From: Antedon mediterranea
Taxonomy: Eukaryota; Animalia; Echinodermata
Direction of reading: 5' to 3'
Assembly (NCBI RefSeq): GCF_964355755.1
Contig: NC_092679.1
Coordinates: 13,685,432 to 13,749,431 of the forward strand
Length of the DNA stretch: 64,000 nucleotides
In this document: positions 1 to 64,000 of the stretch, one piece after another
Layout: the number at the start of each line of letters is the position of its first letter
Position numbering within the stretch: the stretch's first letter is position 1
The notes under the pieces: generated by a model
Told to the model about the DNA's origin: nothing
Seen by the model: only the letters and a program-made list of their open reading frames with translations
The model's database searches: none
Made by a program: the position numbers and the translations under genes

Positions 1-790
1 GAGTTAGATAATTAGTTATGGACAATTAAAACGAATTTAGGTTGAACGATTTGCCCCAAATAGGGGTGTTTTCCGACCGTAGTATATACTGTCTAATGGA
101 TGTCCTCTTAAAAAATACCTGCACACAATAATACGAGGATGATAAATCACGCGTTAATTCTAGAATGTTTACTCGATGGTATATATAGTTGGTACGTACT
201 TTTGATACTGATTTTAACCACCTGATGTAACCCTGTTTATTAATTAAATTGAGTTAGATAATTAGTTATTGACAATACCCGCATACAATAATACGAGGAT
301 GATTCACATTTTCCTATCTCCTCCTACAATAATTGTTTTTAATGGCTGAAAACGGGTTGAACAGCTCGAGTGCAGTATCATAATGTTGAAGACAGGCCGA
401 TTTTCTATTTTGATAGATTTAATATACGTTTATACAAATGTACTGATTTGCAATGAATAGAACATTAGTTGGTTTAAACATGCTTGCATACCTCCATGGT
501 TTAACACAAGTAGGTAAATTTATGGGCAATTAGAGAATAAACATAAATAGTATTGTAATGCTATACAATACTGTAAATAGGTATTAACCACTTTTGATCG
601 CCATTTGAATCGCAAATTTCTTATTGTGTGTCTTGATAGGCCTACTGTTAGATATAATATAAACAAATATACTAATAAACTTTATTACTGTGACTGTGTG
701 GGTAGTCCCTACTTTTAGATTATAAATATATAATAATAATAATAATACTTTATTACTGACAGTTGCTTCTCCACGTTTGTACCTAGTTAA
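1..790 (+). mobile_element. Non-autonomous Helitron-like repeat, family A, partial copy with internal duplication
   Basis: Aligns by eye with 2940-3660 and 25410-25840. Confidence 0.7.
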
Positions 791-859
791 GCTTAGCCTA
801 ACTGGTAGGCTCACTGCTCTGTAGGCGCCTAGTGCACGAGGGTACTGTGAAGTGTAATC

Positions 860-973
860 TAATAAGGGCCACAATGGAAATAAGTTTGACCTTTGGTTAC
901 TTTTTTGTGTTACCCTGAATTCATTCTTTGTATTTTTTTTTTATGCTGTGTTATTTTATGAATTCGAATAAAG

Positions 974-1001
<28 letters not shown>
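860..1001 (+). mobile_element. LINE 3' tail fragment with poly(A)
   Basis: gggccacaatggaaataagt...tgtgttaccc stem-loop-like tail, then aataaa and an A-run. Confidence 0.45.
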
Positions 1002-1004
<3 letters not shown>

Positions 1005-1479
1005 GCCTAGCCTAGTAGGCTTGGTCTAGTCCTGATGACTTTTACATTGCTTAGCCTAGATTTCCGCATGAATACATTGTTTTTATTGTTATTCATTATT
1101 ATTGTATTTCTAAATGGGATCAGGTGTCGTTTTCGGCCACCTCGACTTGTATGGACTATTCCATTATAAAAAGATGGAAAAATAGGGGTGTCCAATTTAT
1201 TCATTTAGTGTGCTGATTTGTTAACATACTGCTGCTTTTGTTCTTTTGTTTAGTGCATTATGTCTCAGCAACAAAGGGAAAACAACTACGCCCCGCATGC
1301 TGCAGAATTTATTGCAGTTTTTCAAGTTAATAGGCATGCTGCAGAATTTATTGCAGTTTTTAAGTTAATACAGTATAAAATATATTATATATCAATTATG
1401 GCTCCTCTTTCTATATCATTTTTAAGGTATTTCTTCCCTAATACGGATATTAGGTGGATAATTTTTAAACTGATTTATT

Positions 1480-2030
1480 GTTTCTGTATCTACAATCGTT
1501 TTATTTATTTACATTTAACATTAAATGTATCAGGTCACCAAAACAAAAATACATATCATTATGTCAATACATTTTTCTGTATCTGCAATTGTTTCATTTA
1601 TTTACATTTAACAAGTAGGCCTAGTCGTACTGTACTATAGTACAGTAAACAAGGTGATCATTAAAACAAAAATACATATTATTATGTCAATGAATCTATT
1701 ACCATTTTGTTTCTGTATCTACGATCGTTTCATTTATTTACAAGTAGGACTTGTCGTACTGTACTATAGTACAGTAAAACAAAGTGATCAGTAAAACAAC
1801 AATACATATTATTATGTCAATGAATCTATTACCATTTTGTTTCTGTATCTACGATCGTTTCATTTATTTACATTTAAGTAGGCCTAGTCGTAATGTACTA
1901 TAGTACTATAGTACAGTAATCGAGGTGATCATTAAAACAAAAATACATAGTATGTCAATGAATCTGTTCCTATGTTGTTTCTTTATCTACAATCGTGTTT
2001 ATTTACATTTAACAGTAAATGTAAAACCAC
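1480..2030. repeat. Imperfect tandem repeat, about 120-130 bp unit, 4-5 copies
   Basis: Recurring tttctgtatctacgatcgtt...gtactatagtacagtaa...aaaacaaaaatacatattattatgtcaatg. Confidence 0.85.
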
Positions 2031-2903
2031 ATACGATTTTTTTCTTGTGTTAAAGGGAGATAAGAAATTATTATTATTATTATTATTATTATTACTGTAA
2101 AAGGCTCCGGCCTCCCTAACTTGTTTTAATTAATTAATTACAAATTTTAGCATTTATTATTTGCTTTATTAATAGTAGCAAGGAGAGCACTCCTCTCCCT
2201 GCCAGTCACCCAGACCAAAGAGAGAGATGTCTCCTTGGATACAGCTGTCTAGGCTTGGGTGTTCAGCAGGGTTCCCATCCCCCATTAAGTTTTTAGTTGA
2301 TTATCTTTGATTTAATTGTATTTTGCAGGTTACGGTTCAAGTAATTTAATTGAAGAATTTGTAAACAAATGACGGCGGCCAGCTCACTTTACTGAAGACC
2401 AGGTTAATTTTTCTGTGTATTTTATGCAAGTAGGCCTAATACATTTTCATTAAAAATAAAAGATTTTGAAATAATATTTTAGAATAGAATAGTACATGGT
2501 AGGCCTATTGAATTATAAAAAAAACGAATATAATAAACATTTGTGTTAATTTGAATCAATTTTGTACCTCTGTAAATTTATGTTTAATTTTGATCAATAA
2601 AAAAATCATGTGATTTCTTAAATATATTTTTCTATTTTGTTTCTGTTTTTTTTATAAGAAAACCAACTTAAATCGACATTTTGATGTAACCAGATTACCC
2701 AAAATAGTTGAGTGCTACTTTGCTGCCATCAAAAACTGGTTTAAAAAAAATATTTCATTAAAAGTTTAGTATTGTAGCCCGAAATACCCCTGTAAACTTT
2801 TCAACTTTCCCAAAAGGAGAAATCAAAGTTTATCCCACTAATTGGTGGCAGCCTGGTGACACCCACTTTATGGGGTAAACTAAGCATATATTTTTTACAG
2901 TGA

Positions 2904-5900
2904 TCTATATATAAATTTACGTAAGGGCAAAATTCGGTAAATCGCGCGTTATTTCTAGAATGTTTACTAGATGGTATAAAGTTGGTTCGTACTTTCGGTA
3001 CTGATTTTAACCACCTGATGTAACCCTGTTTACTAATTAAATTGAGTTAGATAATTAGTTATTGACGATTAAAACGAATTTAGGTTCAACGATTTGCCCC
3101 AAATAGGGGTGTTTTCCGATCGTGGTATACACTGTCCAATGCATGTCTATCTTGAAAAATACCCGCATACAATAATACGAGGATGCTTTGCATTTTCCTA
3201 TCTCCTCCTACGACAATTGTTTTTAATGGCTGAAAACTGGTTGAACAGCTCGAGTACAGCATCATAATGTTGAAGACAAACCTATTTTCTTAAAAACATA
3301 CTATTTTAATAGATTTAATATACGTTTATACAAATGTATTGATTTCCGATGAATGGAACATTCCAATATATCTCTTTGCTTTAACACAAGTGCCACCAGC
3401 TGTAGGTAAATTTATTGGCCCTTGGGGAATTAACCTAAAACCTATATAGATTAAATTGCAATACTTGGACATTACTGTAAATACGTATTAACATTTTTGG
3501 TCACCATTGAATTTACTGTGAGTGTGGGTACTGTTAGATGTATAACACATGTACAAATAAACATATTACTGTTAGTGTGAGTAGGCCCTACTGTTATATA
3601 AAAGGTACAATATACAAATAAACTGTAGGCCTATTACTGACAGTTGCTTCTCAACGTTTGTATTAATTAATAATTACACAGAATATAAAAAAGTGGTATA
3701 TTATTTATAGGCCTATCAAACATGAAAAACATATTTCGTTACTGAGTAGATAAAGAATATATTTAAAAATTGTTCTTCTTTGTACCCATATCCTCTTCCC
3801 CATCCCTCAACCCCAATGTTACACACAAAACACAAATTGGGTTTGTTTAAATGAGTCTACTAATGAGAATAACAAATTTGGACTCATTTTGTGACAAGTT
3901 TCTCTTTTGGAAGTAATTCCCAGTGTGTGCTAATTTTAGTTTAATACATAAATCATTATAGTCCTGCAGTACGCACATTTAAAATAAAAACATTTGTTTA
4001 CGCTGAAATTACTGTGTATTCAAGAACCATCTGTGGGCGCGACCTGGATGGTACGCGAGCGAAGCAATATACAACTAGATTTAATTCGTCAATATGACGA
4101 ATTATAGGTTATATGCATTTATTTAAATAAAGATAATTGACTTTTAAAAGATATATTGATTGATTGATTTTGTCAGAATCTTTAATTATATATAATATAT
4201 GATAGGACCTTGCTAACGCGACCACCATAGCCGGTATCACAATCCGATCAAAGATCCCTATGCGTATAATGTCATAAACCACATTTGTTGTTACATAATG
4301 ATAAAGACATAAGTTACTTTTTATCTAGATTTCATTATAAATCATGTGTATAATCTATACACTAAGAAATAAATTTGAACAAACAATACGGATAATAAAA
4401 AAAAAACCTTATTTAGTTTCCCAAGGTGGGACTCGATCTCGGTACCTTGAATGCCATAGACACGAGCACAGACCATCGAGCCATACACAACTGACTAAAC
4501 GTTGTAGAAAAATTCCTCCGTGTATTTACTATGCAGTAACCACTTTGGTGCAAATAGATTATTACATACCGCAATGAATTATAATGTTTTACTATGATGA
4601 CATCTTTAAAAATGTAAAAAAATGATGCATTGTCAAACTATATACTTTTAACTTTAATATATGAACTTCTTAAGAAAGAAAGTTAATGTTAAGTTTGTTA
4701 TTTCGGCCTAAGAAAATGTCATAATTTGTTTGATTGTCGAAATTATTTTTTTTAAATTTAATATGCAATTAATGAAGACTTAATCAACTTTTGTTCTCTT
4801 AATTTGATAATAAATCATACATATGATACATACACTTCAAGAAAATGAAATAAAAAATAGGTGTTCCCCCAGCATTCTGACGATAGGCCTATATATTAAT
4901 TTTAAAAATTAGCATATTTTCACCATTTTGTTAACTTATACGTGCGTAGTCAGTCACTTTTGACGTGCTCGTATAACGCAATTTCGAGTTGAAACGTGAA
5001 TCAAATATGATGATATTATTAAAGAAAGATTGTAAAACAGAAATCGGGCAAAAAGAGTGCGCATCAACGTTTAACGCGCAGTGCGCGTGCAAAAATCGGC
5101 GCACTCGTGGCAATTTTTTAAACGCTTAAAATTGCCTGAAACGTACTCTAATTTCATCGAAAATAAATGTTGACAATTTTGAACATTTTAAGCGCGCGTA
5201 CGCAAGCGTTATATGCGCTACGCACATAATTGTATTGCCATATGATGAAATATGACCTGAAATTTATGAGTACCAAATTTTGTTTAATTGTGATTCATGC
5301 TTGTGAAGATATGATTACAAACGTGATTTCATAAAATCGCGCGTAGACCGCGTAATTTTTGATTGCGCATCGTGAAAATATAACCACATCGATTCCTGGC
5401 CATAAGGAATATACTCTGAAAACTTGACTTAGCTAGTTGAAACTGATGCCAAGATAATTCACGGACAAAATAGTGCTAAGGAAAGAATAAATAAATAAAT
5501 AAATAAATAAAGATTTTGAAAGGATCAAGAGGTTATATGCATTAATGCATATAACCTAAATAAACTTGACTTAGCTAGTTGAAACTGATGCCAAGATAAT
5601 TCACGGACAAAATAGTGCTAAGGAAAGAATAAATAAATAAATAAATAAATAAAGATTTTGACAGAATCAAGAGGTTATATGCATTAATGCATATAACCTA
5701 AATAAACTGTACTACTGACAGTTGCTTCTCAACGTTTGTATTAATTAATAATTACAAAGAATATAAACGTTGTAGTGGTACGTGTATCGTTACATGTACT
5801 ATGCTATTTTAATCGACTATGACAGTAACAGTTTTAACAAAGTATTAAATCGCAAATGTGTTACTGTATCAAGTGGTATATTATTTATAGGCCTATCAAA

Positions 5901-6288
5901 GATGAAAAACATATTTCGTTACTGAGTAGATAAAGAATATATTTAAAAATTGTTCTTCTTTGTATCCATATCCTCTTCCCCATCCCTCAACCCTAATGTT
6001 ACACACAAAACACAAATTGGGTTTGTTTTAATGAGTCCAAATAACAAATTTGGACTCATTTTGTGAGAAGTTTCTCTTTCGGAAGTAATTCCCAGTGTGC
6101 TAATTTTAGTTTAATACATAAATCATCGTGTCTATTTATTCGTTTCTGTAAACCACAATAGCTGTTATAGTCCTGCAGTACGTACATAAAAAAAAAGCAT
6201 TTTTTTTACGCTGAAATTACTGTGAATTCGAGAACCATCTGTGGGCACGACCTAGATGGTACGCGAGCGAAGCGAGCGTACCATCTAG
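2904..6288 (+). mobile_element. Helitron-like family A copy with a nested insertion and a duplicated 3' part
   Basis: A|TCTATATATAAA 5' end; 3' end ctagatggtacgc...gcgtaccatCTAG|T; 5701-6270 repeats about 3620-4065. Confidence 0.75.
4073..5700. mobile_element. Helentron/HINE-like non-autonomous element with a terminal palindrome and a 160-bp tandem duplication of its end
   Basis: aggttatatgcat near the left end; perfect palindrome aggttatatgcattaatgcatataacct at about 5510 and 5670; inverted partial copy at about 42850-43100. Confidence 0.55.
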
Positions 6289-6772
6289 TTGTTCAAATTC
6301 ATTAAACACCCTCAGTGCGGCACGGCGGAATAGTTCCCATACCAAATAACATAATTTATATTGTATATAATAATTGTACAACATTTTTGTACTTCTTATT
6401 TGTACTTCTTATTTGTACATTTATTGATATTCTTGTTCACGATAAATTTTTAATTTCAACTGTGATTATGGATATTCTACATTTTTATATTAACAATACC
6501 GCCATAACATTAATTTTTACTTTCCACTCTAGAATAATTTATCAAATGTATATACTGTCGAAAATGTTATTCAACTTAAGCCAACTTAAAATATAATAAG
6601 ATCCAAACTTTTCTAAAAAAAAAAACATTTTTATAATTCACTATATTCATCAATATCTAAAAAATAGCCAAAGTTATAACAAACGCGACACTTACATATT
6701 AACAAATATTCTCTATTTCTGTTTAAATAGAATAGCGTATTTATATTTATATATACGATAATGTTACTGAAG

Positions 6773-6891
6773 CTAAATAATAATATTGTTTTCTTCAATC
6801 TGCGATTCGTCCGGGTCATCATCGATTTGGAGAAGCAGTACACTCCTTTCTTGGTGACAGCAGTCTGTTTTGAGTTTCTTTAAAAAATCAA
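6773..6891 (-). CDS. Terminal exon 19: short acidic cytoplasmic tail
   Basis: cttag|; VDFLKKLKTDCCHQERSVLLLQIDDDPDESQIEENNIII*; conserved in the paralog fragment at 46929-47050. Confidence 0.88.
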
Positions 6892-9800
6892 CTAAGAATG
6901 AGAAAAACAGATTTAAATTTAATTAAAAGTACACACAACTTAATTTGTTATAAAGCTGTTGACCAAATATAGTTTAATGTGCCAATATTTACACAGTTAG
7001 GATTTAAACATTATACGATAGATATCTTACCTGTTACCACCAGCATGATAGACACGTTCAGCATAATTAGGATAACGGGAGTTATCTTGTGAAGTAAACC
7101 AATGACGTCATCTTCATTGAAACTCTGATCCAAGTTTACGATCGCCCCAATGGATAGATTGACAACGATAAAGACAAGAGTCAACAATTGGAATCTCTGC
7201 TCTGACTTCTCTTTCATTGGTTCAAGGTACAAATGCAATACAATAAATATGACAGTAAAAAACAGAGAGTAAGACAAACTTGAGGACACGTCATCTTTCA
7301 AATTTGCAATGAGTGCCAATAAAGCCTTGTTGTACAGCTCAAATGATTCCCAAAACCAAAATGTGTGCTTGTATTGTCCACAAAAGAACCTTACTCCAAT
7401 CATCCACCCTTTCCTCTGATTTTTCTTACTTTGATCACAACGTACATTTTTATAATATAGCATAAGAACTATGACCAATGGAAAACCAATGATGTATATT
7501 AAAGCAACGTCAACAAGTGTTTTGTTAGTTTGATACGTAGATCCACCATTTTGGTCCATATCAATGGAGTAGTCTGACGTTAGTACTGTTTTATTGACCT
7601 TTCCGTCTGCTGTGACGTTAAATACACGAATTGACCATGGCCCCACTGCTAATATATCAGCACATGTATTTGCATACGTAAGGTAAAGGAGCAACATGGA
7701 TATAACAATACATCTATCACGTATGCAACTCTCAGTTACTGCTCCATGACACTTATTCCAGATGTAGCAAATGAAGTAAATGGTAGACATAGTCAACAGT
7801 ATGACTAGTGGTGTAGCCATGGCAATATGAAGGGAGGAATACGCATTCCAAGAGTCATATAAACATCTTGGACTTAACATACTAATATATCTTATGACGT
7901 CAAAATATTGAAGTATTTGGCCAGCATACTCAAAGTTTTTAGGCCAATGAATTTCGGTTACTTCTGATAGTATACCTAAGACTTGATAAAAATTAATAGA
8001 AATTTTTAAATAGGTAACAAATGAATCTAGGCCGGTTTGTCTTCGATCCACATTTCTTTCCTGCATTCTCCATAAAAGTAAAATCATTCCAATTATTGCA
8101 AAGGCAACACTAACAAATATAATTACAGTTACAGCAGCCCCTTGACATTTGTGACATTCGTTAAACAGCTCATAATGTCCATTAGAACATGCTGCACAAA
8201 GCCAACCTGTGTACCCTTCGACACAAGTGTCATTAAATTTTAGTCCAATATTACAACTTTTTTCGCCTAGTGGACAAGCATAAACTTTTGGTAACGGACC
8301 TCTGTATACAGCATCTTTCAGTTGATTTGGGTTGGTAATAGGAAAAATGTCGTTTTTTAATTTAGTTACAAATGTTGTGTAAGCCAATAAACAGTTTTTA
8401 TATTGTTCTTCGCCTACTCTACAGTCACCATGAAAGTCCCACGACCACCAGTAACCTTTTGTTAGATTCTGATATCCTCCTTCACAGTTAATACCCTCTG
8501 AGCAGGGCATGCATGGCCCAAATCGATCAGTTCGATGGAAATTGTCAAGGCAATAACATGCATTTAGATTGGCAATATTATTGGTTTTAGTTCCTGATGG
8601 ACAAGTCTGACAACCGGCAATGGACGCTGCTCCTGCATTATTTGAAAAACTTCCAAGAGGACATCGTTGACAGGAATCTTTGTAACCACCCTTTTCATTT
8701 ACTCCTCGTTTATCTTGATAGAAACCACCTGTAACATTTGATTTTTATTTATAAGTACCCGTCGTTGTTTTATTGTTATATACTTTTACTATTAATTATT
8801 ACTATTTACTGTCATAACTAAATTAGAGAGATTATTATATTGCACCATACCTGGTGGGCATTTTCCACATTTGGTGCTATCATACAAACGGTATGTCCCT
8901 TCCTTACACGGACTGCATTTACTCGTCATGGAATTACATGTCAAACCTATTTCTCTACCGATAATACTTAACAGCTCCTTTTCAAATCCTTTTATTTCGA
9001 TTTCTGTACCTTCTGTAACACAAACACTAGCAAAAACAATTAGTTTGTAATTCTACACAACATGCAATTATATTGATTCAATTATATCTATTCTGTGTAT
9101 AGTACTATACATATATTACCTACTTAGAGGTGAATATCAGATTTGACATCCACGTGGGAATGATTCCTTTTATTGTTTTTTAGGCAGGATAGTCAGATGC
9201 TCACATCACTATGACACTTGTGAATAAATAGTTAGCTTGTCTTGACAAGTTAGTGAAACAGTGTGGTGATGTGAGATTCCGTTTTTCGGACTTTTTCTGT
9301 TGTGTTTAACAAGGGTGTCACAAAACCTAAGACCACGAAAGCTAAGACCCCCTAAGACCTAAGATCACGAAAGCTAAGACCCAAGACCTAAGATTACAAA
9401 TTCTAAGATATACTACAGCTTAAAAACAATACTTGTTTATCCATACATAATTTTAAACACAGTAGGTTTCATTTATTACCATAAATATAATTAAATACTA
9501 CCGCAAAACATAGATAAACTCACATTATTTTCGCCCGTTGAGTAAATGTATATTTTTTTCCTTACAACAAACAAACTTGACGGGTTGTTTGTTGGTATAT
9601 ATTTACTCCATTGTGTTGGTTCAGAGGATGTTTTTCTTACGCACCTGCCTTTCTTGTATTTTGACTCCAAATTTGTTGACTAACTTTATCCTGAATACCA
9701 CACTTTAAAATTAGGATTTATAAGTACTTTGAGACGGAGAAACACATAAAAACAAATAAATAAATCCTTTAAATTGTTGATTTTACAGACATGTTTCTTT

Positions 9801-12800
9801 GTATACTGTAACTCCTCGAGCTCCCCCCCCCCCCCCCATGCTCAATGTTTTTGTTTCTATGGAGCGCCAAAAGAGCAACAATAATAGTACAAGTATAAAA
9901 ACAGAAAGAAAACGAAACAAATCATGATTTTTAAATTAAAATTTATTTGCCAGTATTTATTTCTTCGTACTTGCATGATTATACTATTATCATTACAATT
10001 TTAATTTTACATTGTTCCATCCACACTGTAGATGGACTCCACAGAGTTTTCAGCCCTCTGTATCATTTTTGCTCTTTTGACGTTCCATAGAAACAAAAAC
10101 ATTGAACATGGTAGGCCTACTGCTACTGTACTGCTGTAGGCTAGTCATGCGAAATTCGCAAACAGTTTGTGTGCGAGAAAAACGTCTGTAAAATCATCAA
10201 TTTAAAAATGTATTTGTTACTTTTTATGTGATTCTTTTTCATAAAAGTGCCAATTCTAAGGTGTGGTATTCAGAATAAATGTTGGGAGTTAAAATACAAG
10301 GCAGGTGCGAAAGATAAATATTTGTAATCTTAGGTCTTGGGTCTTAGCTTTCGTGATTTTAGGTCTTAGGGGGTCTTAGCTTTCGTGGTCTTAGGTTTCG
10401 TGACACCCTGTTAAACAGCGTATAGAGACTATCTGTATTTTGCGCTATATAAAATTAAAACCATAAAACCATAAACCATATTTTTCTCGAAGGACTATCT
10501 ATTTCACGAAGCGAAGAATAACATAAGCGAGTCATATGGCCGAGCGGTTAAGGCAGGGGCGCCGTTTACCGTACCTAAAGAGCCAACAACAACATCGGCA
10601 AGGGTTCGAGGCCGACTCGCTCCTAGTTCTGGTGGTGGAACAAGTCTTCTCGGATAAGGACTATAAACCGTAGGTCCAGTGTACACAGTTATAACCTGTG
10701 TGTACTTTAAAGAACCCAGTTCATTATTCGAAAAAGAGTAGGGGGTTACCCCGGTGAACTGGTTCACACAATTGCCCCTGTATCAGGGGGATTACCACCT
10801 ATCTGATAGGACAGTGATTAATTCACTATTGGTAATCCTTGGCCACATTGCCTAAAGACATAAAATAAAAATAAATAAAATAAATAACATTCTTTTTCAA
10901 ATCTTATATTTCACCGAAATAAAAGGTGATATTTGTTATATTATATAGCCAGATATCAGTTTCCCCTTACCTTGTACATATTAGAAAGGTAACTAAAAAA
11001 TATAGATAAAATCAATACATCAAATCTTTTATTTTAAGTGTATTTACATGTTAATAAATTTCCCGATGTTTGAAGGAATCGATTTCAGTCCACAGCAGTT
11101 GAGATATCTAAATAAAAATAACATGATTAATGCATATGTTGTAACAAAGCATAGTAGCACGTTGTTAACACATTGCAATGGTGAATGATGCTGATGAGAA
11201 TGATGCGACGATCATTGATGATAAAAAGATTGATAAATATACCGAGGATGATGATGACGGTTCAATCGTGGTGAAATTGAAATTATCATTATCTTTTGTA
11301 AATTGTTTTGACTTAAAAACTAAAAACAATAATATACTAATGTACATACACTGTTCCTTTTTCTATCATATGTGATAGAGCATTTTCCTCGATCTGTTTT
11401 ATTGGATTGTCAAATAGATATCTGGAGGAAAATATGAGCTTTTTTTGTTATTTTAATACTTAATTTGAATCATTAAACTGTGATTAAAATGTAATAGAAA
11501 AAAGTTTAACTTTAAAGTACCTATCATCGAGTATTTATTTTAGCTTAGGCTAAAAAAAGTATTAAAAAAAAAATCTCACATGTATTCCAGTGTTGTGTTT
11601 TGGGTTTCCAATGTTTTATACGTAATGTTGGAAATTTTATTCCCATAGAGGAATCTGCAGGTTAGAAAAACAATTATATTAATATAAATTAAGACAATAT
11701 CAATGCAATTATTATTTAATTGTTTGTCCTTGTATTGTTAGTAAAAAAATGATTTACTTGTTTTAGTGCATGTGTGTAGTAGGCATACTGTACAATTGCA
11801 TACACCATGGATAGATGGATATGTATCGACGGTGACATCAAACGCGCTTGCCTATACTAAAGCACTGCTGCAAACACGCTCCTTGAACTCCATGTCTCTA
11901 ATCGCGCCCTCTATAGAACGCTGCGAATCAACTGTTTTTTCGACAACAAAACTTACCCATGTAGAAATCGTTTGCGCAGTCTGATTGTTATATTGGCATA
12001 TCTGCGTCGAGAATTAATTGACAACAAGATATTGGTATGTTTGAATTTATTGAAGAGTGGAAAATAAACGAAACGAAACGAACATCCATGCATACACATA
12101 TAGTATTCCACACAAACATTATAGTGACAACAATGTTGGAGCATACAATGATAGATTCATGCAAACAAAATACTATTTAATAAATAATGCACATGCTAAA
12201 GGTGTAGGCCCGTATGTAATAACAATTTAACACGATAGCGTAAGCCTATTTCAGTTACAGTTGGACAACGGAGAGCAAACGTAACATATGTTAGGTAATA
12301 CATAACATTTGCTTACAGAAAATAAAGATTAGTTCCATTGAACGCTCCATCTTCTATAAATGTAATGTTGTTGTGTACAAGAAATCTGAAAAATATAACA
12401 ATTATATTTTAGTTAGATTTCAGAGCTACACTAACGGTACAGTGAACATAGTTTTAACATTTATACTTTTTAAATTTAAATTGTTTGAAACAAATGTAAA
12501 TATGGGGAAATAACCTGCGACAAGTGAATGGAAGATGAACTTGATTCTTTACAGCTCACACGAGTCAGATGTGTACACTGAACCACCAGTTTCAAGTCCT
12601 TATCCGAGAAGACTTTTAATTCTACAACCAGACCAATAATCGAGGATTGCCTTGAACCTTTACCGATTGTATAGTTATTGTTCCGGAGCACCCGCCTTTA
12701 CCGCTTTACCGAAAACGACCAAATAGTATACGAAATATCTGTATTCAAAGCTTAACTCTAACATATTACACTCAGAATTAAAATATTCTGTTGATTAGAA

Positions 12801-15800
12801 ATTGTGCCAAATTGTAGGCTAAATGACGTTAATACATCCTGGATAAGTTTCAGAGATAAGCTTTTATTATGTATAAATAATTATGTTATAATAAGTATAT
12901 TGGCTTGCTTTTCATGATCTGTCACGACACTAGTCTACCATTATCTTTCAATCTGGAACCAGCAACAGACTTCTCAGACTTTTGATTAGTTTTCATAACT
13001 TCTCGTTGGCCATATTTTTACCATTAGATGATCTTTTCACAGATACCGTCTGTTCTACATAGATCCAATATTAACGGTCATTTGAGCACTCTTCGTCTCG
13101 ACTAATTATCTTTCAATCTGCAACCAGCAACAGACTTCTCAGACTTTTGATTAGTTTTCATAACTTCTCCTTGGCCATATTTTTACCATTAGATGATCTT
13201 TTCACAGAAACCGTCTGTTCTACATAGATCCAATATTAACGCCTGAGTGAGCGTTAAATGCCCCTTTTTAGTTTCTTATACTTAATTACACAGATGAGGT
13301 TAGCAGTTTCCACTTTGTATAGAGTGCATTCTTCCTCTTGATCTTCTAGTTGTGTTTACTTTGATACACATATCGATAGTTGGCTCTTGATAGTTTAATA
13401 ATAATAATAATAATAATAACAGGATTTTTTATAGCACACATACCACTCAAGAGTGCTTAAGGCGCATTCAAAAAAATAGAAACAAATCATACAAATGCCT
13501 GAAAAATAAAATGCAATTTCTTTGGAGGGTCCCCATCCGTTCGCGTTCTGTCGCGGCCCCGGACCCCTACCTAGGTGACCAAACAAAGGAACAGGATACA
13601 CATTTGCCTTGTCACAGACGACCGGGTGCTCAGAGACAACAACCAAGACAGAGGCACCCCAAAGATAATGCTGGTCAGGAAAAAGTATACTATACAATTC
13701 TAGAACTTTAAGAAACCTTGATTTCCATATGCATTAATGAATAAATGTGCTTTTAATAATTTTTTAAAAGTATCAACAGTTTTGCAAAATCTGATAGAGC
13801 TCGGTAGAGCATTCTATAGACGAGGAGCAGTAACGGTGAAAGCCCTGTCTCCCCATGAGTGGTGAGACTTAGGTTGACGTAGAAGCAGCGTATCACTAGA
13901 AAGCAGATTTCGTCTGGGAACATACAGCCTAAGCATGTCAGAAATATATTCAGGAGCCATGCCATTGATAGACTTAAAAACATAGAGTAATATTTTAAAA
14001 ACAATGCGGTACCTAACGGGAAGCCAATGCAAAGTTTCCAAGGTATTTGATATGTGTGCATATCTTGGAAGTTTTTTAACAACTCGTGCCGCTGTATTTT
14101 GAATCAGCTCAAGCCTGTGGAGTTGTTTTTGTGGGAGACCAAATAACAAGGAGTTACACATATCGAGACGCGAACTAACAAATGCATGTACAAGTTGCTC
14201 AGCAGCTGCACGATTTAAGTATTTTCTGAAGTCTCGAATATTTCTTAAATGATATGACGATGCAGACGTAATTTTAGAAATATGAGCCGTCATTGTCATA
14301 TTAGAATCCAGAATTACACCAAGATTTCTAACTTGTGTAGTATTTTTAGTACAAAAGTTACCAATGGAAACCCTCCTAGAGAATTTTCTCTAATTGTTGT
14401 TGCGAACCAACTAGAATGTACTCAGTCTTATCATCATTAAGTTTTAAAAAGTATTTGGCCATCCAGATACGAATTTCAGAGATACATTTTCAAGCAAATC
14501 AATTGATAATTCACTCTGTGTCATGGTAGGTTTAAACGATATATATATATATCTGAGTGTCATCAGCGTAAACATGATAGCTAAGATTATATTTCTTAAT
14601 GATATCACGAATAAGATATACATAAATTGTAAACAATTGTGGACCTAACACAGATCCTTGCGGAACAGAGAAATTAAAAGTGGTAGGTTGAGAGATTACC
14701 TCTCTAATACAAATGTGTTGAGATCTGTCCGCCAAGTATGATTGACACCATCTTCGTGCACATCCCTCAACACCAATAGAAGCATGCAACCTCTCAATCA
14801 GAATACTATGATCTACCGTATCAAAAGCAGCACTCAAATCAAGTAAAATTAAAGCAGTTACTTTTCCAACATCCATCGCACGAAGTATATCATTGCTAAC
14901 GCGCAGCAGTGCAGTTTCAGTACTGTGATGTGCTTTATACGCTGATTGAAACGGATCAAGTAAAGAATTATCCTTTACATGTGATAGTATACGTTTAGAT
15001 TACTTTTCCAAGAAAACACAGATTTGATACTGGTCTGTAATTGGATAGGTTTTCAGGATCAAGACCCGATTTCTTTAATTGAGGACGTATGTGCGAGATT
15101 TTACAAATATCTGGGAAAACCCCAGTTTCCAAAGACAGATTAACGACACGTGTAATTAGTGGAACAAAAACAACAGCATTTCTCTTAATTAACAGAGTAG
15201 GAACTGGATCAAGACTGCAAGATTTAGCAGGCGAGTTTTTGACAATTTCAGAAATTTCCTTTTCACTTGCAGGTTCAAATTTACAGAGGTAGGGACAATT
15301 ATAATTTTCACAGCATACGTCGTTATTAAAGTAATGAGACAAACTTCCAGCACTATCTTTAACAAGAAGTTTACGAATATTAACAATTTTATTTTTAAAA
15401 AATACGGACAATCTTTCTGCAAGCAACTCATCTGAGTGATAAAATGGAAGCACCGACAATTTAGAACAGTGTAAAAGATTCTACAGCTTCTTCTGATCAG
15501 ATCAGAATAATATCGTTTCTTAGCACTTTCAACAAGCATATTAACAATACACCGCTGATGACAATATTTCTGTCTATCCTAAGGTATTTTTTGATTTCAT
15601 CCATTTTCTCTCAAATACGCGACGGAGTTTTTTCGCCGATCTAATTTCATCAGTATACCACGGCTTTGAAGAATTTAGTTTGATACATTTTGTTTTTAAA
15701 GGTGCGTGTTTATCCATAACTTCTCTTAAAGAACAGTATCTTTCAATATTTTCTTGCAAAGTACCATCATGCATATCAGACAACCGTATCTGTGGGATAC

Positions 15801-18800
15801 TACACATAATCACAGAAGAAAACTCGTTAAAGTAAATAGTTTTCTTCACGAAAACTATAATAGCAGATGAGAGATGCGAGATAGACTCTGTCCCATCATG
15901 ATGATTGGGGATAAGTACTACTTTTCCGAGCATTGCACTTTTGTGCTAAAAATCTCATTACTTACTTTAGTGTATATTACCAAATCACTGGCCAATGTAT
16001 AATTTTAACTATTGTATGATAGAAAATGGATTTGAAATACAAAACCATGGTAAGGCTAAAGTGAAATGTGAATGCTGTCTATTTTTGTTTGGTTTGTTTT
16101 GCTTCTGAATATATGAGATGAGATTTCCTCATCTTTATCTTTTCAAATTAATTAATTGAATTTCGGTATATCACCGGGCGGTTTGAAATACATGTTCTGT
16201 GAAGGTTGTGCATAATGGTAAAATGTATTGCTGTAGTTGGCGCATACAGTACATCTGCCAGTCACCACTGCTTCATAGTTATCGTGGTAGAACGAGAATT
16301 ATTTATGTTGACGCGAGAGCACCCGTAGTGGCTTGACCAATACGGTAAGTGGCGGAGTATATCTGAACGTGAAACCCCCAGTTATAGAAAAGTTTATTCA
16401 CGTATTAAGAACTTTGAGATTGTACCTGCACAGGTGTTTGTGTCTTTATTTCACAGGGTTTTTAACAATTGTAAGTAGAAACAATAGTTTGTGCACTCAT
16501 TGTGTAAGTTTAATTAAAAAAGTTGTGTTACAAAATGGCCTTCTCGACATGTAGAATAGGTCTTGTTGGACACTCGTTTGTACGCCGGTTGGAATGCTAT
16601 ACCAGCGAACGCAAATTCTTTGCCTTACGCCTAGATGCAAGTTTGTACGATGTCAAGTATTATTCACGCGGAGGTGCAACGACATACAGATTCCCTGATC
16701 TACTTAAGGGATGGTCTACGCCGAAAGATATCGTTTACGTTCATCTAGGAGAGAATGACATTGTGAAACGATCTAATAATTTTATTGTGAACAAACTCGA
16801 TAATTTATTTGACTTTCTTGATTTTGGACTAGAGTGTAAACATACTGTGGTTAGCCAGCTGTTAAAGCGGCACCCCAGTCGGGTAAGCTCTAACTTCAAC
16901 GACTCCGCTGTGGACATTAACCGTCGACTTCAGGCGAATTATGCCGATGGTGCATGTGTAACATATTGGCGTCACAGAGGCCTGTGGAACGACTGGTCCT
17001 ATATTCACTCCGATCCGATGGCGTACATCTTAACAGAAGTTCTTCAAATGGCCGATCGTCATGTATCGGTACGAACGTCGCGTCCGACAAGCTATTCAAC
17101 AAGAAGAAAAAATTATAAGGCCAGTGGTTTTAATTTAAATTTATATACAAATGTTCAGAACCTCCACATGTTTTGCCTTCGGGCAAAAATTTGGCCTTTG
17201 GGACTAATGTTAGCCTTATGTTTGCCTACGGGCCTTATGTTTGCCTTCGGGACTTATGTTTGCCTTCGGGCCTTATGTTTGCCTTCGGGCTTTATGCTTG
17301 CCTTCGGGCTTTATGCTTGCCTTCGGGCTTTATATTTGCCTTCGGGCCTAATTTTTGCCTTCGGGCTAATGCGTGCCTTGTGGCATTCGGGCTTTGGACA
17401 CATCCTCTTGTTCTCAGTCCGGTGAATTTCAGGCGGACCATGGATATAGCACATACTATGGAAACCTGACGATTGTTACAAATGCAACTCCGCTTTTCAG
17501 TAGTCAATGTGTCTCCCATGTTTTTCATTTCTAACCATCAGAGGTGTTTCTTTGATTTCTATACAGGTATAATGCCGAAAGCTCCAAGCAGCGTCGGCTG
17601 CGGTCCCAAAAACCACTAGGAAGAAGGCAACGCAACGGCGAACAAAGAGACCCCACCACTAGACTACGCCAGACTGGCGGCTGAAGTCGCGAAGGTATTG
17701 AAGGCGGGCGAGGCAACTGGCCCCATGACACCAGGCGGCAGTCCTCTAACAACTCAAGCCGCTACCACATACTTGACTGTGGATAATGCCACACAGGCTC
17801 AGCCATTGGACGCGTCTATAAAAGATACATTGACCTCAGGACTCTGATCAATAACGACAATGATACTCATGGGGTCTCGTTATCAATTATTGATAAACAA
17901 CTCCGTGTAGAGAAAGACAACTGTAAGAAAAAGCTAATCACAATTACTGAATGGATGCGGGCAATTAAAATATACATGTCCATATTTGTCGGAAAAATCA
18001 CCTGCCCAATGTTTGCCTATGCTTAAATATGTCAGCAACATACTAGAATTACATGCTTTGGGGAACCTGAACTGGCGGACCTATGACGAAAGCTTTCGCA
18101 AAGCACCACAGGGCAGGCCTTTAAATTCCGATGTGCTTCACCCAGAGCTTATGTTAAAACTGGCTTCGTTAGGGAATGCATCTTCTTTCAGACCTAACCC
18201 TCGTCTACATGGGCAGCATAATTTTCGTGGCCAACAGATATGTTTAAAATTTAATGCCGGGAAGCAATGCCACGCTCCCACACGCTGCTTCTGACATCTG
18301 TGTACCGACTGCCGTCAACCACACCCCAGAATTCAATGCAATAAACCACGAACGACAAGTCGTCAAACCGGCACTCGAGCAAACCCATCTACCCACGCCA
18401 GTGGTAATAAATTAGCATTCATGGTATTTAGCAGGGTATACACAAGAATTGTTTAACGAATTGTTAGTCGGGTTCTCGTTTGGATTCCGTCTCCTCTGTT
18501 TAAAGCCCCCGGTTCCGGGCATCGCCCGCAACCATCCAAGTGCCCTCGATCACCCGATACAGATAGAAGAATTTATTTCTAATGGTTTACGACTCGGTAG
18601 ATTGGCTGGCCCTTTCGAGTCCCCTCCGTTTGATAAATTGATCTCCTCGCCATTGGGTGTTGTTCCCAAAGCTGAATTAGGCAAATATCGCATTATTCAG
18701 GACCTGTCGTACCCCGGGGGGCTTCTGTCAACTCAGGGATTCCACAGGATGTTTCACGGGTCTCATACGACACAATCAACGATGTAGTTAGATTAGTATT

Positions 18801-21800
18801 AAAAAATGGACCTAGGCCATTAATGTCTAAGACTGATATAGAAGACGCCTTCAGGGTTATCCCTATTCATCCGGATGATTACCATTTGCTGGGGTTTTCT
18901 TGGGACGGCAGGTTCTTTTATGACCGGTGTTTGCCTATGGGCGCCAGTCGCTCATGCAACATTTTCGAATCATTTAGTAAAGCGTTAGTACAATATGGAT
19001 ACTGCGTAACAAATTTAATGTAAGGGATGTATCCCATATTCTGGATGATTTTTTCTTCGTCGGCCCTAAAGATTCCAATGACTGCCACAACTCACTGTCT
19101 CAATTTTGATATCTTTGCTACAAGATCGGGGTTCTTATAAGGCGTCTAAGACTGTAACTCCGACTAATTTCATTACAATATACGGGATTGGGGTGGACAC
19201 AGTCTTGATGGAATGTGGCCTCCCGTTACCTAAGATTACAAAAACTGTAACAAAAATAAATGAATTTTTAAATAGAAAAAAAGTCACACACACAATGGTT
19301 GGCCTGCTTAATTACGCTTGTAGTGTGGTGGTGCCGGGTAGAGCGTTTTACGCCGTATATGATAAACCTCCTGTCATTAGCTAAACATCCATCTCATTTC
19401 ATTTGCTTAACTTAACTCATGGAGTTAATGACGATTTGTGGATATGGCTAACATTCCTTGAATCTTTTAATGGGAAAGCCCTTATCCTTCCAGAAAAATG
19501 GCTAAATTCTTCGACACTGCGCTTATTGGTTGCGCCGCAGTATTTTGCGACAGATGGTTATACATCGACTGGGGGTCTGACTTTGTAGGTTTTTCGATCG
19601 CTGTTTTGGAGTTATTTCCAATTGTTAATGCCTTAGAAATATTGAGGCATGAGCTCGCTAATCGCCGGATTTTGTTTCGTTGTGATAATTCAGCTGTTGT
19701 GGCTGTTATCAATGAGAAATCTGCTAAAGACAAAACGCTTTAATGCGTATTATTCGGCGGTTAGTACTAATATGCCTCCAGTATAACATACAATTCCGTA
19801 CAATGCATATTCCTGGAGTAGATAACGTGTTGGCGGATCTTTTATCAAGGAGAAAATTTACAGAGGCTCTGGAATCCATTAATTCTATTAGTCCAAATCT
19901 AATTCATGTTCCGTCCTACCACATTTATATTTAATTTATTCCTATTTACAGGTGTTGTGTGTTCCTGCAAACAACATGGTACCCCTTAGCTGTGAAGCTA
20001 CAACACTCATTCACTCGTCATTGGCGCCAGCCACTATTAAGGCGTATCAACGCAATATTCAAAAGTTGGCTTCATGGTTGGGAAAACTCGTTCAGCTCCC
20101 TATAAACCCGGCTACGGTATGCAACTTTTTGGCACATTAACATGGTCTACAATATGCACCTAGAACAATTTCATTTCTTCTGTCTCTTTTATCCACAAAC
20201 TAGCAGACTTACCCGATCCTTGTAATTCGTTTTTGGTTGTAAAAATTTGACGTGGCGTGCATTATGCTTCGGATCGTCCGGATGTACGCTTGCCTATCAC
20301 TGCAGAAATTTTGACTAAATTGTTAGCGAGTCTAGAGTCGATCGAACCTAGTTTTTCTTATCAGGGGCGCAGCCAGACGGGTCACGAGGGTCCTGACCCC
20401 CTCCCCCGTTTTTTTTTTAGAAAAAAATAAATAAAAACATGAGACAACAATACAGATCAAATCATCTTGGAGATACTGTGGAAGATTATTACCAAATCAA
20501 CTTCTTGATCATTTACAAACCGAGTTAAAAACCCGTTTTTCTGCCGATAACAGGCCATGCTTTAAAATATTTGGCGTAGTACCCGAGTCTATCGTGAAGT
20601 GTAATGTTGAAGAAGTCTTCAAGGAACTTGAATTTGGTACGATGATCTGCCAAGACACAAACATCTTCATTCCGAGCTTCAGTGATGGAAGCGACTGTGT
20701 AAAATTAGTGGATCCAGATTGTTCCCGAATCGAATGTGCGTGCACTTCTTCTAATCGCGTAGGCCTATGCCCGTAACGTCTACTGAAGCTGAACGGAGTT
20801 TTTCGACTTTGTGGAGAACGAAAACCTTTTTGCGAAATCACATGTCTTATGAGCAGCTTTCGGGATTGTGCCTCATGAACATACACTTTAACATGAACAT
20901 TAATACAGAGAATGTCATTCGCGAATTCTGTCTCCAAGCCAAGAAGAATGTTCCAAACTTATGTTTAAAGATGCATCACGCGATGTCTAGCGCGCCGTTA
21001 TAGTAACTAACGTAAAATGTATGATAATAATTTAGAAGTTAGTTATTACAATTATGTATAGCTATCACCTATACTATACATTCGAACAAAATAGGTATAT
21101 TTTTAAACAAAATATTGTATGTACTGGGTATGATAAGCGTCTCACATACACACGGAGCCAAGATAGCTTCTTGGACTTGCACAGTGTATGAACTCTAACT
21201 TTACGGTTCTCATTTAATAATATCACTCCATGCTATCAATATCATTCTAATTTCTTTTTTCAAACTTTTGCAACTCTACGTTCATTTCATGCAACTTTTG
21301 TATTGGTGAAAAGGGAGGAATTCAAATAATTACTCCTCTTGAGTTTACAACCTCTCTACACAAATCAACAAACAAGCAAGAAAAAAAGTGTTTGTCTGTG
21401 GCAGCCTGGAATATAAAAATGTTCTGTAATGAAAATGAGAGTTGTTTTTTGTTTTCTTTGTTTCAGTTTATTAGTGTTAACATTGTCATATTTGTGTGTG
21501 CGTAAACCGATTCAAATGATCTAGATTGCGCTAGACCGCCAAAGCTTCCAGGGGGCTTCACCCCCTGGACCCCAACCGGGGCCCCTTGGCGGCCCCCTGG
21601 CCCCCAGCCCATGGTTGCTCGCTTCGCTCGCAAAATACTCACATATTGGTTGACCCCCCCTTTAATTTTTTGCTGGCTGCGCCCCTTATAGATTACTTTT
21701 CAGGGCCTTTTCCCTTACCGCGTTCCAAGGGTTCTTCCGGATTGGTGAATTGGCCGTAGGTAAAGGGGACGCGGATAAGAAGGTCGGGCAATGCAGTGAT

Positions 21801-24800
21801 CTATGTCTTTCTGGTAATTCAGCTTCCTTAACTATATACCATCACAAAACCGGCGTAGGTAAGCCCCCTATCCATATTTCATTCAATAGTGCCACGGGCG
21901 CTCGGTTCTCAGTCCAGTAAAATGTTTACATGATTACACCAAACATTTTCGGCATACCTCTGGTCCTTTGTTCCAACATATCTATGGACGGTCGGCCGAT
22001 TGCGGCTCGTTTCATATACGCAAAACTAAAAGAGGCGATTTCTTTCAATGGTCTTGACCCTACATTATAAAGGTCATAGTTTGTCGGGTTTGTGGCATGT
22101 TCACCCAGCAAACTTGTATTTTAATTAGTTTTAGTTTAGTAAGTCAAGTTAATCTTTGGATTCTTGATAACCAGGCATATTATATTTAACATTCAATATA
22201 TATTTATGTGATTTTATGTAATAACCAAGGTGTTTAGTTAGTAGTAGTTGTTGTCCGTACATATACGGTAGGCCTACACTCGATAGGGGCAGCCCATACA
22301 TTATGTAGGCCTATACGTCTTAGATGGAACTAAATTAGTTATAGGCTGCCCTATTATTATTACAACTCTAGTATTATATATGATATTATGTGTTTCCTCA
22401 TTTAAATAAATATATGACAATTTCCATCCAACTTGGTGTTATTGTATTTTTCCGTCTGGCCTCTTGCGGCATAAAGGTATATTTTCGTAGTTACTTTTAA
22501 TATATACTCACAGCGTTTGAAGAGATGACATATTTGCAAAGATTTTTGTTGAGATACTTTGAATATTATTTTTGCCGAGAAGCAAATTTTTAACTGCAGG
22601 TATTTTACGGTCTTCTAATGAGGTTAGACTGTTCCAACTTACATCCCTGAAATACAATATAGTTATATTATAATTATATTATATTTCAGTGAGCAATACT
22701 TAGATAATAACATTAGGCCTACAATTACGCCTTGGTTAGACATTGATTTGTCATGTATACAATTACTTTTCAATAACATATAAATACATACTACACTTCA
22801 AGAAAGATATAACATTACTTGTTATTACATTGTTTTTCTATATGGCTTAAAGGCCGGTGCACACTAAATAATTACACGCAAAGTCACAAGCGTCAAATCG
22901 AAGCGAGTCGCGTGAAGCTTGAACAAGTTAGACCATCGCGAACAAAGTGTCTCGATCCGAGTATATTTCCCATGATTGGAAGCGAAGCGTCACGCGTCAT
23001 TTTCGACAATTCCGGTTTGATCTGGGCGTAGAGAGAGGCCTAGGCTGGTAGGCCTAGGTCTAGAGGCATAATAAGCTAGGTAGGCCTAGCTTTTGTATTT
23101 GCAAATCTATCTCCAATATACTTGTATTTTTTAATACACACATCCACTGAAAATGCATTTTCTTTGATTTGGGGATTTTTATATTCATGTGCACCTTTTG
23201 TCATAAAAAGACGAGAATAGGCCTACTCGTGAATTATGGCCACAAAATTGACGTCGCTGACACTACATCCATGTTGAACAAATTATTTTCATCTTCATCT
23301 GACAGATGACATCACACATAGCCCTACGATCCTTGTGATTTGATTGATCAAATTGAAGCGAACAGTGAAAGCGAAAACGAAAAAGTTCCCATGGAGAAAC
23401 TCTAGCGAATTCACGGGAGGAGCCTTATATTACTAGTTCCGAATTCAACGCGTTGAAGTTTGATTTGATGTTCACACTGAAATCGTCTGTCGCGGCAAAA
23501 GTACGGTTCGATTTGACGCTTGACGCGTGTCGCTTCGCATATAATTTGTTTAGTGTGTAGGCCTATCGGCCTTTAATATTTATAGTTTGAGGATAATTAA
23601 ACGAAGGCTTCTAATCAATGTTTTTAAACAATTAAAATTTACTAATAAGTTAAATAATGTTTCTCGGTAATATTATTTTAGCATAAAAGACAACTATTTA
23701 GTTATTATATAGGCTTGTATATCACTAATTGTCTATTTGATACTATTTCCATTGGGCTAGCATGTAGTAGTCAATACAAATACCCTTTAACAAACTCTCA
23801 TTCCATTCATGGATTCATAACAAAGTAGACTAACATGATTGATATTATCAATAATAAAGAATATAATTCTTTTAATTTATCAATATCATTTCGATAATGT
23901 TTATTAGTGAATGATGTAGGCCTAGATACAAAACAAAAAATAAAACACTCACAGAGTACCATATATGTTTCCACGAAATATTGGAATTTCCGTAAGTCTA
24001 TTATAAGCAAGATGTCTAAATAAGAATAAATAAAACATGCCATAACTATAATCATCTACGATTAAAGCAATTGCAAATTAAAGATATTATGTTATAGTGA
24101 GCATGTTAATTGTAGGCCTAATTAGCAAACAAACTGTTCTTCTTGTAAAATAACATATTATTTAAGGTGAAGAAGACCCGTGTTACACAATAATGTTTAA
24201 AATCGAAAGTTCGAAATCTGAAAATAACAATAGTGTAAGGTATAAATACTGATGTCTAGGCTGACTAGGCAAAGCTGCAGTTCATGTCACATGATTTATA
24301 AATAAAACCTAGTTAGGCCCATGACAAACTGCCGTACATGGTAAGTTATTTAAGCTATATTCACTATCATTTATTTACAAAACAACGAAGTGGCATTGAT
24401 TAATATGTAGAAGGATGCTCTTTTTTTTTTTAACTGAAAATTACTTACAGAATATAAATACTATCCAATGCGACGAAGGCGTCTTTGTGTATAAAGCTAA
24501 TATTGTTGTCTGCAAGTTTGCTGAAAACAACAAAACAGACGTACAATATTCTATATATATGTAACTACTTTTACGCTTAAAAGCATTGCTTTATGCAAAC
24601 GCGACTCTATAGTTCACTATGTCGGTCGGTCGGTAGGTCCGTCGGTTGGTCTGTCGGCAGGTCGGTCGGTCGGTAAACACTAACTCAAATTTGCGCACGT
24701 GACTGGGCCAGCCATATATATGACCTTATTTCTCATAGCGTCTGATCATCACGGTTGTGTTTTATTGAGGTTCAGTAATATCTTGTGGTTAGAGATCAGA

Positions 24801-27800
24801 TAACAATTATGACGTAGAGGCTGTCTTTCGCTTAAAATATGTAATAATAATTATAATATTAATCTAGTTTAATCATTCAATTACGTAGTAGTTTTGCACA
24901 TAAATGTCATAAACAGGGAAGTATTTAAATAACCCAAAATATAAAATAAAATGTTGACAAAAATCAAATATTCATTCTTCATACATTACTGAAAAAAAAC
25001 ATGGTTCTTTTTTACAGAGGAACGTAACCAAATTGTGCATTTTGCCATTTCAAGAACCATTAAATTTTCCACAATTTATTTTTCTATAAGCCAGCACCAG
25101 ATGCCCACCTGATAGACATATGCAAGGTAATGAAATACTGACAATAATATAATTGAATGCCATAAAGAAATAACATTTATGCAATTGTAATCCAGCAACA
25201 TGGCCATTCTCCATAATCTTAATAGCATGGTAACTTAGCACTTTTTTTGTGCACTTTGTGACAAAAGCACCACATTTGGCACAAACCTTCTTTAGGGTAT
25301 ATCTAACAATCCTAGAAGGGGTGCCCAAAAATCGGAACAATTGAACGGTGTCATTTGGACCACGCCCTCTTTTAGTATCTATATATAAATTTACGTAAGG
25401 GCAAAAATCGGTAAATCGAGCGTTATTTCTAGAATGTTTACTCGATGGTATGTAAAGTTGGTTCGTACTTTCGGTACTGATTTTAACCGCCTGATGTAAC
25501 CCTGTTTACTAATTAAATTGAGTTCGATAATTAGTTATTGACGATTAAAACGAATTTAGGTTCAACGATTTGCCCCAAATAGGGGTGTTTTCTGATCGTG
25601 GTATACACTGTCTAATGATGATGTCAAATTGAAAAATACCCGCATACAATAATACGAGGACACTTCGCATTTTCCTATCTCCTCCTACGATCATTGTTTT
25701 TAATAGCTGAAAACCGATTGAACAGTTCGAGTACAGCATCATAATGTTGAAGACAGGCCGATTTTCCTTAAAAAATGCTATTTTGATACATTTAATATAC
25801 GTTTATACAAATGTATTGATTTGCGATGAATGGAACATTCCAATCTCTGTTCCACAAGTGTCTATTCCCTCAGGCGTCGTAAAGGCAAGTACTGTATACT
25901 CATAACAGAAATTCGATCATTTTGTTTTCAATCTGTGCTGCAGAGATTGGATATAGATTTTTTTTAACGGGAGCTAGCGTTTTCAGTCGCCGTATATTAT
26001 GTACACATCTTTATTATTGCAGTTAAACCACCCCGGGAACCACCCTCCACATCATCACCCTTCCCTCACTGGCATGAGTAGCGTTGTAAAGCCAGTAGAG
26101 GATAGGCCTACGGTGGTACCGTCGAAGGATCAACAACAACTTTGGTGGGTAGGGTATAGGAACCAACTTAAGTATGAATTGGCTCTAGAAACAATTGAAA
26201 ACCATTAGGCCTACTTATGATTTTCCCCGAATAGAGGTGGTTTTCACAAATTGTTTAACATTATATAAACATATATACGTCGTAGTGTATCGTTACATGT
26301 ACTGTACTATTTCAATCGACTAGGACGGTGATAGCCGGGGCTGATAGTTTCAACAAAGTATTACATCGCAATGTTTTACCGTGTTTAGTGGTATATTATT
26401 TGTAAAACATGAAAACAATAATATTTCGTTACTAAATGGATAAAGAATATATTTAAAAATTGTTCCTCTTTGCACCCATCCTCTTCCCCATCCCTCAACC
26501 ATAATGTTACATACAAAACACAAATTAAGTTTGTTTAAATTTGACTTAAACAATTGGTCTCATTTTGTGACAAGTTTCTTTTTCGGAAGTAATTCCCAGG
26601 GTGCTAATTTTAGTTGAGTACATAAATCACAGTGTCTATTTATTCGTTCCTGTAAACGACATGTATTGTTGTCCTGCATTATTGTACATTTGAAATCGCC
26701 AGTTTTTTTTAACGCTGAAATTATTATGTATTCGAGAACCATCTGTGGGCACGACCTAGATGGTACGCGAGCGAAGCGAGCGTACCATCTAGTTATACGT
26801 AATTAGGTGAAAACTTAAATCTTCGTATATACATACCAAGTTTGGTATCAAATTAAAACTCATGACATGTACATTGCAATACACACATAACAAATATATG
26901 ATTTCTCTTCAGACGGAATATATAGGTCAAATAATGTAATTTTCTGTCATATTGAATGGTATTTCAATTAAAACGTGCTAATATTGTGCTATGTTATGAA
27001 CATTGTAGTTATAAGAACAACAACATTCATTTTAGTAATAGTACTAATATATATTTATCCTGTACCAGTTACTTTCCTTTAACATAATATTAGGAACCAC
27101 TGAAAAAAAGTATATAAAACATATACTGTATCAAACTTGGCTCAATAACCACTGGACTATTAGTAAACCGACAAAAGACCATTTGACTGACAATTATAGC
27201 GTTAGCATCCATAACAATACATGGAGGTGATTATCAACTTTACTTTTATGAAATAAGTTCCATGGCATGGGTAACAAGACCAGTGCACTGTTGAACGGCA
27301 CTTGCAGTTCCCTGAGCAAAAAGGCAAATTTTTGCAGTCACACTTTAGCAATTCCCTACATGCCTGCTTCAGGTAGTATTGTCCAGACTGGTGTCCATGT
27401 ACTGCCGGTTTTAGTCCAACCAAAGTCTTCTGGTGATGGAGCATTCTGCTGTGGCTCTGGACTGGTGGTCCAAATGCTTGCTTGGTATATGGATCGGTTG
27501 GAATGCTGTAAAAGTGCATCCTACAATAAACAATTTAAAGATTGGTGTTACCTTTTAATGAAAGAAAAACATGAACCTGATAATAAATTATTAAACGACA
27601 ATTAACAATTATATGGAAGCTCCCGTTACCTGTGTAGGAGGAATGTTGTCCATTGTCCTTTCTTGAAAAAAGATCTTGTCTTAGCTTAGTAACACTTCTT
27701 AAAGTACTTGTCTTGTCGTATAGATGACATGTAAACTCTTCTAGCAACTGGAATTGAGATGAGTTGACTCCTAGAAAGGGTGATGTGCCATGAAAAGAAA

Positions 27801-30800
27801 GGCTTCTGTGACTGCTGGAAATGAGTTCCACGTCTCCCATGCGGAGTGTTTTGCTTTTCCGAAGAACTGGGATGTAGTATCGGACCCAGTAAATGCATGA
27901 AAAACTGACAGCCCTCTTGACTTATCCTCTCCTGGGTTATGGCAGATGGTATATATATTAAAATAATTGGAAGTGCTTACACCCATGTCAAATGCGACCC
28001 ATATACACGTACCAGGATAACAGGCTATTAGATTGCAGAAAATACCAACCAGGATAACAATGACATCAGTATCAACTGTACGCACCAAAATAACCATGCT
28101 ACCTTTCTTTAAGGCATCATCAATGTGAATGCACATCCTGGAGTCGGCCTCTTCTTGGTCGCAGATTGACATAGGTTGAGTAGATGTCAACATACAATAG
28201 ACTCGCATACAGGACATATATCAAGAATTACTTACTAATTTAATATGCCTTTTTAATTAATTATTGGTATGAAACTGTATAAGTAAATTAATCGTTTGGT
28301 TACAAACAAAATAAATTAGTATGTATCATAATAAAACTTACCTGATGTAATGTAAACTTCTTTGCAGTCAGAGTAATCATGGGTAGACAGACACCTTTGT
28401 AATTAAAAAGTTAAATAACTCCTCTTAATTTACTGGATCTTTCAGAAAGTCTGGAAAATTCCCTGGAATCTTTGTTTGTCCCCCAACTTTCCTCCTGACC
28501 CCTTTTCCTCTTTTTCTCCTGTAGACTACTTAAGACTATCTGTTCTGTAAGTGTCCCGCACTATATCAATTCTGTTACTATTCTGCAGCTGCTGTCTGGT
28601 CCACGGTAGAAGACCTGTCATACAAATGATACAAGAATAACGATCCGCATATAGAAGTGACCAATTATGTGGTGGTTAAACAATAGATACAATCCTGAAT
28701 GCAAAGAAATGTACTCACCTTATCACCGTAGTCATCAAATGTAAATGCATGGTTGCTGGAAAGAGCATGGACAATAGCAGCTCCGTCAAACACCTTTACG
28801 TCAAAATATGTAGGAGGTTCAGGCTGGCCTTCAGTCTCCAAATGCTGTAGCAACTCAGACTTCTTAGTTGGTAGTCGAAGCTTTCCATTTACAGCCAAAG
28901 AGGGTGGCCATGGCTGGTTTTCATGCATGGAGAAGTCTTCCAAATCTCCATCACGAGATTGACTTGCATGATACAGTCGACTGAATAGGCTGGAGTCACT
29001 TTTTAAACTCTTAACTTGTTGCTTTGTTTTGGACACTGATTTTGACCATGGTGTGTTTAACAACGGCAGCTTATTCTGTTTGATGGCTTGTTGAATTGTA
29101 ACACTTCTGTCGAGAATAACTTCCTTGAAATATGTTTGGTACTGGGTAGTACCTACATCCTGAATTGTACGAACTGTCACTACTGCACTTTCATTGGCAC
29201 AATCTCAAGCATCCAAGACCAGAAGTTCTGAACAATTATCGAGGAATGGGTTGCCTGCATTGCTCAGGGAACTGCAAGTGCCGTTCAGCAGGTCTTTCTT
29301 GCACTGGTCTTTGTTGCCCATGCCGTGGAACTTGTTCGTCATCTAGCAACTCTGTACCATTATAAGTGTTTGTTTCCAGATAAATAATTTCATAAAAGTA
29401 AAGTTGATAATCACCTCCATGTATTGTTATGGATGCTAACGCCATAATTGTCAGTCAAATGGTCTTTTGTCTGTTTACTTTAGTCCAGTATTATTGAGCC
29501 AAGTTTGATACAGTACAGTATATGTTTTATATACTTTTTTTCAGTGGTTCCTAATATTGTGTTAAAGGAAAGTAACTGATACTGATACAGGATAAATATA
29601 TATTAGTAGTTCTATTACAAAAATGAATGTTGTTGTTCTTATAACTACAATGTTCATAACATAGCCCAATATTGGCGCGTTTTGATTGAAATCCCCTTCA
29701 ATATGACAGAAAATTACATTATTTGACCTATATATTCCGTCTGAAGAGAAATCATATATTTGTTATGTGTGTATTGCAATTTACATGTCATGAGCTTTAA
29801 TTTGATACCAAACTTGGTATGTATATACGAAGATTTAAGTTTTCACCTAATTACGTAATACTAAAAAAAGGGCGTGGTCCAAATGACGTCGTTAAATTGT
29901 TCCGATTTTTGGGCACCCCTTCTAAGATTGTTAGATATACCCTAAAGAAGGTTTGTGCATAATTTGGTGCTTTTGTCACAAAATGCACAATCTTCATAAA
30001 AACTGGAAGTTAGCTATAAGAAGAATTTAAGGTTATTTGGTAAAAAAAATAGGCCGTTGGTGGTATGCCCATCTATGGGGATGTTTGCTTCTTTTGTACA
30101 TAATACTTACAGCAGCCATATGTCGCCGCCTTGAAATGCTTTTGATGGGATACTTCGTAGTTTGTTATTAGCAAGATATCTATGGTATGGTATTGAGAAA
30201 AATAACAGATTAGTCTTAAATATGACCCGAAGTTACTTTATAGATGCAACCTTCAATCACCACAAAAAAAACTGGATAATACCAATGAGCACCATATTAC
30301 AAAAATTATAGATATCATCGAGTTAAATTAAAAAGATATTGACATTATAATAATTTAACATCTATCCGGGGGTTGTTTTATAGCATTTTTAAATATGACC
30401 CGAAGTTACTTTAGAGATGCAACCTTCAATCACCACAAAAAACTGGATAATACCAATGAGCACCATATTACAAAAATTATAGATATCATCGAGTTAAAAT
30501 AAAAACATATTGACATTATAATAATTTAACATCTATCCGGAGGTTGTTTTATAGCATTTTTAATGAATTGTTTTCAATTATATTAATTATGATATAAAAA
30601 TAAATTAAACATTTGCTTATAATTTAGTAATGTAGTATATAAAAGCCCATATTAAAATTAATTTAAACAAAACATGTGAATTGATAGTTGATTTTAGGAC
30701 AAAAAATTGGTCGGTTCATGAGCCCCTAAATATAGGAAATGAGTTAATTAAAGTTGTCCCAGCGTATAAATATCTAGGAACTATAATAGACAAAAAGCTG

Positions 30801-33800
30801 GACTGGTTTAATAACATTAAAAAACTCTATAAAAAAGGACAACAACGGCTATATCTGTTAAGAAAACTTAGGAAATGTAATGCTAGTAAACAAATTCTTA
30901 TACTGTTCTACCAGTCAACCATACTTTTTGTAGAATTATCTGGGAGGCTTGTTTATATGAAAAAGATAAGGAACTATTAAATAAAATTACCAGAAGGGCT
31001 GGGCGGGTTATTGGAGTTGATGTATCTGTTCTTAGTTTCAACTACGATGCAGGTGTTCTATCCTTGGTAAAACGTATACTCTCCCAAACAGACCACCCGC
31101 TCCATAAGGAATACATTTTTCTTCCATCAAATATTCGTATCCGTCTGCCTCGAGCCGTACTAAACGCTACAATAAATCATTTGTCCCACAGTCTATTGTC
31201 ACCTATAACAAACTTGTCCAGCGCTAACTCATGGAGAGAACACCTGGATCGTAGACTTTTTGATATTTTATTAGTGATTTTCTATATTGACTGTTTTCTG
31301 CATGTACGTATATTGTTATTATCTCTGCAGTGTATATAAGAGGAATTTCTAATGTATTTTTATATTGGACCAAATAAAGAATATATATATATATATAATA
31401 TATTTTACCATTTTTTATATTTTGTGGCCAGTAAAAATCGTACCGTAATTTATATAATATAGATCTGTGCCTTAAATATATATATATATATGTCACATAC
31501 ATTTACAGATTTAGTAAATCAGGTGTAAATTCTAGAATTTTACTCAATAGTAAGCTGGTGGTAAATACTTTCGGTAAAGTTTTTTTCACATAATGAAAAA
31601 ATACTACATGAATGAACATTAGTTACTGATGATTAAAACGAATTTATTTTGTTCATTTGGCACAAATATTTGTCGATACTGAAATATATCCACACACAAC
31701 AATGCAACGATGCTTCGTTACGAGCTATCTCCGTTTACCATTAGAATTCGCTGGAATTCGGCACCGCAACCGCAATAACACTGTAATGGTAACTGGCAAA
31801 CAAAGTTTTATATTTTTAAAATGTAATTTTACTATGTGGAATATACATTGTTCAATTGATTAATGATAGTGAATTGATAAAAGTCCTCTTCCATCCATTT
31901 ATCCGTTACGCTATTCGTCTTGGGTAGACATTGCGTATGCTAATCGTTTCCATGATAATAATCTAAAATAAATAAGTGCATCAACCTAGCAACGTGACCG
32001 ATAAATACAAATAGCCAATAAATAGAAAAAGGTAAGTAGTACAAGGCTATGTATCTTTGTTACGGAATAAGAGCTAGACTTTCGATCGCCCTCTAGTGAG
32101 ATTGTATAAACAGAAAACAGTTATATTTATTACTCACATGCTACTTCCTGTTGAGAGTTTGTAAGTTCCAGTAGATAGTTCTACGACAGATGGTGAAATA
32201 TAGCTAAAAAGAATAAAACACAAATCACATCATTAATATTTATTCTAAATTTAAATTGGCCATATCAAAGTAATATTAAAGTTATTCACTTTAAGTAAAA
32301 AATTCGAGGCAAAAACAACAAGTTTACGTAATTAACAGGTAAATTAATTTGGTTACATTTCGCCTGGAAAATCTTTACGAGCGAAAGTTAACAAAGATTT
32401 CAAACCACGAGTATACATTATGCATGATGCTAATTAGGATTGTTTACAACTCATCGCGGTTGAGAAGGAGTTTTCACACAGATCGCGAGGAAGTTTTATG
32501 ATTATGCATACAGAGTAGCCAAACAAACGCGTTGCATTATGAGATATGTTTTGATCGAAAACTTTGACTGGAAGTCAAAGTTATTTTTTGAACCAAAAAA
32601 CGTCCGTATTTTGGTTAAATTATTTTTTTTTCAACTCATTTTTAGTGAAAGTTAATAACTATTATGATACTTCAAAATGACGCACTTTTTTTCGAAATAC
32701 TGTATTCAAAAATTTTACTTTTTTTTATTATTCAAAGGGACAATACATCTTTAATAATAAAGTATTGTGTGTATAGTTTGGTTCCGCCGAACAACGCCGA
32801 TATAATGTACTAGATGATACGCGAGCGAACTTCATTGGTAATCGTAAAGAGAATACAAATGACGTTTAACTATATTATCACAAGTTAATTAAGTTTGTTA
32901 GTCTGTAATACTTCTGCGACTTGTTTACACTTGTGGGTTCACAGAATTTAATTTATCATAATAATCTTAAGGATATTGTTTAACAACGGCACACTTCCTT
33001 TTAGGCCTACATTTCAACAGATCCACCATTTGTAAATGCAAACGCATTTTCACCAAGCATTTGAAGTTTCGTGTTATCAATTCGCCTGAAAAAAAAAAAG
33101 ATGTACTAGTTCGTAGTTCCTTATTAAATTCAATTAAAAGGCAGTCACCATATTTTTTAGATATTTTAATACTTAATAACTGTCTATTTGGCTTGACCTC
33201 TTCTATTTCTTCTGGTCAAAATTCAATTTAAGCATTTACGTCCTCTATGGTGAATAAGTAACTAGCTTTACAAAGACAAAGCACACATGACCTACCTAAT
33301 GTTTCAAAATATGTTGGTATGGATCGATGAACCTTGACCTACTCTACCTTATAACAGTTGACCTACTTCTTTATTTCAAAATTGTAAAAGTTTAAAATTA
33401 GATTGCGCAACTTTTACCATAATATGTTTTATATCTTTGACTTTATTATTCCATATTTTGTCCCATACCATAGTCTTATTTAAAAACTCTGTTTCACATT
33501 TTACTTGGGAGACTGGCACTGTCTCTACGCCGAATAAGTAGCTAGCTTTTTTTTACACTTGATCTACTTAAGTGTAATGTTGTAACAAAAATTAAAAACT
33601 TACAAAGCTGATAATTTGCTGTTGTTTGCAAAAGTAAAAGGTTCAATGATATTTATATCATTAGATGACAGGTATCTGAAAAAAAAATCATCATTAGTTT
33701 TTAGAATAAATATCTCAAATTATAAAAGTTGTTAAATAAGAGTGTGGTAGTCGTGGTAGTGACAGGTGGTACCATAGCAGCAGCAGCAGAAACAGTACAA

Positions 33801-36800
33801 TAAAGTGACTAGAACGATCGTCAACGTGTATTTTCAGTAACTAAACATGCAGTACATTATTTTTTTTATTCATTCGTGTTGTAAAGAAAAATCACTTAGA
33901 GACGCTATAAAATAACACCTGATGATCATCTATATCAAATCAAATATTCTTTTTCATCATCATCGTTATCATCAAAATATAAAGAAAGATCAAATAAAGT
34001 AAAACATGTCTATGAAGAGATAAAACGGAAACACATCAACATTCTAAATGATCTTGATACCCCAATAACAAGAAATTATTCAAGCTGTTGCCGATTACGG
34101 TTATAGAAACTGCGCTTAATTATTATATAACTTAAATTTGTATTTAGAAATTAATAATACTTAGTAATCAAATATCGGATTTAAATTCTCCCATAAATTT
34201 GCTAGTGTAATGCTAATATATTATAAAACAAGCAATAATTTAAATGATTTTGTCATCGTTAAGTTTTGTCACTAAAATGATCGACTATTAACTGCTTTTG
34301 TTGAATATGTTTCTGAAACATGGCTAAAACTATAAAGACATTTTACTATATTCAGTCGGTGAAACAACAATGTCTTTTCAGGTTTAAGTGTATCATGCAG
34401 GAATTGCATGAACCTTTCCATTCTTTGACTATAGTGGTATAAAAGTTGCTCGGATACGTGCATTACCAAAACCGTATAATCATCAAATAAACACATGTTT
34501 CGTCATCAAGGGTGATTTCAACCGAATGAAAAATAAAGCGTTATCCTCTAAAAGCAAATAATTACTGTTTTGTAATAACTGTATATATAATTATATTATA
34601 ACAATGTAATTGGTGGTTTCATTTAGGAACAAATAAACAGAACAAAACGAATGACCAATTTGGATGCACTAAGATGTATACACTGTTGATGCATTTGTAT
34701 CTCTTACATGCAGCAGCAGCAATGGCAGCAAAAAACAACAGAAGAAACAGAAGTTGCAGCATCGGCAACAGAAGCATCGGCATCAGCAGAAAAAGTTTTG
34801 AAGGTAACAATTGAACTTACAAGTTAGTTATCACGGTGGATCCTTGAAATGTGGTATTTCTCAGTATAGTTATTTTGTTGTTCTTCAGGCTTCTATTATG
34901 AAAACAAAAATTATGCCACTACTTAGGATACTTTATTAAATGCGATTGTATAATAGTAACTTCGTTTTATCATTTTCTATGCTTTATTCATTGACTGTGA
35001 AATCTTCAGAAATACGTTTTATTGTTGTTATTGTTCTAAACCGCAGTGCCGTCCAGTTGTAATATTGTTAATAGTGAGACTTTTCCATCGGGACGGTAAA
35101 CGAAAAGAGACGGTAATTTAATTTATAGAGTCTGGTGCTAAATGCCTTCGAAACAAAAGCAACAACGGTTAGCCACCTCTAGGCTTAGGCCCCTGATCCG
35201 TATGCATGCAAGCTCGGTTGAGCAGGTTCTGCGTTAGTCAGGCTAGGTATTCAACACATAATCAAAAACCGAGTTTAAAAAAAAATAAATCTAGAAGTAT
35301 CAAAATGAATTTACATCCTACACATACTATATATACACATATGATGTTTTTGTTATGAAAATAAACAACTTGTGCCTATCATGTATACATTTGCTTTGCT
35401 TATGGTTTAACAGTTTCAGAAAGACATCAACTGTGCTGCTTCGTCTGGTTGAATTGTAAGACCGATCTTTAGATCGGCTAAATAATGAACGGAATGTATG
35501 CCACCTACTTTCGTTAATTTACCGTCTCGAAGCAAAAGCTCACTACTAAAAGTTAGTTCTACACAGGTAAAAGAAGTAACATTTTCAAATTATATTGTCA
35601 ACTTACAAAATACGAAGAAATGGAAGATCATTAAAAACTGTTGATATGTCTGTCAGCAAATTTGTGTCTGCATGTCTGAAATGTTTAGATAAATTAAAAT
35701 TATTATTTATAACTAAATATAACCAGGAAAGAGTTAAATTAATTTAACTCTTCCCTGATATAACTCAATACATTACATAGTGTATCTTTTAATGTATGCG
35801 TATCATTGCTATAGAGTTCAGCGTTGCTGACGTCACGACGGTAGATGGCGCTGCGTGGACGGTATGTACAGAGCCATATATATATAGAGTTACGACATTG
35901 AATGCAGATCAATTTGTGTCAAACTTGTCTCCGTTAATTCATGTAAAGTATAGGAGCAAGAAAATACTTTAAACATTTTCTTATATTAAAAAAAAATGTA
36001 ATTGCACATTTTACGGTGAAATATCGATGTGCACAGCGTACAGAAGTACTTGCGGCAAAGAATATTGCGCGCGCGTGCGCTAGTACATTATAAAGTTCGA
36101 TTGATTGATTTTGGAACGAAACATCCCATAACTACGTCCTATAAATAACAATTATGTAATATTTTCAATTCATAATGCATGCTTTTTGATGACTAAATAA
36201 AATAATAAAGTGTCGTGGATGTATTTGTTAATATATTGAATAGGGTATGAACAATATTAAAATAATAAAGGCAAATTATTACAAATGAAATAATGAACGA
36301 GTCTCTGAAAGTTAGTATTAAAAACACACGGAGAGCATATACTGTATAAAAAGAGGGGTGAATTTGTATTGGTTCATGCTTTGATGTATCCTGACTTGCA
36401 TGTAGGCCCTAGCATATATTATTTTGTTATTATAGACACAATATATATATGTTACCAAATTAATACCATTAATAAAATTAATTACTAAAACAAAAAATAC
36501 ATTCGAATAATTATCGATCTATAGTTTCCCCTATGCTTCATAATTTTTGGGATTTTATTTGTGTTACACGAGCTTGTTGAAAATAAGCACTTTCTTATCA
36601 GTGGGGGATAGTTGAAATTACACAGTAAAATCTCTATTCTTTTGTACACAAATTTTGTAAATAGAGAGGCATTTTAAAAAGCTACGAAAAATAAACAGTG
36701 TGGTAAAAAATTTTTTCAGATGACTAAGTATAGGTAATATAACTTGAATATTACATTTCTTGAATTTTTATTCAACTTCAAATTTTTATTTTCATGCTAT

Positions 36801-39800
36801 AGCAAAAATTATTCACCGTATATCCACCATCTTTTTTCACCTTCTAGGGAGTCACAAGACATGTTATTACATTAGGTTAACTACCTAACTACTGAAAAAA
36901 GGTCTTCCTGGTTTTTATGGAAGAATTTTGCAAAATTTTGTATTTGGCCATATTTAGAGAAATTCATGTTTTTTTCGTCTTGATTTCTGTTACAAATATT
37001 TGATTTATATTATATATTATATTTAAAATTCATTCCTGTACCTGAGCTTTAAAACTTAATCATTTTCAATAAAAACAACTAAAATTTCAAAAGATCACTA
37101 ATTATTTGTAATAATAATAATAATAATAATCTATTTATTCTTCAACTACAGTTTAAGTCTAAAAAAGTCAAGCAAGATACATAATTTGATAGAAATACAG
37201 ATATCTATAGTTTATCAACATAGTAGCGGTGAACGCATTTTTGGTTGCGCTTGCAACCACGCAGAGCCATCTATCGTTGTGACGTCACACCGCAGAACTC
37301 TATTACCTGCTTGCAAATCACACTTAATAATTTGGAATCTGGATGGATTAGAATAAACGTTCACATCCTAAAACAGAGAGTAGGCCTAATAGTAATAGGG
37401 AATATTTAACCCGAAGTGTTGCAACAAAATACGAGTATTATTTCAAAAGAAATAGAAAAGAAGGTTTTGCAGGGCTGTGGTGTAACTATTGTATTTTGAA
37501 TTAATATTGTAAAACGGACCTAACGTCAACTAATTTGATATAATATGACAGTGATAATATGATTAAACTAATTAGTAACAGTAAGAATTTAATAAACATA
37601 ACAGACTTACATATTACCAATTGTCTTCGGCAAGCTTGGTAATTTACTAAGTAAATTGTTATTAACATTTCTGTCAACAATTAAGATATAAATAAACAAA
37701 ATGTAATGAAGAATCAATGCAATGCAACATATTTATAGCAATACTTTAATTTAGTTACGTCTTGACACCTGACAAAGTTATTTTCACCAATACAATTATG
37801 TCGCCTTTTATATCCGTGAAATATAAGATGGTGATTCGCGAACATATAATCCTTCGGGAATGTAAAATCTCAAATTAGCCTAGGCCTATATTAATACTAA
37901 ATGTTAATATACATTTTATACACTTCTTTAAGTTGCATATGTTGTGTGAAGACCGGCTTACTCCGTATAGATCATACATAGCATGAGTTGTTAGTATAAG
38001 GCTAGTCTATAGCCATAGAACAAGACCATATACATGGCTGAAGTTGCGTGCTCAAGTTAGTGTTTACCGACCAACCGACCGACATAGTGAGCCAAAAGGA
38101 TGTCTTTTCTAATTGTTGTGAAATATGAGATTTTGGTATTATATTTGAAATAAATTTTATAACCTATCCATAACCAAAATCCGGATAAAAAAATTAGTTA
38201 ATGTATAAGTGAATAACTTTATCATAAGTACAAATTGGCCTATTCAAAATGTGATGACATTCATCTGCATTTTGTTCATGTTTGGAGAACAATACATGTT
38301 CAAAGTTTTGCCTTATCATTCTTAAGCCTACTTTCAACAATTTATCGAATGATATTTCATTTTAACCCAAATTAATATTATCATCTGTACTGTAGCTTGC
38401 TTGCATTTATGTAAAAGATTACTTACATGGTGCCAAGTTTATGTAGCTTTGACAAAGCATCTTCGTCGATTTCCTTCAGGTTATTATTGTTCATGTAACT
38501 ATAAAAAAAAATTGTGCTATGGTGAACAACACATTGTAAACATACTAAACAACGTAAGGAATTTGCACGTAAAATGCTAGTTTTTATTCCTTAAACACAT
38601 CATCTAGCTAGTTAATCTATATTGATCGTTCGTATTGCTAAATTCCAAAATACTGCTTTGTTCTGCATGCACACATTATTAATACTAGAGAGTGAACTCG
38701 CTTCGCTCGCTCCCTCTCTAGGACTGTAGACGATGGTTCTCGGGATGATAATGACTCGGTAAAGAGGTTTCAGAAGAACATTCTTGCCTGAACGTTTTCG
38801 GTCGGTTACCATTATTGAAATGCTTGATATTCGTAAAACTAAACCTACTCACTGTTTCACAGTGTCGTAGATGATTAATAGCGTTTTACGTATAGTGTTA
38901 ATTGTTTGGTAGGGCCCTTATAGTGTGGATGTGGGGAGGCGGAGTTAATTTGAGGGAGGTACTTATTTGAAGGATCCGTAAATTTTTTTAGTTTTAATAA
39001 TATGGTACATTTACAAATAAAATCCTCTAGTAGATATGAAAAGTGGTAAAAAAGAATTACAAGTGCTTGGTAAATTGTAGATAACAGTACGATGAAATCT
39101 ACTAAAAATAGTATAATTGTGTTATAAATATAATACAATATAATGTGTATAAATGTGGATGGGCGTTTATTAGATGGTAGTTGGGGGGTGGGGGGTGTTG
39201 CGGCGTGGTAATTATCAATTGATGTTTTATTGGGGAGGTGTTCCGGTCGTTTATTTAAATAAATACCATTCTACTTGGTATAATCAATACATTATTCCGC
39301 GATAGTGAGCCGTTTTGGCCTAAGAATGCAGACGTTTTAGACGGCTTGCAACATGGGCATAAGTATCCCAGGATCCTAACGGGACACAGATAGCGCACAG
39401 TATTTATTATTTATTGAAGTCCTGGCAGGTTACTCCAAAACTCGGCTATCGGGGTTTCATTCGATTTCAAACAAAAGCTCTTATTGTTCAAGAATAGCCT
39501 ATAACATATAACATTTGACTACGTTGGTCTAACCTCCCTCCAAACAGCAGTTCGGAAACTGCAAAGCAGCCTTCGGGTCGCCGGGCCCGAAGAGGATATG
39601 TAGGGATAATAACATATAACCGTAGCTTTAACATTGCAATGTGAAACTTACAGAATGATTGTGTCTACTGGTCATTGAAATTACAAAAAAAACTTACAGA
39701 ATTTGTGTGTTTACTGGAATTCCAACCGGCCATTCATTGAGTCCACGGTTTGCACAGTCCACGGTTATTTCTGTACATTCACAAACCGCATTCACATTAG

Positions 39801-39885
39801 TATCATTACTACATGCAACTTCAACACCAATTGATAAATCCACCCATAAAAACAACAGGCAGCATATCAAGGATGTAGAGTCCAT
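6773..39885 (-). CDS. 19-exon gene, about 1093 aa: signal peptide + LRRNT + about 16 LRRs + Cys-rich (GCC2/GCC3, ephrin-receptor-like) repeats + about 9-TM membrane domain
   Basis: Hand-spliced with GT-AG junctions and a continuous frame: 39885-39698, 38498-38427, 37670-37611, 35675-35607, 34892-34821, 33675-33604, 33085-33011, 32203-32138, 30179-30111, 24520-24449, 24015-23953, 22646-22512, 12385-12317, 11654-11580, 11421-11350, 11107-11048, 9026-8851, 8728-7031, 6891-6773. Sum is 3282 nt (divisible by 3), with no internal stop. Confidence 0.88.
7031..8728 (-). CDS. Exon 18 (1698 nt): Cys-rich repeats + multi-pass TM domain
   Basis: ttacag|GT GGT TTC; GGFYQDK...CQRCPLGSF...CQTCPSG...CYCLDNFHRTDRFGPC runs in frame into ORF 7011..8510. 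Donor ACAG|gtaaga. About 9 hydrophobic segments. Confidence 0.93.
8851..9026 (-). CDS. Exon 17: linker + first Cys-rich repeat
   Basis: ttgctag|...|gtatgg, phase 2 to 1; ...TCNSMTSKCSPCKEGTYRLYDSTKCGKCPPG. Confidence 0.88.
9313..10409. mobile_element. Foldback-type MITE (possibly Mutator-like) with about 88-bp TIRs built of ctaagacc sub-repeats
   Basis: gggtgtcacaaaacctaagacc... / ...ggtcttaggtttcgtgacaccc; inner arms 9630-9890 and 10060-10320 are also inverted; flanks tgtttaaca / tgttaaaca. Confidence 0.85.
10527..10882 (+). mobile_element. tRNA-derived SINE with a Deu/Nin-like central domain
   Basis: A box tggccgagcgg; B box ggttcgaggcc; core cggataaggactataaaccgtaggtcc...ttaaagaaccc...aagagtagggggttaccccggtg resembles the Deu domain as I recall it; (taaaa)n tail; aataacat on both flanks. 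Confidence 0.8.
11048..11107 (-). CDS. LRR exon 16 (60 nt)
   Basis: tatttag|...|gtaaat; VYLNCCGLKSIPSNIGKFINI. Confidence 0.82.
11350..11421 (-). CDS. LRR exon 15 (72 nt)
   Basis: cctccag|...|gtatgt; IYLFDNPIKQIEENALSHMIEKGTV. Confidence 0.88.
11580..11654 (-). CDS. LRR exon 14 (75 nt)
   Basis: ctgcag|...|gtgaga; LFLYGNKISNITYKTLETQNTTLEYI. Confidence 0.88.
12317..12385 (-). CDS. LRR exon 13 (69 nt)
   Basis: tttttcag|...|gtaagc; LFLVHNNITFIEDGAFNGTNLYFL. Confidence 0.9.
12480..12720 (-). mobile_element. Degenerate second tRNA/Deu-like SINE
   Basis: Reverse strand contains agtcttctcggataaggac...cagtgtacac and a B-box-like ggttcaaggc. Confidence 0.65.
12940..13242. repeat. Near-identical tandem duplication (about 138-bp core, about 165-bp period)
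   Basis: attatctttcaatct...gatccaatattaacg occurs twice. Confidence 0.9.
13396..15933 (-). mobile_element. 5'-truncated, frameshifted L2-clade LINE (ORF2 RT)
   Basis: KPWYT, SNYRPVSNL, LLDLSAAFDTVDH, VPQGSVLGP, YADDTQ, LHWLPV; L2-like tail ending in (TAT)n at about 13400. Confidence 0.92.
16535..17118 (+). pseudogene. SGNH/GDSL hydrolase ORF of the type carried by Ngaro elements, frameshifted
   Basis: Blocks VGHSFV, RGGA, HLGENDI. The terminal DGVHL is displaced by a 5-nt duplication (ccgat ccgat, about 17010). Confidence 0.8.
17170..17395. repeat. 19-bp minisatellite (tatgtttgccttcgggcct), about 11 units
   Basis: gccttcgggc at 17175, 17262, 17281, 17300, 17319, 17338 and 17357, plus variant units. 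Confidence 0.92.
17570..22470 (+). mobile_element. Decayed tyrosine-recombinase retrotransposon (DIRS order, Ngaro-like): gag, RT, RNase H, YR
   Basis: Gag WRTYDESFR + Cys/His knuckle; RT SPLGVVPK, KYRIIQDLS, DIEDAFR, CLPMGA, HILDDF; RNase H ELFPIV, RCDNSAVV, HIPGVDNVLADLLSR; YR RLPIT, FFRIGEL, HKT, YKGHS; many frameshifts. Confidence 0.9.
20362..21686 (+). mobile_element. Non-autonomous hAT derivative inserted in the YR gene
   Basis: TIR caggggcgcagccag / ctggctgcgcccct; internal PVTSTEAERSFSTL...LSGLCLMNIH (hAT dimerisation domain); YR reading resumes after it; TSD only partly visible. Confidence 0.88.
22512..22646 (-). CDS. LRR exon 12 (135 nt, two repeats)
   Basis: tttcag|...|gtgagt; LDVSWNSLTSLEDRKIPAVKNLLLGKNNIQSISTKIFANMSSLQTL. 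Confidence 0.9.
22851..23572. mobile_element. MITE with TTAA flanks (Kolobok- or Harbinger-like)
   Basis: ttaa|aggccggtgcacactaaa ... tttagtgtgt...cggcct|ttaa. Confidence 0.65.
23953..24015 (-). CDS. LRR exon 11 (63 nt)
   Basis: tatttag|...|gtgagt; LHLAYNRLTEIPIFRGNIYGTL. Confidence 0.88.
24449..24520 (-). CDS. LRR exon 10 (72 nt)
   Basis: ttttcag|...|gtaagt; LKLADNNISFIHKDAFVALDSIYIL. Confidence 0.9.
24590..24730 (-). repeat. Dispersed repeat family B (ccga microsatellite; aacaagaccatatacatggc end)
   Basis: Related copies at about 38020-38095, 42740-43152, 52690-53470 and 63885-64000. Confidence 0.7.
25223..30016 (-). mobile_element. Academ (XPG-nuclease type) DNA transposon deletion derivative with very long inverted arms
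   Basis: TAA|TAGC...GCTA|TAA (3-bp TSD); intron-containing fragments with FDGAAIV, EEADSR, VDTDV, HAFTGSDTTSQFFGK (XPG/FEN1-like) and a C-terminal Cys cluster; arms 25245-27320 (minus the Helitron) match 29260-29990 inverted. Confidence 0.8.
25378..26792 (+). mobile_element. Helitron-like family A, complete copy, inserted in the Academ arm
   Basis: A|TC...CTAG|T; the empty site is visible in the other arm (rc of about 29850-29865). Confidence 0.85.
30111..30179 (-). CDS. LRR exon 9 (69 nt)
   Basis: ccatag|...|gtaagt; IYLANNKLRSIPSKAFQGGDIWLL. Confidence 0.9.
30218..30562. repeat. Tandem duplication, about 173-bp unit
   Basis: aaatatgacccgaagttac...tttatagcattttt occurs twice. Confidence 0.9.
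30650..31380 (+). mobile_element. LINE 3' fragment (Rex1/L2-group RT C-terminus)
   Basis: IVDFR...YKYLGTIIDKKLDW...QQRLYLLRKL...HPLH. Confidence 0.8.
32138..32203 (-). CDS. Exon 8 (66 nt), degenerate LRR
   Basis: tttttag|...|gtgagt, phase 2-2, open frame; IYISPSVVELSTGTYKLSTGSSI is a weak LRR match. Confidence 0.7.
33011..33085 (-). CDS. LRR exon 7 (75 nt)
   Basis: tttttcag|...|gtaggc; LRIDNTKLQMLGENAFAFTNGGSVEI. Confidence 0.85.
33604..33675 (-). CDS. LRR exon 6 (72 nt)
   Basis: tttttcag|...|gtaagt; LYLSSNDINIIEPFTFANNSKLSAL. Confidence 0.9.
34821..34892 (-). CDS. LRR exon 5 (72 nt)
   Basis: aatag|...|gtaagt; LSLKNNKITILRNTTFQGSTVITNL. Confidence 0.9.
35072..35545. mobile_element. MITE with short imperfect TIRs
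   Basis: tagtgagacttt...gacggtaaa / tttaccgtctc...aaagctcacta. Confidence 0.55.
35607..35675 (-). CDS. LRR exon 4 (69 nt)
   Basis: tttcag|...|gtaagt; IHADTNLLTDISTVFNDLPFLRIL. Confidence 0.88.
35811..37303. mobile_element. About 1.5-kb non-autonomous TIR element
   Basis: atagagttcagcg...tgacgtcacgacggtagatggcgctgcgtgg versus ccacgcagagccatctatcgttgtgacgtca...gaactctat (about 45-bp imperfect TIR). Confidence 0.75.
37611..37670 (-). CDS. LRR exon 3 (60 nt)
   Basis: gacag|...|gtaagt; INVNNNLLSKLPSLPKTIGNI. Confidence 0.88.
38427..38498 (-). CDS. LRR exon 2 (72 nt)
   Basis: tttatag|...|gtaagt; LYMNNNNLKEIDEDALSKLHKLGTI. Confidence 0.9.
39698..39885 (-). CDS. LRR-TM gene coding exon 1: signal peptide + LRRNT
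   Basis: MDSTSLICCLLFLWVDLSIG signal-like segment, then C...CEC....VDC.NRGL..WP.GIP.NT..L (LRRNT). Donor CT|gtaagt. Acceptor tag| at 39907 implies an upstream UTR exon. Confidence 0.9.
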
Positions 39886-39954
39886 TTTCAACAATAAATG
39901 TGACAACCTAACCTATTAAATATTGCGTTTATTTTAGAAACGTCACTGTGATAT

Positions 39955-40475
39955 AAAATCTGGTTTGATATTGAAATAAAATCATGATTGTTTCTTAAAT
40001 TATACAAATTGTATAAGCATTTCCAACTGAGTTGGTATCAACAAAAAAAGTTCCGGATTCGGATCGTGACATTAGTGTACTTTCACTTTACTTCTTTTCA
40101 TTATACAGTACCTGTTTTTGTCATAACATACTTATTATGTATATCATTTTTTATTTCCTTGTGGTAGTCAAGTTTTAAATATATCTATCGATTTTATTGC
40201 TTACAATCGATGACATCTTAGCCACATCTGCAAAAAAGTCTTATCATTTGCTCACCAAGGTCGCCTTTTCCATTAGACGAACGAACAAAATTGTATTTTA
40301 ACCCTTTGAAGACGCAAGGTTTCTACCCCAAATGACAGAGCTTAAATAAGGTATTAAAGATTAGTATAAGCTAGTAGATTCCGAAAATTCCCTGTTAATG
40401 GCTTTTCCAACAACTTTCTTACTCTTACTTCTTGAATCGGAGGTATCTCTGGCGGGAATTTAATAAGTCAGAGAG
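39955..40475. repeat. Upstream/5' region of the LRR-TM gene, duplicated at 43481-44015
   Basis: About 520-bp near-identical direct copy (aaatctggtttgatattg...taagtca-agagaat). Confidence 0.92.
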
Positions 40476-42079
40476 AATGATACAAACCATAATACGATTG
40501 GTTAATTAATAGCGTGACAATCGTTTCCTGGTTATGACGTGACAGTGGTGGCGCCAGCCAGCCCCCCCCCCCCTCCCCCCGTCAGGGAAAGCTGGAGGAG
40601 TCGGGGAGTATTGCCCATATTTGTCGGGGAGATAAATATGATCATTTCTTTTCTGGTAAAAAATAAAACCATATTAAGTGTACTACTATATATTTGAAGT
40701 AACTGCGGCATTCCATTTTTGACGTACGTACGATTTACTGACAGCGAAGTAAACAGTATGATGTGGTACGCATTTGTCTGGCGGTGTCTCTTTGTACGAA
40801 TCTTTCATGGCTCACTGTGGTATACCTGTCGACATATCTGGGCTTTATCATATTACATCCAGGGACCAAAATGTGTGATTTTCAGATTCCAGGCGAAAAT
40901 CGAAAATTCATTTGCAACTACGCATCGACGTACGTTCATACAGGGATAAAGGTACGAGTTATGTTCTCACGGTTGAGTTTACGAATTGTTTCAATTTACC
41001 AATAACCCTTGGTGTACCGCGTATATGTTCGCTGTCGATTAAAGGGGTTTGGGTGGGGGTTCGATTGGGAAAAGGAAGCGGTTGGCCTGAACCATAAAAC
41101 AGGGTCTGGTCACGTTTCTTTTCGCGCATAAATCTCGATCTAGGGTAGGTAGGTGAATAGGGTGGCTAGCCACCTCCCTTAATTCTAAAGGGGAAAAAAA
41201 GATGCACCAAACCCGTGACCGTCGCTAGACGCGGATTCGACGCCTTGACTCTTTTAATTAAGAAGAGTAGGCAAGAGCTATAGTTGAAAGAATTATTTAT
41301 GAATTCAAGAGTTTAAAAAGAAAACGCAATTTAAAATCATCGGAAAATACCCACAACTGAGTTATTTTCAAAACACATGCACTCCCACTACCAGCATCAC
41401 GTTGTCTTAGCTCGCTCCTCGTGTGAATGCTGACGTCATCACTCTCCAAAAATACACCATTTTCCGCCCTGGTCCGTGTGCAAGCGTTAGCGTGGACTTG
41501 TATATTTACACCCCTGTACAGAGTAGAGTGTAATATCGTGAATTTTTTCTCGCGTATGAAGGTTTTTTAAATAATGGTATGCAGTATAAACGATAAAAAA
41601 AAAATATAAACATGTTTTTTTATTATTATTTTATAGGCATAACATAAACATGAAATGTCTTGTTCTATGTACACGGCCGAAAAAACGGCATTTTATTGAT
41701 TTGTGTTATAGACACGGCGATTACGGCAATCATCATTGTATACGGTACTAAATTACATTGAGTTATTCACCCGGCTATAGGGTATATATCTGAGGTTAAC
41801 AGACCACCAAAGCACAGTCGTACACTAAACACATGCACTATCGAGGCATTTTCGGATCAAAGTTTATTATTAGTTCGTCGAAAAAGATCCGTATTAGAGT
41901 ATTTAGGAAAGATTTATTTAAATTTACATTATTATGTGACATTGTTATTAAATGTAATGGAAACAGTTGCTCTAGCCTATTAAACAGTGTGTAAGCATCT
42001 ATTTTTCAAAATTTTCTGAGTAATACGATTGGTTAATTAATAGCGTGACAATCGTTTCCTGGTTATGACGTGATACTTA

Positions 42080-42266
42080 AGCCTGTTTTCCTGTCGACGT
42101 TATTCGACGCTATCGTCGTTGATCGTTAAAAGTTCAACGACGAAGTTGAAATGATGACAATAGCGAGTACCATTTCCTGTAAATCGTTAACATTTCAATG
42201 TTTACGTAGAAGATCGCCGATTATTGTTAACGATAGCGTCGAATAACGTCAACAGGAAAACAGGCT
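42080..42266. mobile_element. Tourist/Harbinger-like MITE
   Basis: TTA|agcctgttttcctgtcgacgttattcgacgctatcgt ... acgatagcgtcgaataacgtcaacaggaaaacaggct|TTA. Confidence 0.85.
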
Positions 42267-43480
42267 TTAGTTGTTTTGGTTTATCAGGGTTTATGTATGG
42301 ATTATTAACTTTTTTTGTCTTTGTCTGTTAAAATGTTTAAAATAGTCGAACTTTATAAGTGTTTTTTATATTTTGAACATACTGTATAACGATAATAATG
42401 TTTATATAATAATAAAGGTTTATTTTGTGAAAATAACTGTAGGTTGACAGTAAGAATCCTTTTAATATTGCATAGGTATAATAAGTTCAGTTTGTTTAAT
42501 GACTAAACATTTTAGTTAGACTAGGTAGGTCCAGTTATCCTTTTTATGTTTTATCTAATTTTACGGAACAATATCGATAAAGTTACCTCAACACCAATCG
42601 ATGAATCCATTATTACACAGCAAGAACAGTAGGGACATCATTGCTACAGGCCATTACGAAAATATCGCAATGTGATACACACTGTGTACACATAGTGGCA
42701 TTTTGCGTTCACATAATTGACACCGTGTTTATACATTTTTATTCGCGTTGGACGCGTCTCTATAGTTCACTATGTCGGTTGGTTGGTCGGTCTGTCGGTC
42801 TGTCTGTCGGTCCGGTATCCCTATGCGTTTTATCGCTTTCTGACCTTATCTTGATATCAGTTTAATCTAGCTAAGTCAATTTTTCACAGTATATTCCTTA
42901 TGGCCAGGAATCGATGGGGTTATGTTTTCACGGTGCGCAATAAAAAATTACGCGGTCTACGCACGATTTAACGAAATCACGTTTGTAATCATATCTTCAC
43001 AACCATGAATCACAATTAAATAAAATTTGGTACTCATAAATTTCAGGGCATAAATCATCATATGGCAATACAATTACGTGCGTAGCGCATGTAACGCATC
43101 GGTTGATAAACACTAATGAGCACGCGACTGCAGCCATCTATATGGCCTTGTTATGAACACATGCAGTATTGGTTTAACATTGTATACGGTTTGACACGCA
43201 TTGTCGGAAGAACACACAGTGTGAAACACATCGAAAAGAGAAACACCGTATATGAAGAAAATCACAGTGTTGGAAGGAACCAGACATAAAAAACAAGAAA
43301 ACCTTTTCTCATTAGTTTGTTTTTATGGCTGGCAGCTATTAATACATTATTATACAGATATTGCCTGCTTAGAGGTGAAATATAAGATTTGACATCCCCA
43401 AGGGAATGATATTATGTTCGAGTTAAAATATATTTCCCGAAGCGCAGCTGAGGTAAATATATAATTCCCCGAGAATACAA

Positions 43481-44015
43481 AAATCTGGTTTGATATTGAA
43501 ATAAAATCATGATTGTTTCTTAAATTCTACAAATTGTATAAGCATTTCCAACTGAGTTGGTATCAACAAAAGAAGTTCCGGATTCGGATCGTGACATTAG
43601 TGTTCTTTCACTTTACTTCTTTTCATTATACAGTACCTGTTTTTGTCATAACATACTTATTATGTATATCATTTTTTATTTCCTTGTGGTAGTCAAGTTT
43701 TAAATATATCTATCGATTTTATTGCTTACAATCGATGACACCTTGGCCACATCTGCAAAAAAATCTTATCATTTTCTCACCAAGGTCGCCTTTTCCATTA
43801 GAAACAACTAGAATTTACGAACAAAATTGTATTTTAACCCTTTGAAGACGCAAGGTTTCTACCCCAAATGACTGAGCTTAAATAAGGTATTAAAGATTAG
43901 TATAAGCTAGTAGATTCCGAAAATTCCCTGTTAATGGCTCTTCAAACAAACTTTCTTACTCTTACTTCTTGAATCGGAGGTATCTCTGGCGGGAATTTAA
44001 TAAGTCATAGAGAAT
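43481..44015. repeat. Duplicate of 39955-40475
   Basis: Direct alignment; few substitutions and one small indel. Confidence 0.92.
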
Positions 44016-44616
44016 CAGTTTCCATATTGCAATAATAACAATGTATCCTAAATAAAAGCTGATTTCTTAACCTACTCATAATAATTACACAGATACTGTA
44101 CTGTATTTTTTTGTTAATTACTTAAGGTGTATTATTTAGGGACCACAGAGTGATAAAATAACTAAATACTATTGTAAAATGAACAACATGTAAACAAGTA
44201 GAGTGAATCTTCCCTGATATAAAGCGGTTTCTTTTTTTTTTTTATTTGTATTTTGAAAACAAATTAATATGTATTTTAATATGTTATTTTAAATTAACTT
44301 TTCTTGATTTGATCTCTGAGTTCACAATTACAACATATATTATGTTGGGAAATGGTGTGAACAAACAGTGCATGCCACTATGCGAACCTCACAAATTACA
44401 TAGTGTTCAATTCGGTGAAAGGTATCAATACCATCAATGGAATCTTCTAAAAAAAGTATATCTAGTTTTAAATAAATCGAAATAGTGTTTGTATGTCTGT
44501 AATACACACAAATACATAATTGGACATACATAGAAAATTCCTATCCACCAAAAATGAACTGATAACAACAAATTAATACGCTTTAATTGATAACGGTTTG
44601 AAAAAATGTCTGAGTC

Positions 44617-44796
44617 ATAAGGTTTATCGCAAATACCTTGATTTCGCGAGACACGTCATTGCACAATGCATGATGGGAAGGGTTTGGGAGCAATAGCGCC
44701 AACCGTATAATACAAACTTTATATACTGGTGGTGGCGCTATTGCTCCCAAACCCTTCCCATTATGCATCGCTCACGCAATTTTCGATAAACCTTAT
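44617..44796. mobile_element. Small palindromic MITE
   Basis: ataaggtttatcg / cgataaaccttat ends; inner 36-bp stem, 44666-44701 pairing with 44733-44768. Confidence 0.75.
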
Positions 44797-46928
44797 TGTA
44801 TATAGATATAAAATTAACACAATAAATACAAACAGTACAGTACAGCTATAACTAATGCAAACACTTTTTAAAAATGTTTCAAGAATTTTCGCAGTTAGGT
44901 AACTATATATTTTATTAAATCAATCATTTCATCATTAATTAACATCTTGTAAGCAATATTAGTAATATGGAATATAAAGTTAATTTACACGATTTAAAAA
45001 TGTTAATGAATGAAGTTTAAAAAGATAAAAAATGTGATAAGAATGATAATAATAGAGATTTTAGGGTGATGACATGAAAGATGATATTATTGTGGTGTTT
45101 AGGCCACAAAGGAGAGAAAAACAAGCTCTTATTTATGCGTATTGTTCTTTAAAAATAGGTCTAATTTACAATGGTATTTTGTAAGTACAAGATCAAGACT
45201 TATTGATGTATTGTATATGTCAGTAAAATTTACAGTTTACAAAATGGTTCTTTCTATAATCTGAATCTGACTACAGTATCATACAGTGTATGACCTTCTT
45301 ATATATACAAAATATTCATATGTCATACATACATTATACACAATGGCAATGATATACGACTATTTTTACCTACGTATCAACATGTTGTTTTCTCTTTTTT
45401 CACATTCATTGATATTCTTTTTAACACTAAAATTTGATAATTCCGTCATGACACAGTAATAATCGTAATAATATAAACATTCTAGTCACAACCAGGTGAT
45501 ACTTTCCACACTTTAATAATTTAATCAGATTTTTAGACTAACTTAAAACAAGCATATTTTATTCCTCTTTCATTACTATATTAAAACAAATTGAATATGT
45601 AAAGTTACAATGGAAACTTAACAAAACTGGCTATTACAACTAAAAAGTTAAAAAGGTTATTTTATCTTTTTTTTTAATCTTATACTATACAATAACAAGA
45701 GTTATGGTATAAATATTACCTCATTATAAAAATAAAGCTATATTATAATATTATTTTGCTACTCGGAGACTGCGGCAATTAACAAACTCATAGAATAATA
45801 AATAAAGACGCATACAACATAAGTTCTGGCTTAAATAGTTTAATTAGTAAATGAACATTCACCCATGTAAAACTGCACATTAAAGTCATAAGCAAATATA
45901 AGTTATATAGCAATAATTTTCCAATTCTAAGTAAGCACAACAGGGATGCTCAGAAAAAAATAGCCCGCGGCAGGTGCCAAGGCACCGCCAAGAGCAGCCC
46001 ACCAAAGTGCAGGAAAAAAGGAAGAATGTTCACTTACCCGCATGAAACTGAGATAAAAAAAAACAACCAGGAATCCCTGGAAGAGTCTCCAAAGAGACTG
46101 ATAGGTACAAAAATCACCATTAATACAACGATGCTCCCCATGAAAGTATACGCAGATACTTCATGGCAGTATGTTGAGCATCAGCACCTTCCACCCAAGG
46201 CTAATCCAAGGGCTCCACTACCGTACACTGCAATGGGAGCAAAGTTGTACTAACACATCGCAAATAAACATTACTGACAGAAAAAAAAACCAAAAACGCA
46301 TGGATGTGAGTTATAATGTAAATGTAGATTTTTATTATGTTGTTGAAAATTCGCAGAAATATAAATTATTCAATGAAATACAACAATACAGCTGGCCACC
46401 TCTTGAACATGATGAGGGAAATCCCTGTTTGCAGTTTATGACCGCCCCTTTGGAGATCTAAAAGTATGATGCTTTTTGAAGTTTCCGTAACAACCTGAGG
46501 TGATTGTCAATTAGATTGCCAAGGGCTTTAGGTTGTCAACAAAGCATGTCACAGGTTAAGATAAGATAAGATATGATAAGATAAATCTTTATTGTCATGA
46601 ACACAAGGCGAGCATAACATTGGTTTTCCTTGATGCTTAAAAACACATACAATATATAAAACATTAAAAATATCAATACAATACATTAAAAATATATACA
46701 GTTGTAAACAAGTAAAACAAACTATCTTTGAAATGTTGAGTTGGAAACATGAATGGAGTTGTGGACGATGTCTAGAACAGAATTGGTGAACTTTCAAAAA
46801 TTGTCTTCGGTTTTTCGGTTGGTTGATCCAATATTTAAATCAAAGACACAAATAAAATAAAAATATAATGTTTAAAGTACATTGTTAAAATATTAAAGTG
46901 ATTGGTTGACCTCATTATAAAAATAAAG

Positions 46929-48855
46929 CTATATTATAATATTATTTTTCTCAATGTGTGATTCTTCAAGGTCATCTTCATCGATTTGAAGAAGCAGTGC
47001 TCTACTCGCTTGACGACAACAGTCTGTTTTGAATTTCTTCAAAAAATCAACTGAAAACGAGAGCAAACAAATAATTTAATATTAATTTATAAGCAGTTGG
47101 CTGAATATGGTGGTTTAATATTCGTACATTTACATTATAGGCCTTCAATAAATATCTCACCAATTACGACTAGCATGATAGAAACATTCAGCATAATTAG
47201 GATAACGGGAGTTATCTTGTGAAGTAAACCAATGACGTCATCTTCATTGAAACTCTGATCCAAGTTTACGATCGCCCCAATGGATAGATTGGAATTGGAA
47301 TCTCTGCTCTGACTTCTCTTTCATTGGTTCAAGGTATAAGTGCAACACAATAAATATGACAGTAAAAATAGAGAGTAAGTGTCACAAGTGTCATAAGTTT
47401 TGTATTTATTTTGCAAGTCATGCTTACTTTTCCTTTTGTTTTCATTATTTGAACCTTTCTTTTGTTTTAGGAAACTATTGTTTGAAGCCAGTGGAGCAGA
47501 GTGTTTGTGTGCAGAGAAGGAGTGTGTGGAGGTTGCTGATTGGAGGAGAGGTGTAAGAGTTGAGTTGGTGTTTGAGTTGCTGATTGGTTGAGAAGGATAA
47601 GGTGGTGGTATGTGTGCAATTGAGGGAAGGTTGAGAGGGGGATGAAAATTGAGAGGAGACAGAGAAGGAGGGCTATGTTATGTTGAAGCAGAAAGGAAAT
47701 AAAGTGATACATATGAAGTTAATAAAGTGTGGGTTGGAAAGAATTATGGTGATATAGAGCTGAAGCAGAAAGGAAAAAAAGGGATATACATGAAGTTAAT
47801 AAATTGTGAGTTGGAAATAATTATGGTGATATAGAGCTGAAGCAGAAAATAGAGCTGAAGCAGGAAGGAAATAAAGTGATATACATGAAGTTAATAAATT
47901 GTGCGTTGGAAATAATTATGGTGATATAGAGCTGAAGCAGAAGGGAAATAAAGTGATATAGGCCTACATGAAGTTAATAAATTGTGAGTTGGAAGTAATA
48001 CTATAAGGCAGTACAGAAAGACATCAAGAAACATTTTAACTTTATATTTCATTTATTTATATGTCAGAAAATAGTTGCAGTTTGAGAAGAATTATAATTG
48101 GGAATACAAGCATAACGGGAGCAGAGGCGTGGGAGTTGTTTAGTTGCAGAATCGTTTTAACTTTTATCTTTCGAATTTGTTTTTGTGTCAGCGTAGGAGA
48201 AAAGGCAAGAAGGAACGATATTTGTGGACATTCATTGTTGTTTAATTATTCATCTTGTGATATTATTGTATTTGGAAGGGGGGTTCTGGGATTTATTTGA
48301 CAATAAGAAGATTGTTGATATTTTGTCTGGAAGGATTGGGAATTTGGGAAAGTGTATAAATTGTGTGGGGAATAGGGATACTGTATCATTGTTTGAGAAT
48401 TGGTGGGGGTTTTTTTGGGGAGGGGGGTGGGGTTTGGATTATAGAAGGAAGAATTGTTTTGTCAAAGATTATTATTAAATTTACTTTTTACATTTATATG
48501 TGTACAGTTGTGGCTATTTACCGTTGTTTACCGGTGGTTACCAGATATTACATGTCCGAAAGAGCCGTAATTGCGGCTGTTTGACAGTAAGACAAACTTG
48601 AGGACACGTCATCTTTCAAGTTTGCAATGAGTGCCAACAGAGCCTTGTTGTACAGCTCAAAGGATTCCCAAAACCAAAATGTTTGCTTGTATTGTCCCCA
48701 AAAGAACCTTCCTCCAATAATCCACCCTTTACTCTGATTTTTCTTATGTTGATCACAACGTACATTTTTATAGTATAGCATAAGAAATATGGCCAATGGA
48801 AAACCAATGATGTATATTAAAGCAACGTAAACAAGTGTTTTGTTAGTTTGATACG
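46929..48855 (-). pseudogene. Truncated paralog of the LRR-TM gene (3' part of exon 18 + exon 19), interrupted by a solo LTR
   Basis: 48587-48855 and 47161-47379 align to about 7031-7536. 46929-47050 encodes VDFLKKFKTDCCRQ...EKNNIII*. Net 23-nt frameshifting deletion near 47291. Homology stops at about 48855. Confidence 0.9.
47380..48586. mobile_element. Solo LTR (1207 bp), 5-bp TSD GTAAG
   Basis: GTAAG|TGTCA...TGACA|GTAAG; the intact gene has a single gtaag at about 7269; internal about 65-bp tandem repeats. Confidence 0.93.
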
Positions 48856-49896
48856 ATAAAAATATGGTATAAAAATATCTAAAGCTGATCTGTATATTAC
48901 TGTACTATAAAAACAATCAGGTCCAGTGCGGTAGACAAATCATCAAACTGATGTGATTCCTAGGCCAAAGGAGTGCCCTTTCTAGATAAAGTGCAGCGGG
49001 AAATTCAAATTGTCAATGGTACACGTATGTCATTCAACACTCGAAAGGTGACCTAGCGGAGCTCGTTATTGAATGTCCGCACAGTACGACAGTCCGTTCG
49101 GATACAACCGTAGCACAATCGTTATAATAGACCAATGAAAGTAAGCATATAAACGAAAACAAGATTATCAAATGCCTGAATAATAAAATACAATGATGAC
49201 TGTAGCAAAATAAATGGCGTCAAACAGATGGCATTGAGCTTGAGCATGTAGCCTACATGAAAATGTGATCATTTTGTTATAGGGCCTAACTAACTGGGAA
49301 GTATTAACCTCTGTGTATCCCTACAGCATCTATAGAGATTGTTCATCCAAAAGGACGAAAATTTATAAATAAATAACCTACTGTAATATATAATAATAAT
49401 ATTCATTAGTAGTTTAATGACAAAATCAGTAGCATTAGCATAACAATTGCTTTAGAGTGAACATTACCTATTATTATTGAAACCAGATGGAATTGTGTTC
49501 ACAGTTATAAACAGTTACACCAAGGAAAATCCATCGGTTTCGTTTTTGTTTTAAACAAGTTTGCAATTATGTGTCTTGAAAGTATTATTTTGATCACATG
49601 ATGTCCATACATGTTTCTTTTCATTCGGACCATCAAAGCTTTGAATTGTCGCTGTCATCCACTGTCATAATGCGAAGTTAGACTATGCTTTAATTAGGAA
49701 TTAGAATACACTCTATATAATGAATACATTTAGTTTATTCTGTGACAGTACTCAGTTCACTAAAACGAAACTTGGCTCTGGGTTTTCACCACGTTCTCGG
49801 AATACATACATCATAAGAGTAACTTTCTATCAATTAAATTTAAATCATTAAAACAGTTTCTGATACTTTGAATTCCTATACCACTGTTTTGTTTGT

Positions 49897-50726
49897 CTAT
49901 TGCCTAGATCCTTTGTAATTTCGACGTAAACTGCTGCTCTGATTTTGAGGTCGTGTCATGTCTGGTGGTCTTGGTGCTGTTTTTGAGGGTTTTGCTATTT
50001 TTCCTGTGGCATTTATTGATGGTAATGTCAAACTAGTATGTTCGTCGTCACTGGGAAGACGACTTGCACTCAGCCGTGGTGGGCTCAGTTGTGGTCTATT
50101 TGTTAGTCGTCCATTTGGTGGTTGCTTCCTCGCAGCTTGCTTATCTGTTGCCGTATGTGGACCAATGTTATTCGAAGAAAGTCTTGCAATTTTAGCATTA
50201 TCAAGCGATGGTCTGCTTCCTGGAAATACGGTAGCAGTACGTCCGACGCTTCCATCTGAAAGTTTGTTTCTTGTATCAGAAGTGTAGCGGTTTCCCATCT
50301 TTTGACAGCTTGCAGTCGAGTTGTCTCTATGTAGTCTTTTAATCAGAGGACTAGATTTACCAGAAAGTTCAACCATATCCAGAAGACTTCTCTCGTGCTG
50401 CTTCTTTCTTTGAGGCTTTCTTGTATACTTGATTGAGTCTGCAAAGTAAAATTATAAGTTACACTTTTAATTAGGTCTTGTTTCATTTCAACCCATTTAA
50501 GCTAATGCATAGTAGACTGGTTTGACTCCATCTCAAAGTAAAAATATTTTGTTACACTTTTAGTTAGGTCTTGTTTCATTTGAACACTCTCTCATTTCAA
50601 TCTAAACTAAAGCACGGTGGACTTGTTTGACTCCATATCCTACATATTAGTGGTATCCTACATGGTTCTGAATTGGGAGACATGTGCTTTACCTTCATTG
50701 TTAGAGAATCCTATTTTAGATGACAT
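49897..50726 (-). CDS. Small two-coding-exon gene, about 191 aa, basic Ser/Arg/Pro-rich and probably disordered; function unknown
   Basis: Exon 50771-50693 (tttcag|...|gtaaag) with ATG at 50726 (MSSKIGFSNNE), spliced in phase 1 to 50438-49897 (tttgcag|), in frame with the 159-aa ORF. Confidence 0.6.
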
Positions 50727-50837
50727 CAAGTCACACCCAGAAGTGACATCTGAAGGATGCACATCAAAGATCTGAAAATCTGTGTTTGATCTATTTCTAC
50801 GATCGTCAGATAATCTATATAAGAAGACATGGATTTA

Positions 50838-52219
50838 TCTATATTATAAGTGAGAGAGTTTGTCTGTTTGTCTGTCTGTTTGTTTGTTTGTCTGTTTGTT
50901 CGTTATACAAATTTTTGTTACTGCACGTAATCTTACATATGGGGTATCAAAATGACCGAAACTGTACCGGGAATGTTCTAAGCTATATTTCAACATCATC
51001 CGCAACTTAGGATCCATGTTAGGGACCAAAATGTGGTCAAAACCCCCACTTTCAATGTTTGTTCGTTATACAAATTTCTGTTTCTGCACGTAACCATACG
51101 TATGGGGTATCAAAATGATGGCAATTGTACCCGGAAGGTTTTAAACTACATTTAAAAAAATTCCCCCGAATCCTGGGGTTTTTGTGGGAGGGGTGGGGGC
51201 GGGGGGTGGTGTGGTGGTTTGTGATGTCATTTTTTGCTAGGGCTCGGGGTTGTAGGCTATCGAATTGTAAAATTATACTACAAAAGTTTTACAGTATTTG
51301 AATTATCCTCAGCAAGGTGTTTGGGGAAATATAGATATAGATATACATATTTTATTCATTAACCAATATGACACCTATTCAATTAAACATTTAGCAAAGT
51401 ACTTTAACCATATCCAGCTATGTATCGGCCTCCTGGATTGTCTCATTACAGACATCCATTCCTGTGTGAACGTACACACGTTCTTTACTGTTACTGTGTT
51501 CAACTACATCACCATGCCTCCAAGAAAAAAACGCCCATTGTGAGGGAGGGGCGTTGGGAGATAGAGTACAGGAGACAGTGGGATTTTGCTTAGGCTAGGA
51601 GATAGTGTGGATTTTGCTTAGGTCAGAATTGTGGTTGGAAATTGTTAAAGTATTTAATTATCCCTGGGAAGCGGCTGGGAGTTTGGGGTGGGGGTGTTAG
51701 GCTATCACCATGACTGAAACTGTATTTGGAATGTTTTAAATTTGAAAACTGCCACTGAGGGATTATGGGTTGGGAGTGATAATAACATAATTTGTACTGG
51801 AACCGTCTTCAACACATCACCCAGTGTATCTGGGGTGTGTTTGTAGGGGGAGGAGGAGCGAAAATACCAGCGTAATGAAGTAGCCTATATGATTGGAATT
51901 GTACTAGGAACAGTTACTATTCAACTGTCCAGGACAGGAGTTAAGGATTGTTGATTGTGGCTGGGGTGGTGAAAGGAGAAAGAATGCTGGGGGACCGCAG
52001 TATCTAAATTAGATATTTTAGTTATCAGCCAATATGACACCTATTCATTTACACAATTTACAACGTACTTCAACCATTATTAGACCCATCATAGCTATGT
52101 ATACTCCTTTCAATTTGAAGCTTAGGTTGAATTGAATTTGTCCATCACTCGAAAGAATTTGTACTGAGAAGGCTTTAAACTCATTTTGAAACCCGCCCTG
52201 GGGCGGGTAAAATTGCTAG
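50838..52219 (+). mobile_element. Canonical non-autonomous Helitron (family C)
   Basis: A|TCTATATT...(tgtt/tgtc)n; 3' hairpin acccgccc-tg-gggcgggt, 7-nt spacer, CTAG|T. Confidence 0.88.
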
Positions 52220-52426
52220 TAAACTATAATATTGGTCTAAATGATTTCGGTACAAATAACTAAATACGGTTATGTATGTAGGCCTATATTGAATTGGCGT
52301 GTAGTGTACCTAGGCTAAAAAAGCATTGATACAAAACATCGTTCAAAAAATGTTTCAAAACACAAATCTTTTATCTATTTATTTAATTATACATGCTATT
52401 GAAATTTCATTTATACTATAACTTAC

Positions 52427-52600
52427 CGTTTGTTTTTTCGTGAATCCATTAGTAAATTAGTGAAATATTTTCGGAGAAATTGTAAGACAGTGTAAGTTTG
52501 TTTGCTTTTAGACGTTTTTATGCAGTAGTAGTTACTATACTAATGCCAAACGTATACAATGGCAACAATCACGCGCTGTGCGCGTTACCATGGCTGGAAG
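52427..52600 (-). promoter_or_regulatory. Putative 5' exon/promoter copy 1 of the small gene
   Basis: ATGGATTCACGAAAAAACAAACG|gtaagt donor, with a CpG-containing patch and RFX-like half sites (atggcaac, gttaccatgg) upstream. Confidence 0.45.
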
Positions 52601-52689
52601 TGGGAGCATGCGCATTAATGCACTGTAATCTGCAGCTGTGATATGATGTGTGGCAAACAAGTATAACATGAACTTACATTGTTATAAAT

Positions 52690-53470
52690 AAACAAGACCA
52701 TATACATGGCTGCAGTCGCGTGTGCAAAATTGAGTCAGTGTTTACCGACCGACCGACCTACCAACCGATCGACATAGTTAGCTATAGAGTAGCGTTTGCA
52801 CGCGATTAAATTAAATAAGTAATTAAATTAAAAACATTTATATTTGCCTCCAAGTATTAATATCCACTGTCAAAATAACGAAAAAAACATGAATATGAGT
52901 TAGTGTTTACCGACCGACCAACCGAAATTGTGAAAATGTTAAAAAATGTTGAACAAATTTTAAAAACATTTATATTTGCCTCCAAGTATTAATATCCACT
53001 GTCAAAATAACGAAAAAATATGAATATGAGTTTGTGTTTACACCGATCGACTGACCGATATAGTGAGCTACTAAAAAAAACGAAAGAAATATGAATATGA
53101 GTTAGTATTTACCGAACGACTAACAGACCGAAAAAAAACACCATTTTTTAAACATTTATATTTGCCTCCAAGTATTACTATCCAGTGTCAAATTAAAGAA
53201 AAAATATGAATATGAGTTTAGTGTTTAGCTGAAAATGCTGAAAAATTGTTTTAAACACTTATGTTGGCCTCCAAATATTAATATCCAGTGTCAAATTAAA
53301 AAAAAAATATGATTATGTGTTTAGTGTTTACCGACCGACCGACCAACCTACCGAATTTTCTAAAGATGTAAAAAAATGTTGAAAAATGTTAAAAAACATT
53401 CATTATAATATTTGACTCCAAGTATTAATATCCACTGTCAAAATAAGGAGGAAAAATATGAATATGAGTT
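52690..53470 (+). repeat. Tandem array (about 110-140 bp units) of repeat family B
   Basis: Repeating catttatatttgcctccaagtattaatatccactgtcaaaat...tgaatatgagtt...tttaccgaccgacc. Confidence 0.85.
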
Positions 53471-53876
53471 TCAATTAAATAAATAACCGATTAGCAAACG
53501 ATACAGTACGGTAGTATGTTGCTATGAGTATAATTATCATACCGACTAACTGCTATTTATTTGATATAATACAGATTCCATCGATCAATATCTAATGTAA
53601 ATGTAAATGCTTGCTTTTTTACATGATCATACAATGGAGTGTGTGCATTTTGTTACATTAAATAAATTTAAAAATGTATAATTAGTAAAACAAAATAGCA
53701 TTAAATTTAGAGAGGATAAATTAGTTTGAAAGTAGAAAATACAGGTTTCATTTCTAGATACAAAATCTACTTTTAATAGGATAGGGGTTATGCCTAGTTT
53801 CGATGTAAATGTTGTATGACTTATGAATTCTATCAGAATGAGATAGAATGAAAATCAATACAGAATAAATACTTAC

Positions 53877-54030
53877 CGTTTGTTTTTTCGTGATTCCATT
53901 GTATATTTTGTTAGAATTAAATCCGAGAAACTATAGTATAATTGCCTATGATTATAATGCAGTTTGTATAGTATGTTGTTGCTAACGCTATTTACGTATA
54001 CAAACGCGCGCTACGTGCATTGCTAAAGAG
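53877..54030 (-). promoter_or_regulatory. Putative 5' exon/promoter copy 2 of the small gene
   Basis: ATGGAATCACGAAAAAACAAACG|gtaagt, nearly identical to 52421-52449; shares the acgtatacaa and cgcgct motifs. Confidence 0.42.
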
Positions 54031-54999
54031 ATATTTGATCATTCTCATTAATACATTGTGTTCTCAAATATACCTACCGTTTTCACTTATTTTCTTAATA
54101 TTCATTCGAATAAACTCCCATGGGCGTGTATTGCTAAGGATGGTTTTTAGAGGGTAGGGCTATTCGAGGGGAAGGCGTTTATTTTTTGGGTGTAATTATG
54201 TACAATCAAATAAATACCCCCTAAATATAAATAAGTAAAACACAATTAATATCGGGAAGTTATAAAATACAGTAAAAACTGGGGTTATTCGAAGGGAGGG
54301 GAGGTAGGCGTTTATTCAAAATGATGTTCTATGGGGTGAAATCTCAAAAAACTCAATAACTTTTTTTTTTCACAAATTTCTTGATTTTAAACAAAAGCGC
54401 AAACAAAATACACAAGTATTTAAGGCCGTCTGAACATTAATTTTAGAATCGAAATTCGTAAATTGGTTGTCGCATGGCAATATTTCAAAATGTATAAATT
54501 CTTTTATAATTCAAAACAGGCTATATTAATGTGTAAAATCTATTTAAATCAGGGATGAAATTTCACTCTTCCCTGATTTAAATATATTAACCTATCGATC
54601 TATCATTCATACAATGTTGAGTTGAATGCTTACCTCCCTGCTGTTGTCATCATATTAATTGCTATGAATTCATCTAATCAAAACATTATTAAATGAAAGG
54701 CTGTTTGATTGACTGGTGCAGCTAGGTAAACTGTATGTTCCTAGATTTATATATATACGAAATCTTCATGTCACACAAGAATAAAATAAGCCCACCCTCC
54801 TTTATTTTTCAAGATTGGAATACGTTTTAATAATTTAATCGATTCTCGTTTAATGTAAAATAACTGCTGACGATACGCATATTAAAAAATTCAAAAGCTT
54901 TTATTAATCTCTCTCCATATGTTTATAAGTTCAGTAAGTTTTACAAGATCGTAATTATAACCTAAGGTGTATGTGTCATGGTATAGGTGTGGTTGTTCA

Positions 55000-55294
55000 G
55001 AGGGTGTTGCTGTCCTAGGGGCATGGCAGTTGGACTAGAGGGTAGTTGTCCTAGGTGTAGTTTTTCTAGGGGGTAGTTGTCCGGGTGGGAGTTGTCCTAA
55101 GGGGGTAGTTTTCCTAGAGGGTAATTGTCCTAAGGGGTAATTGTTCAGGTGGGAGTTGTCCTAAGCGGGTAGTTTTCCTAGATGGTAATTGTCCAAGAGG
55201 GTAATTGTCCGGGTGGTAGTTGTCCTAGGAGAGTCATTGTCCGGGTGGAGGTTGTCCAGGTGGTAATTGTCCAGGGGTAGTTGTCCGGATACGG
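55000..55294. repeat. About 16-bp G-rich minisatellite (gggtagttgtcctagg), probably one arm of a foldback element
   Basis: Many imperfect copies ending gtagttgtccggatacgg. Confidence 0.8.
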
Positions 55295-56490
55295 AAAAAT
55301 TTAAATGACCGTGAATTGATTGGAGCCTCTTTTCTCGATATATCTAAATGCTTCGACTCCATTGATCACACATATCTACTTACTAAATTGGATAATTATG
55401 GGCTAAAATGTAATTAAATTAAATGGTTCAAAAGTTATCTTTCCCAGCGTAAACAAATAGTTAAATATTCATAATAAATTATCTAAAAAAACAAAAGTCA
55501 AAGTTGGCATACCACAAGGTAGTGTCTTAGGACCAATTTTATTTCTACTATTTATAAATTACCTTCCTCAATATGTATACCCAGCCAGTTTAGTAAAACT
55601 AAACTTATGTTAATTGGAAATCATAATGTCCTCAGTCCTCTCTGAATTCATGTTGGTAGTGAAACCCTCGATGTCGTGAAGAATATCCGGTATCTTGGAC
55701 TTCAAATTGATGAGAATCTATTGGAATGATTCGGCAATTAATTAAAACTATTGGATACAAAATTATTATCCTAAATAAATTGTCTGAAACGCTAAGTGAA
55801 TCTCTTTTAAATATGCTATATCAGCGAAATTCAGCCCTGTATGGACTATGCTATCTCTGTGTGGGGAACTACGTCTCAAAAAAATTAAAATATTCTTTTA
55901 AGGTTACAAAAACTCGAGTTGTAAAAAGTATTTTTTACTTCAAAAACTATCGTGGGATTGATATTATTAAACAAAATAAATGGAAATTGCTAGATGAACG
56001 TAGAGACTACGCTATTGCTTGTATTATGTACAAATGTATACATGGTATTGCACCTCCCCGTATGTGGAACGATATAGAAATGGTTTACGACCAACATGGA
56101 TACTCTACGAGAATATTCCCAATCTCTGAATGTTATACCACCTATGCCAAATTGCTTATTAATGAACGGTTCGCTAAACAGTTCAGGAGCAAAAGTTTGG
56201 AATAAAATACCCGTAAAAATGCAAGATAGTTTGTCTGTAAATAGTTTTAAAATTAATTATAAAAGCATTTCTTAAAAAAATAATTGTATTTCCAGTATTA
56301 TTTTTAAAGTTCTATATTCACTGATTGTTTTATTTATTTATTTATTTTTTTTTTTTATTTCTTGTGTTTTTTTGTTTTATTTTAAGTTGTTTCATTGCAG
56401 GACCATATTGAAAAACAGAATTTTTTTCTTTTCTGAATTATGTTACCTACCCTGCCTAAATATATTTTAATAAACAAAATAAAATAAAAT
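55295..56490 (+). mobile_element. 5'-truncated CR1/L2-group LINE
   Basis: FLDISKCFDSIDH, GIPQGSVLGP, RYLGLQIDENL; (aaaat)n tail. Confidence 0.85.
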
Positions 56491-56572
56491 TTTGCAAAGC
56501 AGGCTCGTTGAGCTTGTGCACTCTTTGTGTTCATAATCAGTGTATCATGTTCTGCATACCTCAATTCAATTC

Positions 56573-59500
56573 AATTCAAATTAACATTTATTTCTTCCAC
56601 AGTAAAATAACAACAAATATCCAATATAAATTGTAAAATGAAGTAAGCGGGCAAAACTAAAAAAGTAACGCCAGATGAAAAACAGAAATTATATTAATCA
56701 AAAGACCTTGTGACGAGCAAGCCCTTAATAAATAATATAAATAAAAATTACCAATTAATTAACGTACACAAACACACAGACAGGACAGGGCAAAAAAGGA
56801 GAAAAGGGGAACAAACGATCATGACGATGACGATGATATAAAAGCTGATGATAATATAAAAAAACATTTTATTAATCATATTTTGACAAAAGAAATTTGT
56901 TTGGCTTTATGAGAGAAAATTTTCCTGGAGGGAGTTGTAATGATTTCAGGAGAAATGTCATTATATAATTTAACACCGCTATAAGCTATAACGGACGTTG
57001 TGTTGGAGCAACGTAAGTTTGGGCTGAGGAAGATGAAGTTTGTTGCAAGTTCTAGTAGAATAGGAGTGAGTGAGTTTTTGAGAAAGAAGCATAAATTGGA
57101 TGGAAGAAGAGAATGCAAAGCTTCGTAAACAAAGATTGTGTAATTTATTAATGTCATGAACAGTCAGTAAATTTAAATTTTATAAAAAAGGGGACCAGAA
57201 TGATCAAGGGGTGGCGAATCACATATAATGCGTACCGCCTACTTTTGGAGCTTATGAATTTGATAGAGATTTGATTTAAAATTATTGGCCAAGACAATAT
57301 TACAATAGGTAATAAAAGGAAGGATAAGAGAAGAATAAATATAATGTAAGATTGAATTAGGAAGGAAAAATGGAAGGCGATAAATATTAACGATACTTTT
57401 GGATATTTTTAATTCAACTTCTTTTATATGTTTTTTAAAATTGAGTTTGTGATCGATTTCAATGCATAGGAATTTGGTGTGCTGGACAAGAGGGATTATT
57501 TAGTCTCCAATTGAGATATTTCCTATTTCATTAGTTCTTGTTTTGTGACGATTTCCGAACAGCATGAAGTTGCATTTCTTAGTATTGATCGACAGTTTAT
57601 TGACATTAAAGTATTCGGTAACATTATTAAGTTCGCGATTAATAGAAAGAAAGAGGGAATCAAGATTTGAATTAGAATAAAATATGGTGGTGTCGCCAGC
57701 GTAAAGGTAGAACGTTAAATTTTTAGATGAGTTTGGTAAATCATTTACATAAAGAAGAAATAAAATGGGACCGAGGAGGGAACCCTGGGGGACACCGCAA
57801 GTAAGATGTTTAAAATTTGAAAGTGAGCAATTAATCTTTGTACATTGATGTTGGTTGCTAAGGTAGTCTTTAAATAGGTTAAGAGAAGATCGGCGGATAC
57901 CGTAATTAATAATTTGGAAATAAGAATACTGTGATTGATAGTATGAAAGGCCTTAGAAAAGGTCAATGAAAATTCCAGTAAAAAAACTTTGCTTTCGATT
58001 GAATCAGATATATTATTTATTAGGTCGATTAAGACGAAGGATGTAGAATATTGTTTTCTAAAACCAAATTTCTTATTGTAAAGGATATTATTTTTTTGAA
58101 ATTATATGTACGATCATAATAATTTTTTTAAGGATTGTTGAAAATAAAGGTAGAATTGATATTGGACGATAGTTATTTCGGGTCACTTTTGTCATCTTTC
58201 TTGAAAATAGGAGTTACTTTAGCAATCTTCATGGCGTTCGGGAATACGCCACAAAGAGAGAGAGAGACAAAGATTAAAAATGTGCGAAAGAGGGAAAAGA
58301 ATTGGGTATATAGATTGCTTCACGACTTTGTTATTGATGTCATCAATGCCAGGAGCATTATTATTCTTAAAGGAGTTAACAGAATTTCTACTTCAACTAC
58401 TGGAAAAAGAAATAACGATTTAATTAACGGGGGATCGAGATATTTATGGAAAGTTTTAGAACCATAATTAGTGATTTTATGAGCTAATTTAGATCCGATA
58501 CTTGTGAAGTTGTCATTAAAAAGATTTGCAGTTTTGAGGGATCTTTAGTTAACTTACCCTCAAAGTTTATTTCAATATTATCGAAGTTATTAGTACTGTT
58601 TTTACGGGGTTTAAGAAGAGAATTGATGACACACCAAGTACCTTTGACGTTGTTTTTTAGTTCGCTAAATTTATTAGAAATCATCTTTCCTTACAGTTTT
58701 AAAAATTAAGTTTAATTCATTACGATAGCGTTTGAATTTAGTTATATTAACATGATTAGGATGTCGGAGGCTTTTGGAATACAGTTTGTGCTTATAATTA
58801 ATTGATTTCAATAAACCATCAGTGATCCAAGGCTTAAGTTTGATTTTCTTTTTAGATTGATTAATAAGAACGAAATACATGTACAGAAAAGAGTATTTGC
58901 TTAAGAATAAATCATATGCTGCGTTGGGGTCCCGGGCATTGATGACATCGTCCCAGGAACAAGTTGATAGGTCAGTGCGAAATTTATTAATATTATTGAC
59001 GTTAATTTGCGTTTTATATTATTATTGTTAATATTAGTTTTAGCTTTACTTGAGATGTTAAAAACAGGGAGATGATCAGTAACATTGCCGATATTTGAAG
59101 ATTCATTTGTAATGATATTGTCTAAAAGCGTATCAGTATCGGAAGTAATCCGTGTAGATCTATGAATAAGATTGATATAAGAATTATTAAAAGGCAATTA
59201 ACAAAATATTTTGTACTATCATCACTCAAATTTTAGTACATCAACATTAAAATCTCCTAAAATATAGATACGCTTGTTTTCTTTGGAAAGTCTTTTAAGT
59301 AATAAATCAAGTTGCTCGTTTAATATGGAATATTAATTATATGAGGCCTACATATGGTACCAACAATTATATTCTTATCATTAGTTTTTATTTCGATAAA
59401 ATGGTATTCACAAAAGTATGGACTGGATGACAAATCCGTTTTAAATGAAAGACCGTCTCTGACATACATAATAATGCCACCACACTTGTACGTACGTGGT

Positions 59501-62410
59501 TTAAAGGTAATAGAGTAATTAGGAATATTAATAAGAGGGTTTTCATGTTTCATCCATGTTTCAGATACAGAAATTACATCAAAATTAAAATTTATAGAAT
59601 ATAGACAGGATGTGAGGTTGTTGAAATATTTTTGGATGCTTCTAGCATTAAATGAATACAAGAAAATTTTCTCTCATAATCCGAATTATAAGTTTGCAAA
59701 AATTCATGTGGTAAATAATACTGGGACAAATTAACATCAGTAAAGTAGTGTTCATCTGGATCAATTATCATTAAAATGTTTATTAGAAGTTGAATAAGGA
59801 TTAAACAAAATATTAGATAATCGATCGGGATTGTTAGCCATTACCGGCATTTAAATGGGAATAGTAGTATAGCAGCATAGTTGAACACGGTTGGAATATA
59901 ACATTTGAACGTTAGATAACTATAATAATAATAACAACAACAGATGAGTTAGTAAATGAATATAATAAAGAAAACATCATAAAGAACGGAATCGTGATAT
60001 TATAATTAAAAAAACTTCGGTTAGCATTGTTAACTACAATATATATTTTAAGGCCTAGAGTGGTCATGAATGTTCAAGCGTTTAAGCCTTTTAGACACCT
60101 GGATAGATCCGACTGATTGCAGACAACCAATTTCTTTGATGCGTTGGTGAGTATGCATTTTCCCATCTTGATTCTAGGTGGATTTGATTGATTTGGCATA
60201 CTTCGTCTTAACGTCTCGTAGTAGTGTCACAAGTGACATAAGTTTTGTATTTATTGTGCAAGTCATTCTTATTTTTCCTTTTGTTTTCATTATTTGAACC
60301 TTTCTTTTGTTTTAGGAAACTATTGTTTGAAGCCAGTGGAGCAGAGTGTTTGTGTGCAGAGAAGGAGTGTGTGGAGGTTGCTGATTGGAGGAGAGGTGTA
60401 AGAGTTGAGTTGGTGTGTGAGTTGCTGATTGGTTGAGAAGGATAAGGTGGTGGTATGTGTGCAATTGAGGGAAGGTTGAGAGGGAGATGAAAATTGAGAG
60501 GAGACAGAGAAGGAGGGCTATGTTATGTGGAAGCAGAAAGGAAGTAAAGTGATATATATGAAGTTAATAAATTGTGGGTTGGAAAGAATTATAATGATAT
60601 AGAGCTGAAGCGGAAAGGAAATAAGGTGATATACATGAAGTTAGTAAATTGTGAGTTGGAAACAATTATGGTGGTATAGAGCTGAAGCAGAAAGGAAATA
60701 AGGTGATATACATGAAGTTATTAGATTGTGAGTTGGAAATAATTATGGTAATATAGAGCTGGAACAGAAATGAAATGAAATAAAGTGATATACATGAAGT
60801 GAATAAATCGAAGAATAACTGTTGAAAATAGCAGAATTAATTGCTTTTAAAGACTTGTTGAAAGTATCGAAGACTGACTTTATTGATACTGATATTACTT
60901 TACGTGGAAAAGGAGAAAGAAATAATTGATCGGGGAGCGGATTGCAGTGCAGAACATCAAGAAACATTTTAACTTTATATTTCATTTATTTATATGTCAG
61001 AAAATAGTTGCAGTTTGAGAAGAATTATAATTGGGAATACAAGCAGAACGGGAGCAGAGGCGTGGGAGTTGTTTAGTTGCAGAATCGTTTTAACTTTTAT
61101 CTTTCGAATTTGTTTTTGTGTCAGCGTAGGAGAAAAGGCAAGAAGGAACGATATTGTGGACATTTATTATTGTTTAATTATTCATCTTGTGATATTATTG
61201 TATTTGGAGGGGGGGGGGGGTTCTTGGATTTATTTGACAATAAGGAGATTGTTGATATTTTGTCTGGAAGGATTGGGAATTTGGGAAAGTGTATACATTG
61301 TGTGGGAATAGGGATACTGTTTCATTGTTTGAGAATTGCTTGGGGTTTTTTTGTGGTTTTTTGGGGGGGGTTTGGATTATAAGAGGAAGAATTGGTTGTC
61401 AAGGATTATTAAAGTTACTTTTTACATTTATATGTGTACAGTTGTGGCTATTTACCGTTGTTTACAGGTGGTTACCAGATATTACATATCCGAAAGAGCC
61501 GTAATTGCGGCTGTGTGACAAGTAGCTTTGAACGTTTTAAAGTCAGGTTTTCGTGCACAAAATATTGAGTGCCTTTGAAACGTTTCTTAGCTTTAGAAAA
61601 TCTCGCTTCTCCTCTTGTAATTGGTAAACTTGATTATGATACTCCTCGGTTTTTTGTTGGTATCGGGGTCTCTTTTCGGTCCCAACCTATGAGATCGATT
61701 AATATCTGTCTCATCAATAGAAACGTTCAGTTTTTCTTTGAAGACCTTTCTTACTTCAATGTCGGTACTTTCATTTAGCGTTTCAGGGACACCATGTGAA
61801 ATTTCGTCTGGAATACTGCTCTGCATTATCGATATCATTTTCTAGCCTTGTAATTCGTTCTTCTAGGTGCCTATCTTAGAGTTAGTTTCGTTAATGTCAA
61901 AATGTAAAAAGGGTCCGATAAGGAGAGTAAGCTTACCGATAATTTCGTCATGAACGACATTAGAAACAGCTTCATCGATTTTTGTCATAAAAGGTGAGTC
62001 AGATGCAAGGCATTTCTGCAATTCTGAGTCAATCATTTCTTTCACATCTAAATCATTAATGCATTCCTTTTGTTTTTCAGGCTGGCTGCTGTCTCCAACA
62101 GAATCTGCCGATTGCTCGTCGGTATCTGCCTTTTTCTTTTTGCTACCTGCCATCGAGTTAGAATTAAATGGAGATAACACAGCAAAGCAAGTTGAAAACG
62201 ACCACAGTCAAGGTATGCACAAGCAAAGTATGCAGTAGTCCGTTGTTTGGTATAGTGTGGGACAGGTGATGCTTAGTAGTTGATCAATACAAGTAAGAGA
62301 TAGCTGTATGCCTAGTAGTTGGGCAAGCTTGAATAGGAATTGGCTAACAATGGTAACCCGGAGCGCGTCGCTCAAACACATCCGTTCACCATGAGAGCTT
62401 GTGTGAATGT
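56573..62410 (-). mobile_element. Near full-length decayed CR1/L2-group LINE (ORF1 + APE-RT ORF2)
   Basis: ORF1 INRSHRLG...PRSIIIKF; APE FNARSI, VSETW, TDHLPVF; KPWIT; RT SKAFHTINH; (ttgaa)n 3' tail at about 56573-56590. Confidence 0.9.
60225..61520. mobile_element. Solo LTR (1296 bp), 5-bp TSD AGTAG, same family as 47380-48586, inserted in LINE ORF1
   Basis: AGTAG|TGTCACA...TGTGACA|AGTAG. Confidence 0.93.
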
Positions 62411-62470
62411 AAATGGCTCAGGCTATATTATTGTGCCAGTTCTGCGGTACATTTCATTTCGAAACCTAAG

Positions 62471-62515
62471 CTCCACTGACGAGATCTAATAAGATCGAAA
62501 CAGTCTTGTCTGCAG
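62471..62515 (+). ncRNA. Type I hammerhead ribozyme motif, copy 1
   Basis: ctcca-CTGACGA-gatct/aata/agatc-GAAA-ca/gtct/tg-TC^-tgcag: intact core; stem I has one C-C mismatch. Confidence 0.8.
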
Positions 62516-62748
62516 ATTGGATATTACACTCCTCTACTTTCTGCTATTATACATATGTATGTTGTTTTATAGAGCACTCTTCAGTTTGAAACGGTGCATT
62601 TTGTTGTGAATACTATTTGCATTTTGCAAAGCACGCTCGTTGAGCTTGTGCACTCTTTGTGTTTATAATCCGAGTACCATGTCCCACATACCTGGCTCAG
62701 CCTTTATATTGTTCCAGTTCTGCGGTACATTTCATTTTGAAACCTGAG

Positions 62749-62793
62749 CTGCACTGACTAGATCTAATAAGATCGAAACAATACTGTCTGCAG
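62749..62793 (+). ncRNA. Type I hammerhead ribozyme motif, copy 2 (core G8 mutated to U)
   Basis: ctgca-CTGACTA-gatct/aata/agatc-GAAA-ca/atac/tg-TC^-tgcag: perfect stem I. Confidence 0.7.
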
Positions 62794-63884
62794 ATTGGAG
62801 AGATTCTAGATGCATAACAAAAACGTAGATCCAGGCTAATGTACTTGCGTTTTATTTATACATCAAATATACATCAACATAATTTTATGATTCGGTGAAA
62901 ATACAAAAATGCTACATATTTATATGCAATGCAATTGCAAATTTATATAATCATAAGCTTTCATTTTTATGCCATATATCAATATGTATGACTTTTAAGA
63001 TTGTTTACTAACTTATTTAATACCCGAGTATATATTGTTGTGGCTTAAATGATGTCATTACATTGTTCAAAATATATTTGACATATGTTTGTGTTGTTAT
63101 ACATGTCATAAGTTTTAATTTGATACAAAAATTGACATGTTTATTGTAACTGGGGCCTCACTGGTCACTTATTTGAGTTGAATAGGAGTCAACTAGCCAC
63201 ACTAGCTAGTGAGATTTCTATTATACGTCGCTTGGCATTATGCAAATCAATCCAGGTAAGCATACGTTCAACAATGATTAAGTAATAGTTAGCTCAGTTA
63301 CGCATACTGCCGTTTCATTTTTCACAAAGTTATGTAATTTATTTATTATATATTATAAACACAAGAGGCAAAGAACATTAATTCTAACCCGCCCGGTGAT
63401 ATACTGAACAGCGGTCCGAGTTCGAGTCTCGGTTGGGGCGACTTTTTCTCATTCTCACAGATTTCCTCATCTTTATCGTTTCAAATTTATTATATATTAT
63501 ATATATATCATGTAGTTCCGTGGTGTTTGTACGTCATAAGTTTTAATTTAATACCAAACATGCCATATTAATTTCCCACGAAGTTTTGTAATATATTATG
63601 GATGTGGCTTTGATGACGTCATTATATTGTGAAATTATATTGTTCTTATGATAGTGGTATTGTACATGTCATATGCTTTAATTTGATAACAAACTTGCCA
63701 TATTTAATTATTTGTTTAATTTTTTCACGAAGTTATGTAATATATAATAAGTGTGGCTTTGATGAAGTCATTATATTGGAAAATTATATTTTCTCATGTG
63801 AGTGGTATTGTACATGTAATAAGCTATAATTTGATACTAAACTTGACATATTTATGTAATTTTCTATAGCTATATAATATATTA

Positions 63885-64000
63885 ACAAGGCCATATACAT
63901 GGCTGCAGTCGCGTGCTCAAGTTAGTGTTTACCGACCGACCAACCAACCGACCGAAATTGCTGAACATATTTAAAAATGTTGAAAATGTTTAAAAACATA
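63885..64000 (+). repeat. Repeat family B copy running off the window
   Basis: aacaaggccatatacatggctgcagtcgcgtgctcaagttagtgtttaccgaccgacc. Confidence 0.75.

Follow-up and report, generated by a model that had tools for sequence, protein, structure and literature searches.

The locus considered here, within a stretch of 64,000 nucleotides of Antedon mediterranea DNA (hereafter, the window), raises the question of which kind of membrane protein is encoded by a long chain of mostly small exons, and what such a protein might do. A first-pass annotation, made from the letters of the sequence, had joined 19 exons, 15 of them small, into one frame of about 1093 aa. It had taken the product for a pattern-recognition or chemosensory protein with kinship to Cys-rich multipass proteins of protists and to the fungal Flc/Pkd2 family (Pfam TRP).

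Exon chain, reading frame and domain order

The predicted exon chain was confirmed. It comprises 19 exons on the minus strand (to which all coordinates below refer), with the ATG at 39885 and the stop codon ending at 6773; all introns (18/18) are of the GT-AG type, and the frame is open over 1093 aa. In the encoded protein, a predicted signal peptide is followed by some 16 leucine-rich repeats (LRRs), a stalk rich in Cys, a membrane region of nine predicted helices and a tail of 41 aa, the latter having been estimated initially at about 40 aa. Exon 1 (39698..39885; aa 1-62) carries the start codon, the predicted signal peptide and a Cys-rich LRR N-terminal cap, for which the Pfam model LRRNT gave a weak match in the paralog P0002. 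Exons 2-16 (15 exons, 60-135 nt) are every one in phase 2-2, and their borders split 15 of the 16 LRRs at LRR position 4. One LRR unit each is encoded by exons 2 (38427..38498, 72 nt), 3 (37611..37670, 60 nt), 4 (35607..35675, 69 nt), 5 (34821..34892, 72 nt), 6 (33604..33675, 72 nt), 7 (33011..33085, 75 nt, containing Met187), 8 (32138..32203, 66 nt, an atypical unit), 9 (30111..30179, 69 nt), 10 (24449..24520, 72 nt) and 11 (23953..24015, 63 nt). Exon 12 (22512..22646, 135 nt) encodes two units and is followed by an intron of 10,126 nt with transposon remnants, after which single units are found in exons 13 (12317..12385, 69 nt), 14 (11580..11654, 75 nt) and 15 (11350..11421, 72 nt); the final LRR with its C-terminal cap lies in exon 16 (11048..11107, 60 nt). 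As a chance control, a filter combining splice sites with LRR starts returned 12 candidates on the minus strand, none on the plus strand and none in each of 10 shuffles. No alternative or duplicated LRR exons were detected by tblastn in the introns of the gene.

The remaining part is encoded by three exons. Exon 17 (8851..9026; aa 430-488) contains a linker and the first Cys-rich (ephrin-receptor-like/TNFR-like) repeats, exon 18 (7031..8728; aa 489-1054) the rest of the stalk with a DUF7630 module and the nine predicted membrane helices (aa 686-1052), together forming a core of the CRMP type, and exon 19 (6773..6891) a short acidic tail, predicted to be cytosolic, and the stop codon. A model of 20 exons and 1109 aa with an extra 22-nt exon (10992-10971) was dropped, as its 16 added residues are absent from every paralog; the acceptor at 9026 indicated by the paralog alignment removes this exon and gives 19 exons and 1093 aa.

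Contigs of two sequencing runs over positions 5500-10800 read through the introns with no splice joint listed; the presumed RNA run resembles DNA, and these contigs have no bearing on expression.

The supposition that the LRR and membrane exons belong to one gene holds as well. RefSeq XP_071961856.1 (P0162, A. mediterranea, 1093 aa) aligns with the window protein at full length in one gapless block with 1083/1093 identities (99.1%), and LRRs and core lie in one chain in all ten (10/10) longer homologs. A second record, XP_071963866.1 (P0164, 705 aa), starts at Met187, is 100% identical to aa 187-882 of the window protein and terminates within exon 18, after TM4, in a different reading frame; it appears to be the truncated RefSeq model of the window locus itself. 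The RefSeq cut requires a 118-nt intron inside the open exon; as read from the sequence, the donor of this intron is weak and a pyrimidine tract is lacking.

The predicted nine-helix core and its relatives

Approximately nine hydrophobic segments had been counted at first, and AlphaFold indeed predicted nine long helices in the membrane domain (pLDDT 86.7), seven of them being strong by hydropathy and two weak (TM2, 1.19; TM6, 0.41). Lys and Arg number 3-4 in each of the five inner loops versus 0-2 in the four outer ones, and the outer TM4-TM5 loop bears three N-glycan sequons; the predicted topology is N-out, C-in, and it is, like the fold, a modelled one. Conserved polar residues lie within the predicted helices (Q737, Y840, E949, E952, K956, H987, Q1002, N1012 and N1046), and the most conserved residues are clustered where TM2 and TM6 end on the cytosolic side. 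Prediction of a homodimer of the 9TM domain, the only assembly modelled, scored 0.15 against a mark of 0.32, a value that speaks neither for nor against such pairing. In the stalk, exon 18 matched Ephrin_rec_like (E 0.0056) and DUF7630 (E 1e-5), both below the curated cut-off in the window gene and above it in paralogs.

Pattern scans bore out the claim that the motifs of familiar receptors are missing: NPxxY does not occur in the window protein, nor DRY in its membrane domain (a single DRF at aa 556 is situated in the ectodomain). Two GPS patterns gave no match before TM1, where the DUF7630 Cys module is found instead, and a TIR domain was not matched in the paralogs. Together with the helix count, the motifs support the initial view that the protein is not an LGR, adhesion GPCR, TLR or RTK. 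Toll-like receptors combine a single membrane helix with a TIR domain, in contrast to the nine helices and short tail of the window protein. LGR4/5 and other LRR-containing GPCRs resemble it in having an LRRNT-capped solenoid over a multipass domain, and are among the best structural matches of its LRR part. It differs from LGR4/5 in its nine helices, the lack of class A motifs, the long Cys-rich stalk and a core profile with no PDB match below E 0.03, the best one among PDB sequences (E 0.038) being a designed protein. A fold search of the membrane domain, likewise proposed in the first-pass annotation, gave no significant match to solved chains, neither GPCRs nor others.

The core also resembles that of the CRMPs (cysteine repeat modular proteins). 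Among the 18 positions conserved at >=90% in an alignment of 112 sequences, 16 are kept by the window protein and 14 by TgCRMPA (sequence from the supplement of Singer et al.), in the same order and with similar spacing except for three loops of differing length; this comparison, like the agreement between the Cys patterns of the window stalk and the TgCRMPA core, was made by eye, with no score. Judged from the sequence, the Cys-plus-9TM core is thus not new, being that of the CRMP family. Profile searches for named CRMP or Flc sequences returned 9/3,327 and 16/7,990 candidates, none so named. TgCRMPa/b, Plasmodium CRMP1-4, Tetrahymena CRMP1/2 and Dictyostelium Q86I19 share with the window protein ephrin-receptor-like Cys repeats running into a 9TM domain, as well as an outer N-terminus and an inner C-terminus (predicted for the window protein). 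CRMPs and the animal family are also alike in their swappable N-terminal sensor modules and in their expansions, those of CRMPs being found in free-living species. They differ in the N-terminal module, which is an LRR solenoid in the window protein and a MAR, Kringle or lectin domain in CRMPs, and in the C-terminal tail, 41 aa versus about 500 aa in TgCRMP. Furthermore, the window protein (1093 aa, from an animal) lacks, unlike CRMPs, the Cys pair of the outer hairpin and the Arg of the RK motif.

The proposed kinship with Cys-rich multipass proteins of protists is therefore supported, but the description of these relatives as poorly characterised does not apply to all of them: CRMP knock-out phenotypes are known in Plasmodium, Toxoplasma and Tetrahymena, and the knock-outs stop rhoptry or mucocyst discharge (PMC9670195, PMC9815656). 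CRMPs were termed apicomplexan-specific in PMC9815656, in whose supplements, among the taxon names looked for, only Dictyostelium and Chromera occur.

The window protein might otherwise be a highly divergent GPCR-like receptor with no channel, in which binding would shift the 9TM bundle and bare a docking site for a G protein or adaptor at the conserved cytosolic motif. PANTHER calls TgCRMPa and PfCRMP1 GPCR-like, although the very paper reporting this holds that CRMPs are not bona fide GPCRs (PMC9670195). The peak of conservation on the cytosolic side of TM2 and TM6 suits such a mechanism, as does the class-C-type ligand-binding domain (PF01094) of a distant homolog in Prymnesium; nine helices instead of seven and the absent DRY, NPxxY and GPS patterns argue against it, and we regard it as quite improbable.

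The Flc/Pkd2 link stood in part. The model PF06011 was matched above its curated cut-off of 28.5 bits by the homologs P0008 (37.7) and P0044 (36.3), and at E<=0.01 by 8/44 family members, one of the 44 matching a nematode 7TM chemoreceptor model (E 0.0012) instead, whereas the window membrane domain gave no match to it or to any other Pfam family at E<=0.01; consequently, the link is a transitive one, through homologs. Despite its Pfam name TRP, the Flc/Pkd2 family differs from the canonical six-helix TRP channel. Pkd2 likewise has nine predicted helices beneath an extracellular domain, which is Ig-like of the ML type and devoid of LRRs and a Cys-rich stalk, in contrast to the LRRs and Cys repeats of the window ectodomain. 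Reconstituted Pkd2 reportedly lets Ca2+ through on stretch, and Flc1 is said to regulate flavin transport and calcium (PMC9600462). The Pfam matches of the homologs suggest a tie between CRMP-type proteins and fungal Flc/Pkd2, with Ca2+ permeation as a possible common output.

This role of Flc1 could be read in favour of a core that transports or takes up small molecules, as was proposed for the yeast Flc flavin carriers, the LRR part capturing carrier or cargo, and the conserved polar residues inside the helices would fit this function. However, a transporter would have little use for numerous paralogs that vary in their binding face, and the known relatives with a Cys-rich stalk work in triggered secretion; we consider this explanation very unlikely.

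Three core residues, two Cys and one Arg (C855, C879 and R955), are lost in 8/9 crinoid sequences and kept by 99-100 of the 102 others; the loss is common to Anneissia and hence old. With these three residues lost, the 9TM core may be attenuated in the crinoid clade. At aa 895 the window protein has a private Asp, where paralogs have Tyr. Such changes could mean that this paralog is in decay or acts as a decoy, its transcripts giving either the short RefSeq form or a full-length protein with a disabled core, which binds ligand with no signalling of its own. The end of P0164 after TM4 and the transposon-filled 10-kb intron point in this direction. The probability of this reading appears low, given the 1093 open codons, the uniformly canonical introns, the poor 118-nt intron that the short form needs, and the membrane domain, whose conservation between paralogs exceeds that of all other parts.

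Variable face of the LRR sensor and spread of the family

By Foldseek, the LRR part matched the structures of LRIG1, LGR4/5 and Toll ectodomains (E 6e-14 and up). The sites differing between the window protein and P0002 are concentrated on the solenoid's concave side (22/80, versus 8/211 at other LRR sites, 2/80 in the LRR core, 14/256 in the stalk and 9/367 in the membrane domain). Among four close paralogs, 29/80 concave sites, at LRR positions 2, 3, 5, 7 and 8, are variable versus 25/211 other LRR sites (p=6e-6), and of 11,628 five-position sets this is the only one with as many as 29 variable sites. The most variable patch is LRR5-10, encoded chiefly by exons 6-11. A pair of sponge paralogs behaves similarly (12/55 concave versus 18/216 differing, p=0.008). 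With the nearest paralog of the window protein, just 1/80 concave sites differ, and a cruder LRR register gave p<0.05 in only 3/17 pairs, with 0/10 among pairs of >96% identity. The concave excess is one of amino-acid counts, not of dN/dS; surface positions in any case change more quickly, and the paralogs are not independent. The same pattern of variation was reported for sea-urchin TLRs (PMC3367398). Echinoderm TLRs and the window family are alike in the LRR ectodomain, multigene expansion, variation of the concave beta-strands and a conserved signalling end; the window gene differs from them in lacking TIR, in being multipass and in having one LRR per exon.

Substitutions are thus unevenly spread, and the family is expanded: at least 10 gene models of the LRR-9TM family are present in A. 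mediterranea, a count that refers to database records and not to a genome scan. In addition, a decayed paralog copy lies 7 kb upstream of the window gene (46926..48856); it represents a 3' end, from TM5 to the tail, which is interrupted by a repeat of 1.2 kb and has a frameshift near 47285, and none of its upstream exons were found within the window. The LRR version of the family occurs in a sponge, in cnidarians and in four echinoderm classes, and seems to be missing from protostomes and chordates. This LRR-bearing animal branch seems to be the new part and is apparently undescribed. A midpoint-rooted FastTree tree, in which 150 of 200 sequences were retained, served only for choosing representatives.

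The crowding of variation on the concave face supports the pattern-recognition half of the initial idea. The explanation that we prefer, granting it slightly less than an even chance, is that of a receptor on the cell surface: with its variable LRR face it would bind to foreign surfaces, of microbes or parasites, and its membrane domain would convert this contact into a local influx of Ca2+ or the release of granules. The ligand would probably bind to the concave beta-sheet, chiefly at LRR5-10; that it is non-self and the role one in defence seems only slightly favoured. The same surface could belong to a recognition receptor outside immunity (for gametes or conspecifics, or for chemo- or mechanosensing on tube feet and epidermis), which follows a fast-evolving endogenous or environmental cue with the core still triggering Ca2+ entry or exocytosis. 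Rapid diversification is likewise seen in gamete-recognition proteins, and the REJ proteins of sea urchins are associated with acrosomal exocytosis. Also, CRMPs have been interpreted as contact or environmental sensors and not as immune receptors, Pkd2 reportedly responds to membrane stretch, and the concave excess was seen in 0/10 near-identical pairs (corals, sea cucumbers and others). The many recent duplicates within the genome, the decayed copy and the concave patch are easier to reconcile with a race between host and microbes than with a single cognate ligand, and the non-immune role seems to us unlikely, though with an appreciable chance.

Possible signal transfer and significance

In the defence receptor that we prefer, the disulfide-rich stalk would pass binding on to the 9TM core. 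Either by itself or in a pair with another member of the family (cf. the modelled CRMPa/CRMPb), the core might then open a Ca2+ path or couple to the exocytic machinery, a step to which we give somewhat less than an even chance. Since neither an enzyme nor an adaptor domain is present in the 41-aa tail, the output would be expected to arise in the core with the conserved motif on its cytosolic side.

A wider and more doubtful proposal is that an old 9TM trigger of the CRMP/Flc kind was retained in animals and joined to an LRR sensor before sponges split off. The family would then be a further class of variable immune receptors beside TLRs and NLRs, in which the binding of non-self leads directly to an influx of Ca2+ and the discharge of granules, no adaptor cascade being involved. 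The expanded, variable sensor clade of crinoids, devoid of the Arg and the disulfide, would form pairs with a helper paralog that is still intact, like CRMPa with CRMPb. If this is true, the cnidarian members would be candidate triggers of stinging-cell or gland-cell discharge.

CRMPs have so far been described as apicomplexan or alveolate proteins; with the animal branch (Nematostella, echinoderms), whose members have a compact single chain and an LRR sensor of conventional type, the mechanism becomes accessible to tests in systems that are tractable and harmless. For invertebrate immunology, it represents a multigene receptor family with TLR-like variation, the members of which domain-based surveys would overlook or mislabel. 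Animal homologs are at present annotated as uncharacterised or misnamed as LGR4, IGF-binding acid-labile subunit or carboxypeptidase N subunit 2, the NCBI label LGR4 being carried by the sea-cucumber homolog P0026.

Gene structure and RefSeq counterparts

The LRR-stalk-9TM gene lies on the minus strand from 39885 to 6773 and comprises 19 exons with 18 GT-AG introns, the joined exons being translated into 1093 aa with no internal stops. The exon chain was built from a scan for symmetric phase-2 exons and by manual reading; an extra 22-nt exon in the first chain was spurious and was removed. The phase-2 filter combined with an LRR-start pattern yielded 12 candidates on the strand of the gene, and none on the opposite strand or in any of 10 shuffled sequences. 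A RefSeq protein of A. mediterranea, XP_071961856.1 (P0162; 1093 aa), aligned to the window protein in a single block (99.1%). The gene is real, and the first-pass annotation read its single open frame correctly.

A second RefSeq protein, XP_071963866.1 (P0164), is 100% identical to the window protein across aa 187-882, and its final residues are encoded within exon 18 in a different frame; for these reasons it is most likely a truncated model of the window locus. P0164 crosses the 10-kb intron and joins the LRRs to the stalk in the same way as the 19-exon model; it lacks exons 1-6 and all sequence past TM4. In the region 7403-7546 (minus strand) it implies a 118-nt GT-AG intron (7546-7429) within the open exon 18, followed by a shifted-frame end. 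We think that the truncation is an annotation artefact; alternatively, P0164 may represent a minor truncated isoform.

Protein anatomy and the CRMP-type membrane core

The protein consists of a signal peptide with an LRR N-cap (aa 1-59), 16 LRRs (aa 60 to about 420), a Cys-rich stalk (aa about 460-683), a membrane domain (aa 686-1052) and a 41-aa tail. The AlphaFold prediction for the membrane domain (112 sequences; pLDDT 86.7, pTM 0.86) contained nine long helices, in agreement with the roughly nine hydrophobic segments noticed earlier, as well as smaller elements: two short helices separate TM2 from TM3, a beta-hairpin whose loop holds three sequons connects TM4 to TM5, and a short helix precedes TM6. 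The distribution of basic residues favours a predicted N-out, C-in topology. TM6, with a mean hydropathy of 0.41, is polar; it holds the sole invariant Trp of the family together with two Glu and a Lys. The full-length model (pLDDT 88.5, pTM 0.69) was that of the close paralog P0002 (94.7% identical) rather than of the window product, and the Foldseek matches of this model were LRR proteins.

In the membrane-domain alignment, 18 columns were conserved in at least 90% of the 112 sequences. The alignment was compared, by eye and without a score, with the cysteine repeat modular protein (CRMP) sequences printed in supplements of PMC9815656. TgCRMPA of Toxoplasma keeps 14 of the 18 columns by this comparison: both Cys before TM1, the TM2 Lys-Ile, the Cys before TM3 and the TM4 Tyr in the N-terminal half, and the second hairpin Cys, the TM5 Pro, the Phe, Trp, Glu, Arg and Lys around TM6 and the Pro after TM7 in the C-terminal half; it differs at a Gln, an Asp, a Tyr and the second Glu. 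Spacing is at most three residues off, the exceptions being an insertion of 56 residues ahead of TM4 and two loops that differ by 5-6 residues. By eye, the stalk Cys pattern likewise tracks the published CRMP core. Judging from these sequence features, the membrane core of the family is CRMP-type, and the kinship to Cys-rich multi-pass protist proteins proposed initially is upheld, also by the ciliate and haptophyte clusters of the Atlas. The accompanying suggestion of Flc/Pkd2 kinship stands in part: PF06011 (Pfam TRP), built on fungal Flc/Pkd2 proteins, was matched by 2/10, 3/28 and 8/44 homologs in three sets, two exceeding the curated cut-off, but not by the window's own membrane domain.

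Relatives and previous descriptions

A search with the exon-18 product returned 1,334 cluster representatives at E ≤ 0.001, and 146 of the 150 matches listed also matched the membrane-domain profile; 60 of these 146 have at least 900 aa, four or more LRR pattern matches being present in 44 of the 60. All ten longer hits of another homolog search carry LRRs. Species names were obtained for 17 of 30 clusters looked up, all sponge, cnidarian or echinoderm: Oscarella; Nematostella, Actinia, Montipora and Oculina; crinoids, a sea star and sea cucumbers, to which the other search adds Patiria and the brittle star Amphiura. Neither protostomes nor chordates occurred among these 17 (30 clusters looked up, 150 matches listed of 1,334). 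In the cnidarian homologs P0011, P0122 and P0094, MAM, sushi and SRCR or CUB domains precede the LRRs. Three Holothuria leucospilota homologs (P0023, P0026, P0053) bear wrong names in NCBI: carboxypeptidase N subunit 2, LGR4 and IGF-binding acid-labile subunit.

In more distant hits the core is joined to different ectodomains, putatively Ig, HYR, EGF, TIG, cadherin, beta-helix and class-C-type ligand-binding, the named carriers being Ectocarpus, Triparma, Thecamonas and Prymnesium. A profile of 18 distant sequences (20 minus two by length) scored 115.8 bits on the window domain versus at most 4.6 in controls (20 shuffles, one reversal), a score that is not independent because profiles including the window domain had served to find and trim these sequences. 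The Atlas agrees, with haptophyte, ciliate, chlorophyte and sponge clusters, in several of which 11-15% of the members carry TRP. P0196 (Prymnesium parvum), P0118, P0125 and P0112 combine the core with a class-C-type ligand-binding domain, EF-hands near TM1, or a CAP-Gly tail; the EF-hands inserted near TM1 hint at Ca2+ regulation.

Titles and abstract starts, with few subscription papers covered, yielded no publication describing an LRR-CRMP or LRR-Flc protein from an animal; Thompson et al. 2007, reportedly the first CRMP paper, may list animal homologs. Metazoa, animal, Nematostella and fungi are all missing as words from PMC9670195, as is metazoa from PMC9815656; the ten supplements of the latter include Dictyostelium and Chromera, and Nematostella, Strongylocentrotus, Homo sapiens and Schizosaccharomyces are absent from them. 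The core is of an already known kind, the LRR-bearing animal branch being the part for which we found no printed description. We regard the family as a putative LRR sensor on a CRMP-type 9TM core that dates far back in animals and has become expanded and variable in the crinoids.

Paralog variation, proposed mechanism and neighbouring elements

A. mediterranea has at least 10 gene models, five of them on one 25-Mb contig. Among four paralogs with at least 90% identity, with the LRR register taken from exon junctions, 29 of 80 concave positions (LRR positions 2, 3, 5, 7 and 8, the predicted binding face) were variable versus 25 of 211 other LRR positions (p = 6e-6); elsewhere variability was 6/80 in the LRR core, 35/256 in the stalk and 31/367 in the membrane domain. 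LRR core positions lie as near the junctions as concave positions do, a fact that speaks against an artefact of splice annotation, and no other set among 11,628 five-position sets attains 29 variable sites. LRR5-10 hold 19 of the 29. Speaking against the pattern, the nearest paralog differs at only one of the 80. With a pattern-based register, the concave share was higher in all seven diverged pairs; 3 of 17 pairs were significant, none of the ten near-identical ones among them. Relaxed constraint may alternatively account for the excess, the counts not being codon-based. In Oscarella lobularis, the adjacent-numbered P0055 and P0201 (92% identical) differ most at concave positions (12/55 vs 18/216).

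As the most likely reading, held with confidence somewhat short of even, we propose a surface receptor in which the concave LRR face would bind a changing, probably non-self ligand, the Cys-rich stalk would relay the binding and the 9TM core would generate the output. Recognition of a non-immune kind by such a protein is possible, if doubtful. The output is assigned to the core because the tail has no signalling domain; docking in a GPCR-like manner seems unlikely, and a transporter role very unlikely. That the window gene is a decoy or decaying copy is rather unlikely. By homology, the output would be Ca2+ entry, as PMC9727806 gives for Pkd2, or triggered exocytosis, as PMC9670195 and PMC9815656 give for CRMPs.

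C855, C879 and R955 are absent from eight of nine crinoid sequences, P0017 (Anneissia) retaining them, and are kept by 99-100 of 102 others. At the start of TM5, aa 895 (7509-7511 region) is Asp in the window copy versus Tyr in close paralogs. A decayed 3' paralog fragment lies 7 kb upstream (46926-48856, minus; first part 94% identical, frameshift near 47285), interrupted by a 1.2-kb repeat (47378-48586), the second copy of which is at 60223-61520.

The 10.1-kb intron 12 (12386-22511) contains transposon remnants: a broken LINE-type reverse transcriptase (14535-14999; RVT_1, E 1e-20), a hAT dimerisation fragment (20755-21000) and, on the opposite strand, a second reverse transcriptase fragment (18676-19020; E 6e-4), whose host we take from its look to be a DIRS-type element, with no recombinase match in it. 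In intron 9, a degenerate element (26790-29863) flanked by 480-bp inverted repeats (26790-27254, 29387-29863; 93%) is probably a DNA transposon, its broken ORFs matching no Pfam family. Further broken LINE remnants occur at 56879-59840 (minus; RVT_1 at 57503-57952, E 3e-14), 30636-31336 (plus) and 55714-56202 (plus). A Ser/Pro/Arg-rich open stretch of 184 codons with a plausible splice acceptor (49900-50451, minus) had no Pfam match and is possibly an exon of a different gene. Directly upstream of the start codon, a 540-bp segment (39955-40478) recurs 3.5 kb farther upstream (43480-44015; 95.5% identity), a possible promoter duplication or repeat.
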